Origin: Bdellovibrionales bacterium
Lineage (GTDB): Bacteria > Bdellovibrionota > Bdellovibrionia > Bdellovibrionales > JAUICD01
Direction of reading: 5' to 3'
Length of the DNA stretch: 64,000 nucleotides
Assembly (NCBI GenBank): GCA_965197425.1
Contig: CBDANC010000013.1
Location: 32,001 to 96,000 of the forward strand
Shown: piece after piece, positions 1 to 64,000 of the stretch
How positions within the stretch are numbered: position 1 is the first letter of the stretch
How the letters are laid out: the number at the start of each line of letters is the position of its first letter
Program-made: the position numbers and the translations under genes
The notes under the pieces: model-generated
The model's input: the letters and a program-made list of their open reading frames with translations, nothing else
Database searches by the model: none
Told to the model about the DNA's origin: nothing

Positions 1-439
1 TTTTGATTATTCTGGCCTTCACAAAAGAGCTATTGCATCAGATTTGAATGAGACAGAGTACAACTATCTGGAGATTGAAGAGGGTAGCGAGACAATTTTA
101 AACACAAGAGAATTTTTATATTTCACCTACTACCTTCGAATAAAACAACAGCTTCAAGGGTATTGGGAACATTACATCAAACAAAAAATTAATGAACTAA
201 TAATCTCAGGCAATAGTTATTTAGGATTAAATAAAAGAGCAAAGTTGTTAATAGTACTAGATGAGACGGGGCACTTAACTAATGTAGATATCTTGGACAA
301 ATCAGGGTTTACAGGACTAGATGAGGCTGCAATGAACGCTGTCCAGGATGCCAACCCTTTCCCACCTCCTCCAAAGGGACTTTTACAAGATAACGAAGTG
401 ATGATTGCTTGGGAATTTATTTTATATAACAACAATTAA
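1..439 (+). CDS. TonB-family energy transducer, C-terminal domain (5'-truncated by window edge)
   Basis: Frame open from position 2 (FDYSGLHKRAIASDLNE...); C-terminus SGFTGLDEAAMNAVQDANPFPPPP is typical of TonB_C/TolA-like domains. Confidence 0.75.
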   Translation, partial: FDYSGLHKRAIASDLNETEYNYLEIEEGSETILNTREFLYFTYYLRIKQQLQGYWEHYIKQKINELIISGNSYLGLNKRAKLLIVLDETGHLTNVDILDKSGFTGLDEAAMNAVQDANPFPPPPKGLLQDNEVMIAWEFILYNNN

Positions 440-441
440 GC

Positions 442-1629
442 TTAACTAAGAGTACTGAAGAATTTAGACATTTTATTTATGGCTTTTTTTATTACTTTTT
501 CATCTAAAGCGTAGCTCATTCTTATAAACCCTTCTACACCAAAAGCACTACCAGGGACAACCACCACATGCTTTGAGTCAAGCAGAGCTTTTGCAATATC
601 ACCACTGGTTTCTAATCGCACACCATTAAACTTTTTATTCAAAAAGTATGAAACATCTATCCAAAGGTAAAAAGCTCCACCAGGAGATTTTACCTTTAAG
701 CCATTAATTTCGGAGATTAAGTTACATGCAGTATCTCTTCTTTTTTTCAAAGTACTAATAACATCTGTTAAGTTTTGATTTTTCAGCGCTGTAACACTTG
801 CTTTTTGGCAAAAACTAACCGCACAGCTCACAGATTGACTTTGAAATTTGCTCATAGCTTTTATTACTGTTTCAGGACCTATACCCCACCCTATTCTCCA
901 ACCTGTCATAGAAAAAGCTTTTGACATTCCGTTTATAATAACGGTTCTATCAATTAACAAAGGATCAGCATTTAGAATATTAGGTGCATGTTTACATTCA
1001 AAAACCAGTTTATTATAAATATCATCAGATAAAATCGTCACCTTATCATGTTTGGACAAAACATCAGCCAAACTTTTTAACTCATCTAGTGTATATACTT
1101 CGCCTGTGGGATTATTAGGAGAATTTAACATAACAAGCTTTGTTTTTTTGGTTATCGAAGTTTTTAGATCATTGGCTGTGAGTTTAAATCTATTTTCTGA
1201 CCTACACGGCACAACAACCGGAACACCTCCAGCAAGTGTTACCATATCAGGGTAGCTAACCCAATAGGGACTGGGGATAATTACTTCATCCAGCGGATCT
1301 ATAACAGATTGCAAGCAGGAAAATATAGAAAACTTAGCTCCTGAAGTAACACTCACATTCTTTGCAGTGTAGTCAGTGTTTAGATATGAATTAGTATCTT
1401 TTGCTACAACTTCTTGTAAGTCTAAAATTCCGGCTGCAGGGACATACTTAGTAAAGCCAGATTTTACTGAATCACAAAGTGCATCTATAATATCATCAGA
1501 TGTGTTCCAGTCAGGTTCCCCAACTGAAAGGGCTATTACATCTTTTCCCTCTTTTTTGAGACTCCTAGCTTTGTCGGCAAGTGCTAAAGTTGGAGAAGGA
1601 TTTAGGTTTTTTATTTTTTTAGATATCAT
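442..1629 (-). CDS. aspC: PLP-dependent aminotransferase class I/II (aspartate aminotransferase)
   Basis: GEPD, NSPNNPTG, SDDIY, SKAFSMTGWRIG motifs. Confidence 0.9.
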   Translation of the reverse strand: MISKKIKNLNPSPTLALADKARSLKKEGKDVIALSVGEPDWNTSDDIIDALCDSVKSGFTKYVPAAGILDLQEVVAKDTNSYLNTDYTAKNVSVTSGAKFSIFSCLQSVIDPLDEVIIPSPYWVSYPDMVTLAGGVPVVVPCRSENRFKLTANDLKTSITKKTKLVMLNSPNNPTGEVYTLDELKSLADVLSKHDKVTILSDDIYNKLVFECKHAPNILNADPLLIDRTVIINGMSKAFSMTGWRIGWGIGPETVIKAMSKFQSQSVSCAVSFCQKASVTALKNQNLTDVISTLKKRRDTACNLISEINGLKVKSPGGAFYLWIDVSYFLNKKFNGVRLETSGDIAKALLDSKHVVVVPGSAFGVEGFIRMSYALDEKVIKKAINKMSKFFSTLS

Positions 1630-2126
1630 CTAAATTTCTCAGCTAATTTTAAAGCAACAGACTTTGTAACAAATTTTTCCAGTCTGTCGGGTTTTACACC
1701 AAGGCTTGCAAGTTCCTTTACCATACTAGAAGAAGTGAATTGAGAGTTGGACAGCAAAATAAATGTATCAATGTTATGATCACAAGAAAGCAAATTGTTA
1801 GCATATGACATCACACCTTCCCAAACCAAATCTTTCTCCCCTCTTATACCTCTAATAATAGTAGAAATATTATTTTTAACACAATAATCAACGGTCAAGC
1901 CATCAAAACTACAAACTTTAATTCTATCACTTAAAATATCAGTATCTTTTAGAGAGAGTTTTATTAACTCAATTCTCTCATTAGCATCAAAAGTATACGA
2001 TTTATCAGAAGAGTTAGCTACAACACAGTGAATATTAGCAAATTTACTAACAGCCCTCTTGATAAGCTCAATATGACCCAAGGTCACCGGATCATAACTA
2101 CCAGGTAAAACCACATCCATAACCAC
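1626..2126 (-). CDS. coaD: pantetheine-phosphate adenylyltransferase
   Basis: PGSYDPVTLGH, IIRGIR, SSSMVKE motifs; start may be ATG at 2120. Confidence 0.9.
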   Translation of the reverse strand: MVMDVVLPGSYDPVTLGHIELIKRAVSKFANIHCVVANSSDKSYTFDANERIELIKLSLKDTDILSDRIKVCSFDGLTVDYCVKNNISTIIRGIRGEKDLVWEGVMSYANNLLSCDHNIDTFILLSNSQFTSSSMVKELASLGVKPDRLEKFVTKSVALKLAEKFR

Positions 2127-2219
2127 GATTTACTACAATGCTAAAAACCTAGCAACCAAAGTTTTAATTTTTTATTTCTAGCAAAAAACTCCCGTAGCAA
2201 CCTGTCCAACAAAATACGT

Positions 2220-2268
2220 CTGGTGTTACCAGCACGGCCGATGTTATCGGTACGGCTGGTGCTACCAG
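2220..2268. repeat. three tandem 13-bp triloop hairpins, 18-bp period (family 1), intergenic
   Basis: ctggt-gtt-accag / ccgat-gtt-atcgg / ctggt-gct-accag at 2220, 2238, 2256. Confidence 0.85.
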
Positions 2269-2288
2269 TGGTTGGGTGTCAGTGTGTA

Positions 2289-5270
2289 TTACTTAGGAGC
2301 GCTTTGGAGGTCATGGGAGCAAGTGCAAAAGAGATTTTTGTCGCCGTAAGGATTATCAACTCTTCCTACATATGGCCAAAATTTGTTTTGAATTGTGTGA
2401 TTTAGAGGAAAACAAGCTTTTTTCTTTGAGTACGGGTGCTTCCACTCTGAGGCTAAGTGCAAGGCAGTGTGGGGAGCATTTTTTAACAAGTTGTCTTTTT
2501 TGTCCGACTTGCCATTTTCAATATCTAAAAACTCTTTTTTTATTTCAATTAAACAATCACAAAATCTATCTAATTCATCTAAAGATTCACTTTCGGTTGG
2601 TTCTATCATCAATGTACCTCTGACGGGCCAAGACATAGTAGGTGCGTGAAATCCATAGTCAATTAATCTCTTTGCCACATCTTCTACATCCACAGAAGCT
2701 CTTTTTGGCCAATCCCTTAAATCAATGATACATTCATGTGCTACAAAACCATTTTTGCCCGTATACAATATTGGATAGTGAGGAGATAATTTTTTTGCAA
2801 TATAATTTGCATTTAAAATAGCGGCTTGCGATGCCTTTTTTAGTCCAGAAAAACCCATCATCAAAATATACATCCAAGATATAGTTAGGATAGATGCACT
2901 TCCATATGGAGCTTGTGATATTAAACCAATACTTTGTGTGGAATCACTAAAGAGATTGTCTTGTGGAAGATACTCTTTTAAATGCTCTTTTACCAATACA
3001 GGTCCAACTCCAGGCCCTCCACCTCCATGTGGAATACAAAAAGTTTTATGCAAATTCAAATGACATACATCAACTCCATATTCACCAGGGTAACATAAAC
3101 CAAGTTGAGCATTCATGTTTGCACCATCTAAGTAAACTTGTCCTCCATGCTTGTGTACAACATCACATATTTCCATAATATCTTCTTCAAAAACTCCATG
3201 TGTAGAAGGGTATGTGATCATCAAGCTAGATAGATTTTTCTCATGCTCTTTTGCCTTTAGCTTTAGATGCGATAGATCTATATTTCCATTTTTATCACAA
3301 TTAATTTCTACAACTTTTAAACCTGCCATAACAGCACTTGCTGGATTTGTTCCATGTGCCGAAGTTGGTATAAGACATACATCTCTATTTTCACCTTTTA
3401 TTTTATGATATTGTCTTATAACCAATAACCCTGCATACTCACCTTGAGATCCTGCATTAGGCTGTAAGCTTGCAGCATCGAATCTCGTCAATTTACAAAG
3501 CCATTCCTCTAGCTCTGAGATAAGCTCTAAATAGCCCACAACCTGGTTTTCCGGCGCAAAGGGATGTATGTTAGAAAACTCACGCCATGATAAAGGTAAC
3601 ATTTCGGTAGTAGCATTTAGTTTCATTGTACAAGAACCTAATGGAATCATTGAGTGAGTTAGAGATAAATCTCTCATGCAAAGTTGATTTATATAGCGTA
3701 ACATTTTAGTCTCTGAATGATATGTGTTGAAAACTTCATGGGTCATGAAGTCAGTTGTTCTTGCTACAGCTTTATCAATTACCAGTGGAGTATCTACCAC
3801 AATGTTGTCATTATTCACGTTAGATTTTTTAAGATCGAATATTTTAAGGATGTTGTATATATCTTTATCTTTTGTGGTTTCATTGAGTGATATACCAAGT
3901 GTTTCCTTATTGATGTATCTAAAGTTAATTTTGTTATCGTGTGCTTTGTTAATAATTTTTAAAGCATCTTTTGTTTTAATAGTTAGAGTGTCAAAGTGAG
4001 TTTTTGTGACAACCTCCAGTGGAGTATTCACTACTGGTGGAGTATCCACTACCAGTGGAGTATCCACATCGAATGATGATTTTAGACTGTTTTTAAGTAG
4101 TGTAGTAAGTTTATGTATTCTAAGAGCTATATTTTTTAAACCTTTAGGTCCATGATAAACTGCGTACATACTTGCAATTATTGCTAGTAGAGCCTGTGCT
4201 GTACAAATATTGCTTGTGGCTTTAGATCTTCTAATGTGTTGTTCTCTGGTTTGAATACTTAATCTAAGTGCTGGATTACTGTGTACATCTTTTGAAACAC
4301 CTACAATTCTACCTGGTAAAAGTCTCTTATATTTATCTTTAGTTGCGATGTAAGCTGCATGAGGTCCGCCGAATCCCATAGGAACACCAAATCTCTGAGT
4401 AGTTCCAACCACTACATCAGCACCCAGCTCTCCAGGAGGTTTGAATAATGTAAGTGCAAGTAAGTCAGCAATAAAAATTTTTCTTATACTGTGATCATTG
4501 GCTTTAGTTATTATATCTTTGTAAGTGTTCACATTGCCATAGGTGTCAGGGTATTGAATTACAATTGCAAAGTACTTGGATAGATCTAAACTATCTGATT
4601 CAAAATTTTTAATATCCATTTTAATGTTTAAAGGAGACAATCTTGTCTGAAGCACTTTTAGTGTTTGAGGGTGAACAGCATCTGATACAAGCACACTTTT
4701 ACCAGGATCATATGCAAGTGGAGTATCCACTACCGGTGGAGTATCCACTACCAGTGGAGTATCCACCATCATGCTGACAGCTTCTGCGGTAGCTGTGGAT
4801 TCATCCAACATGGATGCATTTGCTATATCCATACTGGTAAGCTCACAGATCATAGTTTGAAAGTTTAAGAGTGCTTCCAATCTTCCTTGTGAAATTTCAG
4901 ATTGATAAGGAGTATATTGCGTATACCAACCAGGGCTTTCTAAAATATTTCTCAAAATTACTTTTGGTGTAATAGTTGGATAATAACCCATCCCTATGTA
5001 ATCTTCATAAACAAAATTTTTTTGTGCTAAACATTTTGCGCGCTCTAAAGCATCATGTTCACTGGTTGGTTTTAGATCTAGAGTTGTATTACTTCTAATA
5101 TTATTTGGAATTGTTTTAGAAGTTAGCTCATCCAAACTGGTAACACCAGCCGTACTGGTAACACCAGCGGTATTTGACAGAGATAAAAATTCAAGCATTT
5201 TAGCTATTTCTTTATCGCCAGGGCCTATGTGTCTATTAACAAACTCTTCCATTAGCAGTGGAGTATCCAC
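2289..5270 (-). CDS. gcvP: glycine dehydrogenase (decarboxylating), P protein, with in-frame hairpin-repeat insertions
   Basis: YTPYQSEISQGRLE, QTREQHIRR, MIPLGSCTMKLN, LNLHKTF PLP-lysine motif; true start may be ATG at 5252. Confidence 0.95.
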   Translation of the reverse strand: MDTPLLMEEFVNRHIGPGDKEIAKMLEFLSLSNTAGVTSTAGVTSLDELTSKTIPNNIRSNTTLDLKPTSEHDALERAKCLAQKNFVYEDYIGMGYYPTITPKVILRNILESPGWYTQYTPYQSEISQGRLEALLNFQTMICELTSMDIANASMLDESTATAEAVSMMVDTPLVVDTPPVVDTPLAYDPGKSVLVSDAVHPQTLKVLQTRLSPLNIKMDIKNFESDSLDLSKYFAIVIQYPDTYGNVNTYKDIITKANDHSIRKIFIADLLALTLFKPPGELGADVVVGTTQRFGVPMGFGGPHAAYIATKDKYKRLLPGRIVGVSKDVHSNPALRLSIQTREQHIRRSKATSNICTAQALLAIIASMYAVYHGPKGLKNIALRIHKLTTLLKNSLKSSFDVDTPLVVDTPPVVNTPLEVVTKTHFDTLTIKTKDALKIINKAHDNKINFRYINKETLGISLNETTKDKDIYNILKIFDLKKSNVNNDNIVVDTPLVIDKAVARTTDFMTHEVFNTYHSETKMLRYINQLCMRDLSLTHSMIPLGSCTMKLNATTEMLPLSWREFSNIHPFAPENQVVGYLELISELEEWLCKLTRFDAASLQPNAGSQGEYAGLLVIRQYHKIKGENRDVCLIPTSAHGTNPASAVMAGLKVVEINCDKNGNIDLSHLKLKAKEHEKNLSSLMITYPSTHGVFEEDIMEICDVVHKHGGQVYLDGANMNAQLGLCYPGEYGVDVCHLNLHKTFCIPHGGGGPGVGPVLVKEHLKEYLPQDNLFSDSTQSIGLISQAPYGSASILTISWMYILMMGFSGLKKASQAAILNANYIAKKLSPHYPILYTGKNGFVAHECIIDLRDWPKRASVDVEDVAKRLIDYGFHAPTMSWPVRGTLMIEPTESESLDELDRFCDCLIEIKKEFLDIENGKSDKKDNLLKNAPHTALHLASEWKHPYSKKKACFPLNHTIQNKFWPYVGRVDNPYGDKNLFCTCSHDLQSAPK
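4016..4067. repeat. 3 x 18-bp hairpin repeat (family 1) inside gcvP
   Basis: ccagtggagtattcacta/ctggtggagtatccacta/ccagtggagtatccac; encodes VDTPLVVDTPPVVNTPL. Confidence 0.9.
4717..4767. repeat. 3 x 18-bp hairpin repeat (family 1) inside gcvP
   Basis: gtgga-gta-tccac three times; encodes VDTPLVVDTPPVVDTPL. Confidence 0.9.
5136..5171. repeat. 2 x 18-bp hairpin repeat (family 1 variant) inside gcvP
   Basis: actggtaacaccagccgt/actggtaacaccagcggt; encodes TAGVTSTAGVTS. Confidence 0.85.
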
Positions 5271-5314
5271 AAATTTTTTAGAAGCTACAACACAAAAATA
5301 AGCTAAGCAAGACT

Positions 5315-5441
5315 AAAGGTCTTCCGAACAAAACCAACAAATCAGCTCTACTGGTTCTTTCAATGAGCAAAATATAAAGTTTAATAATATAGCCCATTGA
5401 ATCAACTGACTTGTTATTTTTTAGCAGGCGAATTACGTTCC
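5315..5441 (+). repeat. modular palindromic element (family 2), diverged copy
   Basis: Starts aaaggtcttccgaac, contains a diverged inverted X module and ends ggcgaattacgtt. Confidence 0.75.
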
Positions 5442-5808
5442 AGTGAATCTCACAACCAACCATTCCACTAAACATTGTCCCCAGTTTGACAACAAAACAT
5501 ATTTTACCTTAATTGTGTCTCGCCTAAAGACATCATTCCGGGAGAATAAAAAATACTGGGATTTTCTAAAAAAAGTTATAGCAATGTGTATCTCGTTTGC
5601 TATGATCTTGTTTCGCCGATCCTGTAACTCTTGGTTCTTAAATTAAAGCGAGTAGAGCTGATTGCCTTTGAGTGCTTTTGTAGCATAGATGGATGAATTT
5701 TGCAATAATAACTTAAGGTTATGTAAAATGTGCGTTCCAAGAAACGGCATAAGCTTATGCCAGTCACTTTTTTGGCAACGGGGATCAGTGTTGGTTTTCG
5801 TTTTCTTC

Positions 5809-6156
5809 TTAGCTTTTCTTTTTGCGTTTTGTTTTTGGTTTAGATTTTTTCTCAATTTCTATGTTGATTTTGAATTTATGATCTTTAATAAATCTGGAAG
5901 CCTCATGCACAAAATCAACTTTATCTAGAGACTTTTTAACTTCTCCACTAATTTTGTCATATAAAGCTTTTTTAGACTGACTAGCACTCTTGATAGCTGA
6001 TTTTAATAAGTCCTTTGGAAGTTTTCTATCACTTAGAGTATTTCTTATAACTTCCTCTGTCGTAAAAACAGTGCCTGCTGCTGCTTCAATAAGATTTTTT
6101 ACAGCTTCAGAAAAGTTTTTATTGTTTGTGCCGCTTTCTTTGCGTTTGTTCTTCAT
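5809..6156 (-). CDS. hypothetical protein
   Basis: 115-aa ORF co-oriented with and overlapping the upstream SRPBCC gene. Confidence 0.6.
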   Translation of the reverse strand: MKNKRKESGTNNKNFSEAVKNLIEAAAGTVFTTEEVIRNTLSDRKLPKDLLKSAIKSASQSKKALYDKISGEVKKSLDKVDFVHEASRFIKDHKFKINIEIEKKSKPKTKRKKKS

Positions 6157-6580
6157 AAAGATCTCTCACTCGTTTGTGGCAGGAGCTCATTACGTTTGGA
6201 AGGTTAACTTCTGCCAGGGTTTTTTCTATTAAATTAGGTACAAACACTTTTAGCTGGTATTTTAGGTGATAAGTTGCCTTACACTTGTTGTCTGTTGGTT
6301 CAAGTTTCCAAAATCCAGAATTTAGTTTAAATATATTATCATCTGCTACCTCCCATGAAATCTTATTGGGAGCTTCTTTTATCATCCACAACTTATAGGT
6401 GAATGCTTTTACAATCTTAACTTCATACTCTACAAGCTGTTTGTTGCCATCAGTTTCTAGTATAATACATTTAGAAATTTCATTTACAAATTCTGGATAA
6501 CTTTCATAGTCCACCAGAATTTTGTAAAACTCATCAACAGAGCAATTAAAAATTTCAGATGTGGTAACTTCTGTCATCAA
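6119..6580 (-). CDS. SRPBCC/START-fold (polyketide cyclase, RatA/COQ10-like) protein
   Basis: ILVDYESYPEFV and NSGFWKLE motifs, ~150 aa. Confidence 0.8.
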   Translation of the reverse strand: MMTEVTTSEIFNCSVDEFYKILVDYESYPEFVNEISKCIILETDGNKQLVEYEVKIVKAFTYKLWMIKEAPNKISWEVADDNIFKLNSGFWKLEPTDNKCKATYHLKYQLKVFVPNLIEKTLAEVNLPNVMSSCHKRVRDLYEEQTQRKRHKQ

Positions 6581-6586
6581 CTTTCC

Positions 6587-7543
6587 TCAAAGGTTTTTTT
6601 TATACAACGCATGAGTAGTATCAATATACCTAATTGTACCAGTTTTTGATCTCATCACTATGGAAAATGTTTTAGCCTTTTTATTGGGTAAAAACTTCAC
6701 TCCGTCTAATAATGAGCCATCTGTTACACCTGTCGCTGCAAAGATAACATCATTTCCCGCTAATTCATCTATTGTGTAAACTTTATCAAAATTTGTTATG
6801 CCCATCGATCTGGCTCTATCCTTTTCTTCATCTTTAAATTTTAGTTTGCCCTGCATATCTCCATTTAAACATTTCAGTGCAGCAGCAGCTAATACTCCTT
6901 CTGGAGCTCCTCCGATACCCAGTAACATATCTATCCCAGAATTTGGATATGATGTTGAAATGGCAGCAGAAACATCTCCATCACCTATCATATGTATTCT
7001 CGCTCCAACACTTCTTACTTCACTAATTAAATCCAAGTGTCTATCTCTATCCAGTATTATAGTTGTTAGCTCTTTGGGGCTCTTACCTAAAGCTTTTGCC
7101 ACTTTGTTGATATTATGGGTTGGAGATTTTGTTATATCTATTGCACCCTTAGCTTTGGGACCTACAGCAATTTTGTCCATATACACATCAGGTGCATGAA
7201 GAAAACTACCCTCACCTCCAGCAGCTATCACACTTAAAGCACCATAACCACCATTTGCACAAATAGAAGTACCTTCTAAAGGATCCAGAGCAATGTCTAT
7301 TTTGGGGCAATTTTTTTCTGATTTACCTACGTTCTCTCCGATATAAAGCATTGGGGCTTTATCTCGTTCCCCTTCCCCTATAACTACAGTTCCATCTATA
7401 TCTAGTTTGGAGAAAGCTTCCCTCATGGCATCCACAGCAGCCCTATCAGCAGCCACAGGATCACCTTTGCCCATCCACTTTGAGCTAGCAACCGCAGCTG
7501 CCTCTGTAATCCTAACAAACTCCAAAGCCAGATTTCTGTACAT
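6587..7543 (-). CDS. glpX: class II fructose-1,6-bisphosphatase
   Basis: VVIGEGERDKAPMLYIGE, DPLEGT, GDGDV, FAATGVTDG. Confidence 0.95.
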   Translation of the reverse strand: MYRNLALEFVRITEAAAVASSKWMGKGDPVAADRAAVDAMREAFSKLDIDGTVVIGEGERDKAPMLYIGENVGKSEKNCPKIDIALDPLEGTSICANGGYGALSVIAAGGEGSFLHAPDVYMDKIAVGPKAKGAIDITKSPTHNINKVAKALGKSPKELTTIILDRDRHLDLISEVRSVGARIHMIGDGDVSAAISTSYPNSGIDMLLGIGGAPEGVLAAAALKCLNGDMQGKLKFKDEEKDRARSMGITNFDKVYTIDELAGNDVIFAATGVTDGSLLDGVKFLPNKKAKTFSIVMRSKTGTIRYIDTTHALYKKNL

Positions 7544-7661
7544 AGACCCCCTACAACTAACATACTTTGATAAGCATAATGATCTCTTTCTAAGAAGCTA
7601 TTAATATTATGCGTCAAAAAATAGTTTGTATAAAGTCTGATTAATTATAGTGTATTTATAT

Positions 7662-8219
7662 ATGGACTTTACTTTACCAAACAAAGTTACATTATCCAGG
7701 CTCATTTTAATAACACCTATATTGGCGTTTTTATATGTAGGCTCTTTATGGTCTGAGCTAACTGCTGCTGTCATATTTATAATAGCTGCTATTACTGATT
7801 ATTATGATGGATTTTTTGCTAGAAAATTAAATTTAGGTACTAATTTTGGTAAAATTTTTGATCATTCAGCAGATAAAGGGCTTGTTACTAGTGTTTTGAT
7901 AATGTTGCTTTACCTAAAAAGAATTGATCCATTTTTACTAACGATACTAGTTGTAAGAGACATCTTGGTTAATGGAATAAGAATTAGTGCTGCAAGTGAT
8001 CTTAATGTTATAGGAGCTGGCAAGTCTGGAAAGTGGAAGACTGCTTTGCAGATGAGTGCAATACCTTTGTTATTTGTAAACCCTGACAGTTTAAATTTTA
8101 AAATTTATGATTGGCTTCACCTGGCGGCTTACTATGTGTTGTGGCTCAGCGTAGTGTTCAGTATTGTGTCAGGCTTGGAATACTACAAGTTGTGGTCAAA
8201 GAACAAAACCAACCATTAG
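7662..8219 (+). CDS. pgsA: CDP-diacylglycerol--glycerol-3-phosphate 3-phosphatidyltransferase
   Basis: LPNKVTLSR, TDYYDGFFARK, FGKIFDHSADK, GKWKT; followed by tRNA-Gly. Confidence 0.9.
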   Translation: MDFTLPNKVTLSRLILITPILAFLYVGSLWSELTAAVIFIIAAITDYYDGFFARKLNLGTNFGKIFDHSADKGLVTSVLIMLLYLKRIDPFLLTILVVRDILVNGIRISAASDLNVIGAGKSGKWKTALQMSAIPLLFVNPDSLNFKIYDWLHLAAYYVLWLSVVFSIVSGLEYYKLWSKNKTNH

Positions 8220-8275
8220 TTTATGGTTTCTTGACTTACTTTGAGGGTGGTATTAGCTTTTCCAGATCATCATTT

Positions 8276-8351
8276 GCGCAAGTAGCTCAGCTGATAGAGC
8301 GTCGCCTTGCCAAGGCGAAGGTCGCGGGTTTGAACCCCGTCTTGCGCTCCA
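8276..8351 (+). tRNA. tRNA-Gly (GCC)
   Basis: GCGCAAG/CTTGCGC acceptor stem, cgcct-tgccaa-ggcg anticodon arm, GGTTTGAACCC T arm, encoded CCA. Confidence 0.95.
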
Positions 8352-8363
8352 GTTTTTACCCAA

Positions 8364-8542
8364 TTCGGAAGATCTTTAGAGGCCAGATTTGGCATCGTGT
8401 TCCAGAGCTGGGCAACCACTCAGCAAAAAAACCGACCGCAGGGAGATTATTTCAATTGGAAAATATAAAGATTTATCCCGTGAGCCAATTGAACCAAAGT
8501 AGGCATAGCCTCCTTATTTTTTGCTTCGTTCGGAAGACCTTT
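8364..8542 (-). repeat. modular palindromic element (family 2) with nested X module, reverse orientation
   Basis: Reverse complement reads aaaggtcttccgaacgaagc...ttcaattggctcacggga...gttgcccagctctggaacacgatg. Confidence 0.9.
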
Positions 8543-8593
8543 AAATTAAAATTTTTGTTGAACAAACAAGCTACCTAAAATAAAACTTGTAGT

Positions 8594-9073
8594 ATGAACT
8601 TTCAAACAACTATCAATACAACAATGGGAACTCTTGTTCTAATAGCTTCTGATAAAGGTGTAAAAGAACTACACTTTGAAAACAGAGCTTATGAAAAAAA
8701 TATTGCCATCAAAAAATCTACACAAAACCACATAACAAAAGAAGCCACAAAACAACTGAAAGAATATTTTAATGGTAAAAGAAAATCATTCAATATACCT
8801 CTGGATTTAGAAGGCACATCATTTCAAAAACAAGTATGGCAAGCTTTAAGACAAATTAAATTTGGTGCCACAATAAGCTACAAAGAACAAGCCAAAATGA
8901 TCAACAAACCAAAAGCATATAGAGCTGTGGGAACAGCTAATGGGAAAAATCCAATACCAATTATTATTCCTTGTCACAGAGTTGTATCCTCAAATGGACT
9001 AGGTGGTTTTTCAGGAGGAATGCATAATAAAGTATTTTTGCTAGACCACGAAACCAAGCACTTAAATCATTAA
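8594..9073 (+). CDS. ogt: methylated-DNA--protein-cysteine S-methyltransferase
   Basis: GTSFQKQVW, RAVGTANGKNPIPIIIPCHRV. Confidence 0.93.
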   Translation: MNFQTTINTTMGTLVLIASDKGVKELHFENRAYEKNIAIKKSTQNHITKEATKQLKEYFNGKRKSFNIPLDLEGTSFQKQVWQALRQIKFGATISYKEQAKMINKPKAYRAVGTANGKNPIPIIIPCHRVVSSNGLGGFSGGMHNKVFLLDHETKHLNH

Positions 9074-9096
9074 AAAATTTTTAGTTCGAAAAAGTT

Positions 9097-9771
9097 TTAC
9101 TCACCCTTGGAGTCAATGAACATGTTGGGCTTTATTGTGTCAACCCAAGCTTTATAACTTTCGTAGATATCTTGATTTTCAAAAGTTTTTACAGGGCCTA
9201 CATGGATAGTAAGTGTTTTGCCATATTTTGCAAACCAATTTGCTTTAGGCCAAGCTTCAAATGCGCCATCTATAAAGAAAAATAAAACTGGAGTATCGGT
9301 TTTTTTTGAAATAATATCAGCACCTTTTTTAAACATATGTATCTTACCATCTAAGGATCTTGTTCCTTCAGGAAATACCAAAAGCCAAACTTTATCTAAC
9401 TTTTTTAAGAGAGACATACATAGCATAAGAGTGTCTTGACCTTTTTCATTTCTATCAACAGGAATAGCCCTCATACAATGTTTCGAAAAAAAACTAATAA
9501 AAGGGTTAGAAAAAAAGTAATCCTTAGCAGCAGTTACATAAAGATCAAAACATCTTTTGGTAGAAACTATCGTTGTAATGGCAGGGGCATCTAGATGACT
9601 TGAGTGATTTGATATAAACAAGAGTTTGGGGTATTTGTCTAACACCTCCTCTATGTTTCCTACAACTTTCAACTTTATATAATACTTAAAAAATATTTTT
9701 TTTAACAGCTTTACAAATAAAACTCTTACCGTCACACCCACTAATTTAAAACTACTACTAAAATGTTCCAT
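9097..9771 (-). CDS. lysophospholipid (1-acyl-glycerol-3-phosphate) acyltransferase family protein
   Basis: NHSSHLD and FPEGTRS motifs. Confidence 0.88.
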   Translation of the reverse strand: MEHFSSSFKLVGVTVRVLFVKLLKKIFFKYYIKLKVVGNIEEVLDKYPKLLFISNHSSHLDAPAITTIVSTKRCFDLYVTAAKDYFFSNPFISFFSKHCMRAIPVDRNEKGQDTLMLCMSLLKKLDKVWLLVFPEGTRSLDGKIHMFKKGADIISKKTDTPVLFFFIDGAFEAWPKANWFAKYGKTLTIHVGPVKTFENQDIYESYKAWVDTIKPNMFIDSKGE

Positions 9772-9827
9772 TGATTACCTATAAACAAGATACAATAATA
9801 AGCAATGCATACTAGTGCCTCAGGATA

Positions 9828-11372
9828 TTAGAAGTTAGAAATTGCAAGTTGAACGGCTCTATAAACATCAAGTATACCATGACCATAAGTGTTGTTTGGA
9901 ATTTTATTTTTATTATTACCACAAACAACTCTCGCAAATTTTGGAGTAGCTGTGTCCATTAAAATTTGAGCGGTTTTATCTACTTGACCAATTAAACTTT
10001 TATTAGCAGACCAAACAAGTGCAATTGCACCAGCAACATGAGGTGTTGCCATCGAAGTACCATACCAATCATCACCAAATAGACCATTTGACAAAGAAGA
10101 CCTAATGTTCATACCAGGAGCAACTATATGAGGTGCAACTTTATTAGTGTAAGATGAAGGACCTCTAGAAGACAAATGCCAAATTTCATCTGTCACATAA
10201 AATATAGCACCAACAGAAAAGGAGTGATCTGTATGCCATGCAGGAGAACTTTCAATACTGGAACAACCAGGGCCGGAGTTACCAGCAGAAACAACCACAA
10301 AAATTCCAGCAGTTTTCAAAATTTTTAACACATCTAATAATTCATCTTGAAAGCAACCCTCAGTGCCAGGGCAACTCCACGAGTTATTTATAATATGTGG
10401 AGCTTTTGAAGGATCACCATCTGTCATATGATCACCTCCTACTTTGTAAGGAGCAAAGAAAAATTCAAAACACCCCAAATAAGTAGACAGGTTACCTACA
10501 CCCATATCCTTATTTCTACACGCAATCCAAGAAGCCCCAGGTGCAACTCCAGTAAAATTTGTTCCATCGCTTCCTACAGCAATTCCCAACACATGTGTAC
10601 CGTGACTGAGATCATCACAAGGTATAGAAGAGCTGTAGCCACATGGATTGTTCTCAGCATAACTTATTAACGAATGCTCAACAGCATCATGCCAATTAAA
10701 ATCATGCTGGGGTTTATCACCTGTTGATCCTCTATATTGATCTACCAAAGCTCCGTGAGACCAATCAGCTCCAGTATCCTGACTTGCAACCACAATTCCT
10801 TCACCATCAGTGAACTCTTCCCAAACTTTATCAGCACCTATATAAGATATATTAGGTTCTACAGAAACTTGTGGTGGATACTCCACTGGTGGCAGTTGCT
10901 GTTTACCACCCAAGCTAGAATTATTGTTTATACCACTTAAACTGGTAACACCAGTAGTATGGGTAACTTCAGTGACATTTGAAATTAAAAATATTCTGTC
11001 TATTTCATTAAATTTAGATAGTTTTTTAACAACTTCTTCCCCAGCAGATTGTACGAATATAGCATTAATCAAGTAATGTCTCTTATACAACACATCAACA
11101 GAGTTTAAAAAATCCACTACATCACGTTGACTATTTAAAGCTAGGTTAGTTAAAAAATTATATAAAACTTTTCCCCTTTCAGAAACAGGGTAAGAAGCTA
11201 TGTGATCTAAAAATACATCATTAAGCTGATCTTTAAACGTAACCATGACAGACACATTACCATTTAAAAGCTTGTCAAAAACTTTAGGTTCTACCCTAGT
11301 GTTTTCTATTACTCTTAAACAAAAGATAAGTGTCGATATGAAAACTAAAGAAAATAAAAAATTTTTTATCAT
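9828..11372 (-). CDS. secreted S8 (subtilisin-like, bacillopeptidase F-like) serine peptidase
   Basis: DTG, HGTHV, SAGNSG, GTSMATPHVAG catalytic motifs; N-terminal signal and propeptide. Confidence 0.92.
   Translation of the reverse strand: MIKNFLFSLVFISTLIFCLRVIENTRVEPKVFDKLLNGNVSVMVTFKDQLNDVFLDHIASYPVSERGKVLYNFLTNLALNSQRDVVDFLNSVDVLYKRHYLINAIFVQSAGEEVVKKLSKFNEIDRIFLISNVTEVTHTTGVTSLSGINNNSSLGGKQQLPPVEYPPQVSVEPNISYIGADKVWEEFTDGEGIVVASQDTGADWSHGALVDQYRGSTGDKPQHDFNWHDAVEHSLISYAENNPCGYSSSIPCDDLSHGTHVLGIAVGSDGTNFTGVAPGASWIACRNKDMGVGNLSTYLGCFEFFFAPYKVGGDHMTDGDPSKAPHIINNSWSCPGTEGCFQDELLDVLKILKTAGIFVVVSAGNSGPGCSSIESSPAWHTDHSFSVGAIFYVTDEIWHLSSRGPSSYTNKVAPHIVAPGMNIRSSLSNGLFGDDWYGTSMATPHVAGAIALVWSANKSLIGQVDKTAQILMDTATPKFARVVCGNNKNKIPNNTYGHGILDVYRAVQLAISNF
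10874..10955. repeat. family 1 hairpins inside S8 propeptide linker
   Basis: gtggatactccac at 10874-10886 (read as VEYP) and actggtaacaccagt at 10941-10955 (read as TGVTS). Confidence 0.75.
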
Positions 11373-11402
11373 TACAACAATTAGTTTTGGCTCCTTCGAA
11401 AG

Positions 11403-13490
11403 TTAAATAATCAAAGGGGCTATTATTAATGCTACAATAGACATCAGCTTAACCAAAATATTCATAGAAGGGCCCGTTGTATCTTTGAACGGATCTCCTA
11501 CGGTGTCACCAATAACAGCAGCCTTATGGGCCTCACCACCTTTAGACTCACCACTAAGTTCTCCCTTTTCTATATACTTTTTTGCATTATCCCAAGAACC
11601 ACCAGCATTTGACATCAGTAATGCTAACACCACACCAACTAATAAACTACCAACCAACATGCCACCTAATGATGCTGGTCCTAAACCAAAACCGACCGCA
11701 ACAGGAGCAGCCACAGCTACAACACCAGGAGCTATCATCTCAACTAAAGCAGATTTAGTAGCAATATCTACACATCTTTTAGTGTCAGGCTTACCTTCAC
11801 CTTTTAGTAATCCTGGAATCTCTCTAAACTGCCGTCTAATTTCAGCAACCATTTGAGATGCAGCTTTACCAACAGATGTCATTGTCATTGAACCAGCTAG
11901 TAAAGGGACAACAGCTCCTAAAAATAAACCAATAACAACATTGGGATCAGATACATCCATGCTAAGAAGATCCTTACCAGCCGCGGTTAAGCTAGAGTTC
12001 ACAGCCTGAGTGTAAGCTACAAATAAAGCAAGAGCTGTTAAAGCGGCAGAACCTATTGCAAACCCTTTACCAATGGCAGCTGTAGTATTACCTAAAGCAT
12101 CTAGGTTATCTGTAATCTTACGCACATCACTTCCAAGCCCAGCCATCTCAGATATACCACCAGCATTATCAGCAACAGGTCCGTAGGAATCTACAGTCAT
12201 AGTAATACCAACAGTGGCTAGCATACCAACCGCAGCCATTGCTATGCCATATAGACCAGCTTGATTATAGGATACAAAAATAGAACAACATATTAAAGCT
12301 AAAGGAGCTGCACAGGACTCTAAACCAACCGCAATTCCAGTAATAATATTAGTAGCAGGGCCGGTCTTTGAACTCTCCATTATCCTATAAACAGGTTTGT
12401 CGGCAGTGTAGTACTCGGTAATTTTACCAATGAATGCACCGGCCAGAGTTCCTGACAAAATAGCCCAATAAATTCCTAAACCAAAACCCATCGACTTTAC
12501 ACATATAAAAGTGAAAATTAAAAATAAAATACCACCTGTAAAAGTTGAGAAATTAAGAGCACTACGAGGGTTTAGTTTTTTTAAAAAGTTAATGGAAAAT
12601 ATACCAACCAGTGATGCACACAAACCTAAAACGGACAACATTAAAGGAAAGGACAGTAGTTTTGAGCGCAATATATCCTCATCAGTAATACTAGAGCTTA
12701 AATTAAACATAGCTTCACTGGACATGGTTGCGGCTATTGCAATAGAGGCTATCATTGCACCAACATAGGATTCAAAAATATCAGCACCCATACCAGCCAC
12801 ATCACCTACATTATCACCTACATTATCTGCTATAACACCAGGGTTTCTCGGATCATCTTCTGGAATACCGGCTTCAACTTTACCTACAAGATCACTACCC
12901 ACATCAGCAGCTTTAGTAAAAATTCCACCCCCGACTCTGGAAAATAAGGCAATGGAAGATGCACCCATAGAAAAACCAGAAATCATACCTACAGTTTCAG
13001 GACTACCGCCAAAAAAATAAAACAAAATACCAAGGCCCAACAAACCTAAGCTTGCCACGGATAAGCCCATAACTCCACCACCTTCAAAGGCAATTAGAAG
13101 GCTTTCTGATTCACCTTTATCCTTAGCAGCAGCAGCGGTTCTTACATTTGCCTTAGTTGCAGCCTTCATACCAAGCCAACCGGCCAAAGCACTACAAACA
13201 GCACCACTAACAAAACAAATTGCAGTTTCTACATTAAAGAAAACAGTAAAAACTACAGCCAAAATTAAAACAAAAATACTAAGTACACTGTACTCAGCTC
13301 GCAAAAAAGCCATTGCACCCGAGTGAATTTCTTTTGCAATTTCAATCATCCTGTCAGTACCAGCAGAAGCACGCTTAACTTTGAAATACAAAAAACTTGC
13401 AAATATAAGACCTACAACACCAAAAATACCGGATAATATACCAACATTTATACCAGCTTCGATGCCAGCATTCATATCAACATCACCCAC
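11403..13490 (-). CDS. hppA: membrane-bound K+-dependent (Na+/H+-translocating) pyrophosphatase
   Basis: [36 protein letters not shown] (K+-dependent type), [11 protein letters not shown]; start placed at GTG after GGAGG (ATG 13475 is an alternative). Confidence 0.93.
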
Positions 13491-13631
13491 AACAAAACCT
13501 CCAATGGAAATTAGAAAATAATAATCACTGAATAAAACACTGAAAGTATAGTATAAGCAATAAAAACTTGTATAAAATATCAAAAGTTAAAAAAATAATT
13601 ACTTTCTCTTAATATATGCTACGATGGCTTC

Positions 13632-14528
13632 GTGATCTTTGACCCTAAAACAAATAGCATTACCTGCTTTTATAAAACTATATTTTTTGTTGGATTATTT
13701 GGTATTTTAAATACTTCATGTAGCAGTACGGGTACTTACAACAGACATGGTTCTGTTTACGAATATTGCAATCAAGCAGTCAATTTTGATCCTAACTGTA
13801 CCCATAACAATATAAACAACATGCATCGTACTACTGATCATGATCCCTTTGGCCGTGACTCTATACACAAACGAAAACACAAACCCTTTGGACATGATTC
13901 CCTACACAAACGAAAACACAAACCCTTTGGCCGTGACTCTATACACAAACGAAAACACAAACCCTTTGGCCGTGACTCTATACACAAACGAAAACACAAA
14001 CCCTTTGGCCGTGACTCTATACACAAACGAAAACACAAACCCTTTGGACATGATTCCCTACACAAACGAAAACACAAACCCTTTGGACATGATCAGCAAA
14101 TGCATAAACCATTTAGAAACATCGACCCTTTACCTTCTTCGTCTGGTACTCATTATGCTCCTCAACCTAATGCTAACCCTGGTGGCATAAACAGTTTTCA
14201 TATTCCAGACCCTCCATCTGTACCTGAAATTACTCCACCTGTAATTGAAACACCTAGCTTTAATGAACCTTTTAAACCTTACATGCCTCCACCACCACCT
14301 CTTCCTGAACCCCCTAGGCCTTCCTTTTCTTCACCCCATGCTAACCCTGGTGGCATAAACAGTTTTCATATTCCAGACCCTCCATCTGTACCTGAAATTA
14401 CTCCACCTGTAATTGAAACACCTAGCTTTAATGAACCTTTTAAACCTTACATGCCTCCACCTCCTCCTCTTCCTGAACCCCCTAGGCCCTCTTTTCCTTC
14501 CTCTTCACCATGGGTGCCATCGTACTGA
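13632..14528 (+). CDS. putative lipoprotein with His/Lys-rich 13-aa tandem repeats and a duplicated Pro-rich tail
   Basis: Hydrophobic stretch ending NTSC; (PFGRDSIHKRKHK)x6; 56-aa Pro-rich unit x2. Confidence 0.6.
   Translation: MIFDPKTNSITCFYKTIFFVGLFGILNTSCSSTGTYNRHGSVYEYCNQAVNFDPNCTHNNINNMHRTTDHDPFGRDSIHKRKHKPFGHDSLHKRKHKPFGRDSIHKRKHKPFGRDSIHKRKHKPFGRDSIHKRKHKPFGHDSLHKRKHKPFGHDQQMHKPFRNIDPLPSSSGTHYAPQPNANPGGINSFHIPDPPSVPEITPPVIETPSFNEPFKPYMPPPPPLPEPPRPSFSSPHANPGGINSFHIPDPPSVPEITPPVIETPSFNEPFKPYMPPPPPLPEPPRPSFPSSSPWVPSY
13845..14093 (+). repeat. 39-bp tandem repeat, 6 full copies plus a partial copy
   Basis: ccctttgg(ccgtgactctata/acatgattcccta)cacaaacgaaaacacaaa at 13845, 13884, 13923, 13962, 14001, 14040, 14079. 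Confidence 0.95.
14170..14496 (+). repeat. 168-bp near-perfect tandem duplication
   Basis: atgctaaccctggtggc... begins at 14170 and again at 14338. Confidence 0.92.
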
Positions 14529-14612
14529 AAGCCTTTTTTAAAACGCTGAGCTAAAAGCTTGCAAAACCAAATTTTTTAACTTATTCAGTCAGTGTTTAGG
14601 AAGGGATCAGGT

Positions 14613-14972
14613 ATGAGTACGGAATTTTACACAGTTGTTCATTTTGTGGGGATATCATTATTGGTTGTGTCCTTAGGTGGGATGATCCAATTTTCTATTA
14701 CAAACTCTGGTGCTTCTAAAACTCATCTGATGTTGATGCATGGGATATCTCTTCTTTTGATTGCTGTTTCTGGATTTGGTTTAATTGCAAAATTAAATTT
14801 AAGCTTTTCAATTTGGCTTATACTTAAGATATTGGTTTGGATTATATTTGGTGGACTTGTAACTTTAATATTCAAGCTCAATCAAAAATTATTTTTATAT
14901 TTGATAATACCTGTATTGGTGGGTGCTGCTGCTTATTTTGCACAGCATTTACAAAATATCATACCTCATTAG
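14613..14972 (+). CDS. small four-TM membrane protein (SirB2-like)
   Basis: H-containing TM helices (VHFVG, MHGISLLLIAVSGFG, WLILKILVW). Confidence 0.65.
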   Translation: MSTEFYTVVHFVGISLLVVSLGGMIQFSITNSGASKTHLMLMHGISLLLIAVSGFGLIAKLNLSFSIWLILKILVWIIFGGLVTLIFKLNQKLFLYLIIPVLVGAAAYFAQHLQNIIPH

Positions 14973-16100
14973 CTTGCATGGTATTGCACCATTTAAGAGA
15001 CTAAATTTCTCACATGCTTTCATTGCCAAATTTCTAGTAAGGTTACTATCAGAGCTTAATACCCAAGATGTCCACCCTTTCATTTTGTGTTTTAATGCAT
15101 ATGAGAGATCTTTATAATCATCTGTCAAGCGATCACTATCGAGTCTTTCTCCGTAGGGTGGATTAACTATTATTATTCCTTTGTTACAATTGCACTCTAA
15201 ATCATCAACTGCATGGGCTTTAAAATCTATGTAATCAATTACTCCAGCTTTTTTAGCATTAGATATAGAAGCATCAATTGCATTGCCACTTATGTCAGAT
15301 CCATAAAATTTATAGTCTAAAGATTCTTTTTCATTACTCTCTGCTTCTTCCAGCAACCTACTCCATAAATCGTCATCAAAAGTTGTCCATTTTTGAAAAG
15401 AAAAGGAATTTCTAAAAAGACCTGGAGCTGAGTTTAAAGCAATTAGAGCTGCTTCGATTAATATAGTTCCTGATCCACACATTGGATCTACTACTGGGGA
15501 GTTTTGATCCCAATTAGATAGAAGCAAAATACCAGCCGCCATATGTTCTCTTAAAGGAGCTTTTGTGGAATGCTTTCTATAACCTCTTTTAGATAAAGTG
15601 ATACCGGAGGAGTCTAAAAAAACAGTCATAATATTATGATAAATTTTTATATATATGATGAGATCGGGGTTTTCCTTATCAACAGAGGGTCTATCATTAT
15701 AATCCTTTCTAAATTTATCTACCACAGCATCTTTAGCTTTAAGTGAAACAAATCTAGAGTCTTTAAAAGTACTACCAACTACATCAGCTTCCACCTTTAT
15801 AGTCTGGGATACTGTGATAAACTTAGAAAAGTCCATATCAAACATATTCTGATATAACTCTTCATAGTTTCTAACTTCACAAGATTTAATGTTAATAAGT
15901 ATTCTAGTTGCAGTCCTTAAATGTAAATTAGCTAGGTAACAATTTTCATTTAATGATTTATTTTTGTTATCAAAATATATTCCGTCTTGACTTTTTTTGG
16001 TGTTAAGCCCAAGTTTTCTTAATTCAGAATCCAGCACATCAAACAAACCTTTTGAAGTTTGGGCTAATAAAACCATGGTGTCCGTGTTTGAAGCTGGCAT
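14949..16100 (-). CDS. rlmL: THUMP-domain rRNA methyltransferase (RlmL-like)
   Basis: DSSGITLSKRGYR, APLRE, DPMCGSGT, NPPYGERL. Confidence 0.88.
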   Translation of the reverse strand: MPASNTDTMVLLAQTSKGLFDVLDSELRKLGLNTKKSQDGIYFDNKNKSLNENCYLANLHLRTATRILINIKSCEVRNYEELYQNMFDMDFSKFITVSQTIKVEADVVGSTFKDSRFVSLKAKDAVVDKFRKDYNDRPSVDKENPDLIIYIKIYHNIMTVFLDSSGITLSKRGYRKHSTKAPLREHMAAGILLLSNWDQNSPVVDPMCGSGTILIEAALIALNSAPGLFRNSFSFQKWTTFDDDLWSRLLEEAESNEKESLDYKFYGSDISGNAIDASISNAKKAGVIDYIDFKAHAVDDLECNCNKGIIIVNPPYGERLDSDRLTDDYKDLSYALKHKMKGWTSWVLSSDSNLTRNLAMKACEKFSLLNGAIPCKLMRYDIL

Positions 16101-16169
16101 GAGTTTGCTTGTAGCATAAAACTTGCACTTAAGTTATCAAATAAGTATATTACACCAACCAAACAGATA

Positions 16170-16255
16170 GGAGGGGTACCAGAGTGGCCAAATGGGGCAG
16201 ACTGTAAATTTGCTGGCTTATGCCTACGGGGGTTCGAATCCTCCCCCCTCCACCA
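16170..16255 (+). tRNA. tRNA-Tyr (GTA)
   Basis: GGAGGGG/CCCCTCC acceptor stem, gcaga-ctgtaaa-tttgc anticodon arm, long variable arm, GGTTCGAATCC, CCA. Confidence 0.95.
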
Positions 16256-16630
16256 AAAATAAATTCAAAAAATATGAACACCAAACACATGACACGAAAA
16301 CTATCGAGCATGTAAAAAGTAAAAAAGATTAAAATATAAGCGAAATAAATTGAGCTTAAACCACCTTATTTAAGCATATAAAAAAGTGATAATTTTAAGG
16401 ATATTCTTAACTATTTAGATATAAGTATTTAAAATTATTAATATTTTTATTTTTAAAAAATTTCTTGTAACTTTTTTAATTCTGGTGTATCATGCATCCA
16501 TCGCTACGAGTGGCTCAAATTGATACAGGCTAATTCGGTCTTCTAACATCTAACATAGGCAACTTAAGAAATAAAGAAATAACAAAAATCAATAATCACG
16601 AATAAAACAAACAAATGAGGTATATGTAAT

Positions 16631-17677
16631 ATGACAGAAGCAAATGGAAATACGATTTTACCCTACAACACCGATCAACAAGGATCTTCTAAAGGTTATG
16701 TATCTAAAAAATTAGGTACCCCTGTTGTATATAAGTCTCCGGCCATGCACCAGTTGTTTACCATGGTTGATAGAGTTTCTAACTCAAAGGCAAATGTATT
16801 AATTTTGGGTGAAAGTGGAACTGGAAAGGAACTTATAGCTAGAACTATTCATGATAAATCTGACAGAAAGGACAAACCATTCATTGCCATAAACTGTGGT
16901 GCACTAAGAGAATCTTTGCTTGAAAGTGAGTTGTTTGGTCATGAGAAAGGAGCTTTTACAGGAGCCTATCAAAAAAAGATTGGTTTAGCTGAGACTGCTC
17001 ATGATGGAACTTTGTTTTTAGATGAAATAGGTGAGTTATCTCAAGGTATGCAGGCCAAACTCTTAAGATTTATTCAAGAAGGTGAGATTTATAGAGTTGG
17101 AGGTAAAATACCTGTAAAAGTAAATATCAGGTTGCTAAGTGCTACTAACAGAAACATAGATTTTGAGGTTGATAATAACAACTTTAGAGAAGATTTATTT
17201 TACAGAATCAACACAATAACATTGAGTGTACCGCCTCTTAGAAAAAGAAGAGATGATGTACCACTATTAGTAAATCACTTTTTAAATAAAAGTAAGTACA
17301 AACACTTAAACAGAGGTTGTGACATAAGCCCTGAGGCCATGGAAATATTGTGTAAGTATGATTGGCCGGGTAATGTAAGAGAACTTCAAAATATATGTGA
17401 AAGGCTACAAATCCTATCTGAAGGACATACAGTAATGCCAACAGATCTACCTCAGCCTATCCTCTACCCTGATCAAAGAACAGTAACAGAGGACTATGAC
17501 CCTGCTATCACGGTTCATGAACTTGAAAAACGATATATTTTAAGCTCGCTTAAGTATTATGATGGCAACAAAACAAGAGCTGCCAATGCATTAGGGATTA
17601 CTATAAAAACCCTCTACAACAAACTCCATGAATATGGAGAGTTTAGTAACTATGCGGTTCACCACAGATCAAAGTAA
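16631..17677 (+). CDS. sigma-54-dependent Fis-family transcriptional activator without an N-terminal sensor domain
   Basis: GESGTGKE, GAFTGA, LFLDEIGE, WPGNVREL, C-terminal HTH. Confidence 0.93.
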   Translation: MTEANGNTILPYNTDQQGSSKGYVSKKLGTPVVYKSPAMHQLFTMVDRVSNSKANVLILGESGTGKELIARTIHDKSDRKDKPFIAINCGALRESLLESELFGHEKGAFTGAYQKKIGLAETAHDGTLFLDEIGELSQGMQAKLLRFIQEGEIYRVGGKIPVKVNIRLLSATNRNIDFEVDNNNFREDLFYRINTITLSVPPLRKRRDDVPLLVNHFLNKSKYKHLNRGCDISPEAMEILCKYDWPGNVRELQNICERLQILSEGHTVMPTDLPQPILYPDQRTVTEDYDPAITVHELEKRYILSSLKYYDGNKTRAANALGITIKTLYNKLHEYGEFSNYAVHHRSK

Positions 17678-17722
17678 AAAAAATAAAACTTCAAACAACA
17701 AACTTATAAATAGAGGTGTTAA

Positions 17723-18256
17723 ATGAAAATACGAAATTTCATTATCATTACATTTTTGCTACAAACTGTGTCAGCTCATGCTCAAGAATCTAAAGAATCT
17801 GCTCTGACCGAAGAAATCCCCGTGAGGAATCTAATAAATGACGAGGGAGAGACAGTATTGATGCATGCAGTTGCTAATGCTGACAGGGATGCTGTTCTAA
17901 GAATTTTAAATGACCCTGATGTGAGAAACTTGTACAGAAGAGATAAAAATGGTCTAACGGCGTTAGACTTGGCTATTAATCTTAAACACCCCGAGATCGT
18001 GGAGCTGTTATTTGAAAAAAAAGAGAACTTTAATCATAAGACACAACCACGATTAATGGACCCAGTAGAAGGTGAGAATGGCAATTTTATTAGCTACTAT
18101 TTTGGTGGATATGTATGGCTATATGATCAAATTACTCTAGATGCTTTCGATTTACACGAAAATGGTGATGAGAATATGTTGGAAGATTTTCTTAGTTGGT
18201 ACTTTAGTGGATACGAATGGCTATATGATCAGGCTAATGAATTGATAAAGGAATAG
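17723..18256 (+). CDS. secreted ankyrin-repeat protein
   Basis: Signal peptide; GETVLMHAV and GLTALDLA...HPEIVELL ankyrin motifs. Confidence 0.8.
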   Translation: MKIRNFIIITFLLQTVSAHAQESKESALTEEIPVRNLINDEGETVLMHAVANADRDAVLRILNDPDVRNLYRRDKNGLTALDLAINLKHPEIVELLFEKKENFNHKTQPRLMDPVEGENGNFISYYFGGYVWLYDQITLDAFDLHENGDENMLEDFLSWYFSGYEWLYDQANELIKE

Positions 18257-18454
18257 ATTTTTGGTACCCGCAAAAAACACCCACTACACCCAGATTCTTT
18301 TGGATCCTCTCCTAAGCCCAAATTGCTAAGCTAAGACTCTTTTGAGCATTCACATTTTAATTTCATACAAAATACATTTAACACTAAGCGTAAGCACTTA
18401 TCTTGTAGTGATTTATGGTTAATCTTAGTGATGTAGCTGGAGTAAGAAACAAAA

Positions 18455-18961
18455 ATGAATAGATTCAGAAAGTTTGTATCATTAGTTTTGTTGTTATTGT
18501 TTTGCATAACAAGCTTTGGTTGCGAAAGCCAGGAGTCTATTGAATTAAAACAAGCCTTATTTGAAGCTGTCGGTGCAGGAGATGCAGAAGCTACTCAGCA
18601 GCTTCTTCAAAATTACCCTGAAATAGATATAAACATGCAAAATGAAGCAGGGGAAACACTTCTTATTGTTGCCTCCAAACAAGGAGCTTCATCAATTGTT
18701 AGGCTGCTTTTTATAGTTCAAAATCTAGATGTAAATAAAAAAGATAGAATGGGTAGAACGGCCTTACATTGGGCTGCATTCGAAGGACAATTGGAAATAG
18801 TAGAGACACTACTAGCATCAGGCAGTGAGTTGGATTCAGGTGCAGAGGATAATGATGGGCGTACCGCATCTCGTCTTGCATTGGTACGAGGGTATAACCC
18901 CATTGCCATTCTCATTAACGAACATAGCAGTAACAGAGGCACACCTCAAACAACAAAATAA
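18455..18961 (+). CDS. ankyrin-repeat lipoprotein
   Basis: Lipobox-like SFGC; GETLLIVA, GRTALHWAAFEGQLEIVETLL, GRTASRLA. Confidence 0.85.
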   Translation: MNRFRKFVSLVLLLLFCITSFGCESQESIELKQALFEAVGAGDAEATQQLLQNYPEIDINMQNEAGETLLIVASKQGASSIVRLLFIVQNLDVNKKDRMGRTALHWAAFEGQLEIVETLLASGSELDSGAEDNDGRTASRLALVRGYNPIAILINEHSSNRGTPQTTK

Positions 18962-19012
18962 AACTGCTGTTCACTAACAACAGTCATAAAAAGAGAACTT
19001 ATCAAAAAAAGT

Positions 19013-20017
19013 TTATGTTAAAAAAAGATTGTCAAATCTAGAAAGTTTGTTTTTATTGATAAAGCTTGCCCTGAATGCATCTTCATTGCATTTAGCAAAG
19101 TCCTCTTTCTCAAAACCACATGCGTTGTGAAGTACTTCATATTCACCAGATATAGGGCAGTCAAAGATTCCTGGATCATCGGAGTTGATAGAAACTTTCA
19201 CACCGTTATTCATTAGTTTTTTTATAGGATGCTCCTTTATGGAATTAACAGAGCCTGTTAGATAATTACTGGTTGGACACACTTCTAAGAGAACATCATT
19301 TTTTAACACCACATCAATTGCTCTTTTATCATTTATTATCTGAATACCATGACCTATTCTACTGGCACCCAAAATTTCTATAGCATCTATAACACTCTGA
19401 GTATTTCCAGGATAAATTGCTTCTCCAGCATGTATAGTTATCTTCATGCCGTTATCTCTTGCTTTGGCAAAAAGAGGAGCAAAGGGTTTACAGTCAAAGT
19501 CTTGTTCATTGTCTGCCAAATCTATTCCCACAAAAGTATCTTTGTTTTTTACAATAAAATCACATACTTTAGTAGCCAGCTCTAATGGATCATTTCTTCC
19601 AATTATGCCAATAATACCAACTTCTATGTCATATTTCTTAGCTTTAGAAACACCAAGTCTTATAAGCTCATGTATTCTTTCGAAGGCAAGTTTGTTATCA
19701 CCGCTTTGTATAAAAGAGGGTGAATACCTAAGCTCTAAAACCTTAACTCCTTGCTTATATGCGTCCTCTATATATTCATAGGCTAACTTTTCTATAAACT
19801 GCTCGTCCTTAAAACACTGCTGGATAATTAAAAACTTACTAAGCGCTGTTTTTAGATCAAGCTCTGGTTTTGTAAGTAAAACTTTGTTTTTAAATTCATT
19901 GATATCGTGCGGAAGTTGAAGCTTTAGCCTTTTTACCACATTAAAAATGGTTTCTAACCTAAATGCACATTCTAAGTGACAGTGTAACTCTACTTTGGGA
20001 AGTTTGTCATAATCCAA
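19013..20017 (-). CDS. add: adenosine deaminase
   Basis: PKVELHCHLE, HAGE, RIGHG, EVCPTSN, NSDDP. Confidence 0.92.
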   Translation of the reverse strand: MDYDKLPKVELHCHLECAFRLETIFNVVKRLKLQLPHDINEFKNKVLLTKPELDLKTALSKFLIIQQCFKDEQFIEKLAYEYIEDAYKQGVKVLELRYSPSFIQSGDNKLAFERIHELIRLGVSKAKKYDIEVGIIGIIGRNDPLELATKVCDFIVKNKDTFVGIDLADNEQDFDCKPFAPLFAKARDNGMKITIHAGEAIYPGNTQSVIDAIEILGASRIGHGIQIINDKRAIDVVLKNDVLLEVCPTSNYLTGSVNSIKEHPIKKLMNNGVKVSINSDDPGIFDCPISGEYEVLHNACGFEKEDFAKCNEDAFRASFINKNKLSRFDNLFLT

Positions 20018-20213
20018 AACATGTGTAGATCTATGTCATTAACTAGTTGCAAGTCAACCTAAAGGTCTTCTTAAAGATAAGCTAGGCTAAGTACTTATTG
20101 AGTATAACAAAAAAGCTGGCTCCCCCAGCTTTCTATGTGTAGTATAACAACTTTACTAACTAAGCTTAAGTCATTTACATTAAGTCTATAAACAATAACT
20201 ACAAGTACAATAT

Positions 20214-21032
20214 ATGATATTAACAAGTAAACTAAAAACTCAAAGTAAAAAAAGCGCAGAGCTTATTTTGAATATGATTTATGAAGCTAAAAGTGGTCAT
20301 CCCGGCAGTTCACTTTCTGCAATAGACATTATTACCACACTGTTTTTTTCAGAGATGAACTTTGATCCAAAAAATCCAAGTGATCCGAACAGAGATAGAT
20401 TTGTTTTAAGCAAAGGACATGCAGTCCCTGCACTATATGCTACTCTGGCTTATTCAGGTTTTTTCCCTCCTGAAGATACTTTAAGTTTAAGAAAATTAAA
20501 TAGCCCATTCCAAGGTCATCCCGATAAGGTCAGACTTCCAGCTGTTGAAGCATCTACCGGATCACTGGGACAAGGATTATCCGTGGCCATTGGTATGAGT
20601 TTATCAGCTAAACTAGATAACAGAGATAACAGAGTATATTGCCTAATAGGAGATGGTGAATCACAAGAAGGTCAAATTTGGGAGGCCATACTATACGCTG
20701 GAAACCGCAAGTTGGATAATCTATGTGTAATACTTGACTGGAACAAATATCAAATAGATGGAAAGGTAACAGACATAATGAGTCTCGAACCAATTAAGGA
20801 TAAATTTAAAGCATTTAAATGGAATGTTTTAAAAGTAAATGGACATAGTTTTACAGCAATGATAAGAGCATTTAAGAAAGCAAAATCAATAAAAAAACCT
20901 ACCATAATCATTGCAGACACCGTTAAAGGCAAGGGTGTTGATTTCATGGAAAAAGATAACAAATGGCATGGTGTAGCACCCAATAAACAAGAACTTGAAA
21001 AAGCTCTTAAGCAAATAAGAGGTCACAAATGA
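20214..21032 (+). CDS. transketolase, N-terminal subunit
   Basis: SGHPGSSLS, DRFVLSKGH, STGSLGQG, GDGESQEG. Confidence 0.93.
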   Translation: MILTSKLKTQSKKSAELILNMIYEAKSGHPGSSLSAIDIITTLFFSEMNFDPKNPSDPNRDRFVLSKGHAVPALYATLAYSGFFPPEDTLSLRKLNSPFQGHPDKVRLPAVEASTGSLGQGLSVAIGMSLSAKLDNRDNRVYCLIGDGESQEGQIWEAILYAGNRKLDNLCVILDWNKYQIDGKVTDIMSLEPIKDKFKAFKWNVLKVNGHSFTAMIRAFKKAKSIKKPTIIIADTVKGKGVDFMEKDNKWHGVAPNKQELEKALKQIRGHK

Positions 21033-21952
21033 AAGCCACAAGAGCAAGTTTTGGCGAAGCTTTACTAGAATATGGAGGAGCTAACAAAAATGTAGTTGTC
21101 TTAGATGCAGATCTTTCAAAAAGTACAAAGTCAGCAAGCTTTGCAAAAAAATATCCGGACAGATTTTTTCAAATGGGAATACAAGAAGCCAATATGATAG
21201 GCGTAGCATGTGGTATGGCATTTGACGGAAAAATTCCATTTCTCTGCTCTTTTGGAGCTTTTTTAACAGGAAGGTTCGACACAATCCGATTAAGCGTCGG
21301 ATACTCGAATGCAAATGTTAGACTCATAGGAACACATGCAGGAGTAGGAGTTGGTGAAGATGGAACATCTCAAATGGCACTAGAAGATATAGCATGTATG
21401 AGATCCATACCTAACATGAACATTCTATCTCCTTCCGATGATCTGGAAACCAAACAAATGATTAAATATCTAATACAAGAACACAAAGGACCCGCCTATG
21501 TACGCTTAACCAGACAGAATGTTAATACTGTTTTTAACAAAGATTATAAATTTTGTTTTAATAAAATAACTAACTTAACACAAGGTGGAGATGCAGCTGT
21601 ATTTGCAACAGGAAATCAAACAAGTCTGGCAATGGATGCTTACAACAAGCTAAAAGAAGATGGTATAAGCATATCTGTAAATAATGTTCATACAATAAAA
21701 CCACTAGATACCTCTTTTATAAAAGAAATAATAAGTAATTATTCTTATATTTTTACGGCAGAAGATCACAATATAATAGGAGGGCTGGGTAGTGCTGTAG
21801 CAGATGTGATGAGTGAAATAGGCACAAGCTCAAAATTAACTAAAATAGGTATCCCCGATGTGTTTGGAGAAAGCGGAACACAAACTGAACTTTACAAAAA
21901 ATATGGCCTAGACGCTTGTGGTATAGCAAATACTATCAAAACAACCCTATAA
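21029..21952 (+). CDS. transketolase, C-terminal subunit
   Basis: DADLSKST, GIQEANM, GEDG, EDHNIIGGLGSAV; overlaps the N-terminal subunit gene. Confidence 0.92.
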   Translation: MKATRASFGEALLEYGGANKNVVVLDADLSKSTKSASFAKKYPDRFFQMGIQEANMIGVACGMAFDGKIPFLCSFGAFLTGRFDTIRLSVGYSNANVRLIGTHAGVGVGEDGTSQMALEDIACMRSIPNMNILSPSDDLETKQMIKYLIQEHKGPAYVRLTRQNVNTVFNKDYKFCFNKITNLTQGGDAAVFATGNQTSLAMDAYNKLKEDGISISVNNVHTIKPLDTSFIKEIISNYSYIFTAEDHNIIGGLGSAVADVMSEIGTSSKLTKIGIPDVFGESGTQTELYKKYGLDACGIANTIKTTL

Positions 21953-22007
21953 AAATAGCTAAGTATATTTTTCTAAACAGAATTTATTTTAATCTTACTA
22001 AGTGCTA

Positions 22008-22571
22008 TTATTTTGGGTAAGAGATTAATTTATTGAAAGGTAAGTATCGTTTTGGATCTATAACAGTTTTGTTGTGCATTAATTCAAAATGTAGGTGAGT
22101 CCCAGTAACAACACCTGTACTACCCATAGTACCAATAACATCCCCTCTTGAAACAAACATTTTTGCTTTAGCTAGGTTTTTATCTAAGTGTGCATATAAT
22201 GTAGCCCAACCTTTTCCACTATCCAAAAGCACCATTTTTCCATAGCCACTATACCCGTTGCCACTATAGATAACATATCCACTGTGGGCTGCTAAAATAG
22301 GTGAACTGTGGGCCCCTACTATGTCAATCCCATGATGTCCTTTTTCATAACCTCTTGAAACTGTGGTCCCAATACCAACAGGCCAAGAAATTAAAGTATA
22401 GTCCTCTTCTTCTGCTGGCATTACTTTTTCTAGCCCATTAAGCCTAGAATTTTTTTTATCAGCAGAGGAGCAAGCTGTTGTGATAGAAAAAAGCAAACAT
22501 AATTTAGTGATCGATCTTAACAATTGTTCTTCCCCATGTTTTTCTCTCAAGCATTTTAGCAAAGACCTCAT
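22008..22571 (-). CDS. M23 family metallopeptidase (lipoprotein-like)
   Basis: HHGIDI, YAHL, HLHFE; true start probably downstream of 22571. Confidence 0.88.
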   Translation of the reverse strand: MRSLLKCLREKHGEEQLLRSITKLCLLFSITTACSSADKKNSRLNGLEKVMPAEEEDYTLISWPVGIGTTVSRGYEKGHHGIDIVGAHSSPILAAHSGYVIYSGNGYSGYGKMVLLDSGKGWATLYAHLDKNLAKAKMFVSRGDVIGTMGSTGVVTGTHLHFELMHNKTVIDPKRYLPFNKLISYPK

Positions 22572-23493
22572 CTAGCTCATCTAGGCTTATTTCATTATAT
22601 ATGTCCAAACAATCTGGCTTTAGTTCATTTGCCAGTTTTGACCAAATAGATTTTTTTAACTCCATATCACAATTATTTGAACTTATTCCCAATATACTAA
22701 CACCTCTTAGTATAAACGGCATAACGGTAGTATTGATTTTGAAACCAGAAGCTAGACCAACGGACGCAATATTACCCCATAAATTTATGTGCGGTATTAA
22801 GCTTGTCAATACATCACCACCTAGATTGTCAACCGCTCCCCCAAACATTCCTTTGCCCAAAGGTTTTAAAGCGTCTAAGTTCAGTTTACCTAATGTAGTA
22901 ACTTTAGAAGCGCCTAATTTTGTTAAAAAATCAAACTGTTCAAGTTTAGAAGTCATAGCAATGACTTCATATCCAAGTTTACTAAATAGATTTATAGCAA
23001 AAGATCCAACACCTCCGGTTGCACCTGTTACCAAAATAGGACCCTTGTCAGGACTCTGTCCATTTACCAGCATTCTGTGTACACAAAGTGCAGCGGTAAA
23101 ACCAGCGGTACCCAGTATCATAGATTCTTTTAATGTCAAACCATCAGGTTTTTTTATAAGAAATTTTTGGTGTATATTTACAATTTGAGAATATCCCCCA
23201 TCTATAATCTCACTTAAACCATTACCGTTTGCCAAAACCTCATCACCAGGTTTAAATTCATCAGATCCACTGGATAAAACCACACCTGAAAAATCAATTC
23301 CTCCATTTAAAGGAAATTTTTTTAAAATTCTTCCTTTACCTGTTCCAGCAAGAGCATCTTTATAATTTACACTGGAATATATTACCTTTACCTGAACATC
23401 TGCTTTAGGTATATCAGAAGAGTCAATGTAAACCACCTTTCCTTTAGAACGGAAAGCAACATCATTATCAATTCTATAGCATTTTACTTTCAT
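22504..23493 (-). CDS. YhdH/YhfP family oxidoreductase (AcuI-like)
   Basis: YSSVNYKDALA, GTAGFTA, VTGATGGVGS, TTVMPFILRGV. Confidence 0.9.
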   Translation of the reverse strand: MKVKCYRIDNDVAFRSKGKVVYIDSSDIPKADVQVKVIYSSVNYKDALAGTGKGRILKKFPLNGGIDFSGVVLSSGSDEFKPGDEVLANGNGLSEIIDGGYSQIVNIHQKFLIKKPDGLTLKESMILGTAGFTAALCVHRMLVNGQSPDKGPILVTGATGGVGSFAINLFSKLGYEVIAMTSKLEQFDFLTKLGASKVTTLGKLNLDALKPLGKGMFGGAVDNLGGDVLTSLIPHINLWGNIASVGLASGFKINTTVMPFILRGVSILGISSNNCDMELKKSIWSKLANELKPDCLDIYNEISLDELDEVFAKMLERKTWGRTIVKIDH

Positions 23494-23496
23494 GAT

Positions 23497-24309
23497 TTAT
23501 GCTTGTATGTCGAACTCTCTTAGTGCAGAAGTAAGAGAAGTTTTTTTATCTGAACTTTTTGTCCTCTCACCTATTATCATAGCACATGGAATATAATAAT
23601 CACCGCTTGGAAAAGTCTTTTTCCTGGTGCCGGGGATAACAACAGAGTTTTTGGGAACTTTTCCCTTTATATACTTAGCTTCTTTTGATCTTACATCAAC
23701 AATAGGGGTACTCTTTGTTATGGTTACTCCAGCACCCAAAATGGCACCTTCTTCTATTATTACACCTTCAACTACAATACATCTACTTCCAATAAATACA
23801 TTGTCTTCTACCACAACAGGTCTTGCTTGTAGCGGCTCTAAAACTCCGCCTATACCTACACCACCAGATAAATGAACATTTTTACCAATACTAGCACAAC
23901 TACCAACAGTAGCCCATGTGTCAACCATTGTGCCACTACCTACACGAGCCCCTATATTGACATAACTTGGCATAAGTACAGCACTCTTATCTACATAAGC
24001 ACCATATCTTACCACTGCATGAGGCACCACCCTTACTTCATCCTTAGGCTCAAATTCTTTTACTGGAATTTTATCTAAAAAATGTAAATCACCAGCAGTT
24101 ATAGGTTTAATTTTGCTAAGTTTGAAATACAAAAGTATTGCCTTTTTAACCCACTCATTTACCTGCCAATTATCCTGTACTTTCTCACAAACCCTAATCT
24201 GGCCTTTATCCAGTGACTCAATGGTAGAAAACACCACATCTTTTGCAGACTCAGGGTTGTTAGTATCATATGCCTTATTTATAATTTCTTCTTTACTCAT
24301 TGCTACCAT
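23497..24309 (-). CDS. dapD: tetrahydrodipicolinate N-succinyltransferase
   Basis: WVKKAILLYF, MPSYVNIGA, GVGIGGVLEPLQA. Confidence 0.95.
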   Translation of the reverse strand: MVAMSKEEIINKAYDTNNPESAKDVVFSTIESLDKGQIRVCEKVQDNWQVNEWVKKAILLYFKLSKIKPITAGDLHFLDKIPVKEFEPKDEVRVVPHAVVRYGAYVDKSAVLMPSYVNIGARVGSGTMVDTWATVGSCASIGKNVHLSGGVGIGGVLEPLQARPVVVEDNVFIGSRCIVVEGVIIEEGAILGAGVTITKSTPIVDVRSKEAKYIKGKVPKNSVVIPGTRKKTFPSGDYYIPCAMIIGERTKSSDKKTSLTSALREFDIQA

Positions 24310-24952
24310 AGATTTCTTTAAGAGTGTTCAAAAGAGCTGGTAAATGAACTTTGATAATTTTCTCTACCTCAAGATCCCTTTGTATTTCATAAGTTATTAC
24401 AGGTATTCCCCTCTCTGTGCCATAAGTTCCGAGGTTACCAGGAGTTGGATATCCTATATAGTCCTTTATTTCATATCCAGTATATTTTTGTAATTTTTTA
24501 GCAAAACCTAAACAATCACCATTAATGTTTATCATTGGGTCGTAGGAGTGTAAGCTCACAATTATACTTGGCTTTTCTTTATCTATAAGCTTAGTCAGCG
24601 CTTTTGTCTCAGACTGATTGTTAGCTGATTTTCCAGGGTTATATCTAGGCTTTGCTATCTTGGGACTCCAATCTTTTGTAGGAAGATTTCTGTTTAAATC
24701 CACACCATTTGCATTTACCCTGGTTTTCATAAGCATTCCATCATAGTTAAGTACAGGTATTAGAGTTATATTTGCATTTATATTTGCTAGTTTACAGATA
24801 AGACCTGTGGCTAGTGCTATACCTTCATATTCATCACCATGAACTCCACCAATTATCAGTACATTAGGCCCTGAATTTTTAAACTTATGTGCCACTATAG
24901 GAATGTTGTTTTCTGTATTACCAATTATAAAACCCGAAAAATTAGAATCCAT
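24293..24952 (-). CDS. M14 family murein peptide amidase (MpaA-like)
   Basis: GGVHGDE, NANGVDLNRN, SLHS, IGYPTPG. Confidence 0.82.
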   Translation of the reverse strand: MDSNFSGFIIGNTENNIPIVAHKFKNSGPNVLIIGGVHGDEYEGIALATGLICKLANINANITLIPVLNYDGMLMKTRVNANGVDLNRNLPTKDWSPKIAKPRYNPGKSANNQSETKALTKLIDKEKPSIIVSLHSYDPMININGDCLGFAKKLQKYTGYEIKDYIGYPTPGNLGTYGTERGIPVITYEIQRDLEVEKIIKVHLPALLNTLKEIYGSNE

Positions 24953-25043
24953 AGTACATAACTATATATTGCTTACATCTTTTTAGATCAAATTAAAATT
25001 CTAAAACTTGAACTTAAACCTAAATTCTGCTTAATAGATACAA

Positions 25044-26243
25044 ATGAAAAAAATAACAGTGAAAAAATTTGGAGGAACCTCTTTAGGAACACTGGATAGG
25101 ATTGAGGATGTTGCAAAAAGAGTCCTGGAGGATAAAGCAAATCAAAATCCTGTTGTAGTCGTATCAGCTATGTCTGGAGAAACAAACAAGCTGGTTGATA
25201 TGGCAGATACAATGTATCCAGGATACCGAGGGCCTTGCTATGACATGATCTTGGCCTCGGGTGAACAAGTAAGTGTTGGATTGCTTTGCATGGCAATAGA
25301 AAAAGCAGGGGGAAGTGCAAAACCACTTTTAGCCCACCAGCTTGGTATTTTTACTGACAGTGTATTTTCAAAGGCTAGGATAACCAAAATAGAGACAGAT
25401 AAAATTAAAGACGCACTAAGCAAAGGACAAATACCTGTGATTGCGGGTTTTCAAGGGATAGACAACAATGGGAATATAACAACTCTAGGAAGAGGTGGTA
25501 CGGATACTTCTGCTGTGGCACTGGCCTGTTCTCTAAATACAGACGAATGCGAAATTTATACAGATGTACCAGCTGTATTCACTGCTGATCCAAGATTAGT
25601 ACACAACGCAAAAGAGGTGCACAAAATATCGTTTGAAGAAATGATGGAAATGGCAAGTTTGGGATCTAAAATTTTACACACCAGAAGTGTGGAGCTAGCA
25701 TCCAAATTTAAAATAAAAATACATGTAAGATCGACTTTTAAAAAAAGAAATGGTACATGGGTTGTACCAAAGGAATCTTATATGGAAGAATCTACAATCA
25801 CTGCTGTTACGCACGACACAAGCTCTGCTGTCATAAAACTCTACCCCCTACCCCTTGGAGTTCACATACTATCCGAAATTTTCAGTAAACTAGCTAAGGA
25901 AAATATAGTTGTAGATATAATCACACAAAGTTATAAAGATGAAAAACAAAGATTGGCATTTTCTGTATCTAAAGAAGACGCACCACACGCTCTAAAATTA
26001 CTAAAAAAAATGCTCCCTGATGTAGAAGCCACCCTAATGGAAAATGTTGCAAAGGTTGGTATTGTAGGCATTGGAATGAAGACTCATTTTGGAGTGGCTG
26101 CTAAGTTTTTTTCTACTTTTTCAGAAAACAATATTCCAATTCATTTGGTAACCACTTCTGAGATAAAAATAAGCTCAATAATAGACTTACAGCACTTGAA
26201 ACTTGCCGTGAATAGTTTGCACAAGTCTTTTAACCTATCTTAG
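25044..26243 (+). CDS. lysC: aspartate kinase
   Basis: KKFGGTS, VVSAM, TTLGRGGTD, ACT domains, TTSEIKIS. Confidence 0.95.
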   Translation: MKKITVKKFGGTSLGTLDRIEDVAKRVLEDKANQNPVVVVSAMSGETNKLVDMADTMYPGYRGPCYDMILASGEQVSVGLLCMAIEKAGGSAKPLLAHQLGIFTDSVFSKARITKIETDKIKDALSKGQIPVIAGFQGIDNNGNITTLGRGGTDTSAVALACSLNTDECEIYTDVPAVFTADPRLVHNAKEVHKISFEEMMEMASLGSKILHTRSVELASKFKIKIHVRSTFKKRNGTWVVPKESYMEESTITAVTHDTSSAVIKLYPLPLGVHILSEIFSKLAKENIVVDIITQSYKDEKQRLAFSVSKEDAPHALKLLKKMLPDVEATLMENVAKVGIVGIGMKTHFGVAAKFFSTFSENNIPIHLVTTSEIKISSIIDLQHLKLAVNSLHKSFNLS

Positions 26244-26250
26244 GAATGTT

Positions 26251-27417
26251 ATGGTCTATAAAAAAAACAAACTTTATTTATCTAATATTTGTCTGATAGA
26301 TCTAGTTAAAACTTACAAAGTTCCTATATATGTATATTCCAAAAAGATTATTTCAAATAATTTAACAAATTTTAAAAATGCATTTAAGGGTAAGGCTAAG
26401 ATTTTCTTTGCACTTAAAAGTAACTCTAACAAACAGATCTTATCTTTTTTAAAGTCAAAAGGTATTGGAATAGATGCTGTATCCTTAGGTGAGATAAAAC
26501 TTGCAATCTCAAATGGATTTCAACCTGCAAATATAATATTCTCAGGTGTAGGAAAAACTGAAGAAGAAATTAAGTTTGCAATTAAAACTGGCATTCAAAT
26601 CAATGTTGAAAGCCCTCAAGAATTAGAACGAGCTGGAAAACTTAGCCAAAAACTTAAAAAAAATGTTTTTATAGGTTTGCGTTTTAATCCGGATGTGAAC
26701 CCTGAAACTCATCCATATATTACTACAGGATTTAGAGAGAATAAATTTGGCATGGCCAATTATTTTATTCCAATATTGACCACCATTTTAAAAAAATACA
26801 AAACACTATCTTTAAGAGGGGTAACTTTGCACATAGGGTCTCAACTATTAAAGACAGATGTAATAGGAGAGGCTATCAAAAAAACCATACCAGTCTATAA
26901 GTACTTTCAATCCCTTGGATATGAATTGGACAGATTTAATGTAGGGGGAGGTATAGGGATTAAATATCAAAAAACAGATATTAAAGTCGACATTAATTCG
27001 TATGGAAAAATGATCCTAGAGCTTTTAAAAGATCTAGATTGTGATATTTGTTGTGAGCCTGGCAGGTATATAGTGGGAAATGCTGGTGTGTTGATAACCA
27101 GAATCGAATACATAAAACAAACTCCCTATAAAAATTTTGTAATAACAGACACAGGAATGCACCATTTTTTAAGACCAGCGTTGTATGGTGCGTACCATGA
27201 AATTCTCCCGCTAATAAAAACAAGAGGAGAAAAGATAATGTACGATGTGGTTGGGCCCATATGTGAGTCTTCTGACTTTCTAGGAAAAATGAGAGTTTTT
27301 AGTGGGATAAAACAAGGTGACTTTCTGGCAATAGCAAATACCGGAGCCTACGGATATGTCTTAGTCAACAACTATAACGAACATCCTAAGCCTAAAGAAA
27401 TATTCAAAAGCCTTTAG
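26251..27417 (+). CDS. lysA: diaminopimelate decarboxylase
   Basis: FALKSN, HPYITTG, HIGSQ, EPGRY, GPICESSD. Confidence 0.95.
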   Translation: MVYKKNKLYLSNICLIDLVKTYKVPIYVYSKKIISNNLTNFKNAFKGKAKIFFALKSNSNKQILSFLKSKGIGIDAVSLGEIKLAISNGFQPANIIFSGVGKTEEEIKFAIKTGIQINVESPQELERAGKLSQKLKKNVFIGLRFNPDVNPETHPYITTGFRENKFGMANYFIPILTTILKKYKTLSLRGVTLHIGSQLLKTDVIGEAIKKTIPVYKYFQSLGYELDRFNVGGGIGIKYQKTDIKVDINSYGKMILELLKDLDCDICCEPGRYIVGNAGVLITRIEYIKQTPYKNFVITDTGMHHFLRPALYGAYHEILPLIKTRGEKIMYDVVGPICESSDFLGKMRVFSGIKQGDFLAIANTGAYGYVLVNNYNEHPKPKEIFKSL

Positions 27418-27534
27418 TACAAGTGACCTTGGTATTGATCTTTATTGCAATTAAATAAATCTAGTCCAAAATCGGTACACAAAAGTTTATTTTCAAAACT
27501 ACAATATGCAATGGATTAAATTTGTGAGGTAGGT

Positions 27535-28215
27535 TTGGATTTAGATTTTAATCAAGTTAACTTTGGTGCGGAAGCAGAGCTAAATAATATAGAAGTAGAA
27601 AAATCTGGTGAACCCAGACTATACGATACACTAGAAGACTTTTTTAATTATAACTACAATGGAAACTGGAGTTTTGTAAAGTACCAAGGCCGTACCTCCA
27701 TGATCACTGGAGGGCGAGTAACAGGAGTAGGTACAAGTGAGGAAAGTTTACTTGGGTTTGGACACATTATAGGCCAGTACTTTCAGGTGCCATATGAACA
27801 GCTTCCACAAATTATGTTAGTGTCGACAACCAGTAAAGCAAGACACTATTATATACCTCAGGTAATAGATGGGTTGCAGGTTTACAACTCAGGAATTCAA
27901 CTATCTGTTGATCTGGAATCAAACTCCATATTTCAAATAGGAAGCACATTAAGAAATCCACAGAATATAGATGAATCTATACATGTGGACCAAATACATG
28001 CATGGGAAATTATAACAAGTTCATTTAAAGAATCTGTTATAAAACTAGATAGTCCCTATAAACCTGTGATCTACTCTGATTATGCAGTTTCAGGAGCAGA
28101 ATTAGCGTGGGTGTTTAAAATAAAAGTGCACTCACAAATAGACCAACAAAGAACAGTAGTAATCGGCGCTGCAACAGGCTTCATACTAGTAAACTCCAAA
28201 TTAGTAATACACTGA
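27535..28215 (+). CDS. hypothetical protein resembling an M4-peptidase propeptide (FTP/PepSY) without the catalytic domain
   Basis: QVIDGLQVY, LAWVFKI, VIGAATGFIL patterns; no HEXXH. Confidence 0.55.
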   Translation: MDLDFNQVNFGAEAELNNIEVEKSGEPRLYDTLEDFFNYNYNGNWSFVKYQGRTSMITGGRVTGVGTSEESLLGFGHIIGQYFQVPYEQLPQIMLVSTTSKARHYYIPQVIDGLQVYNSGIQLSVDLESNSIFQIGSTLRNPQNIDESIHVDQIHAWEIITSSFKESVIKLDSPYKPVIYSDYAVSGAELAWVFKIKVHSQIDQQRTVVIGAATGFILVNSKLVIH

Positions 28216-28219
28216 CCTT

Positions 28220-28533
28220 AAAGGTCTTCCGAACGAAGCCAAAAATAAGTGGACTTGTTCACTTTGGTTCAATTGGCTTACGAGATAAACCTTTATATTG
28301 TCCAATTGGATGAACCTCCTTTGCAGTCGGTTTTTCCAATTGAAATAACCTCCCTGCGGTCGGTTTTTTGACTGAGTGGTTGCCCAGCTTTGGAACAAGA
28401 TGCCAATCCCGTCACTAAAGGTAAGCTTAATGAGGCAAAAAACAAACAAAGCTTCACTTGATCCAACTGGCTATATTATTAAAATTTATATTTGCCCACT
28501 GAAAGAACCAGCAGAGCTGGTTTATTGGCCTCG
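28220..28533 (+). repeat. composite family 2 element with an internally duplicated X module and a second, partly inverted unit
   Basis: aaaggtcttccgaacg...ccaattgg x2...gttgcccagct...taaaggtaagcttaatgaggc. Confidence 0.9.
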
Positions 28534-28536
28534 TTT

Positions 28537-29187
28537 TTAAATACCTGTAGCTTGTAGTATAGGTTGTATGTTACTAAAATCTGAAATTCTGATCCCTTTG
28601 TAGCATGAGAAAATATTTTTGTTTAGATCATGTGCTCTGAGTATAAAAGCAACCCCAATTTTATTAGCAGTATCAAGATCAGTTTTAGCATCACCAATAA
28701 ACACAGTTTGTTTTTTATCTAGTTTATACTTATCTAAAATTTCGTTACACCAATCAACTTTATTTTTAGGCGAGCCACAGATTTCTTTAAAAAATTTATC
28801 TATTTCCAGTGCTTTGCAAATTTTTAAAAGTTCATGATGTGGAGTGCCTGAGATAATAGAAAAGTGCATTTGAGAATAATTTTTTGTTATAAAGGTTTTT
28901 ACTCCTTTAATAAACGGAGCATTCGATACATTAGAAACCACTAATTTTGAAAATCTATTAGAAAGAGCATCTATTTGTTCACCAGATAATTCTTGATTTA
29001 GTAATTTTTTATGATAGCTTTTAAATTTTTTTTGCCTGGCAATTCCACCCTCAGCAGTGTAATACTCAAAAACCTTATTAGCTACGTCATTTCCATATGG
29101 CTTATACAGTTCATAAAAAGCCCAAGCTTTAATCTCGTTGCTTTCTACTATTACACCATCAAAATCAAATAATATATTTTTTATCAT
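28537..29187 (-). CDS. HAD-superfamily hydrolase
   Basis: LFDFDGVI motif I, FIGDAKTD motif IV. Confidence 0.88.
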   Translation of the reverse strand: MIKNILFDFDGVIVESNEIKAWAFYELYKPYGNDVANKVFEYYTAEGGIARQKKFKSYHKKLLNQELSGEQIDALSNRFSKLVVSNVSNAPFIKGVKTFITKNYSQMHFSIISGTPHHELLKICKALEIDKFFKEICGSPKNKVDWCNEILDKYKLDKKQTVFIGDAKTDLDTANKIGVAFILRAHDLNKNIFSCYKGIRISDFSNIQPILQATGI

Positions 29188-29373
29188 AACCACGTCTTAT
29201 AAATAAGAAAAAATGTTAAGTACAATATATCTTAATTATTAAATATCTCAATTATTAAGGATTAAAAACTTGAAATTCTAGCTAAGGATTCTTATCCTAT
29301 TTTTAGCTATATGACAACATTGGTATACTTGTGTTAATAGTGTACTTTTGTTAAAATTTTAAAGGTATTAAAA

Positions 29374-30117
29374 ATGACAAAATTTAAAACACAAATAATT
29401 ATTCTAGCAATTTTGCTGGTCTCAGGCCCAGTTCATTCTTGGGAACCATCTTACTGGTTCGGCGGCGGCGGGATCGTGACAAATTACAGAGGTGATTTTT
29501 TTAATAGAACAGCTTCTGAACCACAATGGCCGATTAACCTGGGAATTACGGCTAACGTTGGAATAACTTTAGGTTTAACAGAATCCCTAGGTATACACAC
29601 ACAAACAGGCTTGTCTCATAACAGAGTAAATATATTTAATATCTCTGACTCTACCAACAAACGCAAAAGGGGTACTCAACTAGCAATGACATCGGTAGAT
29701 CTATCTCCTATGTTAAGACTCTACCTTACTGGCGTTTCACCAAATTTATATATTGGATTGGGATTTAATGTTTCATATCTAATTAAATGCTCAAAAGAGG
29801 GTTTTGATAAGGGAACAACGACTGATGAGTCTGGTGTACAAACTCTTAGTAACGAAAATTTTGTTTCCACAAATTGTTTAGATCCAAATATACAAACTAA
29901 TCAGGTTACACTTGATGTACCATGGTTACTGAAGAGATTTAATTTTGGCTTAACCGCAGGTGTTGGTATGGGCTATAGAAGCTCTGATAACATATACTTA
30001 TCTTTTGACTGTACCTACACATATGGGCTTAGTCCTTCCATAATAAGTGGAGCTCAATTTGGTAATCTTAAAACACAAAACATTTTGCTAACAGTAAATG
30101 TGGGTATTCCTATATAA
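29374..30117 (+). CDS. outer-membrane beta-barrel protein
   Basis: Signal peptide, amphipathic strands, FGLTAGVG, C-terminal LTVNVGIPI. Confidence 0.7.
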   Translation: MTKFKTQIIILAILLVSGPVHSWEPSYWFGGGGIVTNYRGDFFNRTASEPQWPINLGITANVGITLGLTESLGIHTQTGLSHNRVNIFNISDSTNKRKRGTQLAMTSVDLSPMLRLYLTGVSPNLYIGLGFNVSYLIKCSKEGFDKGTTTDESGVQTLSNENFVSTNCLDPNIQTNQVTLDVPWLLKRFNFGLTAGVGMGYRSSDNIYLSFDCTYTYGLSPSIISGAQFGNLKTQNILLTVNVGIPI

Positions 30118-30254
30118 AAGGTCTTCCCCAACACTGATTGAGCCTAGCAAACAAACCGACTTGTTGGTTTTTTGCTAGGCGAATTACGTTTTGACACAGC
30201 CACTTAAAGTCTAAAACGGAACTAAGACTTTTTGGCCTCGTTCGGAAGACCTTT
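30117..30254. repeat. two converging family 2 units (Y module on +, second unit on -)
   Basis: aaaggtcttcc at left end and ggaagaccttt at right end; ctgattgagcctagc...gctaggcgaattacgtt. Confidence 0.85.
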
Positions 30255-30263
30255 AATGTTATT

Positions 30264-31181
30264 TTATAAACCTTGTTTTTCTAACCATCTTTCTGCATCA
30301 ATGGCGGCCATGCAACCACTGCCTGCAGCCGTCACAGCTTGTCTATATACTGAGTCTTGTACATCACCTGATGCAAACACTCCATCTATAGAAGTATAAG
30401 TTGAGTTGTCTTTGGTTATGATATAACCATTTTCATTAAGTTTTAGTTGGCCTCTAAAAATTTCAGTATTAGGTACATGGCCTATTGCTATAAATAACCC
30501 CTGACATTTAAGAGTGGTAATTTTGTCACCACTTTTTAACTCCACTGCTTCAACACTATCCTTACCTTTAATGTCATGAATTTCAGAGTTCCATACTACA
30601 TCTATCTTTGGATTATTTATGGCTCTATCGGCCATAATTTTACTAGCTCTAAACTTATCTCTTCTATGGACAATATAAACTCTATTAGCAAATCTGGTCA
30701 AAAAATTTGCTTCCTCCATAGCTGTATCTCCTCCACCAACTACAACAACATCTTGATTTTTAAAAAAAGCCCCATCACAAGTAGCACACGCAGATACCCC
30801 TTTTCCCATTAATCTGGATTCTGATGGAAGCCCTAAAAATTTCGCATTAGCCCCAGTGGATAGAATCACACTATGTGAGTTATATTCCTTATCCCCTACC
30901 CAAACTTTAAAAGGTTGTACATTGAAATCTACTTTTGTAACATCACTTGTGATGTACTCCGTACCAAATCTGCCAGCCTGCTTTCTAAATACATCCATGA
31001 GTTCAGGGCCTGCTATTTTGTTTTCAAACCCTGGGTAGTTTTCCACATCAGATGTAATCATTAGCTGCCCACCTGCACTAAATCCTTCAATACAGAGTGG
31101 GTTCAAGTTAGCCCTGGCTGCATATATAGCAGCAGTTAAACCTGCAGGACCTGAGCCAATAATAATTACCTTATGAATCAT
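30264..31181 (-). CDS. trxB: thioredoxin-disulfide reductase
   Basis: GSGPAG, CATCDG, GGGDTAMEEA, YRQAVTAAGSG. Confidence 0.96.
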   Translation of the reverse strand: MIHKVIIIGSGPAGLTAAIYAARANLNPLCIEGFSAGGQLMITSDVENYPGFENKIAGPELMDVFRKQAGRFGTEYITSDVTKVDFNVQPFKVWVGDKEYNSHSVILSTGANAKFLGLPSESRLMGKGVSACATCDGAFFKNQDVVVVGGGDTAMEEANFLTRFANRVYIVHRRDKFRASKIMADRAINNPKIDVVWNSEIHDIKGKDSVEAVELKSGDKITTLKCQGLFIAIGHVPNTEIFRGQLKLNENGYIITKDNSTYTSIDGVFASGDVQDSVYRQAVTAAGSGCMAAIDAERWLEKQGL

Positions 31182-31272
31182 AGAGGAAGTTGTAATATCA
31201 GTAATACAAATTGTAAACAGTAAAACACCAAATAACTATAAAAAAGCAAAATTGCTCTTACACAAAGCAAGG

Positions 31273-32751
31273 TTAGTTAACAACTGGCCCACCTTTTGGT
31301 GGATTGTTTCCAAATAGATTATTCATATTGTCTATAAATCCTATGGCTAATGTTTTAACTTTCTCCCCTTTAGGTATTGTAAGAAACTTTTTATCGACAT
31401 TTGCCAACGACTTTGGAACATAAAAACCAAAAATAGGATGTTGTGTAAAATCACAGACTATTTCATTTTTTTGAATACTACTTACTACAGCTCTAGAAAT
31501 ATCTATTGGAAACCTGCTACCCGTTTCATAGTCACCACCTGTCCAACCTGTGTTTACTAACCACACACTAGCGTTGCTTTTTTTAACATACTCACTTAGT
31601 AACTTAGCATATACCATAGGGTGCCTTGGCATAAATGGTGCTCCAAAGCAGGCACTAAACACGCACTCAGGTTTTTTAACACCAATCTCAGTACCTGCAA
31701 CTTTTGCAGTATAGCCTGAAATAAAATAGTAAATTAACTGATCATTGGTAAGTTTAGCTACTAGAGGTAATGCTCCAAAAGCATCAGCTGTTAAAAATAT
31801 TATTGATTTAGGGAAGTCTGCAATTTTAGATTGATCAAACACACATCTTAATGCATCTAGTTTGTAAGAACCCCTCGTATTTTCTGTTCTACTACTGTCG
31901 TTAAAGTCAACTGTTCTAGCGTTTTCATCCATAACAACATTTTCTAATATCGAACCAAATAAATTGGCTGCCTTAAAGATTTCAGGTTCATTATCTTTAG
32001 ACAAGTTGATAAGTTTAGCGTAGCACCCGCCTTCTAGATTAGACAGTCCATCTTTCGACCAAATGATTTCATCATCTCCAATTAAATATTTATCTTTAGA
32101 TGTAGACAGAGTAGTTTTTCCTGTTCCAGAAAGTCCAAATAACACGCATGAGTTTGTTCCATCTTTAAGACAATTTGCACTAGCATGCATAGGGAAAATG
32201 TCATATTTAGGCAAAAGATAATTGCACATAGAAAAACATGCTTTTTTGATCTCACCAGCGTAACCTGTACCCACAATACAAATTGTTAAACTAAAAACAT
32301 CAAGTGCTATGATTACATCTGAGTCGATATTCAAACCATAGTCTTTTGTGCTTCCATGAGGATCATGAAAAATTTGTATTGTCTTGGTTTGAGGTAGTTC
32401 ATTTATTCGTTTACTTCTAAACATGTTTCTAGCAAACAAAGCATGCCAAGGAGAGTATGTGTTGAGTTTTACAGGTAGACCTCCAACATATCCTTTGTAG
32501 GTATAATGTTTTTGTTTTTCAAATTTATCGCTCATATTGCTAGCTAAGATTTCGAAGGTTTTTAAAGGTAATTTTTTATTAGTTTTACCCCAATCTATGT
32601 CTGATACTGTTTCTTCTCTTTCTACTATAAACCTGTCTTGTGTAGCTCTTCCCGTGTATGCTCCAGTTTGAACCACCAAGGCTCCATCTTGACTTAACTT
32701 TGCAAGATTGCCTCGGAGTGTCTCTTCTATAAGAAACCATCTATTGCTCAT
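31273..32751 (-). CDS. pckA: phosphoenolpyruvate carboxykinase (ATP)
   Basis: YAGEIKK, FGLSGTGKTTLS, IGDDE, EGGCYAK, FSACFGAPF. Confidence 0.95.
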   Translation of the reverse strand: MSNRWFLIEETLRGNLAKLSQDGALVVQTGAYTGRATQDRFIVEREETVSDIDWGKTNKKLPLKTFEILASNMSDKFEKQKHYTYKGYVGGLPVKLNTYSPWHALFARNMFRSKRINELPQTKTIQIFHDPHGSTKDYGLNIDSDVIIALDVFSLTICIVGTGYAGEIKKACFSMCNYLLPKYDIFPMHASANCLKDGTNSCVLFGLSGTGKTTLSTSKDKYLIGDDEIIWSKDGLSNLEGGCYAKLINLSKDNEPEIFKAANLFGSILENVVMDENARTVDFNDSSRTENTRGSYKLDALRCVFDQSKIADFPKSIIFLTADAFGALPLVAKLTNDQLIYYFISGYTAKVAGTEIGVKKPECVFSACFGAPFMPRHPMVYAKLLSEYVKKSNASVWLVNTGWTGGDYETGSRFPIDISRAVVSSIQKNEIVCDFTQHPIFGFYVPKSLANVDKKFLTIPKGEKVKTLAIGFIDNMNNLFGNNPPKGGPVVN

Positions 32752-32887
32752 AAAGGTCTTCCTAATGAGGCAAAAAACAAGTGGACTTGTTCACTGTTTT
32801 TAGCCGAATGGTTGCCCAGCTCTGGACACTGATGCTCATCCCGTTCCATAAAGGTCTTCCCCAAAACTGATAAGTATTGACTAGCAA
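32752..32887 (+). repeat. family 2 element (one full unit plus start of a second)
   Basis: aaaggtcttcctaatgaggc...gttgcccagctctgg...aaaggtcttcccc; abuts the pckA start codon. Confidence 0.88.
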
Positions 32888-32945
32888 CTTATATGTAGTT
32901 AAATAGGACTCCTAGTTTCATATTTCAAGCAGTTAAGGAGAAAAA

Positions 32946-33572
32946 ATGCAAACTGATTCAAATAACTTAAGAGATTCGGCTAGTGGGTTGCCTATTGTAC
33001 AGCAAAATGCCCCTGATTTTAACTTAAATGCTGTAGCGAATAATGAAATCACCCAAATTTCTCTATCAGACTTTAAAAACAAATGGGTATGCTTGTTTTT
33101 TTATCCTCTAGATTTTACCTTTGTTTGTCCAACCGAAATCATAGCATTCTCAGAAAGGGTTTCAGACTTTGAAAAGTTAAACTGCCAAGTTCTAGGAGCT
33201 TCAATAGATAGCCCATATACACATCTTGCTTGGATAAACACTCCTAGAAATAAAGGTGGACTTGGTGAAATCAAATTCCCTCTCCTAGCTGATATAAATA
33301 GAGAGTTATCTAGATCCTACGAAGTATTAAGTAGTCGCGGAGTTGCACTTAGAGGATTGTTTCTTATAAACCAAAAAGGTAAAATAGTATATCAAGTGGT
33401 TCACGATCTAGGAGTTGGAAGATCTGTAGACGAAACTTTACGAGTGCTGGAAGCTTTTCAAACACATGAAAAAACTGGAGATGTATGCCCAGCTAATTGG
33501 AACAAGTCCAACAGCACAACTATGACACCTAATCCAAAAGACTCTAAAAATTACTTTGAAAAAGTAACTTAA
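32946..33572 (+). CDS. ahpC: 2-Cys peroxiredoxin (AhpC/TSA)
   Basis: FYPLDFTFVCPTE and VCPANW. Confidence 0.93.
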   Translation: MQTDSNNLRDSASGLPIVQQNAPDFNLNAVANNEITQISLSDFKNKWVCLFFYPLDFTFVCPTEIIAFSERVSDFEKLNCQVLGASIDSPYTHLAWINTPRNKGGLGEIKFPLLADINRELSRSYEVLSSRGVALRGLFLINQKGKIVYQVVHDLGVGRSVDETLRVLEAFQTHEKTGDVCPANWNKSNSTTMTPNPKDSKNYFEKVT

Positions 33573-33765
33573 AGGTCTTCGCTGAAACTGAAAGTTGCCT
33601 TGGCGAAATGCAGTGCAAAGCACAAACGTAGCCAAGGCACTTTCAGTATCAGAGTTGCCCAGCTCCGGAACACGATGCTGATCCCGTAACTAAAGGTCTT
33701 CCAAATGAGGCAAAAAACAAGGACATAGTTGCCAGATCCCAGCTTGCCTGATTGCTCGAATGCCA
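33571..33765 (+). repeat. family 2 branched unit, start of a second unit, then a degenerate octamer tract
   Basis: aaaggtcttcgctgaaactgaaag...gttgcccagctccggaacacgatgctgatcccg; second aaaggtcttcc at 33692; ttgccaga/ttgcctga. Confidence 0.88.
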
Positions 33766-33773
33766 TATGATAC

Positions 33774-34484
33774 TCAATATTGACTATAAAAGATGATATC
33801 GCCCCAGATTTCTGTTCTAATCAAACTAATTCCATACTTTGTGAGTAGCTTTCTTACTGAATGATGTGGGTGTTTATAACGTTTATACCTGGCACTACTA
33901 ATTGCCATTTTTAAATTTTTGGATTTTTTGATAAATTGTTCTGATGTACTCATTTTAGATCCATGGTGTGCTAGTACTAAAAACTCTTGGTTTGTTTTAA
34001 TTGTCCATGCTTTATCAGATTTTTTGTCACTATCACCTGGAATTATAATTTGATTGTTGTGATACACTCTAGAGGCCTGGTTAGATGTTTTATATTTTTT
34101 AGGGGTAAAAACATCCACTATAGAATCTATATTGGGAGGACATTTTTTTAAAAAAAGAAATCTTTGTTTTTTCAAATTTACCTCTCCATTAGGAGGAACG
34201 AGCACGCATGAGCTGTAAGTCAGTTTCTTTAAAACTCTTGTTAAATTAATGTGATCCCAATCCCAATGAGTATAAGAAAATATATTATGTTTCCTACCAC
34301 ACATTTTATAAAATTTCTTTTTATCAATAAACTCACCGCCAGCATCAAAATGGTAGCATTTGTTAACCGACACATGAGAAACCATCAGACCCTGACCAAC
34401 ATTCCAAATAACCCATTTGTCAGGAAGACCATCAGACACACTTACTGAAAATAATAAAATATAAAGTGCAAGCAAAATGTTCAA
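33774..34484 (-). CDS. ComEC-associated metallo-beta-lactamase-fold protein
   Basis: WNVGQG, THWDWDH, PGD, HHGS, YKHPH. Confidence 0.85.
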   Translation of the reverse strand: MNILLALYILLFSVSVSDGLPDKWVIWNVGQGLMVSHVSVNKCYHFDAGGEFIDKKKFYKMCGRKHNIFSYTHWDWDHINLTRVLKKLTYSSCVLVPPNGEVNLKKQRFLFLKKCPPNIDSIVDVFTPKKYKTSNQASRVYHNNQIIIPGDSDKKSDKAWTIKTNQEFLVLAHHGSKMSTSEQFIKKSKNLKMAISSARYKRYKHPHHSVRKLLTKYGISLIRTEIWGDIIFYSQY

Positions 34485-35362
34485 GTTATTCTCCTATACC
34501 TTTTCCAAAATCTATATATCAACAGAATAATATGTAAAGTAATTAAATAAAGAAACATGGTCATATAGCTCAAATTAGTATCAGCTTTGAAAAGAGGTAT
34601 CTCATTTGATAAAAAAGACAAAACCCATAGAAAATATTTCCATATAAAATCAGAAATAGGTGAGATAAAATTGATTGCTAAAGTAAGAAGGGTTAATGGA
34701 AAAAAAATTAATCCAAAAATTGGAAGCACAAGAGTGTTAATTAAAATTACTATTGGATGAGGAGTACTTATATTCATAAGCACAGGAAACATCACCAAAT
34801 ATATACAAGCATTTTTAGCTAAAAGATTGTTGGTCTTAGCAGAATAACTAATTCCAAGCGCAGCAGCCCAACTTAGCATAAAAGAAAATGATTCAAACCA
34901 TTTATTAAATATAATCAAACAAAAAAATGACACATGCCAAACAAGAGTATCTTTGGGCCAAGCCAAACAATATCTTTTGTTTAACTTTTTAAATAGAAAA
35001 GATAAAAAAGCTCTCACCACAGGAGGATTAAAAGATGTGGCCATAGAATACACACCCAAAATAATTATCTCTAAAAAACTAGGAATTTTTAACTTAGATA
35101 AAAGCTTTCCAAAAAAACTTAGATGAGTACCTGAAACAACAAAAATATGAACAAGGCCAGTAGTAGCTAAAATTTCACGTAAACCAATACTAGAAATTCG
35201 CTTGCCACAACCAATAGCCTCATACACCTCTCTATACTCAGACTCAGGTACCAAATTCAAACAAACACCATTCAAATAACTAACAGTACTTGTAAAGTAA
35301 TCAGACAAATCTATTCTGATTAAATTAAAGAAAATTAGAAACAATACTAGACTAATGACCAT
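34481..35362 (-). CDS. comEC: ComEC/Rec2 competence membrane domain protein
   Basis: GLVHIFVVSGTH, PVVRA, SFMLS; many TM helices. Confidence 0.82.
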   Translation of the reverse strand: MVISLVLFLIFFNLIRIDLSDYFTSTVSYLNGVCLNLVPESEYREVYEAIGCGKRISSIGLREILATTGLVHIFVVSGTHLSFFGKLLSKLKIPSFLEIIILGVYSMATSFNPPVVRAFLSFLFKKLNKRYCLAWPKDTLVWHVSFFCLIIFNKWFESFSFMLSWAAALGISYSAKTNNLLAKNACIYLVMFPVLMNISTPHPIVILINTLVLPIFGLIFFPLTLLTLAINFISPISDFIWKYFLWVLSFLSNEIPLFKADTNLSYMTMFLYLITLHIILLIYRFWKRYRRIT

Positions 35363-35651
35363 AATTCTAAGTAGTTACTACTACAAAAAACATATGTGTT
35401 AAAAAAAGCTTATTTAACCCCCACTATTACAAATTTTTCATGCAAGTTTTTGTTATAAATTTAAACAACATGGTTAAATATTAAAAAATTATGTAGTAAT
35501 TTTAGCTAGTTAAAAACTTTATACTTTATAAGCAATTTACTAACCTTACCAGGGACAGAATATTACATGTGCGTATTACATATGTGTTTTCGTACTCAAT
35601 TTTGAGAAACAGAAATTGTTTTGTCTGAAGATATATTGTTAGAATTACCTC

Positions 35652-37622
35652 ATGCGAATTCTTCTGTTTTTTATTTTTCTTACATTCACTACAGGTGGAG
35701 TATCCACACCTTTTAGTTTTCTATATGCACAAACTAATGATTTGCTTTTTGAGGATTTAGCTCGGGAGTTTGAAGAGTTAGATATTGATTATGAAGAAGA
35801 GGACAGAGGTTTAGATAGCGTAGATGAAGAGACAGAAGAGTTTGATGACGTTCAAGAAGAAAGTGAAGATTTTGAAGAAGTAGAAGATACAGAGGATAGA
35901 AGCATAGATAGTGTTGAAGAGGAAGATGAAGTTGGTGAAGCTTTAGAATCTAATGACACGCAAGACGAAGTGGCAGAAACAGAAGATGACTATTTTGATG
36001 ATGTAGAAGAAGTAGCTGATAATGAAGATTCATATGAAGAAGAAATAGAAGATGAAGTGAGAGATCTTGCAAATGATGAAGAGCTTACTTCGGAACCTTC
36101 ATACGAAGTGTATGATACAGAAGATAGAAGTATAGATAGTGTGGAAGAAGAAACTTATGAAGTAGAGCTTAGTGATGATGGTGAAGAATACGATTCAGAG
36201 GCATATGATGTAGAAGAGGGTTATGAAGGTGATCCTTATACTGAAGAGGCTGTGGTATACGATGAATACGAAGATGATGCTTTTGTAGATGAAAGTTTAA
36301 GTGAAGAAAATGTTATTGATGACATAGTCAGCGAATCAATTTTAGAAGATGAAACTAGAAACATAGCCTCAGAAGAAGAGGTGGAAGGTTCATATGAAGA
36401 AGATATGGCATATGAAGACGATGATGGCTATGAAGACGAAGAGTACCGTGAGGTTGCAAGCGATGGGTTGAATGCTCCTGATTTAGAGTTGGAAGCTTAT
36501 TTGGATGACATATTCAGTAAGTACTCCGACAGGTTGGATCAAACTAGATGGGAAGAGATGATAGGTAATGAAAAGGTGAAAGAAATTTACTCTATTCAGC
36601 CTGGAGATACTCTATGGGATATAAGCACAACCCTATTTGGTAGCGGATATTTTTGGCCTAAGATATGGCAGATTAATTCTGTAATATTAAACCCACACTT
36701 TATATTGTCAGGTGGACAAATAAGATTTACTTCGGGTAGTGCATCAGAAGGACCAAGGCTAGATTTGATAACTGGTGAAGGTGGAGTAGAAGAAGATATA
36801 CTATCCAGCTCTTCTCTAATACCTAATCTTCCTCCAGCACGAGAGACAAGATTTTCAAACTTGCCACCTAGTTTACCTGGAATGAATTTCAATCTACCGG
36901 ATACACAAGCAACAAGAGAACCATCTTCTTTTGATGCAGCTAATTTTGCGGATGGAATAGAAAATACACCAATTTATCTAACCTCTTATTTAACTACAAG
37001 AAAACCCCCTTCATACGGAACAATTGTGTCGGCTGAGGAATGGGATACTGTGGCAAGCACAAATCAACATGTCTATATAGAAGGGCGTGGCCTATCAATA
37101 GGTACGCACTATGTTGTATTTAATGACGATGAAAAAGTAGATCACCCAACCCGAACCTCTAGTGCTGGCTTCATTGTTACTATATTAGGAGTAGTAACCA
37201 TTCTTGAGCTTGTCGATGAAAGACAAAATCTATATAGGGCCAGGGTTACAAAAGCAGTTGCACCTGTAGCAATTGGGTCTAACATAGGAGAAGATGATCC
37301 TAGCTTAAGATATAATTTATCCAAAACTAACCAGTCAGGTAACTTTACATCAACAGTTGTAGCGGGTTACGCTGGAGATGATAGAGTATTTATTGGTATG
37401 AATGAAGTGTTGTTTTTAGATATGGGTGAAGATCATGGTGTAAGAACTGGAGATATGTTCCAGATTGTGGAAAACAACAAAATTGGAGGCAGTAAAAACC
37501 TAAAAAGCAAAAAAGTCGTAGGAACAGCAAAAGTTGTTAAAACAACTCCAAGAAGAGCTACAGCGATTGTACTCACCACAAAAGATGTAATAAGACCAGG
37601 GGATTATGCTGAAGCATTATAA
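35652..37622 (+). CDS. LysM peptidoglycan-binding protein (TsaP-like) with a long acidic N-terminal region
   Basis: YSIQPGDTLWDIS...WPKIWQIN...NPHFI; ~240 aa D/E-rich tract after the signal peptide. Confidence 0.8.
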   Translation: MRILLFFIFLTFTTGGVSTPFSFLYAQTNDLLFEDLAREFEELDIDYEEEDRGLDSVDEETEEFDDVQEESEDFEEVEDTEDRSIDSVEEEDEVGEALESNDTQDEVAETEDDYFDDVEEVADNEDSYEEEIEDEVRDLANDEELTSEPSYEVYDTEDRSIDSVEEETYEVELSDDGEEYDSEAYDVEEGYEGDPYTEEAVVYDEYEDDAFVDESLSEENVIDDIVSESILEDETRNIASEEEVEGSYEEDMAYEDDDGYEDEEYREVASDGLNAPDLELEAYLDDIFSKYSDRLDQTRWEEMIGNEKVKEIYSIQPGDTLWDISTTLFGSGYFWPKIWQINSVILNPHFILSGGQIRFTSGSASEGPRLDLITGEGGVEEDILSSSSLIPNLPPARETRFSNLPPSLPGMNFNLPDTQATREPSSFDAANFADGIENTPIYLTSYLTTRKPPSYGTIVSAEEWDTVASTNQHVYIEGRGLSIGTHYVVFNDDEKVDHPTRTSSAGFIVTILGVVTILELVDERQNLYRARVTKAVAPVAIGSNIGEDDPSLRYNLSKTNQSGNFTSTVVAGYAGDDRVFIGMNEVLFLDMGEDHGVRTGDMFQIVENNKIGGSKNLKSKKVVGTAKVVKTTPRRATAIVLTTKDVIRPGDYAEAL

Positions 37623-37745
37623 AGCGAACCCCGCCTGACTGCCGGATTGTCCGTCTGCCCGATCAGCTCTGGGATCTGGCACTCCGGGATCTGTTATCTG
37701 CATCTGACATCTGCCACCCGGCAACAGACACCTGATTGCTTGATT
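37622..37745. repeat. degenerate 7-8-nt simple repeat tract downstream of the four-helix-bundle gene (family 3)
   Basis: gcctgactgccggattgtccgtctgcccgatc...gatctggc...atctg...cctgattgcttga. Confidence 0.7.
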
Positions 37746-37750
37746 CACCT

Positions 37751-38044
37751 TTAAGCGTTCTTACATAATTTATATAGAAAAGCTCCTAGTCTATCACTTT
37801 CTTTTGTGAGGGCTTTGTGATTTATAATTTCTAGTATTGCCTGTGTTTCTCTGAGTGAACCTAAACTAGTTCTATAGAACCTCCGCCTTTCTTTGTTACT
37901 GCACTTCGTACTTCCTTCCGCAAGGTTTAGCACTATGCTAAGTATTGCTCTTTGGAACTGATTTTTAAGAGGCTCTTTCAGGTATAGTCCTTTAGAATTG
38001 TTGTAGAACTGAACAGCTAATTGATAAGTTTTAAAATTTTTCAT
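37751..38044 (-). CDS. four-helix-bundle protein (23S rRNA IVS protein / Avd-like family)
   Basis: LKNQFQRAILSIVLNLAEG...RFYRTSLGSLRETQ signature; AGGAG RBS. Confidence 0.88.
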   Translation of the reverse strand: MKNFKTYQLAVQFYNNSKGLYLKEPLKNQFQRAILSIVLNLAEGSTKCSNKERRRFYRTSLGSLRETQAILEIINHKALTKESDRLGAFLYKLCKNA

Positions 38045-38052
38045 AATATGTT

Positions 38053-38124
38053 GTCTCCTTTTTTAGAAAAAATATTTACTCCATAGTTTTTATCTGGGAG
38101 AAAATATTTTTAAAAAAAGGAGAC
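38053..38124. promoter_or_regulatory. long imperfect inverted repeat that includes the RBS of the four-helix-bundle gene
   Basis: gtctccttttttagaaaaaatattt...aaatatttttaaaaaaaggagac. Confidence 0.65.
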
Positions 38125-38125
38125 C

Positions 38126-38181
38126 ACTGCCCGACTGCCCGACTGCCCGACTGCCCGACTGCCCGACTGCCTGATTGCCTG
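38126..38181. repeat. octamer tandem repeat (ACTGCCCG)5 plus 2 variants (family 3)
   Basis: actgcccg x5, actgcctg, attgcctg. Confidence 0.95.
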
Positions 38182-38185
38182 ATCC

Positions 38186-39538
38186 CTAATATGCGTCTTT
38201 TGAGATAAAACCTTTGGTAAGAGTTAAAATCATTATTTTAATATCAAACATTATGGACCAGTTATTAATATAATAAAGATCATACTTTATTCTTTCTTTT
38301 AAATCAGTATTCCCTCTATACCCATTTATTTGAGCCCATCCCGTTATACCTGATTTTATTTTGTGTCTTTGCATGTATCCTGGAATTTCTGATTTAAATT
38401 TTTCTACAAAAACAGGTCGTTCAGGTCTAGGGCCCACAATACTCATTTCACCTTTAAGCACATTTATTAATTGAGGTAGTTCATCTAAAGAAGTCCTTCT
38501 AATAATTTTTCCCAATGCAGTAGTTCTATCGTCATCTTTAGAAGCCCATACGGGCCCGGTATCTTCTTCTGCATTTATTGTCATGCTTCTAAATTTATAC
38601 ATTCTAAAGCTTTTACCATCCATTCCAATTCTATCTTGAGCATAAAATATATGTCCTTTGGAAGTAAGTTTTATTAAAATTCCAAGTAATATGAATATAG
38701 GAGAAAATAATATAAGGGCAACAACACAAACCACAATATCTAACGATCTTTTTAAACCAAAATTAAATCCATGAATTATGTGTTGATTGACAGATAAAAT
38801 AGGAAAACTACCCATTGTACCTACTTTGAGTCCTAATATAGTAAAATGAAATATATTTGGGATTATATGAGTATATAAATTTTCTTTGGAAGTCTCTTCT
38901 AAAATATCATTCAAGAAATGAACCTTATCACTATTCAAACAAATGATTACATCACTTATTGCCAGTTCTCTTACAAAGGGACAAAACTCATTATCATATT
39001 GCATATCCAAAAATTCTTCTGTAGAAATTACTTTTGCTAATTTAATATGTTCACTATCTAATTCAGACTTAATTTTTGAGGCAGTAAGTTGTTCTCCTAT
39101 GATCAGTATATTTTTCGGCTTTTGGTTTTTCTTAAAAAGAGATCTGACAATAATTCTCTGTAAAATTAAAAGCGTAACAACTGTACATAAAAACAACACA
39201 AGCATGGCTCTGGATACATAATCCCTTGCTAGAAAATGTAATCCCACTACAAGTAGCAAAAAAGTTAGAGTAGAGCTTTTTATAATCGGCCAAATTTCTA
39301 TGTTGTAGCTGCTAAAAACAGACTCAGATCTATCATCATAAACCCCAGAAATTTCCATACAAAAATACCATATAAGACTAAAAAGTATTCCTAAAAGTAT
39401 GTACATGTTTAAATTTATAAGAGCTGACCCCGTATCTAATAGTAAGTAGAATCTTATATAAAAAGCCAAGCCCCATCCTAACAGGATAGTTAAGATGTCT
39501 ATGAATTTTAATAATGGAGTTTTCGAATTTATTATCAT
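38186..39538 (-). CDS. undecaprenyl-phosphate glucose phosphotransferase (WcaJ-like)
   Basis: KRSLDI, YKFRSM, SLDELPQL, MSIVGPRPER, GITGWAQING. Confidence 0.92.
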   Translation of the reverse strand: MIINSKTPLLKFIDILTILLGWGLAFYIRFYLLLDTGSALINLNMYILLGILFSLIWYFCMEISGVYDDRSESVFSSYNIEIWPIIKSSTLTFLLLVVGLHFLARDYVSRAMLVLFLCTVVTLLILQRIIVRSLFKKNQKPKNILIIGEQLTASKIKSELDSEHIKLAKVISTEEFLDMQYDNEFCPFVRELAISDVIICLNSDKVHFLNDILEETSKENLYTHIIPNIFHFTILGLKVGTMGSFPILSVNQHIIHGFNFGLKRSLDIVVCVVALILFSPIFILLGILIKLTSKGHIFYAQDRIGMDGKSFRMYKFRSMTINAEEDTGPVWASKDDDRTTALGKIIRRTSLDELPQLINVLKGEMSIVGPRPERPVFVEKFKSEIPGYMQRHKIKSGITGWAQINGYRGNTDLKERIKYDLYYINNWSIMFDIKIMILTLTKGFISKDAY

Positions 39539-39579
39539 ACTTCTAATTGATTTAACACATACAATACACTAGAGTCACT

Positions 39580-39704
39580 AAAGGTCTTCGCTGAAACTGA
39601 AAGTTGCCTTGGGGAAATGCGGTGCGAAGCACAAATGTAGCCAAGGTACTGTCAGTGTCAGAGTTGCCCAGTTTTGTAGGTATAAATACGACAAGAGTCA
39701 CTAA
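39580..39704 (+). repeat. family 2 branched unit plus W tail module
   Basis: aaaggtcttcgctgaaactg...gtgcgaagcac...gttgcccag, then tgtaggtataaatacgacaagag. Confidence 0.85.
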
Positions 39705-39710
39705 TTAAAG

Positions 39711-40796
39711 ATGAAAATTGCAATTGTCCATGACTGGCTTGTATCTTATAGAGGCGGAGAAAGAGTGCTATTAGCACTGTCCAACCTATTTCCAGATGCA
39801 CCGATCTACACTCTTTTACATTCTAAAACACATGTACCAGACACCCTTTCTAAAAAAGTACAGAGAACTTCTTTTATACATCACCTGCCCTTTAGTAACA
39901 GACTGTATAGACACTTTTTACCTATTTACCCTCTAGCCAGCGAGACTTTAATAGACAAAAAATATGATCTTATTTTATCTGTCTCTTCAGCAGTTTCCAA
40001 ATCAATAGATACAAAAGGGGCAAAGCATTGGTGCTATATCAATACTCCTATGCGTTACATATGGGATAGATTTGATGATTATTTTGGAAAAGAGAGAGTG
40101 GGTTTTTTAGCATCTAATTTATTCTTTAAACCTTTGGCTTGGTACTTAAAAAAGTATGATGTCCGAACCTCTAATAGGGTCACAACTTTTGTTGCTAACT
40201 CTAATTTTGTAAAGCAAAGAGTTTTTAGATGCTATAACCGTGATGCTGAAGTTATATATCCACCAGTTGATATTCAAAATTTAAGCCTTAGTACAAATCA
40301 AAACAAAAGTTACTATTTATTTTTAGGAGGTCTTGTACCTTATAAAAAGGCAGACCAAGCTATCTTAGCTTTTAACAGACTTAAACAACACTTAGTGGTA
40401 GCAGGAGTAGGAGGAGAACTGAAGTTTTTAAAAAGTATTGCTGACAACCGCTATATCAGTTTTGTAGGTCACATAACTGAAGACAAAAAACAAGAGATAT
40501 TTAATGGAGCAAAAGCTTTGATTTTTCCAGGTGTAGAGGACTTTGGTATTGTACCTGTAGAGGCAAATGCAACTGGATTACCTATCATTGGTCTAAATCA
40601 AGGTGGACTTACTGAAACCCAAACAGATGAGACATGCATGTTCTATGAAAAACAAACGGTGGAATGTTTGATAGAGGCAGTTTTAAAGTTTCAATCCAAA
40701 AAATATGACCACAGTAAAATTAGAGAGCATTCAAAGCAATTCTCACCAGAAACTTTCAATACCAAAATTATGCAATCAATAAAAAAACTATTATAA
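39711..40796 (+). CDS. glycosyltransferase family 4
   Basis: HDWLVSYRGGERV, EDFGIVPVEA. Confidence 0.92.
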   Translation: MKIAIVHDWLVSYRGGERVLLALSNLFPDAPIYTLLHSKTHVPDTLSKKVQRTSFIHHLPFSNRLYRHFLPIYPLASETLIDKKYDLILSVSSAVSKSIDTKGAKHWCYINTPMRYIWDRFDDYFGKERVGFLASNLFFKPLAWYLKKYDVRTSNRVTTFVANSNFVKQRVFRCYNRDAEVIYPPVDIQNLSLSTNQNKSYYLFLGGLVPYKKADQAILAFNRLKQHLVVAGVGGELKFLKSIADNRYISFVGHITEDKKQEIFNGAKALIFPGVEDFGIVPVEANATGLPIIGLNQGGLTETQTDETCMFYEKQTVECLIEAVLKFQSKKYDHSKIREHSKQFSPETFNTKIMQSIKKLL

Positions 40797-40801
40797 AAAC
40801 T

Positions 40802-41731
40802 ATGAAAGCCAAAACTATTTATACATTCAAAGCATTAGTAGGAGCATTGTTGCTATATTGGCTTCTTTCCAGCGGGAGATTTGATATAAGTGTAATGAAG
40901 AAGCTATCCAATCCAATGGGTTTAACTTTTTTAATAATGATTTATCTTTTGATTTTGATAAACAATAATACAAGATGGTTCTTGATACTAAAATGTTATA
41001 ACTCAAAAGTTACTTGGCTTCAGTGCTTTAAACTTACATTCATCGGTTTGTTTTTCAATTTTTTTGTACCAGCCGGGAGTCTTGGCGGTGATGTGGTCAA
41101 AGGATATTATTTAGCTAAGGGCAGTAACAACAAAACAAACCTGGTTGCCAGTGTACTTTTAGATAGATACTTTGGTTTTTGCTCTATGTTGTTTGTCAGT
41201 TTAACTGTATTTTTGATAAACTTTAATACATTTTCAAATGCCCTTGGTGTTGTAGTTTTAGTGTCTATATTCTTCTTACTAGCCTTATCATTTTTTTTAG
41301 TAGTAAGGAATTCTAGATCAATAAAATTACACAATTTTATTTTAACAAAGTTTAAAAAGCTAACTTGGCTTACTACTTTCCATAATTCTTTTTCTACAGT
41401 GTTAAAAAATAATGGTTTAGTGATTTTATCGTTTTTTATAAGCGTGGGATCTCTTATGTTATATGTTTTATTTTTTGCATTATCAGGAAAAATTATAGGA
41501 TATGACGAGAATTTTTTAGTATATTTGTACGCAGTACCATTGACCTTAGCAGTTACCTCTATACCCATATCCCCTGGAGGAGTAGGCGTAGGCCAAGTAG
41601 CTTCTCTTGTATTTTTCAGCATTACATCAGATGATCCAAATCTAGGACCTGCCAGCATATCAACCTATCAAGCAATAGGGATCTTGCTTAGTTTGGTTGG
41701 GCTTATAAGTTATATAAAATTAAAAGATTGA
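40802..41731 (+). CDS. lysylphosphatidylglycerol-synthase-TM / flippase-like membrane protein
   Basis: RW, FFNFFVPAGSLGGDVVK, LDR, PISPGGVG. Confidence 0.82.
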   Translation: MKAKTIYTFKALVGALLLYWLLSSGRFDISVMKKLSNPMGLTFLIMIYLLILINNNTRWFLILKCYNSKVTWLQCFKLTFIGLFFNFFVPAGSLGGDVVKGYYLAKGSNNKTNLVASVLLDRYFGFCSMLFVSLTVFLINFNTFSNALGVVVLVSIFFLLALSFFLVVRNSRSIKLHNFILTKFKKLTWLTTFHNSFSTVLKNNGLVILSFFISVGSLMLYVLFFALSGKIIGYDENFLVYLYAVPLTLAVTSIPISPGGVGVGQVASLVFFSITSDDPNLGPASISTYQAIGILLSLVGLISYIKLKD

Positions 41732-41759
41732 TAGATATATAATACCAAGCTAAAAGATA

Positions 41760-43106
41760 GTGATGGCTATTGATAAGCACAAAATTTTATTGGGTAGTAT
41801 TAAGAAACTTTTAAATCGTTCTGCTCACATGAATATCAAAAAGCTCTTAGATAAAACTCACTCTGCTGATATTGCAGATATACTGGAATCTCTAGATTGG
41901 CCTAGCCAAAAAATTGTATTTCATTTGGTTTCAAGTAATGAAGCTAAGTCTGAGATAATCAGCCATCTTAATAAGACAATGCAGGCCACTATCGTAAATA
42001 GCATTCCTGATAATGAGCTTGTTGATATCTTGTCTCATATGGACTCAGATGACCTAGCAGATTTAGTAGGTGGTTTGGATGATGATTTATCTGAAAAGAT
42101 CATGCTTTCATTAAAAAAACCTGACAAAGAAAAAGTTGAGGATCTTCTGCAGCATGAAGAAGATTCTGCAGGCGGGATAATGACTACTGAGCTTTTGAAA
42201 CTAGATGAAAATCTAACTGTAAGTCAAGCCATCGATATCTTGCAAACTGCTGTTGATAATGCAGAAGCTACTTTTTATGCATATGTAGTAAATGCTGACT
42301 CTAAGTTAGTTGGAGTGGTTAGCCTCAAGCAAATTCTACTGTCTAAACCATTTGAGCATATAAAAAACATAATGATAAAGGAGACGATATATGTTGATGT
42401 ATCTACCTCCCAAAAAGACGTGGCCAGGATTGTAGAAAAGTATGACTTTTTGTCTGTCCCAGTAGTTGGAGATGGCAATGTACTGTTAGGAGCTATTACG
42501 GTTGATGATGTTATTGATGTTATTAGAGAAGAAAACAAGGATGAAATACTTGCTATGGGTCAAACCAGCTCCTCTGACACAGAAACTTTTAAAGGACAGA
42601 TGCTTTCTCGTTATCCATGGCTGATGATTTCATTTTTTGGTGGGTTAGTTGCATCTTATTTGGTGTGGAGTTTTCTAGGATTTGAGCTGTCTATCGAAAA
42701 AGTTTTTGTTTCCTCAATTCCTCTAGTATTAACACTTGGCTTAACAGTAAGTAACCAGACTGTAACTATTGCAGTACAACATTTTAGGAGCAGTAAATTT
42801 AGCGGGCTTATAAAATATACTGGCAATGAGATTTTATTATCACTACTGGCCTCCTTTTTGTTTTCTGTAATTATTTACTTATTGTTTCGTTTTTTTGGTG
42901 TAACTCAGTTTAACTTTTTTATGGTGGTTGCTGTAAGTATTGGAGTACAGCTCTTTTTATCTTCCTTCATGGGTGTTTTAGTTCCATGGATTCTAAGAAG
43001 ACTTCAGCTTGACCCAGCGGTAGGAAGTCTTTCGATTGTAATTGTCTTAAGCCATGTTTTAGAAATTGTTTTTATGATTAAAACCCTGCATTATTTTGAA
43101 ATATAA
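41760..43106 (+). CDS. mgtE: magnesium transporter MgtE
   Basis: HSADIA, EDSAGGIMTT, CBS pair, RYPWL, DPA. Confidence 0.9.
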   Translation: MMAIDKHKILLGSIKKLLNRSAHMNIKKLLDKTHSADIADILESLDWPSQKIVFHLVSSNEAKSEIISHLNKTMQATIVNSIPDNELVDILSHMDSDDLADLVGGLDDDLSEKIMLSLKKPDKEKVEDLLQHEEDSAGGIMTTELLKLDENLTVSQAIDILQTAVDNAEATFYAYVVNADSKLVGVVSLKQILLSKPFEHIKNIMIKETIYVDVSTSQKDVARIVEKYDFLSVPVVGDGNVLLGAITVDDVIDVIREENKDEILAMGQTSSSDTETFKGQMLSRYPWLMISFFGGLVASYLVWSFLGFELSIEKVFVSSIPLVLTLGLTVSNQTVTIAVQHFRSSKFSGLIKYTGNEILLSLLASFLFSVIIYLLFRFFGVTQFNFFMVVAVSIGVQLFLSSFMGVLVPWILRRLQLDPAVGSLSIVIVLSHVLEIVFMIKTLHYFEI

Positions 43107-43156
43107 TGGAATAGTTTAAAATATATGGAGTAACTTACAAATATAATAGGTGTTTT

Positions 43157-43738
43157 TTGCTTAAAAAAAAGAGGGTTATAGTACTAGATAAAGTTCGTTA
43201 CGGTGATGCTGATATAATAATCACCACTTTAGATAAGCACGGAGGAAAACTTTGCTTTTTTGCACCTAGTGCTCTTAAGAGTAGAAAAAGGTTTGCAGGT
43301 GGAGTGTTGGATCCCGCCAACTTCATTGAGGTTCTCTATTCAAAAAAAATGGACGGTAATTTAAATCGCTTAAAAGAGGCTTTTTTATTAAACTCATTTG
43401 ATAAGATAAGAGCCAGCTTTGACAAAATGAACTTCGCCCTTAAGATGCTTAAGCTCACAAAAGTCTATGCACAAGAAGGTGTGGTGGACAGCTCTAGTCT
43501 ATTTGATTTATTAGGTAATAGTCTTGCTACATTAGAAAAATGCGATAATTTGGAACTTTTTAAAGTTATGTTCGAGGTAAAGTTTTGGAGTATTCAAGGG
43601 TTACTACCCTCTGTTAGAGAGTTTCACAATATTTTGGAAGTTCCTATGGTAAATTATAAATCCCTGTCACTTGATAACAATAAGTTGGCAAAGACAAATA
43701 TGTTGTTAGAGTCTGTAAGAGAAAAAAATATTCTGTAA
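43157..43738 (+). CDS. recO: DNA repair protein RecO
   Basis: YGDADIIITTL, ALKSRKRFAG. Confidence 0.8.
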   Translation: MLKKKRVIVLDKVRYGDADIIITTLDKHGGKLCFFAPSALKSRKRFAGGVLDPANFIEVLYSKKMDGNLNRLKEAFLLNSFDKIRASFDKMNFALKMLKLTKVYAQEGVVDSSSLFDLLGNSLATLEKCDNLELFKVMFEVKFWSIQGLLPSVREFHNILEVPMVNYKSLSLDNNKLAKTNMLLESVREKNIL

Positions 43739-43742
43739 CTTC

Positions 43743-44113
43743 AAGGTCTTCCGAACGAGGCAAAAATAAGGAGGCTATGCCTACTTATTTTGCCGAGTGG
43801 TTGCCCAGCTATACACTTGTCATCAAACTCATCTTAAAAGGTCTTCAAATGAGTTCAATAAGGTGAGCTTGCTTGCCTTTTGAACTCATTGTTGCCCAGC
43901 TCTGGAACAAGATGCTGATTCCATTCCATAAGGCCTTCCAAACGAGGCCAATAAAGTGAACTTGTTTGCTTTTTGGCCAAGTGGTTGTCCAGCTCTGTAA
44001 CACGATGCTGATCTCGTTACTCAAGGTCTTCCGAACGAGGCAAAAATAAGGAGGCTATGCCTACTTATTTTGCCGAGTGGTTGCCCAGCTCTGGACACAA
44101 TGCTGATCGTGTT
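43743..44113 (+). repeat. tandem array of four family 2 units with different internal hairpins
   Basis: AAGG(T/C)CTTC starts at 43743, 43838, 43930, 44023; each unit followed by GTTG(C/T)CCAGCT. Confidence 0.93.
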
Positions 44114-44974
44114 CTAGGTTCCTGGAGCAGACTTTGCTTTCGATAATACACAATCTGGTTTATATCCCCATTTCCATATTCTAACTACAGGGTCACTTAG
44201 CACAGATTCTAGACAAGATTTAGATTCTATAATATTTGATCTACTTAGTAATTTGTCTTCAGTAACAAAGTAAGACCACAATACACTACCTAGCCTTGTA
44301 TTTAAAAGCATCTTGCCTTCCACATTACTTAAAAGGTGAATGCCCAAAAGATCTCCATCAGGGATTGTTATTGTTCCTTTTAAATCAATTTCTGAACATA
44401 TTTCATCTAATTCACACTCGTAGATAGAAACAAGTTTAGATCTAAGCTGAGTGGTATAACTAATTCCCCTGCCATCTTTCCATGTGTAAGAAAGTTCCCA
44501 AATATCCCCTACTCCAACCTTTTCTGTTGGCAAGGCCAAAATAGGCATATAGATCAAGTCATCTTTGGCATATACATGATCTGCGTTATCCAGTTTTTTG
44601 GCATCAAGTACTTCTGCCTTTTTATTGATTGTAAGTTTGATTGAATTGTCTAACCCTGGAAAAGCCATATTTTCTAGAGTTATATCGCCTCTTTTCTCGA
44701 TTGTTTTCATCAAATAGGTTATTTTTTCTTTGTCCTTTTTTAAATCATACCTAATTTTAAAATCTGAGTTGTCCATTTCCTCTTTTCTTAAAACATTACC
44801 ATCATATACTTTTGTATGAGATTTATAATTGTAATCCACAAGCTCCACTCTTTTTCTAGGAACATCATAGATCATCGAGATTTGCCTATTATCCAGACTG
44901 ACAAGTCTATTTTTATCCACAGTGGTACAGGAGATTAACAGCAGAGCTAAAAAAATTTGAAATACATAAATCAT
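44114..44974 (-). CDS. hypothetical lipoprotein
   Basis: 286-aa ORF with LLISC lipobox. Confidence 0.7.
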   Translation of the reverse strand: MIYVFQIFLALLLISCTTVDKNRLVSLDNRQISMIYDVPRKRVELVDYNYKSHTKVYDGNVLRKEEMDNSDFKIRYDLKKDKEKITYLMKTIEKRGDITLENMAFPGLDNSIKLTINKKAEVLDAKKLDNADHVYAKDDLIYMPILALPTEKVGVGDIWELSYTWKDGRGISYTTQLRSKLVSIYECELDEICSEIDLKGTITIPDGDLLGIHLLSNVEGKMLLNTRLGSVLWSYFVTEDKLLSRSNIIESKSCLESVLSDPVVRIWKWGYKPDCVLSKAKSAPGT

Positions 44975-45242
44975 AAATTAGGATCCTTAACGACACTTAA
45001 TATGATAATTAATCTTACCTTGAGTTTGACACAATTTCTATCTTGTTTACCTAGAGTAAATACCATATTTTTAAACTCTACACTTAGGTCTTATTGCTTA
45101 AAATAGCATAGTATATAAAACAACTTAGGAACACATTGGGTAAAATCAGTAGTTTATTTGCTGCAATGTATTAACAAAATAGTCTTGATAAGTTAATAAG
45201 ACATCTATCACAATTAACGAAGGCAAGATTAGGGGGAGTAAA

Positions 45243-45563
45243 TTGGAAAGTTCTATACCACCTGAAAGATTCGAAGAAATAGAGTGTATCTTAGTTCAAT
45301 CTACTAAAGGAATACACCTACTGTTTGATAAAGATACATTAAGAAGTAAACTCCAAGACCCACAAAAGGCAGAACACTATTTAACCAAGGAAAATATTCA
45401 AAAGGTACAAGGTATTATTATAGAAATGATACAACAACCAACACTAGAGAAGAAAAAGTATTATCTATCTACTCTTGAAGAAGATTCCTATGATTTGTTT
45501 GTCAGAACTTATTTTAACATAGTAGAAAACACTGTGTTAGAATCCACAAGCTGCTTCCACTAA
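45243..45563 (+). CDS. hypothetical protein
   Basis: 106-aa ORF after a GGGGGAG RBS. Confidence 0.65.
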   Translation: MESSIPPERFEEIECILVQSTKGIHLLFDKDTLRSKLQDPQKAEHYLTKENIQKVQGIIIEMIQQPTLEKKKYYLSTLEEDSYDLFVRTYFNIVENTVLESTSCFH

Positions 45564-45591
45564 AGGTCCATTAGGATTGCCCGACTGCTTG

Positions 45592-46740
45592 TTACACGAA
45601 TTGCTTGTTTTTGATTTTTTCTAAAATAATTTTTTCAGGCATGATTGGATCTTTTGGATCAACCATAAACAGTGCTTGTTGCTCACACCTTCTCTTATTC
45701 TTCAAAAGCCATTTTAAGATATTAGTTAATTTTTTATTTTTTTTATCAATAAAAAATGGGTCATTTTTCATGGCATCTCTTGCTTTTTTTAAAGCCCTCA
45801 CTTCTGATAGATCTTTTTCTTTTACTTGGTAATCATGTAAATCATAATTTTTAACATCCTCAGGTAACAGACCTAAGAAATGTACTTTAGGGGCAGAAAA
45901 ATCCTTATTTCTTATCAATGAAGCAGCAGATCCTGCCTTAAGAGTTCTATATATATTTTGCAGTGTGTATGCATCTAAATCTCCAAAAAAATACATTGGA
46001 ATCTTTAACTGATCCTGGATTAATTTACACCATCCTCTCACTGCGTTACTGGGTACACCTTGAGCCCCCATCAATATGCACTTATTACGTTTAGTAAAGC
46101 CGTTACTTACCAGGGTATTCGCAGTACCCTCTGATTCTACTATTAAAGCAAAATCTATTTTACCTTTAGTGGATAACTTTAAGCTCTGTGGTCTGTTTTT
46201 GGGTTGAAATGGGCTAGTGCCCAGTGTGCTTAGATCAATTTTTGCCTTTGCGCCATCTGACAGAGTCTCAGTTACAACTAGTTGTTTGGAAAAAGTCTGA
46301 CCACCTCTGTCATTAGCAAAGCAATTCATCTCTTCCCTATAAACCTCAAGCATCTCAGTTATAAAATCCACAGTTGAATCACTTTCACTTTGTTCCTGGA
46401 AATCCAATGGTCGTAATTTAGGATTATTTTTCACTTCACCCTTAGAAATATAGTAAAGCTCCCTCTTTGTGTTAATTGCACCTGTTTGAATATTTCTAAT
46501 TAGGATCTCTAGCATAAAAATAGCTCTTGAAATTTTTTGAACAGAGGCTACATTTAATTCACTTCTAACTTTTTTACCAGCAGGTGTAAGATACCCAAGC
46601 CTAGTATCATATATTGAGTTGTCTAAAGAACACTTAGTGGCCTCAAGCACTGGTCTTCTTGCCTGTTCCAAGTCCTTTAACAGAGTTTCACAAATTTTCT
46701 TGGAGTAACCTATTATGTCCAAGCCCTGTTTATTCGCCAT
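45592..46740 (-). CDS. top6A: DNA topoisomerase VI subunit A (Spo11-like)
   Basis: TKRELYY catalytic-Tyr motif; TOPRIM LIVESEG, GxP, GDLD. Confidence 0.88.
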   Translation of the reverse strand: MANKQGLDIIGYSKKICETLLKDLEQARRPVLEATKCSLDNSIYDTRLGYLTPAGKKVRSELNVASVQKISRAIFMLEILIRNIQTGAINTKRELYYISKGEVKNNPKLRPLDFQEQSESDSTVDFITEMLEVYREEMNCFANDRGGQTFSKQLVVTETLSDGAKAKIDLSTLGTSPFQPKNRPQSLKLSTKGKIDFALIVESEGTANTLVSNGFTKRNKCILMGAQGVPSNAVRGWCKLIQDQLKIPMYFFGDLDAYTLQNIYRTLKAGSAASLIRNKDFSAPKVHFLGLLPEDVKNYDLHDYQVKEKDLSEVRALKKARDAMKNDPFFIDKKNKKLTNILKWLLKNKRRCEQQALFMVDPKDPIMPEKIILEKIKNKQFV

Positions 46741-48355
46741 GCTTTGCCTTTAGATCTGATAATTTATTTCTAGCATCCATTAATATCTTTTCAGCAGACT
46801 TGGTATCCTTCGATAGAAGTTTTAAAAGTCCTGCCTCCGCTTTGGCATGTCTGGCTTTAGGTGCTTTTAGTATTCTCACAAGCCCATCTACCAATATAGG
46901 ACCAAACTGTTCGATATGCTTTACTTTTTTCTCCAACTCGTGAGCCTTAATCTCGGCTCTTATATGACGAGATAACTTTTGTCCTGTCTGCATCAACGCT
47001 CTTCTTATTTCTTCCACTAGCTCTTCACTTGCGTCTATTGTCTCTTTTGAGGCATTTTTAAATTTTATAAATGGCGACACAACACTTATAGCGAACACAT
47101 AAGGTCCACATGGTACGGAGTTTTTAGATTGTGTTAAGCCATAGGCTTTCCAGTTTACTGACTCAATAGCTTTTGTTATGGCACATGATGCCTTATCAAA
47201 CTGTAGCGGTACTCTGTTCGCAAATCTCAATACTTGTACTGTGCTTTCTTGTCCTTGTCCTTCACCTTCATTCACTTTGTTTTTAAACCTGGATATTGCA
47301 ACTTCGATGGCAACAGGTTTGTGGTCACATACCTTTGGTTTTCTGGTCACGACACTAAAAAAATCTATCTCTCCCAATCTCTGAATACTTTTAGACAAAG
47401 CTTTCTCGCCGATGGTAAGCACAGATTTAGTAGATGGTGCTAATAAATCCGTATTTTGAAAAACTCTATAAACTTTTTTTATTTCCTCTTCTGATAAAAA
47501 TTGTTTTTCTAAAATCTTTTTAGAAAGGCCATTTTTTACCATTTCAGCTATAACATTGTCTGTCACTCTAGAAAAACCCTGCTTTAGCCAAAGTTTTAGT
47601 TTAATTTTTCCAACAATCTGGCGGTAAGCAATAAACTCACCAAGTTTCATAGTGTGAGGATGAGGTAGAGTAGCCGATGGTATCTCCGGTACAATATCAG
47701 AAACTCTGTCTATTGCTACTTCCTCATTGTCTAAAATTTTATATCTTATAGAAGCATGCGGGTTCACTAAAGCTGTTCCCTCTATATAGGTTTTTAAACC
47801 TCCATCTCCATTTAACCTAACCCTTCCGTCTATTTGAAACTGTACATTTATCCCAGTTTGTTTGTGATCTTTAGTTGTCTTGTCTCTAACCGTTCCTTTA
47901 TTATTTTTTATGTCTACATCTACTCTCATTACTACAGCTTTTTTCATTCTAGTGGTTTTGCTCACAACCATAGCCCCTTTAGCATTGGTCAATTGAGCCC
48001 ATGTCGTTGCAGCAGATATACCTATCCCCTGCTGTCCTCTAGAACACTGTCCTTTCCCAAATTTTGAAGAAGCTAGGTATTGACCAAATACCTTTACAAC
48101 ATCCTCTGCCTCAAGACCAGGACCGTTATCTGATATCTTTATCAAAAGAACATCTGCACTTTTACCAAAACCCTTTTTTACAAGCTCAATTTCAATATCT
48201 ATGTTAGGCAAAATTCCAGCTTCTTCACAAGCATCCAAGGAATTATCCACAGCTTCCTTCAAGGTAGTCAGAACTGCCTTTGTAGGAGAGGAAAACCCAA
48301 CCTGTTGCAGGTTTTTTGCAAAATACTCAGCTGTGCTACTTGATACTATCTTCAT
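46730..48355 (-). CDS. top6B: DNA topoisomerase VI subunit B
   Basis: KEAVDNSLDACE, DNGPG, SSKF, SRGQQGIGIS, RFANRVPL, SKETI. Confidence 0.92.
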   Translation of the reverse strand: MKIVSSSTAEYFAKNLQQVGFSSPTKAVLTTLKEAVDNSLDACEEAGILPNIDIEIELVKKGFGKSADVLLIKISDNGPGLEAEDVVKVFGQYLASSKFGKGQCSRGQQGIGISAATTWAQLTNAKGAMVVSKTTRMKKAVVMRVDVDIKNNKGTVRDKTTKDHKQTGINVQFQIDGRVRLNGDGGLKTYIEGTALVNPHASIRYKILDNEEVAIDRVSDIVPEIPSATLPHPHTMKLGEFIAYRQIVGKIKLKLWLKQGFSRVTDNVIAEMVKNGLSKKILEKQFLSEEEIKKVYRVFQNTDLLAPSTKSVLTIGEKALSKSIQRLGEIDFFSVVTRKPKVCDHKPVAIEVAISRFKNKVNEGEGQGQESTVQVLRFANRVPLQFDKASCAITKAIESVNWKAYGLTQSKNSVPCGPYVFAISVVSPFIKFKNASKETIDASEELVEEIRRALMQTGQKLSRHIRAEIKAHELEKKVKHIEQFGPILVDGLVRILKAPKARHAKAEAGLLKLLSKDTKSAEKILMDARNKLSDLKAKHGE

Positions 48356-48474
48356 AGTTTTACAATACTTTGTTTTTTTACTTGTTACTATAATTAGATA
48401 CTATCTATGTAGCAACACTAGACCAGAGAAAAGTTCATTTATGGCAATCTAAAGTGGGATAAAAGTCTCGAATT

Positions 48475-48753
48475 TTAAGAATCTACCAAATCAATAATAA
48501 TTTCTGCCATAGTTCTAGTACCTTTGAGGGTGTTACATTTCTTGCAAGATAAAACTACATTGGACTTTGTACTCTTACCACCTCTTGCAATGGGAACCTT
48601 ATGATCCATGGTTAAATCTTTTCTTTCAAATTTTAAACCACAGTAATAGCAAATGTTTTCTTTGACCTTCCACCAATTAGACTGCCTAAGTGCCTTTGCC
48701 TTTAGACGCTCTTTGGTAATGTGGGCTTTGTCCATCTGCTGATAATAACTCAC
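48475..48753 (-). CDS. small HNH endonuclease
   Basis: CYYCG...MDHKVPIARGG...NVVLSCKKCN. Confidence 0.88.
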   Translation of the reverse strand: MSYYQQMDKAHITKERLKAKALRQSNWWKVKENICYYCGLKFERKDLTMDHKVPIARGGKSTKSNVVLSCKKCNTLKGTRTMAEIIIDLVDS

Positions 48754-48819
48754 AGCCGTTATTTAAATTATAATATGCATCTTGTCAAAATATAAAGTTA
48801 TATGCTAAAAGTCGTTCTT

Positions 48820-49110
48820 ATGACCACGGAAGAAATAAAAAAAAAGATATTAAACAATTTTGTGGTTACACCACCCGCAGTGGTTACACCACTCGTAGTG
48901 GATACTCCACTCGTAGTGGATACTCCACCAGTAGAAGATATTGCATTAGAGGTAATAGATCAAACAGGAATGGGTAACAACTTTATGATAGTTTTTAGCA
49001 ACTACAAATTAAATAAATCCAGATTAGAGACACATAGAGAAATTATGAAAATCTTTGCAGATGAATTAAAAAGTGGAGAAATCCACGCGTTATCAATTAA
49101 TATGAGGTAG
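48820..49110 (+). CDS. BolA/IbaG family protein with an in-frame hairpin-repeat insertion
   Basis: SRLETHR, EIHALSI; adjacent to grxD. Confidence 0.8.
   Translation: MTTEEIKKKILNNFVVTPPAVVTPLVVDTPLVVDTPPVEDIALEVIDQTGMGNNFMIVFSNYKLNKSRLETHREIMKIFADELKSGEIHALSINMR
48862..48933. repeat. 4 x 18-bp hairpin repeat (family 1) inside bolA
   Basis: gtggt-tac-accac x2 then gtgga-tac-tccac x2 at 48862, 48880, 48898, 48916. Confidence 0.92.
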
Positions 49111-49177
49111 AATAGAAAATGAGTTTGATGACATGTGTAGTGGTAGGGTATTGGCTGTGAGGTCCACCGGGAAGGAG

Positions 49178-49336
49178 CCACTTGGCCAAAAAACCGACCG
49201 CAGGGAGGTTATTTCAATTGGAAAAACTGACTGCAAAGGAGGTTCATCCAATTGGACAATATAAAGGTTTATCCCGTAAGCCAATTGAATCAAAGTGAAC
49301 AAGTCCACTTGTTTTGACTTCGTTCGGAAGACCTTT
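49178..49336 (-). repeat. family 2 element with duplicated X module, reverse orientation
   Basis: Near-identical to the reverse complement of 28220-28380; ends gaagaccttt just before the grxD RBS. Confidence 0.9.
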
Positions 49337-49346
49337 AGGAGAAAGT

Positions 49347-49664
49347 ATGGACAAAAATATTAAGAAAAAAATAGATGGTATATTAAGCTCTAACAAAATA
49401 GTTTTATTTATGAAAGGCTCTCAAATATTTCCTCAGTGTGGGTTTTCTGCAAAAGCTGTTGGAATTCTAAACGAATTAAAAGCCTCATTTAAAAGTATAG
49501 ATGTTCTAGAGGACCTACAAATAAGAGACGGAATTAAAGAGTATGGCAATTGGCCCACCATCCCACAGCTATATGTAAATAAAGAGCTTATAGGTGGAAG
49601 TGATATAATGATTGAAATGTATGAGTCAGGTGAACTCAAAAGCTTTCTAGACAAGGCTATATAA
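49347..49664 (+). CDS. grxD: monothiol glutaredoxin Grx4
   Basis: LFMKG, PQCGFS, WPTIPQLY, GGSDI. Confidence 0.95.
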   Translation: MDKNIKKKIDGILSSNKIVLFMKGSQIFPQCGFSAKAVGILNELKASFKSIDVLEDLQIRDGIKEYGNWPTIPQLYVNKELIGGSDIMIEMYESGELKSFLDKAI

Positions 49665-49670
49665 AATATA

Positions 49671-50114
49671 ATGAAACTGAAAATCAAAAAATTACCTCAC
49701 TTTAAAGGCGAGCTTCCTAGGTATCAAAGCTTATTATCAAGTGGTTTTGATATAAGAGCTCAGCTGGGAGATTCTACTATTAACCTGGCTTTTCAAAAAA
49801 GAGCCTTGGTGCCCACAGGTCTTTGCTTCGAGATACCAGAAGGCTTTGAAATTCAAATTAGACCCAGAAGTGGGTTGGCTATAAAAAATGGAGTAACAAC
49901 TTTAAATTCTCCAGGCACAATAGATGCGGATTACAGAGGAGAGGTTAGGGTCATTTTGATAAACTTAGGAGAAGAAGTTTTTAAAATTTGTGATGGGGAC
50001 AGAATTGCTCAGGCCGTGTTATGCCCCGTGATACAGGCTAGTTTTGAGTTGGTAGATAAGCTTGGTGAATCAAAAAGAGGCTCCGGTGGTTTTGGCTCCA
50101 CTGGAATGTCTTAA
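49671..50114 (+). CDS. dut: dUTP diphosphatase
   Basis: [31 protein letters not shown]. Confidence 0.96.
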
Positions 50115-50240
50115 CTGTCATAAAAACTGTTTTTAATTTAGAAAAAAAGTAACCCTTAAAAGGCAAATTTTAGATACTTTAAACTACAACACCCCAATTA
50201 ACTTTACAAAAATAGAAAAAAGTTTTAATATTAAATAGTT

Positions 50241-50570
50241 ATGATAAATATTTCAGAGTCTGCAGCAAAACAAATTTCATTTCTAAAATCACAAGAAAGT
50301 GTAAAAGAAGACTCATGTCTCAGAGTGTCTGTAGTGGGCGGTGGGTGTTCTGGGATGTCCTACAAAATGAAATTTGATGACAAAGTAGATGAAAGTAACG
50401 ATAAAGTTTTCTCCGGTAACAATGTACAACTTGTTATAGATAAAAAAAGCTACCTATACCTTGCAGGTACCACACTAGAATTTGACGGCGGGCTAAATGG
50501 ACAGGGTTTTGGATTCAAAAATCCAAATGCATCTTCCACTTGTGGATGTGGTGCTTCTTTTTCAGTATAA
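50241..50570 (+). CDS. A-type Fe-S cluster carrier (IscA/ErpA, HesB family)
   Basis: GGGCSGMSY and NPNASSTCGCGASF. Confidence 0.93.
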   Translation: MINISESAAKQISFLKSQESVKEDSCLRVSVVGGGCSGMSYKMKFDDKVDESNDKVFSGNNVQLVIDKKSYLYLAGTTLEFDGGLNGQGFGFKNPNASSTCGCGASFSV

Positions 50571-50574
50571 GTAT

Positions 50575-50669
50575 AAAGGTCTTCGATGAAACTAACAAGC
50601 TGGATTGGTGAAGTGCAGGGCAAAGCCCAAACGAAACCAGAACAGTTTGTTAGTCTCAGGGTTGCCCAG
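50575..50669 (+). repeat. family 2 branched unit (diverged)
   Basis: aaaggtcttcg...actaacaagctg...gggcaaagccc...cagtttgttagt...gttgcccag. Confidence 0.82.
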
Positions 50670-50827
50670 AGAACAGGCTCCCGTGAGTTATATGTTTTGC
50701 CAAGATTTTATAGGTAGAAATAAAATTTTGTTATTGCGTGTTACTCACAGATCATCCCCTCGCTTGATCAAGCAATCCACAAACCGGTAATCAGGCAATT
50801 AGTCAGTCAGGCAAACAGGGTCAGGTA

Positions 50828-51796
50828 TCAGTCAAAAAGATATTCACACAAATCAACCATTCTATTGGAAAAACCATACTCATTATCATACCAGGATAAA
50901 ACTTTAATAGTATTATCTATCACCATAATCGAAGATAGATCCACTATTGAACTCTCACTTCTAGCTAGAAAATCTCTACTTACTAGTTTCTTTGCTTCAA
51001 CACCCAGAATACCTTTTAATTTATTCTTAGATGCATTTTCAAACATTTGAGTTAATTCAGAAACACTAGTTTTTTTACTAGTACTTGCTACAAAATCTAC
51101 AACACTTACATTAGGTGTAGGAACTCTGATAGATATGCCATCAATTTTACCATCTAACTCTTTAATAATCTTTCCTACTGTCTTAGCAGCTCCTGTGGTA
51201 GTAGGAATCATAGATTGCCCGGCTGCTCTTGCCCTTCTAAAATCACTGTGTGGACTATCTAATAACCTCTGATCATTAGTATAAGAGTGCACGGTTGTCA
51301 TAAAACCAGACTGAATATCAAAGTTTTCGTGAATTAATCCCACCAAAGGTGCAAGACAATTAGTGGTACAAGAACTATTACTTATTATTGTGTGACGATT
51401 ATTTAACTCTAAATGATTTACACCCATTACAACCAGAATATCAGCTCCATCTGACGGTGCTGATACAATTACCCTTTTTGAACCAGACAAAAACTTTTCT
51501 AAGTCTGCCCTCTTCTTAAAAACACCAGTACACTCAAACACTACATCCACATCCCAACTTAACTTTTCTGGATCACTTTCACGAAAAAATGGTATGGATT
51601 TATTTCCAACAACCAGAGCATTTTTTGAATGGGAAACATCAGGCTTTACACCATAAGTAGAGTCATATTGATATAAATACGCTAATATATCCAGATTCGC
51701 TCTGTCATTTATACCAACAACCTCAATATTCCTATCTAGGCATACCTTTAAAATACACCTTCCTATTCTACCAAAACCATTAATTGCAACTTTCAT
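50828..51796 (-). CDS. gap: type I glyceraldehyde-3-phosphate dehydrogenase
   Basis: MKVAINGFGRIGR, SCTTNCLAP, WYDNEYGFS. Confidence 0.95.
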   Translation of the reverse strand: MKVAINGFGRIGRCILKVCLDRNIEVVGINDRANLDILAYLYQYDSTYGVKPDVSHSKNALVVGNKSIPFFRESDPEKLSWDVDVVFECTGVFKKRADLEKFLSGSKRVIVSAPSDGADILVVMGVNHLELNNRHTIISNSSCTTNCLAPLVGLIHENFDIQSGFMTTVHSYTNDQRLLDSPHSDFRRARAAGQSMIPTTTGAAKTVGKIIKELDGKIDGISIRVPTPNVSVVDFVASTSKKTSVSELTQMFENASKNKLKGILGVEAKKLVSRDFLARSESSIVDLSSIMVIDNTIKVLSWYDNEYGFSNRMVDLCEYLFD

Positions 51797-52157
51797 ATAT
51801 CCTTCTTTACTAAAAACTCTACGCTCTATCAATCTATAAACGCCCTACGGGCGTAGGCATTTGTGCTTACAGTACCGTTCTTAGCAAATAAGTTTGTATA
51901 ATACTACTTTTCAAACACCCTACGGGTGTACGTGTTTAACTGGTAGAATACAAAATAAGGAGACCATTGACCGATCCCAGAATAACGGATCCCAGGTTGC
52001 CAGTTTACCTGTCTGCCTGATTGCCAGACTAGCCTCACCTGTGTATGCAAAAACAATACAGACTGTAAATATATTGGTTAGCAGTGTACAATGGGTTGTG
52101 TATTTAATTGATACAACAGGTCGGGTAACTCATTAATATAGCTTAACCTAGACTTTT

Positions 52158-52173
52158 TGGTATGAAATTAGCA
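52158..52173 (+). promoter_or_regulatory. candidate sigma-54 -24/-12 promoter
   Basis: TGGTATGAAATTAGCA has GG-N10-GC spacing, upstream of the small ORF at 52236. Confidence 0.45.
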
Positions 52174-52235
52174 CTTGAAAGGGTGTAAGTTTAATATATA
52201 ATTTGGCTTATAAGCCTTAATTTTAAGGGGGAAAA

Positions 52236-52412
52236 ATGAAATTTATTGCATTTGTATTTTCAATATTAATGTTTACTTCAATAAGCAATGCTGGTTCAGG
52301 AGCAGACTGTGAACAGGTTACTGCAGATGTTTCTATAAGTGATAGCACTAACCCCACTGTTTTAGATAGTTCTGGGGACAAAAAAACAAAGTCTGACGGT
52401 ACTGATAACTAA
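52236..52412 (+). CDS. 58-aa secreted small protein (below the ORF-track cutoff)
   Basis: AAGGGGG RBS; MKFIAFVFSILMFTSISNA signal peptide; followed by a terminator. Confidence 0.7.
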   Translation: MKFIAFVFSILMFTSISNAGSGADCEQVTADVSISDSTNPTVLDSSGDKKTKSDGTDN

Positions 52413-52435
52413 AAATTAAAAACTCTAAAACAAAT

Positions 52436-52465
52436 AAAAAAGGACATCTGATGATGTCCTTTTTT
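52436..52465. terminator. bidirectional rho-independent terminator
   Basis: aaaaaaggacatc-tgat-gatgtcctttttt. Confidence 0.8.
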
Positions 52466-52590
52466 GCGTGCCTTCAAATTTGTTAGCATTGTAGGCGTAG
52501 TACAAGCAAGCAGGTAGACAGTCATCAGGCAACCAATCCAGGTCCGGTATCTAGCAGCTGCATTTTCGTTTTGTTTGACTCTCGGTAAAA

Positions 52591-53015
52591 CTATGTATTT
52601 TTCCATAATTTATATAAAAAAGCTCCTAACATATCTGCTTCCACCATTAAGAGTTGGTGGTCTATGAGATCTAGTATAGCTTGTGTTTCTCTGAGCGAAC
52701 CAAGGCTTATTGCATAGAACCTTTTTCTCTCTTTGGCAGTTGGTTGGTTCAATTGGCTCACGGGATAAACCTTTATATTTTCCAATTGAAATAAACTCCC
52801 TGCGGTCGTTTTTGCACTTCCTTCTCCCAACATTGATTGAGCTTGCCAATAAAGTGACTTGTTGCTTTTTGGCAAGCGAATTACGTTCCGACAATGTTTA
52901 GCACAATGCTTAAGGTAGCTCTTTGGAATTGATTCTTGAGTGGTTCTTTTAAGCAGAGTTGTTTTGAGTTTTGATAAAACTCTTTAGCTATTTGGTATGT
53001 TTTTAATTTTTTTGG
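52591..53015 (-). pseudogene. second four-helix-bundle gene, disrupted by two family 2 modules and lacking a start codon
   Basis: KKLKTYQIAKEFYQNSKQLCLKEPLKNQFQRATLSIVLNI|65 bp|GEGSAK|66 bp|PTAKERKRFYAISLGSLRETQAIL aligns by eye with 37751-38044. Confidence 0.88.
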
Positions 53016-53121
53016 AAAAATTAAAGATATTACAGGTGCCTGATGGTTGAGCCCAGATACTGATATCAGATCTCTGAGTGCCAGATCCCAGATTTAATCA
53101 GGCAATCAAGACAAATAATAT

Positions 53122-53337
53122 TTACTTTACAGTAGAGGGTGGTGCAGCAGTTGGGCTGAAGAGATTTATTTCATCTAGGCCATGTTCTCCCTGTGCTTCT
53201 TCCAAGCTTCTTACTTCTTCTGAAGTTTCATTTTCTGGAAATATTTTCTGCTCTGTTATGGAAGAATTAACACTTTTAGTTGTAGTAGTAATGGTAGTGG
53301 TAGTTGCAAATAAGACAGCGAATAAAATACTTTTCAT
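53122..53337 (-). CDS. small, low-complexity secreted protein downstream of the YD-repeat gene
   Basis: GGAG RBS; MKSILFAVLFA hydrophobic N-terminus, Thr-rich and acidic remainder. Confidence 0.6.
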   Translation of the reverse strand: MKSILFAVLFATTTTITTTTKSVNSSITEQKIFPENETSEEVRSLEEAQGEHGLDEINLFSPTAAPPSTVK

Positions 53338-53346
53338 ACACACTCC

Positions 53347-53466
53347 AAGGTCTTCACTGAAACTGAAAGTTGCCTTGGTGTAATGATTGTACGAAGTACA
53401 AATGAAGCCAAGGTACTTTCAGCTTCAGAGTTGCCCAGCTCCGGACACTGATACCGATCCAGTTAC
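53347..53466 (+). repeat. family 2 branched unit
   Basis: aaggtcttcactgaaactgaaagttgccttgg...gtacgaagtac...gttgcccagctccgg. Confidence 0.88.
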
Positions 53467-53506
53467 TGCTAGAACAAGTTACACTTAATGTCAACCTTTA
53501 GTGGAG

Positions 53507-55153
53507 TTATATACCTAGGTCAACTCCGGAAGGTGATACAATTTCCAAAAGCCCATTAAAAGTTGATGCTATTTGAGTGGCCACCACAGGTCCTTCTTTT
53601 GAGTTTACATCTTTTAACTCACCATTAGATCTATATTGGACCATAAGACTACCCACTCCCGGTCTTTCTAATTTCTTTGGCTTTCCGAATCTATTATCAT
53701 AAGTAATATTCACAGCCCTATGAGCCTGATCAATTAGAGATACCACCCTACCTCTCTTATCATACTTTAGCTTCACAGCCCTACCATCTGTTGATACAGC
53801 ACTGACCAAGTTTCCGGTAGGTCCGTAACTAAATTTAGTTCTAAGTTTCCCAGCCTTTAACTCTGTGACTTTATTAAAGGTCTTGTGATATTTAAAAGAC
53901 ATGGTTTGTTTGCCAACCTTTCTGGCCTTAACTTGTCCGTTGGGGTAATAGGATACTAGCGTGGTTACACCATTTTTAATTGTCTTAATAGGTTTTTCAA
54001 AACTTGCTGAGTAATAAACATCTAAAGAATGATCATTGATAGCACTTTTTGCACGAGCTAAAAACTTTCCACCAGTTTTTTTAGATTTATACCAAAACTC
54101 ATATTTAGCATTAGTTTGAGTTATTTTTCCACATTTTTTAACCACATTTATCCAATAGTGATCTTTTGGATTTTTAGGTGACATTTGATATCTAAAATCT
54201 TCTACACACTTATCTCTACCTGTAAAATTTAAAACCCAATCTCTATCAGTATCATACTTAATAGCTTTAAAAGTTTTATCTGGATAAGTAACTTTCGTTA
54301 GGTTGTGCAGTTGATCATATTGATAGGTATATGTGTTACCCCAAGCAGTTCTTACTTTCACCAAATCATTTTGTCTTTTATAGCTATAGGAAACCTTCAT
54401 ACCCCCTGGTCCTGATATACTTCTAATTTTTCCGGAAGGATGATGCATAAAGCTAAGTTGTCTTTTATTGTTATCGGTTATCTTAACCAGATTTCCTTTT
54501 TTGTTATACTGTAAGTGTAAGTAATTTTTATCAGCATCATAAAAATGCGTGATCACTCCATCAAAATTAAACCTTTGTTTTTCTTTATTTACCAAAGTTC
54601 TTTCAAAATACTTACCAGTCTTAATTAAAGTTTCATTTCTGTTTTGTACTGATCTATAAACGGTGTTAGTTTTCATATCTGATTTAACCCCGTATCTTTC
54701 AGCATACCGCTCTAAAACTTTTGGATCATTTTTCATTGATTGTTCTAGTCTTTTTAAATTTCTAGCATTAAAGGATTTATTACGCTGCTTTATTTTATTT
54801 AGTACTTGTCCTATAGCGCCCTTGGTATTTGAAGCTGAGTAATTTTCAGATCTAAAAATAACAGTTTTACCATCTCCACATTCTTTTAATTTTATTGAGC
54901 CATCTGGTTGAGTAGTGAACTGGGTTTCAAAATCAGAACACCATCCAAACCCAAACATTCCATTAAACAACGACCGGCTGTTATAAGTTCTTTTGATTTC
55001 AAAGTTATAACCAGTGCCTGGAATTTCTAGGTCCTTCCAGGTATCTGAGTAGTTAGCAAGCCTAACATCCACAACTGAAAGGGCTTTTTCTATCGGGAAT
55101 AACAACAATAAAACAAAAAGCCAACTATGGCATCTAAAAAGAATATTCTGCAT
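53507..55153 (-). CDS. secreted YD/RHS-repeat protein with an N-terminal DUF6531-like domain (Bd0109-like)
   Basis: RTYNSRS..GMFGFGW; repeated Y-x-YD motifs; no RHS core terminus or toxin; start placed at ATG 55153. Confidence 0.82.
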   Translation of the reverse strand: MQNILFRCHSWLFVLLLLFPIEKALSVVDVRLANYSDTWKDLEIPGTGYNFEIKRTYNSRSLFNGMFGFGWCSDFETQFTTQPDGSIKLKECGDGKTVIFRSENYSASNTKGAIGQVLNKIKQRNKSFNARNLKRLEQSMKNDPKVLERYAERYGVKSDMKTNTVYRSVQNRNETLIKTGKYFERTLVNKEKQRFNFDGVITHFYDADKNYLHLQYNKKGNLVKITDNNKRQLSFMHHPSGKIRSISGPGGMKVSYSYKRQNDLVKVRTAWGNTYTYQYDQLHNLTKVTYPDKTFKAIKYDTDRDWVLNFTGRDKCVEDFRYQMSPKNPKDHYWINVVKKCGKITQTNAKYEFWYKSKKTGGKFLARAKSAINDHSLDVYYSASFEKPIKTIKNGVTTLVSYYPNGQVKARKVGKQTMSFKYHKTFNKVTELKAGKLRTKFSYGPTGNLVSAVSTDGRAVKLKYDKRGRVVSLIDQAHRAVNITYDNRFGKPKKLERPGVGSLMVQYRSNGELKDVNSKEGPVVATQIASTFNGLLEIVSPSGVDLGI

Positions 55154-55167
55154 AAACAATCCTAAAA

Positions 55168-55201
55168 CCGGTAACACCGGTGGTATTTCTGGTAACACCA
55201 G
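55168..55201. repeat. two family 1 hairpins (21-bp spacing)
   Basis: ccggt-aac-accgg and ctggt-aac-accag. Confidence 0.8.
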
Positions 55202-55214
55202 TGGTATTTAAAGT

Positions 55215-56090
55215 TTATGCTTCAATTGTAATGATTTTTTTAATGACTAGTCCACCAACAATTTGTAAGCCTAGCATAAATACCAGCATCACTATCCCAA
55301 GAACTGTGGTGAATAAGGGTTTAACATAACCTGGGTCTAGCATTGCAGTAACAATCAATATCACAAACGGCACTGCTGTAATAATAATTCCCTGCATCAA
55401 ACCCTGTGCGGTTAGTGTTTCTATTTTCTTTTGTACCTTCTGTCTTTCTCTAATTGTCTCGACTATAGTAGAGAAAGTTTCTGACATATCACCGCCTGTT
55501 TCTTTCAGTATATTAACGGCTGTGACAAACATATTAACATCGGGAATGTGTATTCTTTTGTACAAATTATTTAATCCTTCTTCAAGGCTTAACCCCAGTC
55601 TTAGTTCTGATAAAACTAGACCAAATTCTTGTGCGATTGGGTTTTCCATATTATCGACTACTCGTTCCATGGCTTGTGCAACTGTCAGTCCACTTCTAAC
55701 TCCGTTTGCAAGTAGGGTGAGACCGTCGACCATTTGATCTGCGAACATACCACATCTTTTTTTAAATAAGATATCCACCACTACTTTTGGTATTTGCCAT
55801 CCTACAAATGTCACTATTAAGCCTAAAAACATTCCGGTTTTTAGATTAGGTAGTAGGCTAAATGCTACTAGAAATCCTGGTCCAACACTTACTGCTAGCA
55901 TGAGTAGTGTGACTTTTTTAGGGTCTGTTTCTACAAACATAACTTTAAATTTTTCTAAGATATATTCTCTTTTACCAAGAGTTTTGCCGTGCAGCCAATT
56001 AACAACTTTTTCAGAATAGAAATATGCCACCATAAAGCCTACAGCACCTATTAGTGGAAATACGATTAGTGGTTCTTTAAAAATTATCAT
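55215..56090 (-). CDS. tadB: Tad pilus assembly protein TadB (T2SSF family)
   Basis: LANGVRSG, PIAQEF, ETGGDMSE, TIRER, LTAQG. Confidence 0.88.
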   Translation of the reverse strand: MIIFKEPLIVFPLIGAVGFMVAYFYSEKVVNWLHGKTLGKREYILEKFKVMFVETDPKKVTLLMLAVSVGPGFLVAFSLLPNLKTGMFLGLIVTFVGWQIPKVVVDILFKKRCGMFADQMVDGLTLLANGVRSGLTVAQAMERVVDNMENPIAQEFGLVLSELRLGLSLEEGLNNLYKRIHIPDVNMFVTAVNILKETGGDMSETFSTIVETIRERQKVQKKIETLTAQGLMQGIIITAVPFVILIVTAMLDPGYVKPLFTTVLGIVMLVFMLGLQIVGGLVIKKIITIEA

Positions 56091-58288
56091 TAGCTTGCCT
56101 TCTTAACAATGGGTTTTGCTGCGCTTGTAGTTTTTGGTTTTTGAATTGTTGGTTTTGCTCTACCTCCTGTTCCTGTGAACAACGTTCTTGGAATTTTCAC
56201 ACCTTTCTTTTCGAAATCTTCTATAAATGTGGGTATTCTTCCGAGCGCTTGGAACTGTCCGATAATTTTTCTGTTTTTATCAAAACCTTCCTCTTTAAAT
56301 TTAAAAATTTCGGTTAGTGTGACATTATCCCCAGACATACCGCAAACTTCTGTAATACTTTTTACCTTTCTACTTCCGTCTGACATTCTGGAAATTTGCA
56401 CAATTAGGTTAACTGCATTTGCAATTTGTTTTCTTATAGCTTTTGCTGGAAGTTCCATACCTGCCATAAGGCAAAGAGTTTCAACCCTACTTACCGCCTC
56501 TACTGGATTATTGGCATGTACAGTTGTCATTGAACCATCGTGACCTGTATTCATTGCTTGTAGCATATCTAGTGCTTCGCCACCTCTACACTCACCTACT
56601 ATAATTCTATCTGGTCTCATTCTTAAACTGTTCATGATAAGGTCTCTAATAGTCACACTACCAGATCCTTCTAAGTTAGCGGGTCTGGTCTCTAGCCTTA
56701 CTACATGAGTTTGTTTTAGTTGTAGTTCTGCTGCATCTTCTACGGTAATAATTCTTTCTCTTGCAGGGATAAAGCTAGATAGAGTGTTTAGGAGTGTTGT
56801 TTTACCAGAACCTGTACCACCAGATATAAGCAGGTTAAGTCCGTTCTCCACGCAGATTTTCAAAAAATCTATCATAGGTTGAGTTATGGAGCCCCACTCT
56901 ATGTAATTTTTAATTACCACTGGTTTTTTTGAAAATTTTCTTATGGTAAGAGATGGTCCATCTATCGAAATAGGTTCAATCACTGCATTAACACGACTAC
57001 CGTCTTTTAGTCTTGCGTCTACGTAGGGAGAAGTTTCGTCAATTCTTCTTCCTAATGGGGTTACAATCCTCTCTATTACTTTTCTTAAGTGAAAGTTAGA
57101 GGTAAAGGTAGTGTCACTTAAGGAGAGTTTTCCACTTTTTTCTACAAACAGCTGATTATGACCATTTACCATAACCTCGGTTACGGTGTTGTCTTCAAGT
57201 AGATCTTCCAAAGGCCCTAGTCCTAGTGACTCATCCAAAATTTCTTTTATAAGGCGGCTTCTTTCATCTCTTGCACCACCTTTTAGTTCTTTATCAACTA
57301 AGGTTGATACCATTTGTTGTACTTTTCTTCTTAGAGCTTTTTCTTTTTCAGGATCTCCTTTGGTATCTGTTTCACTTTTTCTTAAGTCCATAGCTTGTAT
57401 AAGTTCTTGGTGAAGCCTTAGTTTTAGTAAGTTTCTAGGATTATTTTCTGAGCCACTAGTTGTAGTTTCTTTTTTTGTGTCATCAGATGTTGCTCTGCTT
57501 TTGATGTTAGATACACCTTTATTGAGTGACTTTAGTTTTGTTAGAAAGTTTCCGCTTGTAACTTTTCTTACTAAATTGTGATAGGATGTACTAACTTTGG
57601 CTTGTGAGTTTAATGCTACAAATGGCATTCCTCTTTGAAGAGCTGTGGCACATAGTTTGTCATCTTGTTCAATTGCTCCCAAAATATTTTTTTTCAGAGA
57701 ATTTTGGATTTGTTGAGGAGATAGAGAGTTTGCACTAACTCTATTAGCTACTACACCTATTAAATCCCCTGGTATAGTAGCAGCAGCAAAGTCACCTAGC
57801 AGTCTTGAGGTTTGATTAACTGCAAGGCTATCAGATCCTGTTACAGTTAATATTAGGCTTGCGTGCTTTAAAAATTCTTGTTGAAGTTCAGAAAGAGTGG
57901 AACCCACATCCACAACTATATACTTAAACATAGTACTCAAAGAGCCAATGGGTCTAGCTATTAAATTAGGATCAACGCTTAGGGTTTCATCTTTTGATTT
58001 AACAGCTCCAACATAAAAAATTCCTGAAGCATGTTTTGTTATAAGTGAAGGTATTGTTTGAGCGTTAATTTTGCCGTTAAATTTGGCCAATTCACTTAGA
58101 GTTCTTTTGGCCATAGTGCCTAATATAAAGTTTTGATCACCGCATGACAGTGCATCAGCATCTATTAACAGGGTATGTTGTTTTAGTTCTTTTACTATAG
58201 TTGCAGCAAAATTTGCAGCAAACACACTTTTACCAACACCACCTTTACCACCAACTACAACTATCAAATGACACTTCTGATCTATCAT
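56090..58288 (-). CDS. tadA: fused TadZ/CpaE (MinD-like) and TadA/CpaF pilus ATPase
   Basis: N-terminal GGKGGVGKS; C-terminal GGTGSGKTT, LRMRPDRIIVGECRG, MNTGHDGSMTTVHAN. Confidence 0.9.
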   Translation of the reverse strand: MIDQKCHLIVVVGGKGGVGKSVFAANFAATIVKELKQHTLLIDADALSCGDQNFILGTMAKRTLSELAKFNGKINAQTIPSLITKHASGIFYVGAVKSKDETLSVDPNLIARPIGSLSTMFKYIVVDVGSTLSELQQEFLKHASLILTVTGSDSLAVNQTSRLLGDFAAATIPGDLIGVVANRVSANSLSPQQIQNSLKKNILGAIEQDDKLCATALQRGMPFVALNSQAKVSTSYHNLVRKVTSGNFLTKLKSLNKGVSNIKSRATSDDTKKETTTSGSENNPRNLLKLRLHQELIQAMDLRKSETDTKGDPEKEKALRRKVQQMVSTLVDKELKGGARDERSRLIKEILDESLGLGPLEDLLEDNTVTEVMVNGHNQLFVEKSGKLSLSDTTFTSNFHLRKVIERIVTPLGRRIDETSPYVDARLKDGSRVNAVIEPISIDGPSLTIRKFSKKPVVIKNYIEWGSITQPMIDFLKICVENGLNLLISGGTGSGKTTLLNTLSSFIPARERIITVEDAAELQLKQTHVVRLETRPANLEGSGSVTIRDLIMNSLRMRPDRIIVGECRGGEALDMLQAMNTGHDGSMTTVHANNPVEAVSRVETLCLMAGMELPAKAIRKQIANAVNLIVQISRMSDGSRKVKSITEVCGMSGDNVTLTEIFKFKEEGFDKNRKIIGQFQALGRIPTFIEDFEKKGVKIPRTLFTGTGGRAKPTIQKPKTTSAAKPIVKKAS

Positions 58289-58350
58289 TAACTAAATACC
58301 CCCGTACTTAGGAGTATCGGAGTATTTGTTGTTTATATGTATATTCAAAA

Positions 58351-58406
58351 GCCTGTTTGCCAGACTGCCCGATTGCCAGACTGCCGGGTTGCCTGATTGC
58401 CCGATC
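58351..58406. repeat. octamer tract (family 3) without an adjacent four-helix gene
   Basis: tttgccag actgcccg attgccag actgccgg gttgcctg attgcccg. Confidence 0.85.
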
Positions 58407-58412
58407 AACTAC

Positions 58413-58625
58413 CTCTTGTTGTATTTATACCTACACCAGGAAACAGTCGTTCGGCCTGAAGATGTCTTGGTTGCATTTGGACTTCGTCTTATAAAGGTGA
58501 GTTTAATGAGGCCAATAAATCTGGCTTCGCCAGTTGGTTCAATTGGCTTACGGGATAAACATCTATGTTTTCCAATTGAAATAACCTCTCTACGGTCGGT
58601 TTTTGCCCGAGTGACTGTTTCCTGG
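58413..58625 (+). repeat. family 2 composite (inverted W module, unit with X module) bracketed by a 19-bp inverted repeat
   Basis: ccaggaaacagtcgttcgg (58436) vs ccgagtgactgtttcctgg (58607); aaaggtgagtttaatgaggcc...ttcaattgg...ccaattgaa. Confidence 0.8.
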
Positions 58626-58702
58626 TCCAACTAAAGCTAAGGAATTTTCACATTTCACCAATTCATCTTTTAGCCTCACTAATGGACCTTTAGGACTTGA
58701 GT

Positions 58703-59332
58703 CTAGCCATGATAAGTTAAATTTTGAAGTAAGTTTATAAATTCATCGCTCCACTTATCAAAAATATCTTTTATTGTAACTTTATTATTATGATTGGTTA
58801 GTTTATCAAATTTTTCATTTATTATTCCGCATGATTTTATTTTAGATATGATGTTTAGATTATTTGAGATATTTATGGAAAGTCCATGCATTGACACCCC
58901 TTTTTTGAATTGTAATCCTAGAAAGCCAATTTTTCCTTCGGTGGTATAGAATCCTTTTTTTTCTTGGTCAAATTCTGTTTGGCATCCAAAGTGTCCCATA
59001 GTTTGTGTTGTGCAGTTTATTATTATATCTATAAATTGCTTGATCTTAATTTTTAATTTTTTTATTGGTACTATTGGGTATATAACAATTTGCCCTGGGT
59101 TATGTATAGTGGTTTGTCCTCCTCTTTTTATTTTAAAGACTGGGATATTTTTTAGATCACTATCTAAGATATCGTCGTGATTTCCTCTTATACCTATTGT
59201 GATTACTGGATTATATTCAACTCCCATTATGTGGTAGTGAGAGTTTTGTTCTGTGAGTTTTCTTAGGTAGTTTTGTTTTTCTAAGCTTTTTTCGTAACAG
59301 ATTTTTTCAAACCAGTGTGTCTTATATTTCAT
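58703..59332 (-). CDS. lipB: lipoyl(octanoyl) transferase
   Basis: RGGQTTIHNPGQIVIYP, KIGFLG, HGLSIN, SCG. Confidence 0.88.
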   Translation of the reverse strand: MKYKTHWFEKICYEKSLEKQNYLRKLTEQNSHYHIMGVEYNPVITIGIRGNHDDILDSDLKNIPVFKIKRGGQTTIHNPGQIVIYPIVPIKKLKIKIKQFIDIIINCTTQTMGHFGCQTEFDQEKKGFYTTEGKIGFLGLQFKKGVSMHGLSINISNNLNIISKIKSCGIINEKFDKLTNHNNKVTIKDIFDKWSDEFINLLQNLTYHG

Positions 59333-60450
59333 TTGTCAAATGATGCACTAACTCTACTATTGCCTATGGATCTAATTTTAGAAAGTCTTCCTTTTTGTAG
59401 TTTAAGACTTGATAGTCCTTTTGCAATTTGCCTGGTTGAAACATTGGATTCTAGTTTAAACACTATTTTATCTTTATCAAAAATGTATTCTTTGAAACTA
59501 AAGACTTCTGGAAAAGTTTTTCTAAAAACTGTTTTTACTTCTTCTACTCTGGGGTAGGTTAGATCTCCTCTTAGGGATAGGTAGATGATGTTAGCGCCTA
59601 TTTCCCCGTTATTCCATGAGGCCACAATTGCTTTAACTGTGGTATCTATTATATCTGATGATACTTTCAAAAGAGTTTCTTTTGTTAGAGCTTCATCTTT
59701 ATTTCTAGAGGTTCGGTCTACAATTTCTCCTATGATCTTACCGTCAGTAACTGAGATAGCGTAGAAGTTGCTTTTGATAACAGCTTGATTTAATTTTCTT
59801 CTATTTTCAGAAAATTTTATATCTCCGACCAATACTAGATCTGATTTAAATTTTTTACCTAATTTAATGTAGTCATTGGTGCTGAATGATGTTTTTTCAG
59901 GGGTTTTATTTTTGCTATCTGGGGTCATTATTTTTATTTTTCTACTAGCTGCTGAAAACTTTTTTGTAAAATTATCAACTACTGTGTTTGATAAATTATT
60001 GGAAGAATCTAGCCACCATGCATAGATCACGCCCTTCATTGTATCTGTGATACTGATCATAGGTAGAATGTTAAGATTATCGCTATTAACCTTAAATAGA
60101 CCACTTTGTTTTAAAATCTGTCTAAGATCATCGTATGAAATTTTGAAGGTTACCAACATTTGATAACCCTTATTACTTTTTAATAACTTGCCGCTGTTGA
60201 TAAATGGTATAAATCTATTGATCTTATTTTTCATAATATCGCTGACTGTGTCTTTGTTACTACTAAATCTTTTTCCTCCAATAAAACTTTTTATAGCATC
60301 CGTAGCTAGTTTTTGTGTCATTTTTTCTACTATTTCTTTTTTTGCTTCTTTTGGATCAATTAGCCCACTTGTGCCTTTTAAAGCTATAGTTTCTAGACAA
60401 AAAGCTTTGTATGAAACAAAGAGTATGACAAAAAATATTTTGCTTTTCAT
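59329..60450 (-). CDS. hypothetical secreted protein
   Basis: GGAG RBS before ATG 60450; signal-peptide-like N-terminus. Confidence 0.7.
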   Translation of the reverse strand: MKSKIFFVILFVSYKAFCLETIALKGTSGLIDPKEAKKEIVEKMTQKLATDAIKSFIGGKRFSSNKDTVSDIMKNKINRFIPFINSGKLLKSNKGYQMLVTFKISYDDLRQILKQSGLFKVNSDNLNILPMISITDTMKGVIYAWWLDSSNNLSNTVVDNFTKKFSAASRKIKIMTPDSKNKTPEKTSFSTNDYIKLGKKFKSDLVLVGDIKFSENRRKLNQAVIKSNFYAISVTDGKIIGEIVDRTSRNKDEALTKETLLKVSSDIIDTTVKAIVASWNNGEIGANIIYLSLRGDLTYPRVEEVKTVFRKTFPEVFSFKEYIFDKDKIVFKLESNVSTRQIAKGLSSLKLQKGRLSKIRSIGNSRVSASFDK

Positions 60451-60457
60451 ATATCTC

Positions 60458-60800
60458 CAGGTCTTTCTCAACACTGATTGAGGCTAGCAAAAAAACCGAC
60501 TTGTTGGTTTTTTGCTAGGCGAATTACATTCATCAAGGTCTTCCGAATGAGGCAAAAAATAAGGAGGCTATGCCTACTTTTTTTTGCCGAGTAGTTGCCC
60601 AGCGTTGTAACACGATGCTGATCCCTTTCACAAGGTCTTCCAACGAGGCCAACAAAGTGAACTTGTTCGCTTTTTTTCAATTGGCTCACGGGATAAACCT
60701 TTATATTGTCCAATTGGATGAACCTCCTTTGCAGTCGGTTTTTCCGATTGAAATAACCTCCCTGCGGTCAGTTTTGGCCGAGTGGATGCCCAGCTTTGCA
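60458..60800 (+). repeat. three tandem family 2 units (Y module, simple hairpin unit, unit with duplicated X)
   Basis: aggtctttc, aaggtcttcc, aaggtcttcc starts; gttgcccagc and gatgcccagc ends. Confidence 0.92.
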
Positions 60801-60849
60801 ACGTGTAATACAACTCCAGTTACTTACAACTTCCACTAAAGCTATTGCA

Positions 60850-63800
60850 TCATCCACATATTATATCAACTGACCCTGGCTTTGATATACACGAAACAAG
60901 TTCATTTATCAATTCTTTATTCCCCTTTACACCCAAGAGATCATTAGGTGACATTTCTATGGATTGTCCTGGTAATTTTATATTAAACATTACTTCTTTT
61001 GTACCTTTATATTTTTCTAGTATACTTTTTATTTCTAAAAATTTATCTTTATCTTGGGAATCAAGGTTTAAACACAGTCCGTGGGAGTTTATTAATTTTT
61101 GATCTAAAGTATAAAATTCGTTAGCTATGACTCTAAAACCTCTATCATCGTCACCAGGTTGTGCCTTAAAAAATACTATTTCATCTTCTATGAGCATATG
61201 TTTAATTTCTGAGTATAGTTCTGGAAATACTACTACTTCAATTGTGCCAGTTAAATCTTCAATAGAAACAAATGCCATGGCTTTACCTTTTCTGGTAACT
61301 TTTTCTGAAACATTGTTAATGATTCCTCCAATTTGCATAGGCCCTGGGTTTCCATTTAGTCTTCCTATCTGATGTTTTGCAAATTTATTTAAAATTTTCT
61401 CAAATCCTTTTAATGGGTGATCTGTGAAGAAAAAGCCCAAAGCTTCTTTTTCATGTTTCAGTTTATCTAATCTGGACCATTTTTGTTTAGAAGTCTTTTT
61501 TGACACAACATCATCGCTAAGGCTTTCAAAAAAACTCACTTGTCCTATTTGTCTATCTTTAGACTTCTTATCTGCTCTAGATATTATATGGGAATAGGAG
61601 CGTATGAGGCTTTCTCTTGGAGCATTAAAGCAGTCAAAGGAACCTGATAATATAAGTTGCTCTATGCTTTTTTTGTTTAAAAATTGTGATGGCACTGTTT
61701 CAAAAAATTCCATTGTGCTTTTAAATTGTGCGCCATCAAGTGATTTTCTTACTTTTACTATTTCATCTGCTGCTGATTTCCCAACAGTTTTTATAGCACC
61801 TAATCCAAAGTAAATTTCATCATCTACGATAGTAAAATCATATTCAGATTTATTTATACAAGGAGGTTTTACTGTTATTCCATTTTGTTTTGCATCTTTT
61901 ATGTAGTTAATTATTTTATTTGTGTTATTTAGATCAGAGCTAAGTAGTGCTGAGTAAAACTCTAGGGGATAATATTTTTTTAACCATGCAGTTTGTGCGG
62001 TTATCACACAGTATGCAGCAGCATGTGATTTATTAAATCCATATTCTGCAAATCTGGCCATTAAATCGAATAATTCTTCAGATGCTTTTTTGTTAAAATC
62101 ATTTTTTACTGCTCCATTGATAAACCTGTCTCTTTGTGTTTGCATGTCTCGTTTTTTCTTTTTCCCCATAGCTCTTCTTAATATATCAGCTTCTCCTAGC
62201 GAGTAGTTTGCAATTTTATAGGCTATCATTTGAACTTGTTCTTGATAGACAATAATTCCATATGTGGGTTTTAAAATTCCTTCTAATTCTTTGAATGGGT
62301 ATCTTATTTTGTCTCTATTGTGTTTTCTTTTAGTGTACTCATCTAGCATTTTCATAGGCCCTGGTCTGTATAGGGCATTGATCGCTGTTATATCATCAAA
62401 TGAAGTGGGTTTAACTTTTAAAATAAGTTCAGTAATACCTGAACTTTCAAATTGGAAGATGCCTGCTGTGCTTCCACTTGAGATCATCTTGTATATACCT
62501 TTATCAGATAATGAAATATCTTTTGTGGTAATGGTTTTATTTTTAACCTTTTTAATTAGTTCAAATGTTTTTTTGATATATGTGAGGGTTTTTAGTCCTA
62601 AGAAGTCAAATTTTACAAGTCCAATTCTTTCAGAAGAATGCATATCGTACTGAATAATAGTTTCACCATCTTTGCCTTTATATAGTGGTGCATGTTCTAG
62701 AAGAGATACACTGGATATTATGATTCCAGCTGCATGTACACTCACATGACGATTTAGCCCTTCTATTTGTAGCGCAGTTTTTATTAGTTGAGCTACTTTT
62801 GGGTCATCTTCCATCATCTCGTTAAGTCTTGGTTCTTTTTGTAAAGCAGATTTTATTGTAATTCCCAGTTCTTCTGGTATTAGTCTGGCTATGGCATCTA
62901 CTTTGGAATATTCAATACTTAAAACTCTTCCTACATCTCTAATCGCAGCTCTTGCCTGTAATTTTCCATAAGTGATAATTTGCGACACACAATCTTGTCC
63001 GTATTTATCGACCACATAATCTATGACTTCGCCTCTTCTTTGTTGACAAAAATCTATATCAAAATCAGGTATAGAAATTCTTTCTTTATTTAAAAATCTT
63101 TCGAAAATTAGATCATGTTTTATAGGATCTAGATCAGTAATCATCAAAGAGTACGCTACAAGGCTACCTGCACCTGAGCCTCTACCTGGGCCTACTGGAA
63201 TATTTTTTTGTTTTGCCCATTTTATAAAATCCTGTACTATTAAAAAGTATCCAACAAACCCTGTATCTTTTATCGTTTTAAGCTCACTTTCTATTCTGTC
63301 ATAATATTTTGTTTTATCAATTACAGTTTCTCCTAAATTTTCTGCCTCAATAAATCTTTTTTCCAAACCATCATAGGAGTACTTTTTAAGTGCATCATAC
63401 ATTGTGAGCTTTCCATCAACTTTGAAGGTGGGCATATTATACAACGCCTTTCCATCTTTACTTTTGATGTTAAACTCAAAGTTACACATATCAGCTATCT
63501 TCATTGTGTTGTCTATTGCCTCTGGAAGATCAGAAAACAGATTTTTCATTTTTTTAGTAGATTTAAAATAACTTTCTTTCGAAATAAAAAGTCTATCATC
63601 ATTTAAAGTTCTGTTTGTTCCTATGCAATACAAAACCCTTTGTGCAAGATGATCTTCTTTATTGGCAAAGTAAACATCGTTGGTGGCAACTAAGGGAATC
63701 TTTTTATCTTTAGATGCTGAAACTAAAAACTCATTAATTTTCTTATTAGTCTCTCCAAATTTTTGTATTTCTAAAAAGAAGTTGTCACCGTATATACCTT

Positions 63801-64000
63801 TTAAAAAATCTATTTTTTCTAGAGCCTGATCTTTACCACGCTTTATAAAACAAGATGTTATCTCTCCACCAATACCACCTGTAAGGCAAATTAAATTGTC
63901 AGAGTATTTTTTTAAAATTTCATAGTCGACTCTGGGTTTCCAATAAAATCCTTCTCTATAGCCAATTGTACTTATTTTACATAGCGCTTGATATCCGTTG
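60850..64000 (-). CDS. dnaE: DNA polymerase III alpha subunit (5' end outside window)
   Basis: Frame stays open to the edge (LVATNDV, GFYWKPRVD); GPGRGSGAGS, PDFDIDF, KFDFLGL, YGFNKSHAAAY. Confidence 0.96.
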   Translation of the reverse strand, partial: NGYQALCKISTIGYREGFYWKPRVDYEILKKYSDNLICLTGGIGGEITSCFIKRGKDQALEKIDFLKGIYGDNFFLEIQKFGETNKKINEFLVSASKDKKIPLVATNDVYFANKEDHLAQRVLYCIGTNRTLNDDRLFISKESYFKSTKKMKNLFSDLPEAIDNTMKIADMCNFEFNIKSKDGKALYNMPTFKVDGKLTMYDALKKYSYDGLEKRFIEAENLGETVIDKTKYYDRIESELKTIKDTGFVGYFLIVQDFIKWAKQKNIPVGPGRGSGAGSLVAYSLMITDLDPIKHDLIFERFLNKERISIPDFDIDFCQQRRGEVIDYVVDKYGQDCVSQIITYGKLQARAAIRDVGRVLSIEYSKVDAIARLIPEELGITIKSALQKEPRLNEMMEDDPKVAQLIKTALQIEGLNRHVSVHAAGIIISSVSLLEHAPLYKGKDGETIIQYDMHSSERIGLVKFDFLGLKTLTYIKKTFELIKKVKNKTITTKDISLSDKGIYKMISSGSTAGIFQFESSGITELILKVKPTSFDDITAINALYRPGPMKMLDEYTKRKHNRDKIRYPFKELEGILKPTYGIIVYQEQVQMIAYKIANYSLGEADILRRAMGKKKKRDMQTQRDRFINGAVKNDFNKKASEELFDLMARFAEYGFNKSHAAAYCVITAQTAWLKKYYPLEFYSALLSSDLNNTNKIINYIKDAKQNGITVKPPCINKSEYDFTIVDDEIYFGLGAIKTVGKSAADEIVKVRKSLDGAQFKSTMEFFETVPSQFLNKKSIEQLILSGSFDCFNAPRESLIRSYSHIISRADKKSKDRQIGQVSFFESLSDDVVSKKTSKQKWSRLDKLKHEKEALGFFFTDHPLKGFEKILNKFAKHQIGRLNGNPGPMQIGGIINNVSEKVTRKGKAMAFVSIEDLTGTIEVVVFPELYSEIKHMLIEDEIVFFKAQPGDDDRGFRVIANEFYTLDQKLINSHGLCLNLDSQDKDKFLEIKSILEKYKGTKEVMFNIKLPGQSIEMSPNDLLGVKGNKELINELVSCISKPGSVDIICG

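Follow-up and report, generated by a model that had tools for sequence, protein, structure and literature searches.

How do well over a hundred gene-less cassettes, built of hairpins between recurring ends, come to accumulate in an uncultured small-genome bacterium and its sister species, and what moves them? The window, meaning the whole 64-kb stretch of DNA analysed, lies in the source genome (G000), which was set beside a same-genus genome on a single contig (G001). Both are 1.6 Mb long and encode ~1,400 proteins, ~1,030 of them common to the two, and the close strains X3, X4 and X5 served for filled/empty comparison at window loci. The family stands well clear of chance: the window holds 13 complete L..R units, whereas 100 shuffles averaged 0.06 and never exceeded 1; the left-end (L) motif occurs in it in 19 exact copies and the right-end (R) motif in 8, and genome-wide the source genome carries 194 exact L against ~11 expected and 106 exact R against 0.2 expected, in 163 repeat clusters. 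All fourteen loci of the original prediction, and the bare core at 20062, were found in their places, although four of the loci (5315, 30117, 52744 and 58413) proved to be composites without a plain L..R pair. The bare L motif (20062..20070, +) may be a remnant or a chance copy and is by itself indistinguishable from chance, at ~11 chance copies per genome.

Constant ends do enclose swappable hairpins, as had been proposed, but the unit also takes a spacer of 27-30 nt after R, present at 21 of 21 inner junctions, so that it reads L, hairpin, R, spacer, with units stacked head to tail. There is moreover a second end pair: of 12 L2 units, 10 have R2, and of 100 L units, 98 have R. L and R are neither complements nor inverted repeats of each other. 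From the extra modules X, Y and W named at the outset, X held up as an independent 66-nt insert whose fold does not surpass that of shuffled sequence (z -0.3 and -0.4), whereas W turned out to be one spacer type and not a separate module. Inner hairpin and spacer combine freely (NMI 0.30 versus a null of 0.28), and the two outer arms are coupled (0.68 versus 0.28). Most clusters are direct arrays in a single orientation, with a minority containing inverted pieces; adjacent units are usually unlike (9/11 and 22/25), and clusters are mostly intergenic, few of them falling inside long ORFs (5/163 and 8/120).

The window loci display this grammar in its variants. Long-hairpin units occur with a spacer and a partial unit at 33572..33720 (+; unit 33572-33663, DNA fold z -4.9, CM E 3e-9), with a W-type spacer at 39581..39704 (+), with the spacer lost at 50576..50670 (+; CM E 2e-8) and with a spacer at 53347..53470 (+; CM E 3e-10). 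The unit at 39581 lies between 11-bp direct repeats (39571-39581 and 39694-39704), which are a single copy in the empty G001 site. Short hairpins form an array of four units and three inner spacers at 43743..44110 (+; L at 43743-43751, R at 43800-43810), in which units 1 and 4 are identical and 2 and 3 different. At 32753..32870 (+), directly adjoining the pckA start codon, L, short hairpin, R and spacer are followed by a partial Y unit, and in strains X3 and X5 the left flank is joined to a Y-type unit. The locus at 60458..60830 (+) comprises a Y unit, L-short hairpin-R, a spacer, then L-short hairpin with X-R and a further spacer.

The nesting of X in the T-run of a hairpin arm and its internal duplication, both predicted, are present. 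The former is found at 8364..8541 (-), where L, short hairpin with X, R and spacer precede a partial next L; this locus comes after a tRNA gene (8276-8348). The latter is found at 28221..28536 (+), with L, short hairpin, R, spacer and a partial L2 unit before an inverted remnant (~28498-28536), and to judge from the joints in X3 and X5 the content of this site may differ there. X also occurs at 49098..49335 (-), in L, short hairpin, R2 and spacers that interrupt the final codons of a bolA-like gene, and at 52744..52890 (+), where X (66 nt) and Y (~65 nt) are separate insertions into a four-helix-bundle pseudogene. At 58413..58680, a composite without a single strand assignment, an inverted W spacer and inverted hairpin piece precede L2, a hairpin with X and R2 (58494-58622). 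The degenerate composite at 5316..5440 (+) retains an L end, a remnant of a short hairpin and a Y tail, and that at 30118..30253 (+) starts at a stop codon with L and a Y hairpin (30129-30190, z -4.9), followed by a spacer and an inverted partial unit; the orthologous G001 junction is empty (gap 0).

The two ends of an insertion behave differently. In an alignment anchored on L, information is at most 0.24 bits at -14..-3, 0.3-0.7 at -2/-1 and 1.5-2.4 within L; G is rare at -3..-1 (3/288 and 5/216 bases), and the position of the 5' junction is constant to the base across unrelated host contexts. The insertion points share no target tetranucleotide; all they show is a T-rich bias over two bases. 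The 3' end is ragged: among 96 single-orientation clusters, 59 stop -1 to 156 nt past the final R, and 37 break off within an incomplete following unit. Where L-R units could be compared between a filled and an empty paralog, in four pairs (one in G000, three in G001), there was no target duplication, and ~25-35 host bases were missing in two; junctions carry microhomology and host deletions. Bracketing direct repeats, 8-11 bp long, were seen in 3/100 G000 clusters besides 39581; at a threshold of 7 or more, G001 had them in 0/69. The spacer as a guide or target duplication was set aside, the excess being weak in G000 (p 0.008-0.03) and absent from G001.

These junctions bear on whether the cassettes are an ordinary MITE family whose DDE transposase is now lost or unassembled, which we regard as very improbable. 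The few 8-11 bp direct repeats are in its favour, as is a fragment in G000 that we take to be IS1595-like. Against it, L and R are not mutual inverted repeats, most sites lack a duplication, 3' ends are ragged, and rve (PF00665) and DDE_3 (PF13358; IS630) number 0 in G000 and G001. The units are otherwise MITE-like in being short, structured, mostly intergenic and modular like BOX, as the latter is described in PMC3049150.

Covariation across copies, the check suggested by the original prediction, is strong. Two-sided changes affect 18 of 23 stem pairs, and the covariation score of 0.478 exceeds the shuffled 0.227 (0/500 reach it) and slid controls (at most 0.112). The G001 repeats have the ends and fold of those in G000 with a different stem sequence, and a covariance model from G001 alone recovers G000 units, including the window's long units. 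Such compensatory changes imply that the fold has been under selection in the two species. In each of them the stem is imperfect, with G.A mismatches and a conserved internal purine-N-A motif. Among long G000 units, 45/51 carry a C-G-closed purine-N-A triloop, which is exceptionally stable in DNA according to PMC3201870, and 26/61 short G000 hairpins have the purine loop on the opposite strand. On the L strand G.T outnumbers A.C by 67 to 17 (p 3e-8), an excess that equally fits RNA or one-strand deamination.

An RNA route, in which an opposite-strand transcript is reverse-transcribed from a host 3'-OH, appears improbable to us. Target-primed reverse transcription leaves a fixed end and a truncated, microhomology-sealed end, which is the pattern observed; the G.T excess fits RNA, and G000 holds 20 four-helix-bundle genes (PF05635), presumably Avd-like. 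However, reverse transcriptase RVT_1 (PF00078) numbers 0 in G000, G001 and the further genome G002, the better-folding strand is the would-be cDNA, loops are mostly triloops and non-GNRA tetraloops, and Rfam returned no match at the gathering score. G001, moreover, carries elements but no four-helix-bundle gene.

A selected single-strand fold, together with ragged ends, would also be left unexplained by a double-strand recombinase. The candidate here is a lone small serine recombinase of both genomes, which would excise units as circles and integrate them via a 2-bp AA core; we hold this to be quite improbable. No other site-specific recombinase was found in G000 or G001, and its versions in the two share 78% identity, where the median is 68%; close homologues (E <1e-38) occur only in four repeat-rich genomes of 26 searched, these being kin and not independent, and short direct repeats with AA at their end flank a few units. 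Yet empty paralogs lack AA at the site and host bases are lost there, a res-like site of its own lies upstream of the gene, which belongs to a dcd operon, and its copies in G002 adjoin ankyrin genes and have ends unlike the repeats.

Comparison between genomes speaks to recent activity. Among 729 syntenic junctions, 64 are filled in G000 only and 10 in G001 only. A whole element is present or absent between strains ~96% alike, and unit content at the same flanks differs between duplicated loci and between strains. In the window, this is the locus at 49098-49333, missing in its entirety from close strains, the empty site in X4 and X5 joining 49097 to 49334. This absence and the free combination of modules sustain the earlier view of an active or recently active cassette-like system. 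They also weigh on the possibility that no enzyme acts today, a lost transposase having seeded the family and host replication and repair now copying units by template switching at hairpins and gene conversion, which we consider unlikely. Junction microhomology and host deletions, the varying unit content at the same flanks and the failure to find a mobiliser in single-contig G001 or in G000 agree with it, as do STAR elements, which likewise expand locally with no known mechanism in the account of PMC3532100. It is countered by the constant 5' junction base in unrelated host contexts, by the one-genome-only junctions, by the presence or absence of an entire element and by the selection on the fold.

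That the mobiliser is not evident, as had been noted, is borne out in that no tested mobiliser family was found. Y1_Tnp (PF01797), present in 13/21 genomes searched, numbers 0 in G000 and G001, as do the RAYT model NF047646, Rep_trans (PF02486), tyrosine recombinase PF00589 (2-7 in five relatives) and IS110 PF01548; PF02371, also of IS110, and DUF559 are 0 in G000. Neither phmmer with six Y1/RAYT-locus seeds from relatives nor an HUH-plus-tyrosine motif scan gave a match; Y2_Tnp (PF04986, 0/5 genomes) and Rep_1 (PF01446) were at 0 with control sets also silent. GIY-YIG is represented by one gene of 610-650 aa in each of five family genomes, read as UvrC. No gene has elements on each side of it in G000 as well as in G001, and neither a tnpA-REP nor a small GIY-YIG gene was found between such ends, where the original prediction had advised looking. 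The Pfam scan of candidates covered 40 of the ~1,030 shared proteins, and ~410 basic G001 proteins were read by eye. Set aside as candidates were the four-helix-bundle genes, which G001 lacks, Rpn and Cas1, which as families are not common to the two genomes, a small HNH gene (one syntenic copy) and a 94-aa protein beside elements (single-copy in 8/17 genomes; no Atlas result).

The G000 repeat pattern was found in 0/40 relatives searched, and the pattern common to G000 and G001, among 351 genomes, only in the two of this genus; 30 lone scattered genome matches were read as chance. The covariance model gave 0 matches in 29 other relatives (136 candidates scored per genome), metagenome and viral scans gave 0, 0, 0 and 5 single matches, none of the five folding, and blastn against phage and plasmid sequences gave 0. 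Literature on EPAR-type repeats, and on four-helix-bundle genes with repeats, yielded nothing relevant.

The explanation that we tentatively favour is non-autonomous, one-ended single-strand insertion by a putative HUH-like activity, with recombination shuffling the modules. An enzyme, predicted to be HUH rolling-circle-like, would bind the folded L-strand and cut immediately before L, and the freed 5' end would be joined to the 3'-OH of host DNA whose last two positions are T-rich and G-free. In HUH chemistry, as outlined in PMC8266576, a 5'-phosphotyrosine is attacked by a 3'-OH, and one-ended IS91 events without duplication are described in PMC13181058. This reading is supported by the sharp 5' and ragged 3' ends, the paralog pairs without duplication, the empty site in close strains, the covariation, the G.T excess and the purine triloops. 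Against it count that no HUH enzyme was found in the searches above, that neither a target tetranucleotide nor a replication-strand bias is seen, that many short hairpins have the purine loop on the opposite strand, that a few clusters lie between direct repeats, and that no gene is enclosed by elements in both genomes. Copying would usually end at the next L but often too early or too late, with microhomology sealing the joint and host bases sometimes lost. The spacer end seems to resemble the acceptor, and further units would therefore add behind it. Recombination via shared ends and stems would exchange inner hairpins and spacers, and X and Y may be passengers that enter elements and genes in a similar way.

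A more specific proposition is possible but doubtful: that these are active ssDNA elements whose mobiliser lies outside Y1/RAYT, Y2, Ssn, IS110, tyrosine recombinase, RT and rve/IS630 DDE and reads a fold of DNA-specific non-canonical motifs, not sequence, with same-grammar, sequence-unrelated families in two genera of one family. The search space for the responsible activity is small, because only ~1,400 proteins are encoded, ~1,030 shared, and no tested mobiliser was found, yet elements are present or absent at strain level; the substrate is defined by a conserved fold and a base-exact 5' end. A new enzyme that cuts or joins single strands under the guidance of structure would be of interest both for its mechanism and as a tool; in the absence of any enzyme, the cassettes would be a clean case of repeat spread by host repair alone. 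How the modular intergenic repeats STAR, BOX and BIME spread is still open, as presented in PMC3532100 and PMC8266576.

The cassettes were compared with several known systems. Unlike integron cassette arrays and IS110/bridge RNA targets, they are accompanied by neither tyrosine recombinase PF00589 (G000, G001) nor IS110 recombinase (PF02371 in G000; PF01548 in both). IS200/IS605 elements insert 3' of a fixed tetra- or pentanucleotide with both ends precise, whereas here there is no Y1 TnpA, only a two-base T-rich bias, and 3' ends are ragged. IS200/IS605 orientation is tied to the lagging-strand template (PMC6006769), in contrast to the lack of significant strand orientation here (68/120 leading, p 0.17, G001 only). 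SRM/NTS with Ssn nucleases (PMC11893778) are likewise oriented hairpin repeats, recognised as single-stranded DNA, but the cassettes have no small GIY-YIG gene flanked by repeats, only the single 610-650 aa protein per genome.

BOX/RUP of Streptococcus pneumoniae are similarly modular and structured, with variable module number and nested insertion, but as described in PMC3049150 have terminal inverted repeats and target duplications, of which the cassettes as a rule have neither. Staphylococcus aureus STAR also has direct repeats of a constant GC-rich motif, among which sequences of at least 40 bp recur, is intergenic and occupies different loci per species; its spacers are locus-specific and lineage-stable, whereas hairpin types here recur genome-wide, mix in arrays and vary between close strains, and its sequence is unrelated as far as the consensus in that paper shows (PMC3532100).

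With IS91/ISCR, in the description of PMC13181058, the cassettes share a pair of ends that differ in function, the lack of a target duplication, termination at varying points and a single-strand intermediate, the last proposed here. They differ in being gene-less units of 95-125 nt with no fixed target tetranucleotide and no Y2 transposase found (control set silent), and their far end is mostly cut short where IS91/ISCR read through. The original likening to REP/BIME stands as an analogy: as reported in PMC3333891 and PMC8266576, these are also hundreds of intergenic imperfect hairpins with conserved mismatches, in tandem arrays with variable linkers and strain-variable copy number, for which excision and rolling-circle amplification have been proposed. 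It does not extend to membership: there is no GTAG-type tetranucleotide 5' of the hairpin (logos around L) and no tnpA-REP gene, none flanked by repeats, in G000 or G001; units measure 60-99 nt plus spacer against 20-50 nt for REP, arrays are direct rather than inverted pairs, and neighbouring units mostly differ, in contrast to the good conservation of tandem BIMEs within a locus. On the favoured reading the cassettes work like REP/BIME or IS91 elements but do not pass as members of either group.

The repeats form a real and active family, restricted to one genus, whose fold is conserved and whose one-ended signature is unusual. The original prediction had placed about 14 loci and a bare core, a lone copy of the left-end motif, in the window; all 14 and the core (20062) were recovered with its end motifs L and R (reference copies at 43743-43751 and 43800-43810), and the window holds 13 L-to-R units against a mean of 0.06 in 100 shuffles. 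Across the source genome G000 (1.60 Mb in 15 contigs, 35% GC, rated 99.4% complete, the window being 32001-96000 of contig C13), exact L motifs number 194 where about 11 are expected and exact R motifs 106 where 0.2 are expected. There are 163 clusters, together 23.4 kb, versus 2 when the same motif set is applied to the reversed sequence. Rfam returned only tRNAs and one chance match (E 0.8), with no match to the family. Element-adjoining genes in the window are mostly housekeeping (58 ORFs scanned). Five contigs of the assembly (C1, C4, C9, C10 and C11) are likely foreign and are almost devoid of L motifs; C11 carries a second rpsJ (82% identity), C4 and C11 carry sister-genus-type repeats, and C9 and C10 hold what we take to be a piggyBac-like ORF and phage-like ORFs, respectively.

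The repeating unit consists of L, a hairpin, R and a spacer, the last measuring 27-30 nt at all 21 inner junctions. L is paired with R in 98 of 100 units, and a second pair of ends, L2 and R2, in 10 of 12. Among 112 units the outer arms are tightly coupled to each other (NMI 0.68, null 0.28), the coupling of the inner hairpin is weaker (0.44-0.45, null 0.20-0.22) and the spacer varies almost freely (inner hairpin versus spacer 0.30, null 0.28). Adjacent array units are unlike in 9 of 11 cases in G000 and in 22 of 25 in the same-genus genome G001, so plain local duplication does not account for the arrays. Of the extra modules proposed earlier, X and Y stand as inserts, whereas W proved to be one spacer type. 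X, a 66-nt insert found also within four four-helix-bundle genes, folds no better than its shuffles; Y, a hairpin about 65 nt long, is a separate insertion in the window's copy of that gene. The four-helix-bundle gene itself (PF05635; 20 matches in G000, including window positions 37751-38044 and 52590-53030) is flanked by degenerate heptamer repeats, is multi-copy in G000 and in the sister-genus genomes G002 and G004, was not found in G001, and looks like a mobile gene without a transposase.

G001 (one contig of 1,600,901 bp, 1,600,000 bp of it analysed) has a median protein identity to G000 of 68%. It contains no exact G000-type unit and has its own family of 120 clusters (21.0 kb) with identical ends and spacer length and unlike stems. 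Covariation, suggested as a check on the prediction, was measured on 52 of the 90 distinct long G001 units. It reaches 0.478, against 0.227 after shuffling (0 of 500) and no more than 0.112 after sliding, with 93.7% of cells paired and two-sided changes in 18 of 23 pairs. These figures lean high because they come from related sequences and from a structure drawn from the alignment of those sequences. A more independent test is the cross-species search, in which a covariance model built from G001 only finds the four long window units (E 3e-10 to 2e-6), 24 units across 20 G000 loci selected because they hold long units, and 10 units across the whole G000 genome. A sequence-only profile from G001 gave no match in G000, and the covariance model gave none in 29 other relatives (136 candidates scored per genome). 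The shared end pattern is confined to G000 and G001 among 351 genomes of the order. Sampled stretches of G002 and G004 contain an unrelated repeat family of the same grammar. That family, seen in stretches L156-L173 of a sample biased to four-helix-bundle loci, is dense and modular. Its head is fixed, its hairpins are nested and can be swapped, its arrays are direct, its 3' truncation varies, and the loops of its head strand are purine-N-A or G-N-N-A; a Y1 gene was not found in G002.

Among long G000 units, 45 of 51 end in a C-G-closed purine-N-A triloop, as do 55 of 98 G001 units; a purine-N-N-A tetraloop is present in 17 further G001 units, and in both species a purine-N-A motif lies opposite another across the stem (one parse required the motif). 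In DNA, d(GNA) loops are described as exceptionally stable when a C-G pair closes them (PMC3201870). The L strand, which on average folds better than its opposite, carries 67 G.T against 17 A.C, an excess that alone does not distinguish DNA from RNA. The purine loop lies on the opposite strand in 26 of 61 short G000 hairpins, which counts against a single rule. Movement through an RNA intermediate appears improbable, and neither genome has a reverse transcriptase match.

Among 729 syntenic gene junctions, compared with simple ORF calling, 64 are filled in G000 only, 10 in G001 only and 9 in both, the last exceeding chance sharing (p 3e-5). The proposed comparison of filled and empty sites between strains bore fruit: 49097 is joined to 49334, with five other letters at the joint, in one 440-nt X4 contig and an X5 contig (sequencing runs of two studies), and thus the whole 49.1-49.3 kb element is missing in these related strains. 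The end of the bolA-like gene differs and, by eye, is shorter in the empty allele. Other strain joints suggest possible unlike units at one flank, and are less secure, as joints that arise from repeats are frequent. Within G000, a duplicated locus carries one unit in one copy and three in the other, between identical flanks. A separate 18-bp palindromic unit (22 clusters of 2-4 units in G000; in the window at 48862-48940 and about 4030, 4730 and 5255; no copies in G001) lies inside ORFs in 16 of 22 clusters (gcvP, bolA-like, obg-like), consistent with putative in-frame 6-residue inserts and resembling Rickettsia RPE coding insertions. Its four-unit insert in the bolA-like gene is missing in runs X3, X4 and X5, and the unit is active at strain level.

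The two boundaries of the elements differ in kind. At the 5' end the boundary is sharp: information stays low upstream until a T-rich, G-poor pair of positions immediately before L (TA 43, TC 24 and CA 11 of 96; TA 30 and TT 21 of 72). At the 3' end it is ragged. In a survey of 96 clusters, 59 stop between -1 and 156 nt past R and the other 37 inside a partial unit; the BLAST-based 5' boundary of that survey overshoots, falling at most 8 nt from L in just 42 of 96. In four filled/empty paralog pairs (of 12 listed, leaving out three X, one Y, one array-size and three element-versus-element pairs) the leading AA is part of the element, no target is duplicated and 0-35 host bases are gone at the 3' side. 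Exceptions are the 8-11 bp direct repeats at 3 of 100 clusters and at the 39581 site. By raw counts, first L ends adjoin a stop codon in 11 of 94 cases and an opposite-strand ATG in 17 of 94 (first-unit examples at 30118, 32753 and 33572), and L read in reverse may provide something like a ribosome-binding site.

We tentatively favour a mechanism in which the 5' end of the folding strand would be joined precisely to host DNA and its 3' end resolved loosely, the outcome that HUH chemistry gives; enzyme, cut and single-strand intermediate are all inferred. In the portions of the sources cited, this chemistry has a 3'-OH attack a 5'-phosphotyrosine (PMC8266576), IS91 combines unequal ends, absence of duplication and failed termination (PMC13181058), and excision with a rolling-circle model has been proposed for BIMEs (PMC3333891). 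G001 has no replichore bias (68 of 120). Host-driven template switching with gene conversion is rather unlikely, a classical MITE is very unlikely, and a small share of probability falls to mechanisms beyond those considered.

That no mobiliser is evident holds for the families searched in G000 and G001. Neither has Y1_Tnp (which 13 of the 21 genomes searched do have), RAYT, IS110, rve, DDE_3, Rep_trans or tyrosine recombinase (for PF00589, XerC/D, five relatives have 2-7); Y2_Tnp and Rep_1 also gave no matches, with control searches equally silent. GIY-YIG is represented solely by one large gene, and no gene has elements on both flanks in both genomes. G000 is in 15 contigs, one ending in an array, so a mobiliser gene could have escaped assembly there; G001, a single contig, is rated 93% complete. 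The screen of unannotated proteins covered part of the proteome. A mobiliser of new type is conceivable, if rather unlikely. The sole recombinase common to both genomes is a serine resolvase (G000 contig C12, 4669-5388; G001 contig C1, 1095237-1095929, or L059:15237-15929), in an operon with dcd. Close homologues are confined to four repeat-rich genomes of 26, as would suit an enzyme that moves the units, but their ends are unlike the repeats and the gene lies behind a conserved res-like site of its own, leaving this role quite improbable. The G001 copy lies about 55 kb from the GC-skew terminus, and the resolvase may, judging from its context, replace XerCD/dif in chromosome dimer resolution. 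G001 also carries about 20 genes we take to be Rpn-like, two arrays that look like CRISPR and are accompanied by Cas1-like genes, and 15 members of a family of proteins about 1,000 aa long; as families, none of these is shared with G000. In the window, Topoisomerase VI A and B genes (45592-48753) adjoin an HNH gene of 92 aa, which is also syntenic in G001.

Compared with known systems, as described in the parts of the sources cited, the family has no Ssn gene found with it (Ssn system, PMC11893778). It differs from REP/BIME in having neither a GTAG tag nor inverted pairs, from IS91-type elements in having no fixed target, from BOX (PMC3049150) in having neither terminal inverted repeats nor target duplication, and from STAR (PMC3532100) in having no locus-specific spacers. 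In the way it works it nevertheless resembles REP/BIME and IS91-type elements, and in its construction STAR and BOX.

Follow-up and report, generated by a model that had tools for sequence, protein, structure and literature searches.

Two small repeat modules within a decayed four-helix-bundle gene copy of a Bdellovibrionales bacterium

Small non-autonomous repeats are common in bacteria, and to our knowledge it is mostly unknown how those without inverted repeats move. Elements derived from IS200/IS605 carry hairpins, possess neither terminal inverted repeats nor target duplications, and insert beside a short motif. REP and REPIN elements with RAYT, treated in PMC3116915, form a hairpin-bearing class for comparison. 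In the account given in PMC10969869, Rickettsia palindromic elements (RPEs) are small transposase-less repeats that lie in frame within protein genes, extending the product by a peptide where the fold tolerates it. The same account describes BOX, RUP and SPRITE of Streptococcus pneumoniae as modular repeats that form clusters and also insert into each other, SPRITE being a terminator-like hairpin (PMC10969869). Genes of the PF05635 type, which serve as hosts in the present case, are assigned in PMC4990558 to the 23S-IVS protein family.

Here, we analysed a stretch of 64,000 nucleotides (the window) from the 1.6-Mb genome of a Bdellovibrionales bacterium, in which a decayed PF05635-type gene contains two extra blocks, called module X and module Y in the following (Table 1; positions without a prefix are those of the window). 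We consider it rather likely that both are independent insertions into a dead gene copy, made by small non-autonomous units moved in trans.

The comparison is based on 19 paralogues that were collected as tblastn matches in the genome and then aligned. The intact paralogue P0001, which was scanned in place of the pseudogene itself, matches the Pfam profile PF05635 (23S-rRNA-IVS-type) with 55.4 bits at a cut-off of 33.8. With the family profile, a search of the PDB returned the solved four-helix-bundle protein 2gsc_A (E 1.4e-6), over the region modelled for the C15 protein; phmmer with a single protein found no match in the PDB. The C15 protein, the X-bearing open paralogue P0003, adopts a four-helix-bundle fold in the AlphaFold2 model (mean pLDDT 85.3), with helices at residues 5-17, 26-46, 70-95 and 99-118, and its X residues 48-69 are modelled with low confidence as a loop joining helices 2 and 3.

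In the 19-paralogue alignment, X is an extra block relative to 14 paralogues and Y relative to 18. The pairwise alignment with the intact paralogue agrees, and both support the sequence-only reading made earlier of this DNA, in which X was taken as 66 bp inserted in frame between EGSAK and PTAKE and Y as 65 bp causing a stop and a frameshift after SIVLNI. The insertion point of X is exactly the boundary between the codons AAA (K) and CCA (P), and the inserted peptide reads TTAGSLFQLENIKVYPVSQLNQ; Y leads into ...SIVLNIVGT*, followed by the frameshift. When both segments are cut out at these coordinates, a colinear four-helix open reading frame is regained (...SIVLNIGEGSAKPTAKERKRFY...KLWKNT*), as that reading had predicted. 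Without X and Y, the pseudogene is colinear with the 97-aa paralogues and shares up to 85% DNA identity with them over 283 columns. The conserved AEG motif is GEG in this copy. We looked for an in-frame upstream ATG, GTG or TTG and for a Shine-Dalgarno sequence and found none of these; judged by its start region, the copy is dead in ways beyond X and Y, with both the start codon and the ribosome-binding site missing. A search of Rfam over 52300-53300 with E up to 1 matched nothing.

Table 1 Positions of the modules, the decayed host gene and related copies.
Feature	Position	Strand	Details
Pseudogene, PF05635 four-helix-bundle paralogue	52591..53015	-	stop codon 52591-52593; CCA replaces ATG at 53013-53015
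Module X, 66 bp (64 bp + TT), 22 in-frame residues on gene strand	52744..52809	+	paralogue alignments
Native gene stretch between X and Y, 18 bp, codons G-E-G-S-A-K	52810..52827	-	aligns with all paralogues
Module Y, net 65 bp (boundaries to 1-2 nt)	52828..52892	+	head CAACATTGATTGAGC, 14-bp hairpin with T run, tail GCGAATTACGTTCCGA
Intact reference paralogue, 97 aa, Shine-Dalgarno sequence and ATG	37751..38044	-	PF05635 match
X-bearing paralogues	52591-53015 (window); C12:103358-103708; C6:2372-2725; C15:352894-353250; C13:208716-209069		
X copy nested in AAGGTCTTC...GTTGCCCAG shell	8432..8497	-	C13:40432-40497
X copy in shell, 3' half tandemly duplicated	28264..28363	+	C13:60264-60363
X copy in shell, 3' half tandemly duplicated	49194..49293	-	C13:81194-81293
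X copy in shell, GGTGAGGTTAATGAGG-type head	58534..58599	+	C13:90534-90599
X copy in shell, 3' half tandemly duplicated	60672..60770	+	C13:92672-92770
Full-length Y, AAGGTCTTCCC before, CACAGCCACTTAAA extension after	30129..30193	+	C13:62129-62193
Y copy, AGGTCTTTCT before, next AAGGTCTTCC head directly after	60469..60530	+	C13:92469-92530

A genome-wide nhmmer search with X gave 63 HSPs, corresponding to 55 copies if more than 50 of the 66 positions had to be covered. A run of three to seven T directly follows X in 53 of them, which extends to the whole genome the earlier remark that X lies beside a T run. Read on the minus strand, an A run, often in the form G(C)AAAA, precedes X in 53/55 copies, and on the plus strand the 5' flank is variable, the base 5' of X not being conserved among the copies. 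The great majority (50/55) is nested in other repeat modules, and some of these modules adjoin the end of a gene. Only the five copies located in four-helix-bundle genes have unique sequence to their left and right.

Most X copies are housed in a shell of the form AAGGTCTTCC-GAAYGAGGC-A run-small hairpin-(X)-T run-GCCGAGTGGTTGCCCAGC. Searching by regular expression, we identified 34 empty and 19 filled shells, and in every filled one X separates the small hairpin from the T run. The number of T minus the number of A is +4 in nine of ten filled shells; for empty shells it is +2 in 15 of 35, and the remainder have interrupted T runs. Filled shells thus have two extra T compared with uninterrupted empty ones, which indicates that the inserted material is 64 bp plus TT, as in the gene. 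Moreover, the ends of X defined from the pseudogene are the same, to the base, as those defined from the shells.

Besides the common shells, at least five other types of module contain X, and this nesting accounts for the composites that the independent mobility of X and Y had been proposed to explain. Copies lie inside Y-type shells (C15:83296 and C15:454878), behind a "Z" module (five copies), behind one further module and within the T run of a Y-like tail (C15:407656). X has no terminal inverted repeats, its ends TTGGTTCAATTG and GCGGTCGG not being inverted copies of each other. No target duplication is visible at X either; a filled site is 66 bp longer than an empty one, and its junction is ambiguous by 2 nt (TT), in which a 2-bp TT duplication may be hidden. 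A 9-bp stem (TTCAATTGG/CCAATTGAA) can be drawn in X, with a z of -0.3 when folded as single-stranded DNA, and 72 of 200 shuffled sequences fold equally well.

The profile search for Y yielded 45 HSPs, among them 28 of full length. The parts common to all 28 are the head CAACAYTGATTGA, the stem, loop and T run, and the tail GAATTACGTT with about four further bases. To the right of the tail, we found four different continuations, namely a CACAGYCACTT extension, a GAAGGTCCCCGCAAAC module, the next AAGGTCTTCC head, or unique DNA. From these copies, Y is a discrete module with consistent ends, and the expectation that other copies of X and Y would end consistently is borne out, the ends being the same in many contexts and, for Y, defined to 1-2 nt. 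The Y hairpin reaches -11.8 kcal/mol (z -3.6), a stability attained by none of 200 shuffled sequences, and its A run and T run give it the predicted appearance of a bidirectional terminator. In effect, Y is a shell without X, as two Y copies hold X at the same nested position. The ends of Y, CAACATTGATTG and ACGTTCCGA, are not mutually inverted, hence terminal inverted repeats are absent here as well. A target duplication is not visible at Y, the filled and empty forms differing by 65 bp with one ambiguous C. The absence of a clear target duplication reported before is therefore upheld, with TT at X and C at Y as the only ambiguous letters at the junctions.

In 17 of the 28 full-length copies, Y is preceded by AAGGTCTTCC followed by C or T, or by a form of it that differs in one or two bases. 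In the pseudogene, Y lacks the AAGGTCTTCC head, as do about ten other copies, and abuts the gene's own CCTTCTCC; its flank, CTTCTCC, bears a loose likeness to the usual TCTTCC junction. The earlier observation that Y follows CTTCT here and CTTCC or TTTCT elsewhere is correct. In those 17 copies, however, CTTCC is the end of AAGGTCTTCC or of a close variant, a word that seems to act as a flanking direct repeat of the parent composites and not as a simple short target, although the evidence is mixed.

Neither AAGGTCTTC nor GTTGCCCAG, regarded before as ends that both insertions lack, was found within 52591-53015 at up to one mismatch, in agreement with that observation; the nearest ones begin outside it, at 53347 and 53430. 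For AAGGTCTTCC, we counted 145 occurrences in this genome against four in the same-genus genome (6 and 8 for the reversed word as control), and it stands before at least four different body types. The shells have the general outline GGC-A run ... T run-GCC, and several types of head, body and tail are joined in many combinations across the genome. Two of these parent composites possess flanking direct repeats of ~8 bp. In the same-genus genome, the hemB-like gene has one native CTAGGTCTTAT adjoining its ATG, and here a 151-bp shell-plus-X element is found with TAGGTCTT on either side, the former ATGATGATAAGACCT start of the gene having been displaced upstream by this element. The second case is the full Y composite at C14:166674, which has the rare variant AAGGCCTTCC at both flanks. 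Judging from these two cases, the AAGGTCTTC word behaves as a flanking direct repeat, that is, a target duplication or a recombination core, and would not simply be an "end" missing from X and Y. For 62 pairs consisting of a head and the next head, both were consensus in 23, both the same variant in 6, and discordant in 33, a mixed outcome. Overall, X and Y as sub-modules seem to obey other rules than their parent composites.

In the sequence-only reading, X appeared as a hit on a dead gene. It is not peculiar to that copy, since four paralogues with open frames hold X at the same boundary. In total, 5 of the 19 paralogues possess X at the identical codon boundary, in one orientation and in frame, lengthening the gene by 22 codons; both a Shine-Dalgarno sequence and an ATG are present in two of the four open ones. 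The paralogues together comprise ~5.7 kb, or 0.36% of the genome, so that 5 of 55 copies represent a strong enrichment.

We mapped X on a maximum-likelihood tree of the paralogues from which the X and Y columns had been removed. A single clade of all X-bearers was rejected (AU test, p 5.2e-9). Judged by the well-supported branches, X must have been gained or lost three times or more. Monophyly of the trio in clade A, which includes the pseudogene, was not rejected (p 0.24). Within this trio, X is identical at 66/66 positions in every pair (52744-52809 compared with C12:103505 and C6:2519) and the flanks are 76-86% identical. Between the trio and the C15 copy, the values are 63/66 for X and 73-82% for the flanks, and between any of these four and the copy at C13:209069 they are 57-59/66 and 65-73%. 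At the divergence of the flanks, the probability of finding no difference in 66 sites is at most 3e-5. Perfect identity of X within flanks of 76-86% identity therefore points to repeated and recent entry at the gene site. The X sequences in the five genes fall into three lineages: the C15 copy is identical to the family consensus, the trio departs from it by three changes and the copy at C13:209069 by seven.

These comparisons suggest no fewer than three entries of X into the gene site, and probably five, all of them later than the divergence of the paralogues. We conclude that X arrived at least three times from different sources and was afterwards transferred or copied on two further occasions from paralogue to paralogue. 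X would accordingly have a strong preference for this site besides the T runs in repeat modules, and it likely inserts at this codon boundary by preference. Survivor bias may add to the same-site pattern, if only in-frame insertion into the loop is tolerated. With at least three entries at the gene site, the T run alone is no full description of the target of X. The earlier suggestion of independently mobile units of about 65 bp with short target preferences thus stands with respect to discrete modules that exist free of a shell, but not with respect to the T run as the full target.

We searched for machinery that could mobilise these modules in this genome, which is 99.4% complete. There were no matches to Y1_Tnp (PF01797), a profile found in 6 of 14 reference genomes in a control search, none to the reverse transcriptase profile RVT_1 (PF00078), and none to rve, DDE_3 or Phage_integrase (tyrosine recombinase). 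The sole transposase found belongs to one DDE_Tnp_1 insertion sequence (IS4/IS1634-like). This resident IS was rejected as a partner, as its ends (CCTGAGTTTGACA) are unrelated to any module. A partner from the IS200/IS605 or RAYT groups was rejected because no Y1 (HUH) gene or RAYT was found, and retro-mobility because there was no match to a reverse transcriptase.

A weight matrix derived from the shell sites was applied to the five X-bearing rows, where the gene site ranks 16-71 of ~670 positions. The matrix does not single out the gene site, which, like the lack of an identifiable enzyme, the missing terminal inverted repeats and the X stem of no more than chance stability, speaks against the reading that we prefer.

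The preferred reading, insertion of small units moved in trans, takes its main support from the X ends, which are invariant across contexts and the same in three gene entries, and this combination indicates a defined unit and a sequence-specific activity. According to this scenario, X would land repeatedly at the gene site, after the divergence of the paralogues, besides landing in T runs within repeat modules, and its in-frame position in a loop would allow the host protein to survive. Y, as a terminator-like hairpin shell devoid of X, would have landed beside CTTCTCC, a flank that may be likened to the TCTTCC bordering most other Y copies, and would have killed, or helped to kill, a gene copy already without a start.

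The strongest competing explanation, although we regard it as unlikely, is that X spreads by homology-dependent copying, such as short-patch gene conversion or homing-like repair, and that the X copies in shells are passengers of the composites. The use of one codon boundary in all five paralogues is as expected from such copying, and so are the empty searches for transposase, reverse transcriptase and integrase candidates. Two of the changes in the trio are private, occurring in none of 32 other full-length X copies, which points to another paralogue as their source. These private changes fit copying from paralogue to paralogue as well as they fit transposition. However, homologous copying would have had to act between flanks that are only 76-86% identical and that in the trio diverge from 3 and 6 nt past X, with no co-converted tract seen. 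The 12 nt before X are identical in the trio, but these are conserved across all paralogues anyway. Furthermore, three X lineages reside in three gene clades, one of them equal to the general consensus, and the same X ends recur in at least five module contexts not homologous to the gene. If plain gene conversion were true, the locus would be an ordinary case of repeat decay in a pseudogene.

We find it improbable that X and Y were copied without any enzyme, through microhomology-mediated template switching or illegitimate recombination at replication hairpins. Such a process would account for modules with neither terminal inverted repeats nor target duplication and for the missing enzyme, and the strong Y hairpin, as well as the nearness of the Y flank CTTCTCC to the usual TCTTCC junction, are compatible with it. 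The gene site, too, ends in TTGG or GG plus a T run, as do the ends of X itself. Nevertheless, ragged ends would be expected from template switching, whereas the ends observed are base-identical over many contexts and three gene entries, and the hairpin of X is weak.

Regarding their distribution, X was found in none of 40 relatives, the one same-genus genome among them, and the Y pattern and the shell pattern in none of 20. Exact words from the locus (a 27-mer) and from X (a 22-mer) had no counterpart in public metagenome contigs, nor had the X 22-mer in public genome contigs, the own genome being excluded in both searches. In the same-genus genome, the four-helix-bundle gene was not found with this query, and the orthologous GAPDH-Rhs spacer lacks the gene cassette. 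Two sister-genus genomes gave 27 and 33 gene matches, and among the full-length ones there was no insert of the size of X. With E up to 1e-5, 225 database proteins matched, and of the best 120 only four possess the insert, all from this genome; all eight listed proteins of at least 103 aa were aligned.

Contigs from four public runs were compared with the locus, the probable source sample having a depth of 2-4x. We rejected the possibility that X is an assembly artefact, as contigs with 0 differences cover both X junctions. None of the contigs spans the locus or demonstrates an empty allele or a circular junction, and the Y interior at 52844-52877 lies without independent cover. The joints observed in these contigs are derived from paralogues; one of them, which omits 93 bases and has 28 letters at that point, corresponds to the Y-less gene at C12:103358-103708. 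X-like words were found at high summed depth in contigs of two other public runs. In a contig from another study, which has 8 differences from this gene over 121 nt, the sequence passes from 52892 directly into TGGTTTTGCACTTCCCTCTG. This contig is probably without Y and, on three bases, probably without X. With 20 letters past the junction, it may represent an orthologue in a ~93%-identical relative, or a paralogue.

It is very improbable that one ancient insertion of X was inherited and precisely lost elsewhere, with X immobile and Y alone a later hit: the same site and orientation in five genes, and a trio that possibly forms one clade, would suit this history, but it conflicts with the rejection of a five-member clade, with X being more alike than the flanks in every pair, and with the lack of an X-size insert both in the full-length matches of the two related genomes and, outside this genome, among the best 120 of 225 database proteins.

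Hardly credible, finally, is the idea that X was retained because it is useful, as a 22-residue loop, an RNA or an internal start, and that the dead copy merely inherited it: X is in frame in four open paralogues, two of them with start signals, it has GGGAGG on the gene strand with an in-frame TTG 9 nt on, and its oldest copy differs by 3 synonymous and 4 non-synonymous changes (hand count), yet 50 of the 55 copies are in non-coding repeat contexts, X is no less perfect in two copies that lack a start, one of which is also frameshifted, the modelled loop is of low confidence, and the best 120 of 225 database proteins contain the insert in this genome alone.

As a more specific version of mobility, X might be a 66-bp homing-type mini-element with a landing site of its own in the loop-coding part of the IVS/Avd-family genes, used three to five times; as no transposase, reverse transcriptase or tyrosine recombinase able to move it was recognised in the genome, it would depend on an undescribed mechanism, possibly tied to the four-helix-bundle gene cassettes themselves, but we consider this doubtful.

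The locus supplies base-exact boundaries for two sub-modules of such a repeat family. The X copies at one boundary, far younger than their hosts, define a testable target of one site, one orientation and 64 bp plus TT, and the gene site may help to trace the enzyme or repair pathway responsible for moving units of this kind. According to the AlphaFold2 model, a four-helix-bundle protein of the 23S-IVS/Avd type would also tolerate an insert of 22 residues in the loop between helix 2 and helix 3. New in this analysis are the exact boundaries of the sub-modules, the repeated in-frame entry of X at the same site, the probable nature of AAGGTCTTC as a flanking repeat and the negative searches for X, Y and the shell pattern in the relatives covered. 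A literature search on miniature inverted-repeat elements in Bdellovibrio found nothing relevant, but the family may still have been described.

Compared with the known systems, X and Y resemble classical MITEs in being short, multi-copy and non-coding, and two composites have flanking repeats of ~8 bp. They differ from MITEs in the absence of terminal inverted repeats and of a clear target duplication, and in that no insertion sequence with matching ends was found. The lack of terminal inverted repeats and of a clear target duplication is shared with IS200/IS605 and REPIN elements. In contrast to REP/RAYT and IS200/IS605, however, no Y1 (HUH) or RAYT gene was found in this genome, X has one weak stem, and on the plus strand its 5' base is not conserved. 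Overall, X and Y fail as classical MITEs and also as RAYT or IS200/IS605 derivatives.

With RPEs, X has in common that it is small, has no transposase of its own, lies in frame and adds a peptide, here placed by AlphaFold2 in the loop between helix 2 and helix 3. RPEs are ~100-150 bp long and occur in many unrelated genes, whereas X measures 66 bp and its coding hosts are a single gene family with a single boundary. The shells and Y resemble BOX, RUP and SPRITE in their arrangement of A run, hairpin and T run, with X nested inside. They differ from these in organism and sequence, and in that single sub-modules stand alone in a gene, one of them recurring at one site. By analogy, the behaviour of X is closest to that of RPEs, and the family as a whole is closest to pneumococcal BOX, RUP and SPRITE. 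Taken by this comparison, it is known small-repeat biology of the RPE-, BOX- and SPRITE-like kind, with an unusual recurrence at the same site.

We found a further four-helix-bundle paralogue on contig C12 of the window's own genome (C12:118507-118764), which is truncated at ...GTACTCGG and fused to GGAAGACCTT. Read on the opposite strand, this joint places AAGGTCTTCC immediately 3′ of the neighbouring gene's stop codon. This is therefore a third paralogue with damage at a AAGGTCTTCC junction. A start-less 5′ end, ...TAATTTTTCCAAAAAAATTA, is common to three paralogues (window 53013-53040, C12:103708 and C12:118764), in which the ATG is replaced by CCA and an SD is missing. X is absent from one of these paralogues, and two (predicted proteins P0004 and P0090) were lengthened upstream into repeat arrays by the gene callers.

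Repeat runs also lie around other members of the family. The intact paralogue is bracketed by 8-mer runs, in which CTGCCCGA occurs five times, and by degenerate words related to them (window 38130-38170 and 37640-37740), and in other paralogues ATCGGGCA/GTCGGGCA runs follow 3′ of the stop codon. An empty shell is located upstream of the pseudogene, and another shell adjoins the GAPDH gene.

Positions of shells, X copies and inverted repeats in the window and its genome.
Feature	Position	Remarks
Empty AAGGTCTTC...GTTGCCCAG shell	window 53347-53440	~330 bp upstream of the pseudogene; small ORF on one side, Rhs-repeat gene on the other
Further shell	window 50576-50669	adjoins the GAPDH gene
X copies with tandem-duplicated 3′ half	window 28264-28363, 49194-49293, 60672-60770	
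Shell-plus-X element, 151 bp	L032:1286-1436 (locus L032) = G000 C13:253085-253235	very start of the hemB-like gene
14-bp inverted repeats CCTGAGTTTGACA of the IS4/IS1634-like element	G000 C11:5733-7683	

The 151-bp shell-plus-X element at the hemB-like gene is missing from the same-genus genome. This element has TAGGTCTT on either side. It displaced the old ATG upstream, and the gene therefore seems to start now within codons derived from the element.

The 3′ half of X, consisting of CCAATTGAAATAACCTCCCTGCGGTCGG and a T run, is present as a tandem duplicate in several copies, and X itself must therefore be bipartite. On the gene strand (window 52744-52809, minus strand), the X consensus contains GGGAGG and, after a further 9 nt, a TTG in frame, which might serve as an internal translation start. 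In the three identical X copies the first motif is weakened to GGGAGT.

X-like words were also detected in contigs of two other public sequencing runs (X3 and X4), at high summed depth and with differing flanks. The repeat family is therefore present in related organisms beyond the genomes searched.

Searching for tyrosine recombinases, including XerC/D, with the Pfam Phage_integrase model gave no match in the window's genome, rated 99.4% complete, and matches in all 14 control genomes. The only IS found there is IS4/IS1634-like and encodes a transposase of 551 amino acids (region C11:4852-8559). Direct repeats of 882 bp, with 99.9% identity to each other, flank this element; IS1634-type elements typically have very long target duplications.
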